From Anthoceros angustus (taxonomy: Eukaryota > Plantae > Anthocerotophyta), in assembly GCA_010909165.1 (NCBI GenBank), contig VJWM01000358.1, positions 1 through 40,993 of the forward strand: a stretch of DNA of 40,993 nt. The letters run 5' to 3'. Below are positions 1 to 40,993 of this stretch, in pieces. The first letter of the stretch is position 1; the number at the start of each line of letters is the position of its first letter. Position numbers and translations under genes: made by a program. The notes beneath the pieces are model-generated. The model was not told the origin of the DNA and ran no database searches. It saw only the letters and a program-made list of their open reading frames with translations.

Positions 1-1639
1 AGACGAAGAGCATCCGTACAGAGAGCACAGTTCCTATTCGATCCCAGACACAGGCTGAAGCGTGCCAGTTCCACTGCCTCCGGATCAGGAAGCCCGACCC
101 TTGTCCACAAGCTCCCAAAGCTGATCCCACATGGACAACTGCCATCAATTGTGTAGCCTAAATATTTCTTGGTTCATGAATTTCGTTACAGCCGAGGGGA
201 GCATTGAGCATCCACTCACTCTGAAGTGAGGTGGAGAACTTGTCAATGAAGGTAGTAAAGTGACAAACCTGCAAAACCTCGCAGTCCAATCAACCTTCCA
301 GCGCTTGGCAGGAAGTACAGTGCAGTCCTTTGCAGTTATTCAATTCGCATTCAAACATCCTGCAACATTGCAACACCGACAATGTTGCAGCAACGAGAAT
401 CCATTCATGAGAAAGAATGCAGTTATGCCCTTACCATGCAACCACCATGCAAGCCTGCTGTACTTCAGTCACGAATTCTTGCCAAACGTCTCATATCCAG
501 GCAAAGATAGTCGCATGTGCTAGAAATCCTGAAAAGAACGGGTAGTAGTGTCGGTTGCTGGATCAGCAACGTCCCAATTTGCTGGATTATGCAGCCCGTC
601 GGAGAGATTGGCCATGGACATGGCTAGAGTCATCCAGTCAAGTCTTCTACCGCTCAACTACAGTCCTCAACCTGGTTTCAGCTTCGAGCTTTGTAGGCTG
701 CCGCACTTAGCACAATGGATGTAAAGCTGAGAGTCTGAGTTAGGGACCCCAGCAGCAAGCACCACTTTCGGATTTTGACTTGCCTGACCAGCAGAGTGGA
801 GTGAGCGGCGGACTCAGATGACACCGAGCCTTCGTTGCACAAAACTCTGCACCCGAAGGGCGTGTGAACTCGAGACTCTGCACTCACAGCTCACAGTCAC
901 TGAATGACGAAGAGGTATGATTCCCAGCTAGGGCAGAGCTGGGAGGATCTTCCAGTCTCATCAGCATGCATGAATGGCCAGTAACGACATCGTGCCCTGC
1001 TCCTGCGTTGTGCCTGCAAGCAAGCTGCAGGAATGGTGGATTCTGCATGAGATGGTGAGGCATATGCCCAGTGGATTAGGGTGTTGCAGGTGGTTGCAGC
1101 GAGGTTGTCAAGGTTCCGATTCGGATTAGCATATGCTACCTTGGTGTGCACGTCTTGTGAGCAACTGCACCGCATCGGCTTGCTCCTCACCTGGCTGCAA
1201 CAGGCGGGTTGAGGATGATGACGTCTACCACTGCGTAGATGCGAAGCGAAAGATGATCCTTGAGTCCCCAGCTTCTCCGAAGTGGAAACCAAGCTTCTTA
1301 GGGTAAAGTATGTACTTAACTCATTAGGTTTAGGACGCGGCATCACCTAGCACCTAATTTGCTGCCTTGAGTCGAGGAGACGACTCTCCTTCTCCTGACT
1401 TGGTCCATCCCTTTGCCTGCAGAGACTGGATGGAGGAAGTCCGGTGCGAAGCCAGTCTTATCCCGTTCGGGCGTGGACGTTTCCACGCGTTCGCCACAGA
1501 GACCACCTTTTACATCGCTGAAAGCACAGTGTAGCATGGCGGACGAGGCAAGGACTGGCGCGCGCTGCCGGCTCGGCGGCGGCGGCTGCTGGACTGCCTG
1601 GCCCGGAATGATTTGGGCCGTCCACCCCGTCTTGAAGAG

Positions 1640-1760
1640 GATGAACGGTTTTGTGCGTGTTGCTGTCTTCCTACACACAAGGCTGCCACATTTTCACATG
1701 CAAGAGGCACACAAATGTCACGGAATTGGGTACAACCATGCCTTCCTGACATCCTTCTGT
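1640..1760 (-). pseudogene. PLS-class PPR gene fragment
   Basis: Minus strand reads QEGMVVPNSVTFVCLL, then after a frameshift ACENVAALCVGRQQHAQ. This matches the PLS-PPR pattern G..PN.VTF..LL.AC....AL..G.Q.H. No long ORF. Confidence 0.65.
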
Positions 1761-3301
1761 TCGAGAACCTCGAGACAAGAACCTGGAGACAATCGCTGAT
1801 AGAATGCAGGGTCGAACCTCCTCTGGTGAATATTTTCGGATCAGTTTCTTCATAATCTCGCTTTCATGATAATCAGGTTCTTCGTACAGCCGTGCAGCAG
1901 CTCGAACCCTGCCATCTCATGACACGTACAGCTGGTCCTAATTCTGCAGTCAAGAGGAAGCTCACTACATCTCTAGAACATTTACAAACCAAAAATCTAT
2001 CCTACCCAGCCAGGAGATCCATCAGGGATCAGTTTCAGGGCTGGACCCTGTAAACTGGAGACAGGGTCCCGCCAGGTCACGACAGTTTCCTGGGGCCTCC
2101 GCAGGACTCCTGAAGGAAACAGACTTAGGCAGAGAAATCGTCCTTCCTTCAACACAAATCCGTGCACGCCATCCTAGCTCCTGCTGCAGGGGCAGCACAG
2201 TGCCGAAAATGACCTGACTTGGAAACCCACCACAGAGGAGCCCTCATCTGGCACCTGCCTTTGGACGAGTAACAGGCACGTTATCAGTAGGAAAATGGTC
2301 ACATCGAGGGACACAGTCGAGGCTAGCCAAAATCCAGGGCGCTTTGCCTACCATTTCATCCCTGCATTAGGACCAGGATGGCAACCAGGTGAATAAGATG
2401 TGAAGTGACGTCTTCTTGCAGTAATCGAATCCTTCAAGAGACGGAATGACAGAACAATGACAATCCCGTTCGCATTAGTACATGAGTTGGGCGACCCAAA
2501 ATCCCCAAAACAGAGCGCCCCAGATGCCCATTTGGAAATACATGGAAGGCTCGATACGAATGTGGTTCTGCTGTTTCCAAAATGCCGAACTTTGAGAAGA
2601 AGTCACCAAACAACACACACATTCTACACACCAATCCCATAGCAAGTCGATGCGTCTACAGTGCATTGGTGCTGTAGCCATAGATAACGGAGTTCCCACC
2701 ACAGAATACCCAGCTGAGATGCACCCACCAGAAATTGGTAGGCAGCCTCTTCAGAAGAGTGATTCCCTCGGATGTAAAGAATATTCATGAAACGACAACA
2801 AATATGCAGCCCAGTGCCTTCACAACCCATGGTCTGGTGCCTACAGGTCCATTTCGTGGGAACTGAGTGGGACTGCTCTGATCAGTCAAGCTCTTGCAGC
2901 CAGGCTTGCTTGTCCCCGGCTCGCCAGTTGTTAGAAGATACTGAAGCACAGATGAAGTTTGAATTAGCCATTACTCATGGAGCAGGGCAGGATGTCATTC
3001 CTGGCCATTCATGCATGCTCAGACCGGAGCATCCCTCCCTTCACCAACCAGGGGCCTGCTGTTGTTCATGAATTCTGGAACGTGTTCAAGAGTCACAATT
3101 GAACCACTCAAAAGATGAATTCAGAGGTGGCCATCAGCAAAGACTGATGTGAAACAAAGCAGGATTGGGCTACACATCCTTATACCACTACCCAATCACG
3201 TGGTGCAGATCGCTCCTCCAGTCATGTACCAAATCCCGGGGTGATGCTGCAACACACGTCGTTTGAGTAGCTCCCATCAGAGTTTCTCATAAACACGTCT
3301 G

Positions 3302-6300
3302 TCAATTCCCTCTGCATACACGTTGGGCACACCCATGCCACTCGTCCTCCCTCAGGCCTTTTCCGAAATTGCACCTATGCAGTTGGAATATCTCGCCGAT
3401 GTGATCCTTTACCAACGGCTTGACCAGATCCTCAGGGTAATCCATGCCTCCTTCACGGAAATGTCCTGGTCCGCCGATGGACCTGTCAGGTTGAGATCTA
3501 CCTTGGACAGGTCTGCGTCCAGAGAGGCCGCAGTGAGATACAGCGCTCCATCCAAGCTGGTGAAGGGTCGGGAACCGCATTCCCAATGCCGGCAGCCACA
3601 TGTAGGCCAGCTTTCACTAGGAAAACCAAAACCTTGATACCTCTGATTGCTAGGGCCTGATCCACTTCCACTTCGCATCCTCCAATGTCAAGTCGAATCC
3701 AGTTTGGCCCTCCACGATGTGATTCCCAAAGATATTTTCGCACATGAAGTGCAGCTTAGCTGCTTTGCCCACACGCACCCCTGCAATCAACCTCTGTACT
3801 ACACCCACGTCTGCAGTGGTGATGTAGGGACGTCTGGGTATCTGACTGCTTTCTAATTCTGCAGAGAAATTCATAATCTCATCCATCTTAGAAAGCAAAA
3901 TTGTTGAGTAGCTTCCTGCTCAGCCCTGATAGCGCTCATCTCATGTTGGATAAGTTGCAAAGTCTCGCCAATTCTATCCACTTTGACTCCCACTGCTTTC
4001 ACCTCTGTCTCCACCATTTTCACGTTGTGCTTCAAAGCTCTTATCCCTTGAATGATGGTTTGCAGTTGCTCCCCATCTCCGAGTGAGTTGTTCCAGGGAG
4101 GGATATAGTACGTCGGACGCTGGCAGACCGAGACGTTTGAACTGGTGCGTCTTGTTGTGCGAGCACCCCTTTCTCAGGCAGGACTTCCTCTACAGCTGCA
4201 TCTATGTTGGATATGGTTTGAAGGAGACCTGTTCGTCGCCTTTGCAAGACATCCAAGAGTTCACCAGCACTTAAGAGCTCAGCTCGCTCAAAGGCATTCC
4301 TCAAAGGCTTCAGGACATTCTGGCCACCACCATTTGAAGTCGGCCAGATCCCATGAGGAGAAAATCTCCCTGTACACTCATGTTGGTCTGGAAAACACGC
4401 TTCAGCAAATCCTGCGTTAGCACTGACTGATTATGCCGGTAGATACAGAGTGAGGTTTTCGACACACTCGGTCCTGATAATTCCTTCCACAAGCTCGACT
4501 CCCGGACTGCCTTCAGGGAAGCACAAAAGATTTCAACTTTGCAATCACATGCTCCTTGAGAAACTCGATAGTTTCATCTTTGCTCTTGGATGACCTCACC
4601 AGAATATCGATATGGTCACCGATGTCCCGGTGTCCTCTCCGATATCCCCACTGCTTTCCAAAACACATCCATACCATCACACCAAAACTTGATGAGGTTG
4701 CGTTCAATACGATATTGCAAGGTTGCCATAGAATCCGAACAAATCCTTTCGAAGGCAGACCTACAATACGCAAACCTCCACAATGTCAGTAAACAGGTTG
4801 AAGACACACACCATCGACACAAAGACATGTTGGTAGTTATCGTACTTGGAATCTAGGAAAAAGCCTGGACCAAGAAACGTCTTCGTCTTGTCAAGGCACT
4901 GTAACCTCCTTCCGAGGTAGATGTAATTGCTTGCTGTATCAGCAGTTTCCCAGTTCAACTGTCGTCTCCAGGAAGAGCGTCACCATTACCGGCGGCCATG
5001 GTGAAGGGAACAAAGAATCCGACACGTCGAGTCCCATCCTCTTCATAGCATAAGTTGAGAGTGGTCATCAACGATACCAGATGTTGCCTTTCAATCCTCC
5101 GCTTGTGTGCCTCTGAGAATCTCATCCAAGGTGGAATGAAGCAGACTTTGAGCAACAAATCCATCTGAGGAATACGACAAACTACTAGTAGACGGAGACA
5201 TGCTGTGGTTAGAAGGTGAATGAGTCGCCCTAAAAATTGTGACTCATCCAGTGTGGATTTATCACCACAACATCTGTATCTTGAAAACAGATGATACTAC
5301 CCACATCATGCAAATAGGCAAGAATGGCTCCAATCGTTCCCCTCATCTTGAACCCCACCTTCGTGGAGACTCTTCAGCTCGTTTTGGAACAAAGTTTGAA
5401 GTTGCTGTTTCCTCACCATTGGTTGAGCTGGATGTTGGGATACCCAGGCAGTCAAATCAGCACTCAATCGGTTGCATACCTCGGGTACCCAAAACAGTTT
5501 AGTTGCAAATAGAGCTCGAAACGATTCCATGAGTGCGTCCAGCAAGGGCTTCACACTCTTGGCAGATCGAGCGTCCATGGAGAAGAGTGTTTTGTTTCCA
5601 CGTGAACAACCTGTTCAAACTCGGTGGCCAACTCTGTCAGAACGGGTTGAAGGAGATTGGTAATGCTTCAGCATCAGAACGCTTCATCTTATCCACATGA
5701 GTTGCCACCACAAATATTTGAGGCAAAGTAGAGCCCACGTTGCGACAATTGGAGTTGATGAACCTAAGCCAGTACGCCAAGCTCCTTCTGAACCTGTCCT
5801 GCAGGACATTAGACGGATGCACTTGGGGAGGTTTCCGATCATCAAATGGGCTGAACGCAAACAGGAAGATACATGCTTGGTTGAAGGTCGGAAAAGGTAG
5901 TCTTGCAGAGCTCGGTAGTGAGCTTGTCCAGCCAGATCCCACATGGTAACTTGCATATCATGGTCGTTGCGCAACACCTCGATTTCTATGCCTTCCGTTC
6001 TGGTACCGGTGACGGAAGCCATCCGTCGCCAAGCACGAAATATTTTTCCCTTCAGTCGAGCTAGAACTTGGCTGAGCTGGAACTCGGGTGATGCGGCTGT
6101 GTCGTCTCCATGCGCGAATCATGGTGGTGCGGAGAGTGGTCTTCCTGCCAAAGGGCACCGCACAGGAAGAGGCGCCCAGCCTTGGGCCTCACAGGCCCTT
6201 GCCTGCCCACGAGCAAAGGCCAGTAAGCCTCTTGAGTGGCATTGCCTGCCAAGGCTGCATTGATGATTGCGTCCTTCCTTCCGCTTCCCATGTTGTCCCC

Positions 6301-7465
6301 TGGATGTTGATCTCCGTAACGTCTTGTTGACTTGAATACAGTTCATCAAGTCTCTAAACATGTCATGATCCAGGGCGTCCCAGCCAGAAATGTCGAGCTT
6401 TTTCAGAGATGCGTTGCCCTCCAAGGATCTCAGCAACTCTTTCTTGAACGAGGCGTGGCCCTTGAGCGATCCCCAAGTCCACGCAGTGCTTTGCATTCCG
6501 GGAGCAACTGGACAAGGCGCATCCACACATCCGTCGCAGCTGATGGCGTACTGAGTCCCGGAGACGAAGTTCAGATATGGTGGAGTTGTGGCGTAACCCG
6601 TCCAGGCCGTGGATGAGAGCATATGGAGTGGTGACAAGCATCTCGATACGATCGTTGGTGCGCAGCATTCCGGCCAGGGCGTCTGCCAGGCCTGCCTCCC
6701 CATCCTTCGAGATATCCAAATAAAGCTGTGTGACGCCAGAGATGGAGGCATTCTCATCCTCATCCGCGCGGGTGAAAGCAAGTTTGAGCACAGTGCCCAT
6801 GGGCCTGAGGCCCGGGAATGGGACCCGCAATGCAACGATCCAACGCCAGATACCGGAGCGTGGCACAGAGCGGAAGAGCATTTGCAATACACTGGGCTCC
6901 CGCCACATCCATGCCGATGTCCAGTGACAGCTTGAGACGGGGAGCCGTGGCCAGAATGCGGGCCAGGTGCTGTGCCCCTTCAGCACCTCCCACCTCGTTC
7001 CTGTAAGACCAACTCCAGGACAGAATCCTTGTTGAAGCCTTTGGCCAGGGCACCCAGTCCCGCGGCATCAAGCCCAAGCTGAAAGGAAAGCTGCGACTGG
7101 ATGCAACAAGCTGGCCCAGAGCCTCGCAAGCCGCCTGCCTTCCAAAACCTTTACAAAACAGAGATATTTCCAGGGAAGGGTTGGACGCCAGGCCCCCAAC
7201 AGAACCGACACTTCATCCTCCCGATCCAAGCCGATGGCCCACTGACTCAATGGTTATGTCCTCGAGACTGCGGCAGTTGGAATGGCTGTCAACACCGCTT
7301 GCGCACTCGCCAGTGCCTTCCCTCATCACCACGGATTCGATCAGTGAAGTAGCCGCCATACTCTCCAGATCGGGTAGGATGACGGCATTCCGGCCCAGAT
7401 CTAGCAGCAGCTGCTAGCTGAACCGGCAGCGCGCGCCAATCCTCCGCCTCATGCTCTTCCGCCAT
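3302..7465 (-). CDS. TRN1-like: TORNADO1-like LRR-Roc-COR (ROCO) protein, about 1,390 codons, apparently intronless; frameshifted in this sequence (assembly error or pseudogene)
   Basis: ATG at 7465 (MAEEHEAEDW). Ribonuclease-inhibitor-type LRR segments at about 6300-7200 (GAQHLARILATAPRL, GEAGLADALAGMLRTNDRIEML, SLEGNASLKKLDISG). Roc P-loop remnant GRKTTLRTTM near 6140 and G3 motif MWDLAGQAHY near 5930. COR-type LVSLMTTLNLCYE near 5060. TRN1-family YLGRRLQCLDKTKTFLGPGFF near 4900, LHFMCE..GNHIVEGQTG near 3730, KAGLHVAAGIGNAVPD near 3600. Stop at 3302-3304. Total length is close to that of angiosperm TRN1. Confidence 0.85.
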
Positions 7466-7497
7466 GCTCTGCTATGCTGTGCTATGCTGTGCTATGC
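7466..7497 (+). repeat. (GCTAT/GCTGT)n pentamer microsatellite immediately 5' of the TRN1-like start codon
   Basis: gctctgctatgctgtgctatgctgtgctatgc; a shorter version is present in the duplicate copy near 8758-8785. Confidence 0.7.
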
Positions 7498-8131
7498 TTC
7501 CCGGACTGCTAGAATGGAATGAGGGCCAGACAGGTGCAGCTCCTCCAGGCCACACCACATCCCGCGGCCTTCAGCCCTGGCAGCCAGGCCCCACGCAGCG
7601 AAACTTCTCACATGAACGGCGAAACAGCCCAAACTTAAACATGCTAAAATAAGTAAATGGGAATGGGAATTTGTCCGGGTCAGTCCAGATCGGGACACCG
7701 GAACGGAACGGGAAAGGGCTCCCGTGCACGGTCCCTGTGATGAATGATGGGCTGGGTTGGGTTGGGTTGGGTGTCCATGGAAACTGAATCCAGCCTACAA
7801 ACCCTTTTACTTCTAATTTTCGATAACATGATCTTTCATGAATCTAAGCTCATCAGGGTCTGGCAGCCAGAATGTGAAAGGGAACAACACGCGCACCAAA
7901 GTCAGCGTATGGGGAAGGGTTCCAAGTGCAATGATATTGCGGATATAACCCATGGTGTTTCTCCACAAGTGAATAGCAGGGTATCAGTATTGTTTTCTCT
8001 TTCCAATAGATTTCCAGTGGACATACATAAAGTTGTTGTTATTGTTGTTGCATATGAACATTCTGGAGAGGGCATATGGACGTCCTTGGCATCAATGGTT
8101 CATGACTGTCGAGAATGGTGATGAGTTTATA

Positions 8132-8422
8132 TTATAGGCTGCAAATGTTGCAACAATCGGTAATCCTGCACCTTTCCGAAGGCCATGGATGTGTCGACCA
8201 GGTGAGAAAATCCTTCAGCACAATGGCACACGTGGCTGAAGTGTCGGACAGTGGTGTCGACCAGTTAATGGTTTCTACAGTGGGGTTCGGCAATCTATTG
8301 AGCAAGTTGGTGCTGCTGTTGCTCACGGTTTTTTTTTGCAAAGCCACGCTTTCGACGCTCTCCACAACCAAATCACCCTGGATAGGAAGGATGGAAACAC
8401 ACCTTCCCTTCCTCACCTTCAA
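8132..8422 (-). pseudogene. LRR remnant resembling the LRR region of NLR-type resistance proteins
   Basis: LLNRLPNPTVETINWSTPL...LKDFLTWSTHPWPSERCRITDCCNICSL resembles NLR LxxLxIxxCxxL repeats. No NB-ARC motifs seen. Confidence 0.4.
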
Positions 8423-8496
8423 GAATGTGAAGCAAAATTCCAGTTAGATGGATATCGGAGATGGCGTGAGCGATTTTCCGCGTTGTCTAGTGTCAC

Positions 8497-8757
8497 ATGA
8501 ATTTCCGGTGAAGGGTTGACGCCAGCAACGTAACCGACACTTCATCCTCCCGATCCGCTGGTGGCCACGCCTGCTCAATGTATGAACTCGAGATCGCCGT
8601 GGCAATGGTGTTACCGCATGACTGCCAGTGCTTCCCTCATCACCACGGATTCGATCGAAGTAGCACATACTCTTCTTCAATATGCGCCGAAGTTCCATGA
8701 GATTCTTTCTAGGATGGCTGCAATGAACTCAGAAACCCCCAGCCCGCCTTCCGCCAT
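8497..8757 (-). pseudogene. Truncated 5' fragment of a second TRN1-like gene
   Basis: Diverged copy of 7163-7465, including the ATG context ccgccatgctctgctatgc (CAT at 8755-8757). It ends after about 260 nt at the duplication junction. Confidence 0.8.
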
Positions 8758-9446
8758 GCTCTGCTATGCGAGGCCGTGCTATGCTTCCAACACTAGAATG
8801 GAATGAGGCCAGGCAGTCCTCCAGCACCACATCCCGCCTTTCAAAGCGCAAACACTTCAATAAAACTTCCCACATACTTTCAAACTTAAACATAAAATAA
8901 GTAAATGGGAATGGAATTTGTCCGGGTCGACCCAAGTAAATCGGAAGTAACGGAACGACTCCGTGCGGTCCCTGTGATGAATGATGGGTTGGGTTGGGTT
9001 TGGGTGTCCATGGAAGCTGGATCCAGCCTAGAAACCCTTTTACTTATAATTTTCGATAACATGATCTTTCATGAATCTAAGCTCACTGGGTCGGCAGCTG
9101 TGAAAGGGAACAACACCCTCTCCCAAACCATAAGTCAGTATGGGGAAGGGTTCCAAGTGCAATGATATTGCGGATATAACCCATGGTGTTTCTCAGTGAA
9201 TAGCGTGGTATTGTCCTTTTCTCTTTCCAATAGATTTCGGTGGACATACATAAAGTTGTTGTTATTGTTGTTGCATATGAACATTCTCCGGAGGCATATG
9301 GACGTCCTTGCCATCAATCCTCCTCAAGAGGGCATATGGACGTCCTTGGCATCAATGGTTCATGAGCATGAATGGTGATGAGTTTATATTATAGGCTGCA
9401 AATGTTGCAACCTAATCGTAATCCTGCACCTTTCCGTAAGGCCATG
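8497..9446 (+). repeat. Tandem duplication, copy 2, left part (resumes at 37284 after the transposon)
   Basis: Matches 7163-8187 up to cctttccg(t)aaggccatg. The continuation gatgtgtcgacc.ggtgagaaaatcc reappears at 37290. Confidence 0.9.
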
Positions 9447-9468
9447 TATGGAATATCCGCCACACGAG
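9447..9468 (+). repeat. Left terminal inverted repeat of the IS3EU-like element
   Basis: TATGGAATATCCGCCACACG versus the right-end reverse complement TATGGAATACCGATCTCCACG: 9 bp perfect, then imperfect. Confidence 0.8.
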
Positions 9469-10398
9469 TCCGTGGTGACTTTCTTCTTTCTGCACGCTAC
9501 GAGGATATGCCACGGAATCTTTCGATACTCACGCATCGATAATACGTGCCACATCACTTCACGGGTTCGGGAAAAACATTCTATCACACGTTCATCGGCC
9601 CGTGTTCCGATGGTGTCATCTGATCTTTTTTGATGACGGTGTTAGGTTTTCATCGGGTCTACACACAAACATGGCGGGCAACACATACACACGGAACTTT
9701 TGTTCGCAGTATGGCCGCGTCACAGAAACCGCCGCAAATCCTCCGCCATCACTATATGCTATGGAAGGATGATGGGAGGCGATCCCTACGTTTGCGTGTG
9801 CTTGCCTACTAACATGCTTGTGCTTGCGGTTGGATGTATGGGATGCGGCTGCAGGAAGATGATCGTAACTTCACCTTTCAAACAACACACGATCACGGCT
9901 AAGGAAACTGTAAATGCGGGCATTACAGATCCGAACATGCTTCACACTATCCCCCTCCTCAACCTCATCAAGCAGGGCAATGTCAAGGCCGTCCTACAAC
10001 GCCCACTAGACACTACACCGCGCATGCTGCTCAACCAAAAAACATCCGAACATATAGCGCTCACCTCATGGTGGGGCGCTACAACAAAACACCTCACGCC
10101 CACAGCGCGGAAGAGCCTCGAGCGGCCCTCCATCCTCTTGTGCTCCGGAACTTGGCTCCTCCGCGTACTGCCCTGTCTTTTCTTGTGGAGGCAGATATCC
10201 CTCCGCACCGGACATGGGAGGTGCACCGATATGGCGCGGGCTGGCAGCACCACTGTGAGGTTGGGGAGGTGTTCATCCCGACACAATGGAAGGGGGACCA
10301 AAGCTGGAAGGCGTGGCGGGGGCGATTGCGGAGGTGGTCGCCCACCACCGCAACCGCATTGCACATTGGCCCGATGGCATGGAGGATGCGGCCATTGC

Positions 10399-11830
10399 TG
10401 TGGCGGGACTTTTGCCGATGGCGGGCGCGCACAATCCGTGTCGTTGTAGGAAGAAGTCCGTTCCCAGGGAATGATAGGCCCGTTTACCGCGTTTGGTGAT
10501 TCTTACCGTCCGCTCGTTCGGTCACACACACATACTCTAACTACTCACAACGTCACGAACTGGTGGCCCAAGCGTTTGAGGACCCGTTCGCGTCGTGTCG
10601 TTCACATACATCCTTCACGCATCCGGTCCTTCTCTCCTCTCACGCTACACTCTTGAGGGTCTTAGAAAAGACGCAGCGGGTTCTTGATCCGGACCTCCTC
10701 CGTCGTTCGGGCTCTCCGTCCGGGCTCTACACCCTCGGAGTTCCTCCGGCTCACGCGTTCAGTCAGGATTGCCTCAGCCGGACCGCGGCTCCGGGGCGAC
10801 ACGGATCACCATCACCCTTCCACGCACACACCACAACAGCGTTAAGTCCGTCACGGGACCTTGATCAATCTCCCGGGGTAGCCATTGCACGCCGGTGACT
10901 CAGACTCACGTTAGCGAAGACTCACAAAGGTGCAGAACGCAGCATCAACCAAGAAGATGCTTTACTGCGGCTCGGCCCCTCTTATCTGCGCCCAAGGTGG
11001 CGTCTTTACACCCCATTCGGGCGATTTCGGTATACCTAATCGGCCGCCTACATTCTCCCCCTATCTCCTTCATTGTGGGAAGGTCCCAGGCCTCGGGAAT
11101 TGGTCCAATCCCGTCACAGCGGTTGGTGCACCAATCGGATGATCGTGAGCGGGACCCCTCCTCTCCCGAATCACAGCCGAGTTGGAGCTCTGGCGGTGAC
11201 AAGCCGTTACCACGGCGTCATCCTCCTGGCCTCCACAGGTCCTTGGCGGTGGGGCCACCCATCGGCTCCCCTAGCGTGAAGTCGAGAGGGGCTCCTCCCT
11301 TCTGCCGCGGTCCTCGAGGTCTGTCTCGACTCACAGAACAGTGAAACTATTCACGGGTCGGCTGGTCCAGAGCCTTGTCTGCAGGTCCGGACCTCGGGGT
11401 CGGTTATTCACCGGGTCCGGACTTGAGGTCCGGACTTATCTACGATGTCCGGACTTGAGTCCGGACTTATTCTGGTCCGGACTTGATTGGGACTTCGTCG
11501 GACAGTCCCTCCCCTCGGGGTCGGGCAAAGTCGGACTCACGCCCGGGTTTCCTCCTCACGGGACTCCTCCGTGGCTCTCCTCAAGTCCTCCATTGTTCCC
11601 GGGTTACTTTCCGTTTATCCTATTTTGACTGGAGTAGGTTCCGGACTTATCCGTTACTCGTAGTCGAGCTTGCCATAGTAGTGCAGGGTCCGTTGTTCAC
11701 TCAGTCCGGTATACTCCGGAGCCTCGTCCGGCGCTACCCCAATTTATTCCTCCTTTTCGCCTTATTTATCCTTCAATCCTAAAAAAGCGAAACCCTACTT
11801 ATTTCTTAACTCCCGAGTGCATAGCCCACA
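10399..11830 (-). repeat. 3' LTR (TG...CA) with an internal ~10-15 bp GGTCCGGACTT tandem array at about 11360-11540
   Basis: Begins tgtggcggga, ends atagcccaca; collinear with 17345-18803. Confidence 0.9.
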
Positions 11831-14800
11831 TACTCCCTTCTCATCTGTTGGCGTCTCCGCCAACACTAAAGCATAATCTTCTTCACCCGCCACCCGTTTC
11901 AGTGGGCGGCTCTCCATCTCTAGCATCGTGGGACCGGACCCGTTGTCATATACTTGCACCACTTGATGCGGACCCATCCATCTCGGTGAAGTTTGCACGG
12001 AAAATGCATGTGTGACTATCATAAAGGAGGGCGGTCCCCTTCCTTTACATACTCCCGATTCGCGATCGGCGATCGTGCCAAATCTTTTTGGTTTTGCACC
12101 TGCATCTTGGTGAGCTTCTTCCACATCCTCTGTCTGAAACCCCAAGAGTCGCTCGGTGGCTTTCCTCTTGTCTCCTTCCATCATTACTCGAAAAGTGGGC
12201 ACTTCAAACTCTCGGCATTACGGGAGTGTCCGTAGGTCAAGTAAGGTCCGTTGTGTGGTCACCTTCTCTGCTGTCCGGGCATACAGTCGGATGGCGGCTT
12301 GGTATCCGATCATGGGCGTAGTTCTGTGAGTTTATTCGAGATCCTGCAGATGAGCCCATTTGTCTTCTCTCAGCCATTGGCCTTAGGATTGTAGGGTGCC
12401 GTCTTGCGATGATTGATGCGAAATACTCCGGCCACCACATCATTAAGGAAATGGGTTCCCCTATCACTTACCAAGCTGCGGCGGACATCCGTGCGGGTTA
12501 TGATGTTCTCGTGCGAATTTGGCCACGGTATTTGCGAGTCCGTTCTTGTCGCCCGCCTCTACCCACACAGTGCGATGTCCGTTGCCACCGGGATGTATCT
12601 CCTTTGTGTGTGTCTTGTCGTGGTGTATGGGTCCAACAAAGTCAATACCCCACTTTTCGAAGGTGCGGTGCCAATATCGTACTAGCGGCCTTTGTCGTCG
12701 GGGTTGGCTTTCCGATCCTGACAAGCATCACACTTCTTCCTCGGTGGGTGTCCCCATACATTGTTGGCCACCGATCCGCTTCAAAATCTTTTGGTGGTGA
12801 CTGTAGTGTCCACCCCAATCCTTTGCATTCCCTTGGCCTCCCTGTCTCTGGGTTGCAAGTACCTTCGTTCTACTCGTTAATTTGAACACACACCGTTGTA
12901 CATTACGAAGGGTCGAGCATAGTGCACGAATGCCTCCCTCATCCACGAGTGATTTTGAAGCTCCATTCCCAGTCGCTCTATTTCTTCGTGGGTCGGACGA
13001 CGGCGGACCCTCCCTTCTTACGCTAAGGCTGCAGTTCTCGTAGCTTGGGGTTCGGTCTGGGCTCCTCCGGTTGTACTTTTCTGCAACCAATGTCTCATCC
13101 GGAGCGCATCTTCACGATCTCTCAACACTGCTGTTTTCAATCGTGGACGAAATGCATTTTGGTCTTGCCTCCCTTGTCTTGTTTCCACTTGACGTGAACT
13201 CCTGCGCAGCAACAATATCCACCTTGCTATCCGTCCGGACAGTCCGTCTTATTCACCGGATGCTTGCAAAGTGGTCTACATAGAACACAAACTCTTTGGT
13301 AGTAGGTAGTGTCGAATTTCTTGTGGCATATACCATACCCGTGCTTGGCTCTGTAGTTGTGTATTTTCGTTCAGCGTGGGTGGTATCGTCCGTAGTATAC
13401 GGGATAATCCCGCGCTTGTCGTCCTTCGGCTCTACTCGATAGCAAAGCGGACACATCTACATACACATGAAATTTCTGCTCGATCCGGTCCTCTTAGAAC
13501 CGTGCGCTTACCAAGGTGTTACCAAATCCGAAGGCCTCCTCTCGCTCACTGACCGGTCCAAACCTCCTCCTTCGCGATGGATTACATCAACTTAGCCCTC
13601 TTAAAGTCCTTAATAAACCGTGGTATCCCACCATTCCGAAACCTCTCGGCTCCTTTAGGTTCGTCGGTGGAGGCGGATGACCGGACCTTGTCTGGTCCAC
13701 CTCGATTCCCGCGACACGATGTCACAAGATTCCCTCCGTCATTCCAAAGTAGCATTTCTCGGTGTAGGCTCAATTGAGTCTCCGGCGCTCAAGCACCTTC
13801 TTAGATGCCCAAGGTGTTTGTCCGCTCCCCATGCACACAAAATCATCCAGAATATCTCCATGAAGTCCCTCGAAGTCACGGAAGGCGTTGGTCACCATAC
13901 GCATGAGCGACCACAGCTCGGTCATCCCAAAGGCACTTCTCTTGTAGGCAAACGTACCCCACTCCGTAGTGAAGGTCGTCTTGTCGGTCACTCCCTTAGG
14001 TGCAATTGGTTATATCCGGAGTAGCCATCCGAGGAAGGAGTAAGTAGTCCGTCCGACCACCTTGTCCAAAATGTCGTCTGAATGGCATCGGAAGTGGTCC
14101 TTCTCGTTCGTTGAGCTTCCTCAATCTTGGCATACCGAATTTGTCTGGTTGTTTCTTGGGAACCACCACAATCGGTAGCGACCCACTCATTGTTGACGAT
14201 GGGGAAAATGATGTGCCTCCGGTATCAAGGACCTCCTTCACCTTGATCGAATACTTGGGGTTGAGCTTGTATTGTCGGATTGATGGCACGCTCCGGCTTC
14301 AAATCGATCTTATGCTCTCCCACTTCTTGAATGCCCTTCATGTCCGTGACCTTGAAACACCATAAAACTCCCCCGGTGCTTTAGTCCTTCCTTGGTCCGG
14401 AGGCATGCCTTTCTTAAACTTGAATTTGTGGCGGACCTCCACTTCTTCCACGTCGTCCGGGTTCACCGTCTCCGTTCCGTCTTTGCCTCATGCGTCCAAA
14501 CCCCTCGTCCTCCTCTCGGGATCGTCCTCTCGCATCCCCATTCTCGAAGAGCTCGTCGGAGGTGAATCGTGTTACTCCTTGATGTCGCTTTTCCTTGGTC
14601 CGACTCTTGTTGTCCCCCTTGTCTTTGGTCACCTCCTCTTCACTTCCTTCCTCCGGCCCGTTGTGGCGTTTACTCAAAACAATCAACCACTTCCGCACCA
14701 AAGGCATCCCGGTAGTCCATCTCCTCCTCGGACCGGCGGATCTTGGCGAAAGTCGCCTCCTCGGAACTATCTTGTTCGTCGCGTGGAGTCCTCCGAGGTA

Positions 14801-17277
14801 TACCCCGGTAGTGCTCACGGTTTCCCCACAATAGGTGTCCTTGCTCCGGTGATAACCCTCCCTTCTCGCACCTTAGGGTCCCGTCCACCGGCTTGAAGTG
14901 AATCTCCTTCCTTCCAAAGTGTAGCTGCAGGCCAACCCATGGCCGCCCAGCAACACCTCATACCCTAATGGTCGGCGGTTTGATCACAACAAAATCCGGT
15001 TTGTAGGGTGCAGGCTATGGTGGCCAAGACTCGGTTAACTCCCGCGGATCTCTTCTTGACATATACGCCATTCTCGAGTCTTCGTTGAGGTTGAAGGATG
15101 TGAAGCCCAATTTTTGCGTGGCTTCATGATGAGGTTGACTCGGACCCGTGTCCAGCAGTACATCCTTGATGATACATCCAATCTCCACTTGTACCACTGG
15201 CCCGTATGGGACACCACCCTCACTTCCGTGCTACCCTTCACGGCTTTGGTGCTCATGGTGGGTTCCCCTAACGGCCCACGGACCTCTTGATTTGGGTTAT
15301 CCCTCGGCGGTATCGAAAGGACACAAGGTCTGCGATTCATCATCGTCGCCACATTAAAGGCGAGGCTTCTACCCCAATCGAGGATCCTGCTGCTGCGTCC
15401 TCATCCTCTCCCGGGTCACTTGTGTTACGGTATTCTCCGGATGCTTGCGCATTTCCTCCTGCAACATCTCGGTCACCTCCGGACTCGTCCGGTGGAAGCT
15501 AACGTCGGTCGCGGCACCGTTCCCTTCTCCATCTGTCAGAACTTCCTTGGGTAATCCCTCGGAGGCTGCCGTCCAGCCCTCCTTCATCGGTCGGATCCTC
15601 TGCTGGTATTTCCGTTTGATTGCCTTCCTCGTCGTGGCGCTTCCTCGATCTTGTTCTTCTTCATGGCGCCTTTCTCGCTCCTTCCTTTCTGAGTAGACAC
15701 CTCAAGATTTCCACTACTCCCTTCCTTTGACACCCCACTACCTTCTTGTTCTTTCCATCTCGCGTAGGATCTCTCTTCCCTCCATGGCCCAGCATCTTGA
15801 CTTGCCGTCAGATCTTAGGAGGTGGCGTTGGTGGTCGAGTTCTCCGCTTGGTGTGGCATATCGTACCGTCCTTGCGGGGTTGGGACATAGCGTCTTGCTG
15901 TCGGCCCTTGCGATCGCCACACCGCTCGAAGTCCCCATTACCACCTCGTTGGAGTGCGGACAGCGTTGGAGTAATGGCGAGATTCCGCGGTTCCACGGAC
16001 CACGGCCGTCGGAGGATACGAAGGGCTCCCATGCGGTCTTTGCATCGGTGGGGCCCGTTGTATTAGCGGACCTCCGGTTGGCGGATACATGGTTTTGGGA
16101 TATCGCGGCCCGGAGGGCTTCACAACGATAGGCCTCTTCCCATTGCTCCTCGGCCTCCTCCTCGTATTCGTAGTCCACTTGATGCACCGGCCTTGAGGCG
16201 GTTGGACTTCGAATGGCCGTGTTCGGCACACGGCGATCTTGCGTTAGCCGTGTCGGTGTTTTCCGCGCTCTCGGTCCTTAACACAGTTTATCGCGGTCCT
16301 CTACTCTCTTTATCACTTTTCCGGTCCTCCGGACACTACCTCCTTTGAGGGAGTCGGGTCGTGAGCTTCTCGGACGGTCTTGGTGTCACCACCTCCTTCT
16401 TACCACCTTCTTTTTAGCGCCTTTTGCTCTTCTTCTTGCGGGGATACTCTTCCTCGCTAGAGACCTCTCTTCTTGGACTGCTCCTCCTCAAGACACCTCC
16501 GATTGGTCTTCCTCCTCCTCACGAAGACTCTTCCTCCTCAAGTCGAACCCGTTTCTTCTTCTTCTTCTTGCCTCCTTGAGTTCTTTATCCTCGATGTAGC
16601 GATTCCTCGTAGTTTTGGCTCGACCGCCTTGCCACGTCCTTCTCGGCGGGGGCGTGCACAGCCATGGGTTTGGCTAGGCCGGCCGAACCACCGTCGCTTG
16701 CATCGTGGTATGGGTTGGATGCGATCCCTCGGGGCATAGAACCGCTCGATGTCTGAGCCCGGCTTCTCCTTCTTCCTCGCTTGATTTTCCAACTTTGATA
16801 ATACATACCCTCACAGGTGATCCTCGAAACCGTTCTAAGAAGGCATTTTCAAAGCTTCAAGCAGGCGGGTGGGGCATTCTCTCGGTGGTACTTTCTCCGA
16901 TACCATTGAGCGTGTCCTCGGAGAACCCCTTGGAAAATTTGGGATGAGGCTGGCGTCGACTCCCTCTCCCGTTGAAGTTGGCTTTGGACAAAGTCCTCCA
17001 CAAAGGTCTCGCATCCGCTCCTTCTTCCCTCCGAATATGGATGCGCTTGTTTGGTCGGTAGGGGCCATGGCTGCGCCATCGATGGGTTAGGCGTGTGTCC
17101 TACCTTCTTCCGTTGGCGTCCCTCGTACCCGTCTTGGTCCGCAATTCGACCACGTTCTCCCTCCTCGATCGGCGGTGCTCTCTCGTTGGGTTTGGCGTCT
17201 CTCCTCTCACAGCTCGGAGAGCACCGAGGTGACGTCCGATCCTCTGACAGTTCACTCTTGGCCGTCGACTCACGCAT
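11795..17277 (-). CDS. gag-pol: Gag-Pol polyprotein (frameshifted in this sequence)
   Basis: Gag FQGVLRGHAQWY near 16900; protease VLLDTG near 15150; RT RQYKLNPKYSIKVKE near 14270, FTTEWGTFAYKR and ILDDFVC near 13850-13980; RNase H YTTTE..GMVYA...FVFYVDH near 13270-13370; integrase FEKWGIDFVGPI near 12650 and PRWMGPHQV near 11980. Confidence 0.9.
11831..11846 (-). other. Polypurine tract
   Basis: Minus strand AGATGAGAAGGGAGTA abuts the TGTGGGCTAT start of the 3' LTR. Confidence 0.8.
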
Positions 17278-17323
17278 TCACTTACCTTCTCTTCCTAAGG
17301 GCGCGCTGCGGCACCGCGATTTC

Positions 17324-17341
17324 ATTCCCGACAGCGCGCCA
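17324..17341 (-). other. Primer-binding site, resembling the plant tRNA-Asp (Athila-type) PBS
   Basis: Minus strand TGGCGCGCTGTCGGGAAT lies 3 nt inside the 5' LTR end (..CCGCCACA-TTT-TGG). It is similar to TGGCGCCGTTGCCGGGGA with an indel and substitutions; the tRNA identity is tentative. Confidence 0.6.
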
Positions 17342-17344
17342 AAA

Positions 17345-18803
17345 TGTGGCGGGACTTTTCGATGGCCGGTAGGCGCGCACAATCCGTGTCGTTGTAGGAA
17401 GAAGTCCGTTCCCAAGGGAATGATAGGCCCGTTTACCGCGTTTGGTGATTCTTACCGTCCTTAGCGCTCGTTCGGTCTCAACACACACACATACTCTAAC
17501 TACTCTGGCGTTCAGAGCCGGTATGGCCAAGCGTTTGAGACCCGTTCGCGTCCGTATCGTTCACATACATCCTTCACGCATCAGTCCTTTCCTCTCCTCT
17601 CACGCTACACTCTTGATCTTAGAAAAGCCGGGTTTCTGTGATCCGGACCTCCTCGTCGTTCGCGGGCCTCTCGTCCGGGCTCTACACACCCTCCGGAGTT
17701 CCTCCGGCTCACGCGTTCGATCCGTTCGGTGTCGGACGCGGCTCGGGGAACACGGATCACCCATCACCCTTCCACACACACACCGCGTTAAGTCGTCACG
17801 GGACCTTGATCAATCTCCCGGGTATCGTGCACCTTTCGGTGACTCGGGACTCACGTTAGCAGAAGACTCACAAGGTGCAGCAGCGGCATCAACACCAAGA
17901 AGATGCTTTACTAGGCGACCTCGGCCCCTCTTATCTGCGCCCAAGGTGGCGTCTTTATTACACCCCTATTACGGTGATAGCCATTTCGGTATACCTAATA
18001 CGCCTACCGGCCTATCCCCTATCTCCTTCGCCGTGTGGTGGGAAGGTCACAGGCCCCTCGGAATGGGTGGTCAATCCCGTCACGGCGGTTGTGGTGCACC
18101 AATCGGATGATCGTGGGCCCCTCCTCTCCCGGAATCACAGCCGGGTTGGGCTCTGGCGGCGTGACCGCCGTTACCACGGCGTCATCCTCCCCAGCCCCTC
18201 ACGGGTCCTTGCGGTGGGGCCACGGCTCAGCTCCCCTAAGCGTAAGTCGGGGCTCCTCCTTCTTCTCTTGGGTCCTCGAGGTCTGTCTCGACTCCACGAA
18301 CTTGAGTCGGCTTATTCACAGGTCCCGGCTAGGTCAGAGCCTTGTCTGCAGGTCGGACCTCGGGGTCGGTTATTCAGGGTCAGGACTTGAGGTCAGGACT
18401 TATTCAGTCCGGACTTGGTCAGGACTTATTCGGTCCGGACTTGAGGTCCGGACTTTGAGTCGGACTTGGTCAGGCCTCCCCTCTGAGGTCAGGACAAAGT
18501 CGGACTCGCCCACCAGGTTCCTCCCTCAGGGACTCCTCAGTGGCTCTCCCTCGAGAGTCCTCATTTGTTCCCAGGTTACTGCAGGCGTGCCCATCCTATT
18601 TTGACACGGGTAGGTTCGGACTTATCCGTTACTCGGCGGTGAGTCGGAGCTTGCCATCAGTGATGCAGGTCCGTTGTTCCTCAGTCAGGGAATATACTCG
18701 ACCTCGTCGGGCGCTTTAATTTATTCCTCCTTTTCCGCCTTATTTATCCTTCAATCCTAAAAGCGAAACCCTACTTATTTCCTAACTCCCGAAGTGCATA
18801 GCC
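17345..18803 (-). repeat. 5' LTR with an internal GGTC(C/A)GGACTT tandem array at about 18340-18500
   Basis: Begins tgtggcgggactttt and matches 10399-11826. The terminal CACA appears eroded (atagcc then attgc). Confidence 0.88.
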
Positions 18804-19574
18804 ATTGCGTTCATGTATTCCATGAGCGACCCGGCGTAACATTCCCAGCAGGCTGCGTTAATCGGCCCGGTGATAGTCCTGTCCATCACTCCTCCATGTC
18901 GGTGCGGTGGACCACGAGGTTAGCACCTTCTCCACCACTTCAAGAAGGAGGCGATGGCGCCCGTCATGGCGGCGTCGATTACGGCATTGGACTTAGCTGT
19001 TGTTGCTACCATACTCAGGAGCTCCATTGGGTGGATGCCCCACCTTGTTGCGGCCTTGGGCGGTGGCCCCTCCCAGTGGTCATGGCCCCATTCTACGCCT
19101 TACCAAGCACCGGGTTAGCCCCAGACTCTCGCCCTTGCATCTTGGCTCACCCAGGCGCCCGCCCCTCGCTAGGTCTGCCATGCTCGCTGCACCTCTTCCT
19201 CTTAGCCCACGCTGCCTCGAGCTCAGCGATGAGCTCGGCCAGCTCTTCTCATGCGCCTCCTCAAACCAGCCTCACTGATTCGATCTTCCGGCGGCTCCAC
19301 GTCCAGAGATAGCGCGGATGCACGCAAGTTCTGCCGTGATGACCTGCTGTGAGGCCCTGGGTCTCGCCCACTTCGCCCACACACCGCAAACCCAACTCGA
19401 GACATATGAGTACCGTGCATGGCAAAGTTCACCATTAACCAGGCATTCTGAGGCATGACAATGACAAGCCCGAACCCACCAGCGTTGTCAAACACATTGC
19501 GATCCGGGCGGATTGTGCGTGTTCACTTACCGGAGATCTTAGATTGTTGTCCAGCCGCGGCGCTCCCTCGGCCG

Positions 19575-21097
19575 TGTGCCGACTTTCGATGGAAGCGCCG
19601 TAATCCCGTGTCGTTGTGGTAGGGAAGAGTCCGGTTCCAAGGGAATGGTCTGCTTATTCGCACGAGCCCTCATCGCTGAATCTGGACTTCATCGGTTGGG
19701 TCCGGCGGTCTATTGCAACCCAAGTGTGTGTGCCCTCCACAACTGCTTCGGGCGGACTTCCCACAAACCCAGCCCGGATTTCTCGATGCTAGGAGCGGGT
19801 TTACAGCGTTCCGATCGGACTCACGTACTCTAGCGTGCCCTCAGCTCTCCACAACTCCACCTCAACACACACGCGTAGCGACTCTTCTCCCTTATCCATT
19901 TCCAGAGTGGTCACACCAACCAGCCGAGTGTATTCACGGGGCCACCTTTGCCAAGGTGCTTCCGTTGAATGGCTTTCTGACTGCAACCAGCCTCGTTCCG
20001 GCCTCAGGATGGCTTCCAATGATCGCTTAAGCGCCTCCTAATCCCCTCGGGCACTTCACGTTAGAAGTGGCTTGCATCCCACCTCGTTCAGCCTCAAGGA
20101 TGGCTCCAGACCAGTCGCCCCAGCGCCTCCTAATCCCCTCATTTGCTTGCGTAATAGCGGCTGCATCCCAAGCCTCCGTTCAGTGACCTCAAGGTTAGTC
20201 ACCTTTTAGAAATCACCCACTTGAGCACCTCACGAGCTCGGGCCACGGCCCAGTGCACCATCAGCGTGTTGGCGGAGCTCGTCACGAGCTCTAAGCACAT
20301 CCCTCTACCACCAATTAATCACTTGCGGTGTGCCGGGAACTCACTCCGCTCTCCGAGCCGACACACAGGCCGAAGATGGTACCGGGATGTGCAGGATCTT
20401 GGGCGCTTGAGCCTTCTATACTCCCATACCTAACCTAACCCGCCTGTATGTATATCTAACCTCACTATGTATGTACCTTAACAGGGTAGTAATAGCCGGG
20501 GCGTAGCTCATCAACTGGCGGACTTCTGCACCATTGCTTCCACAGCAGTGATCCATGCGGCGTGCCACCCAAACTAAACCACCGGCGAACCACTCGGTCG
20601 GACTTCGCCGGGCAGACCACTCGCCCGGAACCTCTCAAGGCAGACCACCGTCAGACCTACGCGGGCAGACCCTCCATCGAACCTACGCCCGAGCCAGAAC
20701 CCTCCGTCAGACCCTCCGGGCAGACCCTCGTAGACTTCGCCGGGCAGACCACTCCGTCAGACCTACCGCCCAGGCAGACCCTCAAGCCAGACCTACCCGA
20801 GCAGACCCTCCGTCAGACCTCGCCCGGGCAGACCCTCAGCCAGACCCTCGCCGGGCCAGACCCAGACCTGCCAGACCGGGCCCCGTCGGACCTCGCCCGG
20901 GCGGACCACTCCGTCGGACCCTGGCCCGGGCCGGACCCTCCCGTGGACCTCGCCAGACGGACCGAGGAGTCTAGGGATTGCTTTATAAGTGCAATCGGCA
21001 ACCTGCCTTATTGGCTAACTCCTCCTATCCCTCTGCTTGATGCGGACCAAGAAAAAAAGCAAAACCGCGGAAATGCGGACATGGTTGGCACTCCACA
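19575..21097 (-). mobile_element. Probable solo LTR of a related Ty3/gypsy family
   Basis: Starts tgtgccgactttcgatgg...ccgtgtcgttgt.gtagggaagagtccggttccaagggaatg, similar to the LTR start at 17345. Ends aaaagcaaaacc...ccaca, like aaaagcgaaacc...ccaca. No adjacent PBS or internal domains; no clean TSD. Confidence 0.6.
20560..20960 (+). repeat. Degenerate short-period tandem array (GGGCAGACC..CCGTCAGACC type) within the solo LTR
   Basis: Repeated gggcagacc / ccgtcagacc / cggaccctc motifs. These generate the spurious Pro/Arg-rich ORFs 20555-20974 and 20562-21374. Confidence 0.85.
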
Positions 21098-22455
21098 CTC
21101 GCCCCTTAGATTCGCCTTGATTCCGCGTCTCATCGTCCATTGTGGCGCCTCCTCTCCCTCCTCGGTTTCGTTCTCCTCCACTCTCACCGGGCGCCCCCTT
21201 GCAGGCCTCCTTCCCGGCTGGAGCCGCTTGCCCCATCCTCACGCCTCCGTCCCCACCTCCTCCGCCCCACGGGCACGTCACGAGAAGGAGGCGCAAGGGA
21301 TGCTGGTCCTCATCACGGCATGCGCCTCTGTTTTGACCTCGCCTTGGGCGCAACCACATGGGTTCGATCCTTGAGCCGCCTTGCGGCCGTTGGTGGGCTG
21401 CAGGCGTCCCGGCTCTGCGGCTGCTGACCCTCGGCCGGCGCATGCGGCGCCATCCCCTGCAGCCATTGGCGTGCATGCGGCGAGCCACCCTCCCGCTGCG
21501 GCCATTGGTGCGCGATCGGCCCGATCACCCCTTCCCTACGGTGGCGTCGGCACGCAGCTGCCGGCCGTCATCCTCACTGCGGCCCTGCGCATCTGGTAAC
21601 CCGGCTTCTTTGCTGCGACCCTCGGTGTCTTGCCTTCAACCAACCCCTCATCTGCGATCCGAGACTTGGCGCATGCAATCGGCCCCCTCTGCCCTCCGGG
21701 TTTGGGCGGGCAAGCCGGCCATCCGCTGCCAGCCCGCCCTTTGTGGGCAAGCGACTGACACCTCATGCCGGCCGCTTGTTGGGGCCCCAAGGTGCGCCAC
21801 AGGCGGAGGGCTCCACCAAAGCGGCGGCATCGGGATGCCGCCCCTCGCATCGCGGACCGGCCGAGCCCCTCCGCTGCGCATGCTCGTCCGGCGGGGCCTT
21901 GTCTTCAAGCATTACTGTGGCGCCCTCAGGGTGTGCGGCCCTCCCGCGCCACCGCCTCGCGCTCACAGCGGCCAGCGTCGGGCGAGCGATTGCCCGCCGC
22001 TTGTTGCGCCAGCCATTTCCTCATCGTCGCCACATGATGGTGCTCCATGCCCCGGCCGCCATGCCTTCCGGTCGCCTCCCTCCTCCGTCCCGGCGCCCGA
22101 CATGGGTGTCGAGCTCCATGTCTTCCACCTCGCCGCCGCCCGCCCATAAACGCCTATGCTCGTGAGCTTCCACTTTGAAAAGTGGCACTTGGAGTTCTTG
22201 GTGAAGAGCCCCAACACTTCAAGAAAGGCCTCCTGTATGCAGACTTTCGGTGGCATTTGGCACCCCAATGCATCACCGTTGCCACCCGGTAGCTGTTTGG
22301 CGCTTCGCGCCAGCTGCGGTCTGCGGCTATTCGATTTCAACACCACCAGCGGTCGCCATTCTTGCATGTTGCCCTGCGCTTTCGATTGCGGTGCGGTTCC
22401 AACCTTCTAAGCGTATACGGCTTGCTTGGAGTCCGGACGATCGTTGACCGCTAGT

Positions 22456-23790
22456 CAACCTACCACTTCCGGCCTTTTCCGATGTGTTCACCATCTATCC
22501 ATGGCATCTACCGAGTACTTGCCTTTCCGCCTTGCAGCCTATAAATAGGAAGAAAAGTCCTTCGCATTTGGACCAATGTCACATGTGCATTGCCTATGGA
22601 TGGCATCCACATGGTATGTATGCATGATGGTGGTTGTGTCATGTGATGCATCCGAACATTTGTACCTAGATCTTTGTGCCATGGCACAATCCATGTATGT
22701 GCACCGTCATGCATGTCGGGAAGGGTACCATGCCACATATAAAGGTCACGTGCGATATATAGAAGACATAAAAATCAAAACCCAAGGAAAAGGTGCACGA
22801 CACGGCATCTACGTAGACATGGTCACATGCATCACATCAACGGGCATCATGCATACATACCATGTGCATGTGCATCGTGATATATGTTCGACGCGGTACT
22901 CGGCACATACGATCAGCGAATCTATAGAAAAGACCTAAAAATCAAAACCCAAGGAAAATGTGCACATGGAAAGCACATGGTATGCATGCATGCGGGATGG
23001 ATGGTTGACATGTGAAGTATGTGAACATGTATACCTAGATGCTCATCATGGGCACCTTTTCCATCTATGTGCATCGTGATGCATGTTCGTCTATGACACA
23101 TATATAGGTCGCGCATCTATATTCAAACTACGTAAACACCATAACCCAAGGAAAAGGCGTCGTTCTTGATGAATATCAATTGTTCAAGGCCAAGGACAAG
23201 TGGGATTACAAATATACCTAAGCACCTACCATCGTGAGGTGGCACTCCATCAAGCAGTTCCGGTTTTTGCCTATATATGTGGGCTACCCAACCATGGACT
23301 ACCAACTACGCTACTTGCCTATCCCCCGCCTATATATAGGAAGAAACGTCCTTGGCCCCGCTTTGGACCACGTCATGTGGTGTATGTGAACATGTCTACC
23401 TAGATGTGTGTCATGGCACAATCAACCTATGTGCATCGCGATGTTTGTAAGGCCTCGACACATATATAGGTCACCGCACCTATATAGAAAATACCGAAAT
23501 CATAAACCAAGGAAAAGGGCTAGTAGGTTGTTAAGCGCATAAATATCATTTGTTCAAAGGCCAAGGAGAAGTAGGACTCTAAATAGATCATAGTGCCTAC
23601 CATCGTCTGCGGTGGTGCTTCATCGAGAGTCCCGGTGGTTTTGCCTATATATGGGCTACCCAACCTATGATTCTTCGATTGTACATGTTTGTCATAAAGG
23701 ATAGGCAGCCATACTTAGTCCCTTCTTTTCTCTTTTCCCTCTTCTCACCTTTGGGAACCGCATTGTCTAGTGGGACCGTCGGTTGTTGTC
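22456..23790 (+). repeat. Left arm of a long imperfect inverted repeat, built of ~170-190 bp units and a larger module
   Basis: Units anchored on aaa(t)ca(t)aacccaaggaaaa at about 22770, 22939, 23135 and 23498. Module atatca.ttgttcaa(a)ggccaagga.aagt at about 23172 and 23542. Reverse-complement homology to 29790-31320. Confidence 0.8.
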
Positions 23791-24399
23791 TTTATGCAAT
23801 GGCGCACCTATGCGAGCAATGCTCACGACTAAGCTGAATGGTCGCATAGCCGTTTCATTTGGTGATTCTCGGTTTGGTCCAAAGGCCAAGGTCTTCCTTC
23901 CATTCATTGATTGACATATTGGTGCAAAGGCCAAGGAGTTTTGTTCCCTTCATTGCCAATGTAAGCTCCAAAGGCCAATGAGTATTTTCCCTTTCATGAC
24001 GGTCGGGGATGGTCCAAAGGGAAGGCCTTGTCTTATATAGGCGGCGAGGCGGGATAGGCAAGTACCGTGTAGTTGGGAAATGGATTTTCTTCACATGAAT
24101 CGGACCTTACATTCGGACCATTCGTCAATCCGAGATTACATTTTAGTCCTTGGCCTTTGGGCGTCAACGGAAATATCATGTCATGAACTAGTCCTCGGCC
24201 TGGCGAATAATGACAAACTTGTTTTCGTCATTGGGCCAAACAGGACTAGACGACATGATCTGACACGAAACACCAAGTCGTTGTGCTTTGGACCCGACCA
24301 CTACAGGCGAGCAAATTAGGCTTTGGACCGATTACAATTCACTGCGTCACCCCCTTCCTACCGCCATTCCACAACCACTCTTCCACTCGCGATCGCGGC

Positions 24400-27300
24400 C
24401 ATTGCTATTATGAGCATGCCGCCATCGCCACCCCAGGCAAGTTCACGCTATGCCTCCGGTGATTGCGGCGGAATCAAAATGCACCTCCTTTGGAGGCCAT
24501 TCCTGCGCCTCTCGCTCCCGATCCGCCGCCGCCCGCCTCCACATTGAAGGACCTTCCTCCCGCGCATAAGGCACCGCAACGACGGATGGTGTGCGCGTGC
24601 GAGTGGGCTCACGATGATGCACCAAAGCGCCTTCCCTCCGCATCCGCAGACCTGCGCAGCATCCCGTCTTCCACGCGGTCAAACTCCTCGGCGTCATGCC
24701 CGGCACCTCACGGCGGCTGAATGCATGGCCCTACTTTGTCTCATCGCGAGCACACCCTCGGAACGCAGCCGACCGCACTTCCACGCCGCACACTTCTGCG
24801 ATTGTCTTCTTCCGTCGCGGCTCTCGCATCCGATGTACAGAAAAACTTTGAGCTGTCCACCCGGATTATGTGACCAACCTTGCTCGTGTACACCACCCTC
24901 GCGATCGCCATGCGTACCGGTGCACGCTCCATGGAAGACCTTCCGCCTCCAAAACCCCACGCTGCACCTCTTTCCATTGCCCATTGTGATTGTCCGGCCG
25001 CGGCCGATTGGAACCTCGCGGGCGCCTCCGCCATTCGACCGCCCGCGCAAATGCCACCGCCAACCCTACGGTTTCCGTATTATTCGCCCGACCTTGTTTC
25101 ATCCATTCTCAATTGGTGACGGAAAGCAATTCACGTCGAGGCGGCCGTCTGTACATGGGTGCATTGCCTCCATTTTCCGTATCCGCCGCCATAAACCAAG
25201 AAGTGAGTGCGGACGAAAGTCTCTTCACATTAGTGCCCTCTTGTGCGGGGCCAAGACAAAACCGAAACCACTTGCGGTCTAATGAACGTCCGACTCGAGG
25301 CCGGCCTTTCAAGCGTTCCCATACACGGAGTTCATGCGGATGGCTTCACCCGCGTGGCCATCACGAGCTTGAGACATAGGCGGGAGCGATAGAGTGCGAG
25401 CACGTCCTCGGTACGCCCAAATGCCGGAGGAACTGACCACCATTGGCACTTCCGAAGTAAACTCATCGGTGATGAAGGTGAGCAGTAGCTCTATCGCCGA
25501 ATGACATCTCTCGATTTCACGTAACATTTCTCAAGCTGCGGCAGCGCCTCGAATCTCACTCACTCGAGCGTCGCCTGCATCCATGCGTGGCGTGAAGAAC
25601 TTGGTGACACTCTCAAACGTGCACTCCCCTAGACACTCCAACATGGCCCTCTTGTCCAGGCTGTGCACCACATGCCGGAACCCCTCTCCCACCCACCCGC
25701 CAACGTGCAGGCACTCGGTGAATAAAAGCGGTCCGCACCTTCTTCCGAATCGCGCCGCCCAGGACATGCGAGGGCTTGTCGGCCACATGCTTGAAAAATC
25801 CGGAGCACATGCGCCATCGGACCAACGGCCGATGAAATCGCACTGCGCTCCTCTTCGCCAGCCCGCGTTTCGATTCTTGGAGGATGGCCATGGTGGGTGG
25901 TTGTCAACATATCCGTCTTAAAAGCCCTCTTCAACGTCCTCTGTGCCCGCATCCTTCCACTCCTTGTGCACCTTTTGGCTCCCTAGTGCGTGCGAGTGTG
26001 GCAAATGTCATGGGACGACTCACCTCAATGCCATTTGGCGGCATGTAGAGCGGTGGTCAAGAACATGGCACGAGGAGGCATCTGCCGTCGTCGGCCGCAC
26101 ATTTTGCATCAATGGTGCCAAATATCTTACCATGTTGCGGGGGTCGGATGCACTCCGTGATGTGGTAATGTAGCACCGACGCGTTGCGTTCGAACACGCC
26201 GTCCACAAATGACGGCGACTCGAAATGCTTCCAGCCTCGGCGATGCCGTCGCGTGGCCGCTGCGTCCTGTTCCAACCTCGTGGACTACATCACCATGTCC
26301 CCACAGTGCGATCGCACTCTAAGCGGTGGGAAAGGTCCCCCCTCGGCCAGCGGAAATTGTCGAGCTTGTTGGCACTCCATGCCCGCCTCAACCTGCAATC
26401 ACCAATGCGAACCCCATCACCATGCAAATAATGGCATGAATGGTCGCTCACGGAGGGTTAGGAGGTCCTCGAATCGCCTCCCTCCGTTCGGACGGCATAC
26501 TGAGCCTTTCGGTCACGCAAACGTGCATCGCGGCATGTGCGCTCCCTCGCGCGGAATGCCATAAGCGCCCGCGTCTGCGCCGTCCGCCTCCGCCGTCCTG
26601 CTACGCTGCAGGCGACCCAAGTGCGGTGGGCTGCGGTGCGGTCGGAGCATCTCTCCTCATCCATCGCGAACCTCAAGTTGGTGCTATTCGCGTTATGCAA
26701 CTCTTCGCCGTCATGGATCGAAGGTCGGTCGTCCGTCCTCGCGAAGGCGGACCAGCCCGGCGGAGGCGCTCTGCGTGCGAAGAACCCACGGATGGTGGCG
26801 GTGTCGAACATTTCCAGCCCGTCCATGCCTTGCACCATCGGATGCGGCGAGCCCTTCGCCGAGTTCGTGCTGCGTCTCCACAAGATGTTGCAGCCTTGCA
26901 AGAGCGGCCGCGCGCCGGTTTCGCGATCGCCATTCGCCTTCTCCGCAAGTGACCCAAAATTTGAAGAAAGAAGCTCCTCGCGATGGCTGCCGGTTCACCC
27001 GCGCCGCAGCGCCTTCCTTCCCACCCGGTGGTGTGCCGGAGCTCTTCCACAACTAAGAAGGTCCGTTGCCATGCGTTGAGCCTCTTCCGCTCCGAGGCGC
27101 TTCCATGACGTGCACGCGCCCCGTCGCGCCGCGGGACTTCTGCGCCTCACGTGCGGACGGGCCCTACCGCAGCGCTGGCGCGCTGCCGTTGGCCTAGGGG
27201 GAGGAAATTGTGCCTCCTCCCACATGTCCCGAGGTCGAGGCGGGTGGGATGCGCAGTGCCTCAAGGTCGGGGATGCCGGACGGTCGGGCGTTGTTGAACT

Positions 27301-29300
27301 CTCCTCGAGCGCGACCACGACCACCACGCCGCCGCCCGCTCTCCATCCCCCAGGTGACATCCACTTCTTCCTCCTCCGGCACCCCAATCGTAAACCTCCG
27401 AAGGCGCCGCCGCTCGCTCCCACCTCCCCTGCAGAGGTGTAAATTACTGCCCGTCCCGGATGTACGCATTTGCTGTCGGCCTCGATTTGTCTTGCGGGAA
27501 TTGGGCGAATGTCGCCGATACCGGACTTGTGTGTCGCGGCGCAACCGGCGGCATCACGGACCACTGGCGGCCAGACGCCGGCGGGCTTGTCGAATAGAGC
27601 CTCGCACCCCTCAACAATGCCACCGTGCGACGGCGTTCGTTGTCGTCGCCCCCGGCATGCGCGCACCCAGCTCCACTGCGTGGTCGGCGCGACACGAAGA
27701 CAACACGCCTTCTCCATCTCCCAAGTCGACCTTGGGAAAGCCTTGTCGCGGTACTTGTACCCGGCGGCTTTGAGCCAACGCCGCCTCCGCCATCCCGGCG
27801 GTGCCCGCGCTCTTTGCTTCTTCCGCGGGCCTATACCGCGACCGTGATTCTGCGTGAATGGGATTGTCCCAACGGCGCGGGCGGCCTCGCTCACTCGCGC
27901 GCGTCCATCCTCCCACCGGTGGCGGGCGCGGATTGCGTAGATGATCCGCCCACCCATTCTCCGCCATATGTGGATGGGCCACAGGGCACGTTGAACCTCC
28001 GGCGGTCAACGATGGCGGCTTGGGCGGAGCGGCCGTCCATGGCGCGATATTGGGCATCGGCGCCGCCGTGAAGGTGCGATGCCGGGCGCAATTGCGCGGC
28101 TCCGCCCGCTGCGCGGCGGCGATGGCGGTGCGGGCAAGGCTCGCATCCGTGAGGGCACGGATCGAGATGACCTTACATGGGGGCATATTCTTGGCGCATT
28201 CGCCGTCTTCCGTGCGTGCCGAGCAAGAATTGTGCCACAATTTCTTCCTTCACTGCGTTGGTTGAGAATGCTCACGCGTTGTCTTAGAAAGCCATGGACT
28301 GTGTGGAAGATCCGCTTGCGCCTTATGTCCCGCCCACCAGTGGCGCCTCGATGTGTGGGACGACAGACGCTGAGCGGATCGATGGCGGCGGATGCAAGCA
28401 TTGCGCGCCCGGCGTTCGTGAGTGGGTCGCGAAAGCTGAAATCATTGTCCATATTCTCCGTGGCCCGCCCGACATCTTTGGGCCGCGGCGTGCATCGAGT
28501 TATGGGATGTGGCCGTCGCCGCGGCGAAGTTTTGGCTCCGATATGCGTGCTTGCATTGCGCTATGTGGGCAAAACTCTCCACGCGTTACCGCGCCCCCAT
28601 CTTGCGCGATGCTGCGGCCAAGCCACTCAACACCCTCATCGTTGCGCATCCCCTCTCCCGCTTTGGTTGCGGTGGACGCGACATGTGGATCGTGGCGTTT
28701 GACTTCGCGGCCGCCATGTGGTCCCGGTGATCATGGTTCCTTCGCGTCACACTTGCGAAGATCTGTACGGTGTCCCAATAACATATTGGGTCCGATGTTC
28801 GGAATAAACTATTGGGTGGAAAGTGCATGATGCGCTATCAACTGCGCCCTCCGAGCATTTGTCGGACCGCACGCAATACGCGTTGGAAAAATTCATTGTG
28901 CCGCTTATTCAAATGCAATTTCATGTCCATTGCGACATCGACCACCGTGGTGGGAGGTCGTTTGGGCGAAAAGGCGACGTTGCTGCGTCATGCCTGCACA
29001 ACCATCCGGACATCCTACCTGTCATGCCTTTTAGGCATCCGCCATATTCTATGCACCATCCGGCTATGCATTAATATCCCTTCGTAGTCCGCCATATTCG
29101 TACCGGCTCATGAAGTCCATCCCTTGCCATAAAATCCGTGACCATGGCCCATATTGGCAACGCGACCATCGCACTTCACATTTTCGATGGCATGGTTGCC
29201 CTTGGCCCTTCCGCGCCTCATGGCTGGAGATTTGTCTGGTCACTCCCACATCCATCGGCACCTGGTCCTCCCGCCTTACCCGGCCCGCTCCACGGACGGT
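24400..29300 (-). CDS. KDZ (Kyakuja-Dileera-Zisupton)-type transposase with an upstream SWIM-like zinc finger; heavily frameshifted
   Basis: Motifs occur in the expected order on the minus strand: SWIM-like ESFAHIAQCKHA (about 28545-28585); CxC-type MWPTSPR...TAF/TECL...SLDKRAMLECL (about 25620-25790); SVYGN and SLDRKWFRF (about 25260-25335; cf. Zisupton C.AC...SVDGNRKLYRF); GACTGTHG (about 24910); KVFLYIGC (about 24826-24850; cf. YD+.C); AMHSAAVRC (about 24705-24730; cf. H...H...C); ADAEGRRF (about 24620-24645; cf. DGE..ER.W). Family motifs were recalled and aligned by eye; gene ends are approximate. Confidence 0.6.
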
Positions 29301-29789
29301 AGTGTAGGCGACCTGCCCGCCATCCGCCGGCCCGCAGAGGCACTGCCGGCTGCGTGAGCCCGCACATGCCCCCACCCGCCGGCCACCCACCACAAACGGC
29401 CCCACGCTCAACCGCCAACCCACCAACCAGCTAACCCGCCCCAACCCGGCCAACCCACCCAACAAACCAAAAGCGAAAATGCCGACCACGAACCAAATGC
29501 CCAAATTTCTCGAGCGCATACAATGCCTTACATTGGTGAAATGCATAGCATGCGAAAAAGGCAATTGCAGTTGAATGTGCAAGCGGGCGAGGTTGAATGT
29601 GCAATGGACAGACGACGCCATAGAACACAATGCACTTGCGATTAAGCAGGATGACGTTGCGGGCTGCCTCGCGCTCCCTCCTCGAATGACAATGACAATA
29701 ATGAAGGAGGTGCATATTCGTTATATGAACACATGAACAATGGTCCCTTATGTCCAAGACCAAGGCAAGCGCAATGCATTTGACCGGTG

Positions 29790-31320
29790 GCCGATCAAGT
29801 TGGTTGCCTAACGCTCCCACTAGATCCCAAAGGTCAAGAGAGAAAGAAGCCAGTGCATGGCGGTATGGATGCCTTTCCATGCGACAAACTTCTACAAATA
29901 ATGAATGGGTAGGAAGCCACATATATAGACATGTTTATCGGTACGTATGTCAAGACCAAGGAAGCAGGTTAATCACGTGCCACCTCTCACTCGGTAGGCA
30001 CTATAGGTCTATTTAAAACCTACTTGTCCTTGGCCTTGAACAAATGATATGTATGCGATAGCGTACTCGCCCTTTTCATTGGGTTATGTTGTTCATGTAT
30101 TCGTATATGTGTTCGCAACCCTATATATTGTGGTACCGTGCCCACATGCATCACGATGCACATGGATTCATTGTGGCATGACACAACATCTACCTAGGCA
30201 TGTTCACATACACAACATGCCAACCATACTTCATGCATACACACCATGTGCATGCCATACATTCAATGCACCTCATCACATGCACCCCTTGACCAAATCA
30301 CATGGCATATGGCAAGTGGTATGACAACATGTTCGCTAAAGTCGAAGACCAAGGAAACACGTCAGCAAGGGTTGGACGAGGCTCCCACCGGAAAATGCGG
30401 ATCCCAAGACATAAGAGAGAAAGAAGACAAGACCTTGTCTGCCATCATGCCAAGTATGGATGCCGTTCCATGCGGACAAACTTACAATCGAATTATGATT
30501 GGGTAGGAAGCCACATATATAGACATGTTTCACGGTAGCGTATGCGAAGCCAAGGAGCAGGTTGAATCACGTGCCACCTCACACCCGAGTCGAAACTTTG
30601 GGTTTATTTATTATCATACTTGTCCTTGGCCTTGAACAAATGATATGTATGCACTTAACAACGTGCTTCGCTTTTCCTTGGGTTATGGTGTTTAGGTTTT
30701 TCTATGTAGATCGATGACCTATATATGTGTCATAGTACCGTGACATACATCGATGCGAGATAGATGGATTGCGCCACATCTAGGTAGACATGTTCACGTG
30801 CATCCGATTGCAACCATGCATCATGCATACATACCATGTGCATGTCATGTGGACCTTTTCCTTGGGTTATGGTGTTTAGGTTTTTCTATGTAGATGCGAT
30901 GACCTATATGTGTCATAGTACCGCCATACGATGCGGATAGATGGATTGCGCTATGACACGGATCTAGGTAGACATGTTCACGTGCATCCGATTGCAACCA
31001 TGCATCATGCATACATACCATGTGCATGCCATGTGGACCTTTTCCTTGGGTTATGGTGTTTAGGTTTTTCTATGTAGATCGATGACCTATATGTGTCATA
31101 GTATGCCATATATACATCACGATGCGAGATAGATGGATTGCGCAGATCTAGGTAGACATGTTCACGTGCATCCGATTGCAACCATGCATCATGCATACAT
31201 ACCATGTGCATGCCATGTGCACCTTTTCCTTGGGTTATGATTTTAGGTTTTTTGTATATAGATTTATCTTGGGGCGGCATATCAAAACCACACCGACGGG
31301 CCGGGAAGATGGATTGGTTG
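29790..31320 (-). repeat. Right arm of the long inverted repeat, including a 184-bp tandem array (about 3.2 copies, 30671-31260)
   Basis: cttttccttgggttatg starts at 30671, 30855, 31039 and 31223 (period 184). cttgtccttggccttgaacaaatgatatgtatgc occurs near 30021 and 30619. Confidence 0.85.
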
Positions 31321-31399
31321 GAAATGAAAATTGGGAGGTTGTGTGGGCCTCAAAGTGAAAGGGTTTGATACGTGTGCAGCTACGCCGCCCACAAGGAGG

Positions 31400-34300
31400 G
31401 TTAGTGAAATGGGGGAAGTGGGTGGCGATACCGGTGTCGTTGGGTTTAGGCGACGTGCCCAGTGATCTTTCGGTGATGCAACCCGTGCGGAGAAGGGACG
31501 ATGGGAAGGGGCGTTGCTGGTGGGCTGGAAGGAAGCAGCGAAGTCGCGTGCCACGTGCAAGGAAGGCGCGGTGGCGGGTGGGTGGAAAAGTGCGCCGGCG
31601 CCCGTGCCGTGGAGGAGGATGAGGAACACAAGATCGGCGATGGCGGCGAGGCGGCCCAGTGGGTTGGTGTGTTCTCGGGCTGGCGCTTGAAGAGTGGAAG
31701 GGCGGCGGTAGTAGTAGCCCATCGTAGATGACCGCGCAAATCACGGTGCCGGATGCGCATGTTTGCGGTCTGGAGCACGGCCTTGTGCGGAGGGCGCGTG
31801 GAAGGGCGGCGGGAGGAATGGGAGATGCAAAGCTCGGCGAGTACATTCTGCGTGGCCTATGGTTCCCATCAACTCTGGGGCTGTCCAGTTCTTGGCATTT
31901 GTGGAGGACCATCAAAGCCGATGTCTGCGCATAGAGGGCTATCCAGAGAAACTTGCCGTCCCTGCACCGGCGAGGGCGGACGGATGGAGTGGCGGTGGAC
32001 AAATTCTGCGAGTGCCTACCGGGTGGAGTGCCACATTTTCATGCACCAAGTGTTCGGTTGGCGCGTCGGGATGGAAGAGTCGGAAAGGAGAGCTGCGGCT
32101 GGTGTGACCTTAGGATTTGGTTTTCCAGTGCACGCGCCAGTGCCACGACCTTGTGAGAGGTGGCCTGAGGTATTATGAATTGGTTGATTTCGTGCGGTAT
32201 GGAGAAATGGAATGGAATGAGAAGGCGGAGGCGTTGTTCCGGGATATCAACCGGCGACGGAGAACCATGTTAGTGCGAGGATCACGAGTGCAGGCGGTGG
32301 GCGAACCAAGTGCCGGCCGTGAAGGCACAAAATTGTAATCTTGGTTGCGGTTGGGAATGGCGTGATGGTGCGGAGCAGATGGTGAGCGGCCAACGGCAAG
32401 TAAGGTTGCGGGCTTCGCGGATGGGCTGCAACACGGTCACGTCGAAGGTGCAAGCCGCTAAGTTGCGGATCGTTGTAAGGTGTGCGATGCGTGCGCGATT
32501 GCACATTCAATGTTTCTGAAAATGCAGTGTGGCGAGAATGCGCCGCACGCATAGCGCACGGGCGGAAGGGTGCGGTGGCGGAACATGCGCGCATATGCGG
32601 CGCTGCGACGGATCGGTTGTGCAAATGGGCGGGCGGCGTAAAGGCGGCGCCGATGGGGATCTCGACGATCCGAGGCCGTGCAAGTATACCTATGATTCCG
32701 TGCACATTCAATGCGCCATGATGGTGCGTTGAAGCGAGGCGATGGAGGAGGAGGTGCGGCGGCGCCGGAAGGAGCCATGGCGGGGAGGAGGAGTGGGGAG
32801 GCCATGGACAACCCGTAGATCGTCCGAGCGGAAGGTGGAGTGGAAGCACTGGCGGCGCGGTGGCGGGATCAACGATGGCGCACCCACCTTGGGAGGCGTT
32901 TCGGCGTCGATCTCGGAGGTGCACCTACAAGTGGAGCAGTGCTCGGCCCGTGTGCGCGATCTGCGCATCCGTGGGTCACCATGAATTCTCAAACCTCGCT
33001 ATTGATTGCGTGGATTGCACACGTTCTCCATTGCCACGGCCATGCTTGGTGCGGCTTTCGAAGGGCGTCTCGCCGCCCAGCGGCGGACGGGCTATGTGGC
33101 CTCCAGTGCGGAAATGTAAGCTTTGCGCGGTCGGCGGCGTCACCTCGAGCCTCACAACTCTTGTGTGTTGCGTGGGTATGATCCATTCGAGTTTTTGCGA
33201 CACGAGGCGTGGGCGATGGGCCGTCGTCGCGACGATCCAGGCGGCGAGGTGGATGGTCGGGCGCCGGGCGGAGGGCAGGATCGGCGAAGTGGAGGAAGGG
33301 GCGGCGCGGCATGATGCGGCGGCGGCGGGCGATGTTGGCCGGCCGGAGGTTGCTGGCGAGTGGTCATCGAGCGGGTTTGTATGGTGACGCCCGAACGCCT
33401 TCCTCGGGCTCAATGCACGGCGATCGGCACATGCGGACGGGCGGAGGAGGCCGTGGAAGCGGCGGTGGCTCGCGGAAGCCGGGCGGCGGTGGAGCCGGTG
33501 TGGGAGTGGGAGAGTCCCGGCAAATCCACTCCACCGACTCCGCATGTCGAGCGTATGGCACGGGGAGGCGAGAAATGTGGCACGATCGGTCCGGGAAATG
33601 GGTACTCATGGTATTGGAGGTTCGGCATTGTCGCAATGCACAAAGATTTCATTTTTGTGGAGTGGGCAGTTGTGGCCTGACCATTGAGAGGTTGGAGGTG
33701 GGCGAAGGTGTGCCTCGGTGGGCGGTCATGCACGCCTTGGGCACGGAATCTTTGGAACAGCAAAGAATCGGCATGGCACGTTGGTGCCGTTGTGGATGCA
33801 ATTCCGAGCGATTGCTGCGTGCACGACCATCGAGATAGGAACGCCGGTGACCATGCTCTGAGAAGTCAATGGAGGCTTGTGGGAGTTTTCGATGTGAGAA
33901 GGGCCTTTTCGCAATCACCGTCTCGAAAGTGGAGGAAGCGGGTTGGATGGCACCCTATGGTCGCAGTGGAGGGAATGATAGCGATGGATGTTACGCAATC
34001 GGAGAAGTGGAGTTGGAAGCTAGTGGTGAGGCGGTTGGGCGGAATGGGACCGGCGTCACATGTGCTGTGGACGGGCCACGGTGGAACATGCGTGAGGCTC
34101 GTTTGCGGTTGGGACATTGAGCATCCTCCCGGGGAGTTGGATCAACACAATTTTGTGGGCGCGGTCATTGCCGTTCGTGCAGGGGCCGGAGCATTTCATA
34201 TGTTATGGACTTGAATCGAGCGAAGGGAGTATTCCACACGGAAGCATGTGACGATTATCGTGGCATGCCACACAATGGGGTCGCAGGATGCCTCGATATG

Positions 34301-34400
34301 GAAGATCCCATGCCTTTTGTTGCGAGGGGCCGTCGTGGAACCCTGCGCATTGAGGTAAGCAGTTGTCATTTGCGGGTTTGCGGGAAGCAAGAGTGAAGCG
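31400..34400 (+). CDS. PHD-finger plus SET-domain protein (putative histone lysine methyltransferase) carried by the transposon; frameshifted; N-terminal part unidentified
   Basis: PHD at about 32950-33130: VCAIC....HHEFSNLAIDCVDCTR, His in the neighbouring frame (HCHGHA), then PPSGG..MW....CKLC. SET at about 33870-34220: EKGLFAITVSKVEEAGWMAPYG, CYAIGE...VDGPRWN, IEHP, VIAVRAG, then in a shifted frame EHFICYG (cf. GEEL..xY). A Cys-rich WCRCGCN lies just upstream. Gene boundaries, and whether it is fused to the transposase, are unknown. Confidence 0.62.
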
Positions 34401-35099
34401 AGGAGCCATTGTCGATGGCCCGCGGCATGCGAGGGGCGCAAGTGTGTTTGCGGCGAAGCCCATTCTAGATTGTTCACATCGTGTGTTTGCGTCTGCGGTT
34501 TGGAAGTGTTCGGTGCACTTTGCACTTCAAACAATGAATGAATCACGAGCGAAAAACGTGATAGCTACGGGCGCTTTCGAGGAACTTGCTGCGATCTACC
34601 TCCGGATCTGCGCGTGTGGAAACCCCTCCCAGCGCTTCGCGGACCGTCCGTGGAACAAAAATCGGAGTGGGCATACGCTAACGGTGATCGAGCCGTCCGC
34701 ACGAAACCCTTGGCTGCGGACATGCCATTACTCGGGCGGAAAGTGTTAGGAGGATCGAAATCGGCGGTACTGAGAGGTGCATTTGGGGTTTGAAGCGAGG
34801 AAGGCGCATGGGCAGGAAAAAGCGCCATGCAGTAGGCGCGGTGGGTGTTGAGGCCACCAAGTCTCCACCTTGGCCATCACGTGGGGCAAAAGCAGTGAAG
34901 GGTGCCCATGGGCCTTGGCGCGCGGCCTTCCGAGCCAGCGGACGAAGGAGGAAGATGGTGGGCGCCCGGCCGCATCGAGAGGTCATGAGCCCATCATCAT
35001 GCAGACGGTGAAAACTTGAGGCAATTCTCGTGCGAGGAGCCGTGGGGATGAGGGCTGGAAGGTGGAGATGAAGGGATGCATAGGAGGCCGGCGGGGTGC

Positions 35100-36470
35100 G
35101 CGCCACCATAAGCGTATGATTTGGTGCGGCACTTGCAGCGGGGAGACCATTGAAAGGCCTACCGGCTGAGGCTTGAGCACCTGGCGAGGCTCCTGCGCCG
35201 GCACCACGGCATGCAGCGGGTGTATGGGAGGTTGTCCGTGGAGGAGGTGTGCCTGCATTGCCACGCATCACCCGGCCGGTGAAACGGAATCGATTCGTGC
35301 AGGCGGGCAAGCGGATGGAATCGAAATCCCAAGGAGGCGGTCACGGGCGCTGCGTTTGATGCGGCCGGAGCACGCACGGCGGTCGGCGATCGCATCGCGC
35401 GTCGACACCAATCGACACCCATGTACATGTGGCATATGGATTGTAAGTGCGTGAGTGGCATGCGATGTTCGAGTTCGCGTTGCGAGAAGTGATTGCGGGG
35501 TTGTGGCAATCAGCGGCAGGTATGGTTGCCTTGTCGCGCGACTTATGACAAGATGTACCAATTCTACTTGAGTGCAGGGGCCATAGATGGGGCAACCCAT
35601 TCGTCCCCAGTTGGTCTTGGAGGATAACAAGCGAGGCGGCGATTTTCAACGCCTATGTGGAAGCGGTGAGGAAGTTTGGGCATCCGCGGATTCGGTCGGA
35701 CTACTGAGCGATAAGCGAGATATGAACGAGGCGAGGCCAAGGGCACATGGAAGCAACTTCATCCGGCCCCTCTGCACAACGTAAAAGTTAGGAGGTTGGT
35801 CTGCGTTTTCCTTATGCTGCGTGAAGTGAAGTCGATGGCGGGATTGTTGCGAGGATTGAGCATTTCGGCGGTCCTTGGGAGAGAAGTGGGCATTCCTCTA
35901 CAAGGGTACATGATGGATATGGTGAGGAGCGTGACTGGACATCACCAACCCACAGCACATCCATTCCACCGCGTGACCTTCATGCCACGATGAGGCGGAG
36001 CTCGGCGTTGGAGGCGGTATGGAATAGGCACGGTGCGGAAGATCGGGCAGCCGGAGACATTCCGGCCATGTGCACGCTATCGCATTCAAGAAGAAGGTCG
36101 ACTACAAGGGTGGGTGCGACCACCCGCATATGGGGTGAGGAGGAGGCGATGGCGAGGAGTTCGATGTGGGTGGCCCTCGGTATGCACAAAGCGTGGCCCC
36201 AGATGCCACCACTCGTGACGCATTCTTTGCCGGGGTGAGCAAATGCTGTCCATTCCATTTTTATGCATGAGTTCTGACATTGTGGAGGGAGGGCGCATCG
36301 CGCCATTGTGCGAGCAGAGGCGGCTCGTATGGGCCCGCTGGGTTGTCGAGAGCTGCAGATGGCGAGGACAATGCATATGCAAAGGGATTGCGGGACATGG
36401 ACTTCCTCCGGACATGTATCGGTGCACATGGCACTAACAACACTCTGCAGTGCGGGAGCCACGAGGACGC
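35100..36470 (+). CDS. IS3-like / integrase-core DDE transposase (IS3EU type)
   Basis: Stitched motifs: LRRHHGMQRVYGRLSVEEV; HPAGETESIRAG.QADGIEIPRRR.RALR; RIARRH..PMYMWHMD (first Asp, about 35438); YDKM...GAIDGATH (35544-35600); AIFNAYVEAVRKFGHPRIRSDY (second Asp, about 35700); MNEARPRAHGSNFI..LHNVKV(R/E)RL (expected Glu near 35788); FMPR; ALEAVWNRH; DGEDNAY. This matches the eukaryotic IS3-related pattern WHxD..KL...G.IDG.SR...F..A+..+G.P.R+RxD...HN.+IERLW...F.PR....WN.H. Confidence 0.82.
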
Positions 36471-36758
36471 ATTGCCCGAATACCTCCACCGGTGGGCGGA
36501 GGAAGCCACCCGTGGGCGTGGGCGGCCATCACCTGCTGCGGTCTATGGTGCACGAGGTGTGAGGCGTGTGGCCCCTTTGCCCTTCCGGGAGTGAGCTAGG
36601 GGTGGAGAAAAGTGTTTTGTCGCTCACCATGACACAGGGCGGTGACATTGTGCGCTCACCATCACAGAGGCGGTGACAATTTGGATTTGTTTGTTCGCGT
36701 TTTGAGAGTTGAGCCCGTGGTGGCTTTGTTGTGGTGGAATGTAAAGGCGTTGTGTGAA

Positions 36759-37003
36759 GATGGTGCGCTGCGCGAGCTGTATGGCCTGCGCCGCGACGCT
36801 TTGGATGGCTGCGATAGCGGTAGCGAGGCGTACATGGCGCCTGCGCTACTCGAGCACAAGGGCACATATACTGCGAGCAGGCATGGCCCTATGGAAGATG
36901 GTCTACGCGCGGCTGTATGGCCTTGTCACGCACGGATGGCTGCGATAGCGGTAGCAGGCGTACATGGCGCCCTGCCTTCTCGGCACAAGGCTATACTGCG
37001 AGC
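36759..37003 (+). repeat. Subterminal tandem repeat, 2 copies of about 131 bp
   Basis: ggatggctgcgatagcggtagc..ggcgtacatggcgcc starts at 36803 and 36934; gctgtatggcc and tatactgcgagc are also duplicated. Confidence 0.8.
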
Positions 37004-37262
37004 GAGCATACGTATTTCCCTCCTATCTCCGCATAAAGCCACGGTGGCAGTATCGTGATGGCAACGCGGAGATGGGGTCATGCGAATGGATGTCCATGCC
37101 CTCACCATTGTGTGTCACAAACGATTCACAAGACACAGACACCACATGCTTAGTGAGATCGGGACACGAGGCGGCGCCCGGCGGCCGATGTCGTCAAGTG
37201 TCCAGTTTTCCGCCGTGTCGGCCGAAAAACTTCTTTGGTCACAATGGAAAACCCTAAAGGGG

Positions 37263-37283
37263 CGTGGAGATCGGTATTCCATA
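37263..37283 (-). repeat. Right terminal inverted repeat of the IS3EU-like element
   Basis: cgtggagatcggtattccata, immediately followed by the TSD gccatg. Confidence 0.8.
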
Positions 37284-38161
37284 GCCATGGATGTGTCGAC
37301 CGGTGAGAAAATCCTTGATGCACTAACACGTGGCGTGTCAAGGGACGATGGTGTCGACGGTTAATGGTTTCTACGGTGGGGTTCGCAATCTATTGAGCAA
37401 GTTGGTGCTGCTGTTGCTCTCACGGTTTTAGCCACGCTTTGAGTGTGACACCGGGCGATGCTCGCATGGTATTATTGAGGCTGCAAGCGGTTGGAGCGGT
37501 AAGGTGGTGGCGACAAGCGGCTTACCCCCACATCGGGCGGGGGGTAGGCGAGCCACCATCGGTGATCCCTTCTGACAGATTCTTGTGGCGCAGAAGGCGA
37601 GTCCGCGGCTCCTCTGTCCCGAGCAAGAGGACCCAGGAAGAAGAAGAAGACTAACTTTAACTCCACTAAAGAATGGATTTCCGTCATGGGACTTGGTACT
37701 TAACAACTTGTACCTTGGTGTGCCTAAGCTACTTGCACCAAGCATCCACTCCTTCAGGCACCCCATCTAAGTACCCATCTAAGCGCACGTGGCTCAAGTG
37801 TCAAGGGAGATGCTCTTGTCTGTGTAGGCTGTGGCCCCTTCGAGCTTGACAATTTTATGCATTTGCTGCACTCAATGTAGTTCCTTGTGGCCTTCATCAC
37901 TGTTGAACCGGTGGTGTTTGACCAGGTTAATGGTTTCTACAGAGTTGGGTTCGGCAATCTTTTGAGCAAGTTGGTGCTGCTGTTGCTCTCACGGTTTTTC
38001 TGCAAAAGCCACGCTTTCCGCTGACGATCTCCACAACCAAATCACCCTGGATAGAAAGGATAGAAACACACCTTCCTTCCTCACCTTCGAAGAAAGCAAA
38101 ATCTCCAGTTAGTTGGATATCGGAGATGGCCGTGAGCGATTTTCCGCGTTGTCTAGTGTCA
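37284..38161 (+). repeat. Tandem duplication copy 2, right part, with an extra segment and a partial internal repeat
   Basis: Matches 8182-8494. gttaatggtttctac...agccacgcttt occurs twice (about 37360-37440 and 37927-38017) around 37441-37905, which is absent from copy 1. Confidence 0.85.
37430..38100 (-). pseudogene. NLR-like LRR remnant
   Basis: Minus strand ELH.VQQMHKIVKLEG and CLKEWMLGASSLGTPRYKLL resemble NLR LRR motifs (L.EL.+..C.KL; L+EW). Stops and frameshifts present. Confidence 0.4.
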
Positions 38162-38419
38162 TAGAGGGGCAAGAGGCCTCAGACGCCATTCCAGTGATGA
38201 CATCCTTTCCCAGCTTTGCCCGGTCGGGAAGATGGAACACACACATCCTGACAGTGTGCAAAAGATCTAGAAATCATTCAAGCAGAGGACCGAAAATCTG
38301 GACTTGCTTCTTGAAACCGAAAGCTCAAGCACCTACAGCCCTGCCACTCACACGTTCTTTCCTTCCTACCCTCCACGAGCTAACACCTGAAAAACCACCC
38401 TTTTTGTGCGCTTCACAGG

Positions 38420-38560
38420 TGCAGCCTGCAATCAGTGCTTTCCGATGACAGTGTCAAACACCAGCTGTGCATCAACCGTGCTGCTTGACTTCCCATACGT
38501 GCTAATCAAACTGCCAGCTACAAACACATCAGCTTGGAGCCGCTGTCCTACAATCTGCCA
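38420..38560 (-). pseudogene. PPR gene fragment
   Basis: VGQRLQADVFVAGSLISTYGKSSSTVDAQLVFDTV matches the PLS-PPR pattern G...DVFV.SSLI.MY.KCG...DA..VFD. Confidence 0.75.
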
Positions 38561-38796
38561 ACTAGAGAGGCCTCAACGATGGCTTCCACCAAAGCGAGGA
38601 TAAATTTGGTGCCTTTCTCGGCATCTCTGAAACATACTTCTCCATGACTGGTTGAGAAAACGACGAGACAGTCACTCACAGAAAGCAGGGTCGAACCTTC
38701 CCAGCTCTCTTGCTGACGAGATTGCTTCAAGACATCGTCTCCGACGTCTTAGCCCTTGGCAGTTGTGGTGCCTCAACAAGCATTAATGATAAAACA

Positions 38797-38894
38797 AAAC
38801 ACCTTTGGCTTGTCTGCCGCAAAACTGTGTCCAGTGATAGGCCCATCAGTGGAAACAGTTATGTACATCTCTGGCAAACAAGCCAAAGGTGTTT
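38797..38894. repeat. About 100-nt fold-back (hairpin), copy 1
   Basis: aaacacctttggcttgtctgcc versus ggcaaacaagccaaaggtgttt (21/22 complementary). Inner stem actgtgtccagtgat / atcagtggaaacagt (13/15). Confidence 0.8.
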
Positions 38895-39705
38895 GTCATC
38901 ATTGCTTTCGACAAAGGTGTTTGTCATCATTTCTTTCGAGATCGCTTTCTCGATGTTCGGCAGCTCGAACCCTGCATCTCTTGACAAGTACGGCTGATAA
39001 ACCTAATGCTGCAGTCAAGAGGAAGCTCTCTACATCTCTGGAACATTCACTCTACGTACAGCTGCCCTTCTTCAGCATGTTCAAGCACACGTCTCAAAAG
39101 CATTACACTATGTCCTACACTCCTTGAAGCTTGCTAGCAATTGCAAGTTGTACGAGCAGGAAAGACGAGCACACCTAGGTGTGTTGCAAAACAGCGCAGC
39201 AGCTCATACCCAGCATCCCCAAAAGCCCGGCGGCCAGTCTAACCAACCACATGCCATCCTAGCTCCGGACGCAGGAAGGGCACAAAGCGCGAGTGCCGAG
39301 GGTGACCAGACTTGGAAACCCACAAGACCGGGAAGAGCTCCTCCTCCGAGACCCACTGGGATGGAAAGCGTTCAGCTTCCACGATTCCACCTAAGTAGTA
39401 GAGGAAGCCAGTCCGATCGTCCAACTTGTGGTAAAATAAACCCTAAATTTGTGACTGGCGTCCGCTAAGGGCTCCCAGTGGAAAGGGTCCTGCTCTGGAT
39501 AAGATCTCTTCCTCCGCCCGTTCGGCTTGTCGAAGACGGATTGCCTACTGGACACGGTAGGACGCCTTAGGAATTCCTCTTGTATCTTTTCATTTCCACA
39601 TGATGCCATTGCATAGCTCCGGTCATGGACTCAAGTTACAATGGACTTGAGTTCCAATGAACCCATGTCTGGCTGTAACTCCTTCGAGGACTTGCCAACT
39701 CCCAC

Positions 39706-39735
39706 GCTCACTGCTCACTGCTCACTGCTCACTGC
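39706..39735 (+). repeat. (GCTCACT)n heptamer repeat
   Basis: gctcactgctcactgctcactgctcactgc. Confidence 0.85.
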
Positions 39736-39879
39736 ACAAACCAAAACAGACAGCAGATCTATTTCCAACCCAGTCTGACCGTGATCTGGTGTCACCGTAA
39801 TCTGGTGTCTTAAGAGCCCTGAAACTGAGCCCCATGTATCCTCCTGATGTATACTCTTCTGCCTGGACAGGATAGATTT

Positions 39880-40125
39880 GTGGTTGGTGAAAGTTATCAG
39901 CCGTTCTTGTCAAGAGATGCAGGTTCGAGCTGCCGCACCGGTATTGGATGGAGATAGCGATCTCGAAAGCAATAAACACCTTTGGCTTGTTTGTTAGAGA
40001 TGTAACTGTTTCCACTGATGGGTCCATCACTGGACACAGTTTTGCGGCAGACAAGCCAAAGATGTTTTATGTTTTATCATTAATGCTTGTCGAGGCACCG
40101 ACAACCGTCCAGGGCTAAGACGTCG
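39880..40125 (-). repeat. Inverted duplicate of about 38740-38990, including hairpin copy 2 (39974-40067)
   Basis: aaacacctttggcttgtttg...actgtttccactgatggg.ccatcactggacacagttttgcggcagacaagccaaag is the reverse complement of the 38797-38894 region; flanks also match. Confidence 0.85.
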
Positions 40126-40993
40126 AAGAGAAGCCATTTGTGACATGAAGGCAGGAGCTGCAGACGCGATTTGAGTGAAGGACATCCTGTCCCAGCTTTG
40201 CCTGGTCGGAAGATGAAAATACATCCTGGCGGTCTACAAAGGATGTAAAATCAGTGAACCAGAAGACCGCCAATCTGGACTTGCTTCTTGAAACCAACCG
40301 TTGCAGCTGTACAAACACGCACGTTCTGCCCTCCCTACCCATAGCCTTTATGAGCCATCATCTGTTCATCCAAACAAGGACGCTGTGAGACGTCTCTTTG
40401 CCAAACAGGAATGCGTAGAAAAGGAGAAGTGAGAAGACCCTATCACAAGCAGTTTGATGCACCAACAGTGTGTCGCTGAAGACGATATCTGACACTTGAT
40501 TGAAGGCATTACAGGTTGGTTAATTATGTAGACCCTGGCCGCACCCTACTTACGCTGGCCAGGCATGTGAGGAGCATGGAATGGTTAAGACCAGTGTAGC
40601 ATTCTAGTTAGAGTGCTGCGCAACTCGGGACACAGGAATTTCTTCTCGTATCCTGCTCCGGTTTTGTGCACGACCTCCATGTCCGTGACCTTGCCAATCA
40701 CGCTTGCTACAATGCTCAGCACATCTTCCGTTTGAGAGCCCTCAATGATGGCTTCCATCAAAGCTATGATAAAGTTTGTGCCTTTCTCGACATCCCTGAA
40801 AGGTTCGTCTCCACAACTGCTTCTGCTGTGAGATCCTTAGATCGTGAAACGGCAGAAGCGGTTCCAGCACCTGTTTCACCCTCGACGACTCGAGGAATTC
40901 TGCGCTCTCCTCGTTGATGTACAGAATGATATCGGTACCACGGGTATCTTTTCCGTTTCAGTAAGGCTGAACTCGGGACTGCCATCCTCCCAT

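Follow-up and report, generated by a model that had tools for sequence, protein, structure and literature searches.

The window, a 40,993 nt stretch of a contig from the hornwort Anthoceros angustus, contains a genuine transposon insertion with terminal inverted repeats (TIRs), 27,837 bp long and lying within one unit of a ~1.3 kb tandem repeat (Table 1). It is best explained, with good probability for the explanation as a whole, as an IS3EU/GingerRoot transposon, non-autonomous or decayed, that entered the tandem unit by cut-and-paste and now holds a nested Ty3/gypsy retrotransposon in an interior otherwise devoid of recognisable genes. The main value of the analysis is one of correction: what had been read as the IS3-like transposase of a DNA transposon is the integrase of a retrotransposon nested within it, and the supposed first plant IS3EU was already covered by the 2019 description of GingerRoot.

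Table 1. Coordinates, in the window, of the inserted element, its target site and its internal features.
Feature	Position	Strand	Evidence
Tandem unit 1 of the flanking ~1.3 kb repeat, holds empty site	7166–8500		Self-BLAST
Empty site, uninterrupted target GCCATG in unit 1	8182–8187		Sequence read
Tandem unit 2, portion left of insertion	8501–9446		Self-BLAST
Left target site duplication, GCCATG	9441–9446		Sequence read
Whole inserted element, probable IS3EU/GingerRoot type, present state	9447–37283		Junction reading and self-BLAST
Left TIR, TATGGAATA	9447–9455	+	Sequence read; matches published IS3EU end TAYGG (PMC12730594)
Left TTGC duplication of nested retrotransposon	10395–10398		Sequence read
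Nested, decayed Ty3/gypsy-type LTR retrotransposon, 8406 bp	10399–18804	-	LTR pair, duplication, RT and rve homology
3′ LTR of nested element, TG..CA	10399–11828	-	LTR alignment
Integrase core remnant (rve-type DDE) of nested element	12373–12661	-	tblastn with rve-bearing proteins P0003 and P0024
Reverse transcriptase remnant of nested element, in-frame stops	13608–14117	-	phmmer, tblastn
5′ LTR of nested element, TG..CA	17345–18804	-	LTR alignment
Right TTGC duplication of nested retrotransposon	18805–18808		Sequence read
Short tandem repeats, 27–80 bp periods, most GC-rich part of element	20593–20954		Repeat scan
Left inverted array, ~184/365 bp satellite-like units	22600–23781		Self-comparison
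GC-rich 6.6 kb centre between inverted arrays, no gene detected	23782–30376		ORF and Pfam searches
Right inverted array, 184 bp unit, 3.2 copies at 90% identity	30377–31263		Self-comparison
Stretch G-rich on + strand, GC skew +0.19 to +0.28, no detectable gene	31264–37274		Composition, ORF and Pfam searches
Right TIR, TATTCCATA on + strand	37275–37283	-	Sequence read
Right target site duplication, GCCATG	37284–37289		Sequence read
Tandem unit 2, portion right of insertion	37284–38161		Self-BLAST

Insertion site and termini

The left junction reads ...aagGCCATG/TATGGAATAtccg and the right junction ...cggTATTCCATA/GCCATGgatg (slashes mark the ends of the element). The two ends form a perfect inverted match over 9 bp (TATGGAATA and TATTCCATA), and the hexamer GCCATG (67% GC) is found immediately outside each of them, a 6 bp target site duplication (TSD). 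In the adjacent tandem unit the sequence is ...ccgaagGCCATGgatgtgtcgacc, in which GCCATG occurs once. By self-BLAST, unit 1 aligns with 8501–9446 and the alignment then resumes at 37284–37429 and 37911–38161, the substitution distance between the two units being 3–10%. Since homology between the units stops exactly at both ends of the element, the breakpoints are fixed independently of the TIR and TSD. With chances of ~4e-6 for a 9/9 inverted match and ~2e-4 for a 6/6 direct repeat, coincidence can be dismissed. The junctions and the empty paralogous site together demonstrate an insertion with target duplication, and the empty site and self-BLAST breakpoints support an insertion later than the tandem duplication. 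On all of these points (the TIRs with GCCATG on both sides, the uninterrupted target in the tandem neighbour, the insertion length and its timing) the original prediction was confirmed. Pfam recognised no host gene in the flanks, so the 'paralogue' amounts to a unit of the tandem repeat with no demonstrable gene.

Inverted similarity between the ends does not extend significantly past about 9–13 bp. Aligned locally, the two 400 bp ends reached a best score of 18, compared with 12.2 ± 1.9 (maximum 22) for shuffled sequences. A composite of two small elements was also considered, as an exact internal TATGGAATA occurs at 36018 and a near-match at 18816–18824, and was rejected: these internal sites have neither extended similarity to the ends nor a matching TSD, and the number of TIR-like sites (9 found, 4.7 ± 2 expected) is within chance.

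A nested Ty3/gypsy retrotransposon carries the DDE domain

Only one rve/integrase-type (IS3-like) DDE domain was found in the whole element, on the minus strand, and it had been taken for an internal IS3-like transposase. Its position, between a pair of LTRs and downstream of same-strand reverse transcriptase (RT) and RNase H-like remnants, shows it to be the integrase of a Ty3/gypsy retrotransposon nested in the element. The retrotransposon sits 952 bp from the left end of the giant element. Its two direct TG..CA repeats of 1.43–1.46 kb are flanked by TTGC, a duplication of the 4–6 bp size class expected of LTR elements, and share 81% identity including gaps, with 8.7% substitutions. In the sense orientation, a purine tract lies immediately upstream of the 3′ LTR, and TGG is found 3 nt past the inner end of the 5′ LTR.

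The order of the pol fragments on the minus strand, RT (14117–13608) followed by rve (12661–12373), is that of Ty3/gypsy elements, in which integrase comes after RT. A phmmer search with the RT remnant against 1.84 billion proteins gave E = 1e-8, the matching proteins bearing RVT_1, RT_RNaseH or RT_RNaseH_2, and rve domains, and tblastn reached E values down to 1.6e-14 (RT). The sole PDB match of the RT remnant was the Ty3 RT (4ol8), and the integrase piece had no match in a PDB search. Motifs of protease and RNase H were recognised only by visual inspection, which also picked out integrase motifs. The family is present at high copy in the public data set (run X1). Like other Ty3/gypsy elements of land plants, this one has paired TG..CA LTRs, a short TSD and RT before integrase, and plant retrotransposon polyproteins are the proteins closest to it; it differs from them in being heavily decayed, with stops, frameshifts and LTRs that have diverged by substitution to the extent given above.

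The remaining interior and the search for a transposase

Without the nested retrotransposon the element measures 19.4 kb. This part is GC-rich and strand-skewed, carries short tandem repeats and has two inverted satellite arrays around a 6.6 kb centre; its composition differs from that of the flanks. A modest residual interest of the element lies in its size (27.8 kb in total and 19.4 kb once the retrotransposon is subtracted), its very short inverted ends and its large non-coding interior. If sibling copies were to share this interior, they would give a measure of how much passenger DNA the superfamily can move with little terminal sequence.

An unlikely alternative, though one that deserves weight, is that a small element transposed and only became giant through later insertions, namely the retrotransposon, the 8.7 kb array-bounded block and perhaps others. 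One nested insertion of 8.4 kb is proven, and the region 22600–31263 has inverted arms of ~1.2 kb and a composition unlike its surroundings, as would be expected of a foldback or TIR element nested there. However, when this block was examined as a nested TIR element, its termini proved asymmetric and no TSD was found, so that it may at most be a candidate for such an element, and no further LTR or TIR pairs were found in the element. A rather doubtful idea is that the element is one of a family of 19–28 kb IS3EU/GingerRoot derivatives, giant and gene-less, that transpose as whole units, with ends of ~9 bp and a cargo of ~19 kb. The cargo would then be GC-rich, CpG-undepleted and strand-skewed DNA with inverted satellite arrays, derived neither from host genes nor from any transposon genes that can be recognised. 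If this were true, no larger members of the superfamily would be known; their cargo would be of obscure origin and function, and they would possibly occur in a hornwort lineage absent from the 2019 GingerRoot description.

Gap openings are about as frequent as substitutions in every repeat pair and in contig-to-window comparisons, a pattern suggestive of indel noise disrupting the reading frames. None of the 152 ORFs outside the gypsy element matched a transposase family by Pfam. A second RT or rve was not found by tblastn with rve-bearing proteins, phmmer with the gypsy pieces as queries revealed no second DDE domain in any ORF, and no similarity to the Escherichia coli transposases IS3 InsF or IS150 InsK was found. 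Rfam and tRNA scans gave no match, and the statistics of a tblastx comparison of the window with itself were dominated by the self-match. A KDZ/Zisupton transposase, predicted at 24.4–29.3 kb, gained no support: no Pfam family of any kind was seen in ORFs of at least 100 aa in the 24–30 kb region or in the most protein-like shorter ORFs, and a 320 aa cargo ORF from this region had no homologue among 5.8 billion proteins. Pfam searches of ten minus-strand ORFs (11.8–15.7 kb) and then of ten gypsy fragments, at E values up to 10, were likewise empty; since the real RT and integrase fragments of the gypsy element were missed, piecewise Pfam searching is insensitive on this sequence. Thus, that neither an IS3EU nor a KDZ/Zisupton transposase was found in the 19.4 kb outside the gypsy element is a weak negative, given the failure of this Pfam control and the probable frame-breaking indels.

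It is very unlikely that the element is an autonomous IS3EU transposon whose IS3-like transposase is split by introns and which encodes another transposase, of KDZ/Zisupton type, in its middle. An rve-type DDE domain is indeed present inside the block, and sequence noise could mask another gene, but the position of that domain between LTRs and behind RT identifies it as a retrotransposon integrase, and the Pfam, tblastn and bacterial IS3/IS150 searches were otherwise empty. Under the favoured explanation, the copy is either non-autonomous or decayed beyond recognition. A non-autonomous member need not encode a transposase.

Superfamily assignment and known relatives

IS3EU elements have TA..TA ends and a 6 bp TSD (Kojima 2023, PMC10045372), with the more precise signature TAYGG..CCRTA (Kojima 2025, PMC12730594). 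The termini TATGG...CCATA and the GCCATG duplication agree with this signature, as originally predicted, and the assignment to IS3EU/GingerRoot, based on a terminal motif of ~5 nt and the TSD length, is probable together with the rest of the favoured explanation. TIR length is discordant, tens of bp being usual and 9 bp being found here, with 400 bp ends no better matched than shuffles. GingerRoot was described in 2019 in Selaginella lepidophylla, a clubmoss, as well as in mosses (Cerbin et al. 2019, PMC6839031), and was shown in 2023 to form one lineage with IS3EU (PMC10045372). As the lineage has been known in clubmosses and mosses since 2019, its occurrence in a streptophyte neither extends the superfamily nor indicates horizontal transfer, the two inferences initially drawn from it.

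Under the favoured explanation, a large IS3EU/GingerRoot transposon would have inserted by cut-and-paste into one ~1.3 kb tandem unit, the staggered cut leading to duplication of the 6 bp target. The nested Ty3/gypsy retrotransposon, with its own TTGC duplication, is the source of the only integrase-like DDE domain. Mobilisation may have occurred in trans, if autonomous GingerRoot/IS3EU copies at other genomic sites supplied a transposase able to recognise the TATGG..CCATA termini.

It is highly improbable that the element belongs to another superfamily, either an 8 bp TSD family such as hAT that inserted at the palindrome, with a single G missing from either flank, or another group with 6 bp TSDs. 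The empty site does read GGCCATGG, and the superfamily is not fixed by any transposase, but the 8 bp case requires two independent, symmetric single-base losses, and TATGG..CCATA fits the IS3EU signature exactly. The usual ends are YAG..CTR in hAT, TG..CA in Ginger2 and AG..CT with long TIRs in Polinton, and those of the element fit none of these. With Polinton/Maverick it shares only the 6 bp TSD, its TIR being 9 bp and genes for protein-primed DNA polymerase, integrase, ATPase and capsid not having been found.

Among public reads, the only match was a small 2019 data set that contains 17% of the sampled words, and none of its short contigs was shown to bridge either junction. An assembly artefact, with foreign repeat DNA brought into the tandem array by a chimeric join, is extremely improbable: the unbridged junctions, the zero coverage of the left end (9564–10351) in run X1 and the poorly polished look of the sequence would fit it, but a misjoin would not yield a perfect 9 bp inverted and 6 bp direct repeat exactly at the homology breakpoints.

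Among known systems, GingerRoot (PMC6839031) resembles the element in its GC-rich 6 bp TSD, its TA..TA termini (72 of 77 elements) and its occurrence in non-seed land plants; many GingerRoot copies are without the DDE region, and the survey accepted elements up to 30 kb. The TIRs of S. lepidophylla GingerRoot are 100–150 bp long (PMC6839031), compared with 9 bp, and the present copy, without a detected transposase, consists mostly of unexplained non-coding DNA and the nested retrotransposon. The IS3EU elements of rust fungi that carry TET/JBP (PMC12730594) share the TAYGG..CCRTA signature, the 6 bp TSD and enlargement by extra content, and differ in having TIRs over 30 bp and genes for transposase, TET/JBP and alpha-kinase, whereas here the gypsy insertion holds the only genes recognised. 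The Zymoseptoria element Styx, which derives from IS3EU and contains co-opted genes (PMC10853768), is fungal, 7.9 kb long and has four coding sequences, in contrast to an element of 27.8 kb from a plant-type genome with no detectable gene of its own. Styx is similar in its 6 bp TSD and cut-and-paste transposition, and even those of its copies whose integrase gene is defective are mobilised, presumably in trans (PMC10853768).

Junctions, target duplication and empty site

Direct reading of the sequence gives aagGCCATG followed by TATGGAATA at the left junction of the large element, and TATTCCATA followed by GCCATGgatg at the right. The tandem repeat unit upstream of the insert carries the unbroken sequence aagGCCATGgatg, with the target at 8182–8187. 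In self-BLAST, unit 1 (7166–8500) of this repeat matches 8501–9446 and resumes at 37284–37429 and 37911–38161, so that the homology breakpoints are fixed independently of the terminal repeats. A 9/9 inverted match and a 6/6 direct match exactly at these breakpoints cannot be chance. The element entered by a single insertion, with a 6 bp staggered-cut duplication, later than the tandem duplication of its target. Thus, the junctions, the empty site and the breakpoints bear out the original prediction of a 27,837 bp insertion that postdates this duplication, has a 9 bp TIR and flanking GCCATG, and has an unbroken target in the neighbouring repeat. The 'paralogue' said to hold the empty site is a unit of a ~1.3 kb tandem repeat (7166–9446, 37284–38161), and no recognisable gene was found in the flanks. 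An 8 bp duplication (GGCCATGG less one G per side) would require two symmetric losses, and the 6 bp duplication is more parsimonious.

The inverted similarity does not extend inwards (best local alignment score of the 400 bp ends 18, shuffles 12.2 ± 1.9). Internally, the left-end 9-mer recurs exactly at 36018–36026 and the right-end 9-mer with one mismatch at 18816–18824, without extended similarity or TSD and in numbers within chance.

The ~1.3 kb repeat unit is multi-copy in a public read data set (run X1), one contig of which connects 8064 to 9293, omitting 1,228 bp, and represents an alternative arrangement or copy of the array. The flanks also hold two inverted-repeat pairs, 963–1003/2979–3019 (41 nt, 93%, 2 kb apart) and 38738–39000/39894–40129 (~260 nt, 79–93%, 0.9 kb apart), which may be marks of small TIR or foldback elements; a clear TSD was not seen at either.

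Features of the large element and its boundaries (window positions)
Feature	Position	Strand	Basis
Left TSD, GCCATG	9441–9446	.	Junction reading
Large element, 27,837 bp	9447–37283		Junction reading
Left TIR, TATGGAATA	9447–9455	+	Junction reading
TTGC duplication of nested retrotransposon	10395–10398 and 18805–18808	.	Immediately outside LTRs
Nested decayed Ty3/gypsy-type LTR retrotransposon	10399–18804	-	LTR pair, TTGC duplications, RT and rve homology
3′ LTR, direct repeat of 1.43 kb	10399–11828	-	Self-comparison
rve integrase core	12661–12373	-	tblastn with RT-matching proteins
RT remnant	14117–13608	-	tblastn with RT-matching proteins
5′ LTR, direct repeat of 1.46 kb	17345–18804	-	Self-comparison
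Short tandem repeats	20.6–20.95 kb	.	
Inverted arrays, ~184 bp unit	22600–23781 and 30377–31263	.	Self-comparison, 64–71% alike
GC-rich centre, 6.6 kb	Between the inverted arrays		
G-rich (+ strand) stretch, 6 kb	31.3–37.3 kb		
Right TIR, TATTCCATA	37275–37283	-	Junction reading
Right TSD, GCCATG	37284–37289	.	Junction reading

A nested Ty3/gypsy retrotransposon

The LTR pair, the TTGC duplications and the RT and rve homology identify a Ty3/gypsy-type LTR retrotransposon, now decayed, that is nested in the large element 952 bp from the left end, where it integrated separately with its own duplication. Both LTRs start with TG and end with CA; read along the minus strand, a purine tract lies 5′ of the 3′ LTR and TGG 3 nt past the 5′ LTR. 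Minus-strand translations between the LTRs contain motifs in the order protease, RT, RNase H, integrase, interrupted by stops and frameshifts, and ~0.9 kb between the protease-like and RT remnants (window 14400–15000, minus strand) has no assigned domain.

A Pfam search gave nothing on these fragments. With a 79 aa RT piece as query, a search of 1.84 billion proteins gave 24 matches (best E 1e-8), on which RVT_1, RT_RNaseH/RT_RNaseH_2, rve and Retrotrans_gag domains are found; the four best matches looked up come from land plants. The only PDB match of the RT piece was Ty3 reverse transcriptase (weak, E 1.9). The RT-matching proteins, used in tblastn, hit the RT remnant and the rve core and nothing further in the window. 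The sole IS3/integrase-like DDE domain found in the block, previously taken for an IS3-like transposase, is the integrase of the nested gypsy element, as shown by tblastn with rve-bearing proteins and the LTR context. Public contig depth over the nested part is 4- to 20-fold above the flanks, as expected for a high-copy retrotransposon family.

The remaining 19.4 kb

Outside the gypsy element, all ORFs of at least 100 aa (80) and the 72 most protein-like of 55–99 aa yielded no plausible family, whether transposase, integrase, KDZ or any other, and the E. coli IS3 InsF and IS150 InsK transposases reached a best E of only 0.4 against the window. A KDZ transposase, proposed at 24.4–29.3 kb, is unsupported by these ORFs, and a search of 5.8 billion proteins gave no homologue for a 320 aa ORF of that region. 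The absence of a transposase is a weak negative, since Pfam missed demonstrable RT and integrase fragments, gap openings come near substitution counts in every repeat pair (90 and 118 for the LTRs; 59 and 92, 12 and 8, and 8 and 6 for flank-unit alignments), and gaps make up most of the differences between short-read contigs and the window. This gap-rich pattern suggests indel noise, and the window probably comes from a long-read assembly with such noise, so that ORF-based statements of 'no gene' or 'dead copy' carry less weight. The RT remnant keeps a single frame over 510 nt with in-frame stops, so decay is partly real.

Interior GC is 54–64% excluding the two inverted arrays, whose ~184 bp satellite unit is AT-richer (43–45%), and outside these exceeds the flanks by 4–13 points. 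CpG observed/expected is 0.75–1.15 in the element, with the lowest values in these arrays, versus 0.62–0.75 in the flanks; age, methylation state or origin could be the cause. The inverted-array block (22600–31263) has asymmetric termini and no target duplication was found, so it cannot be called a second nested element. Strand asymmetry is strong and opposite between 10000–29000 and 31264–37283: the + strand is rich in C and T throughout the gypsy element and as far as about 29 kb, and rich in G between 31.3 kb and the right end, with GC skew reaching +0.28. No inverted similarity was detectable between these two parts.

Relationship to IS3EU and GingerRoot

We infer that the element belongs to IS3EU/GingerRoot, which form one lineage with 99% bootstrap (Kojima 2023, PMC10045372), as a member that is either non-autonomous or fully decayed. 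In complete IS3EU families the termini are invariably TA..TA and the TSDs usually 6 bp (PMC10045372). Cerbin et al. (2019, PMC6839031) described GingerRoot from Selaginella lepidophylla and found it in 18 species of moss and 3 of lycophyte; it has GC-rich 6 bp TSDs, and TA..TA ends in 72/77 elements, and their search accepted spans of up to 30 kb. IS3EU of rust fungi has TAYGG..CCRTA ends and 6 bp TSDs (Kojima 2025, PMC12730594). The present element, ending in TATGG..CCATA, agrees in TSD and terminal motif but departs in TIR length, with 9 bp against >30 bp in rust IS3EU (PMC12730594) and 100–150 bp in GingerRoot (PMC6839031).

An occurrence in a streptophyte was expected to extend the superfamily, but GingerRoot in mosses and lycophytes (PMC6839031), of the same lineage (PMC10045372), had already done so; nothing in the analysis bears on the suggested horizontal transfer. 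The element is notable solely for its size, very short TIR and unexplained non-coding interior.

The element went into a 6 bp staggered cut at GCCATG in one tandem unit; it would have been moved in trans by the DDD/E transposase of autonomous relatives, which would recognise the TATGG..CCATA ends. The DDE region is missing in 23/77 intact GingerRoot elements (PMC6839031), and Styx shows that IS3EU-derived elements whose integrase genes are defective can still move (PMC10853768).
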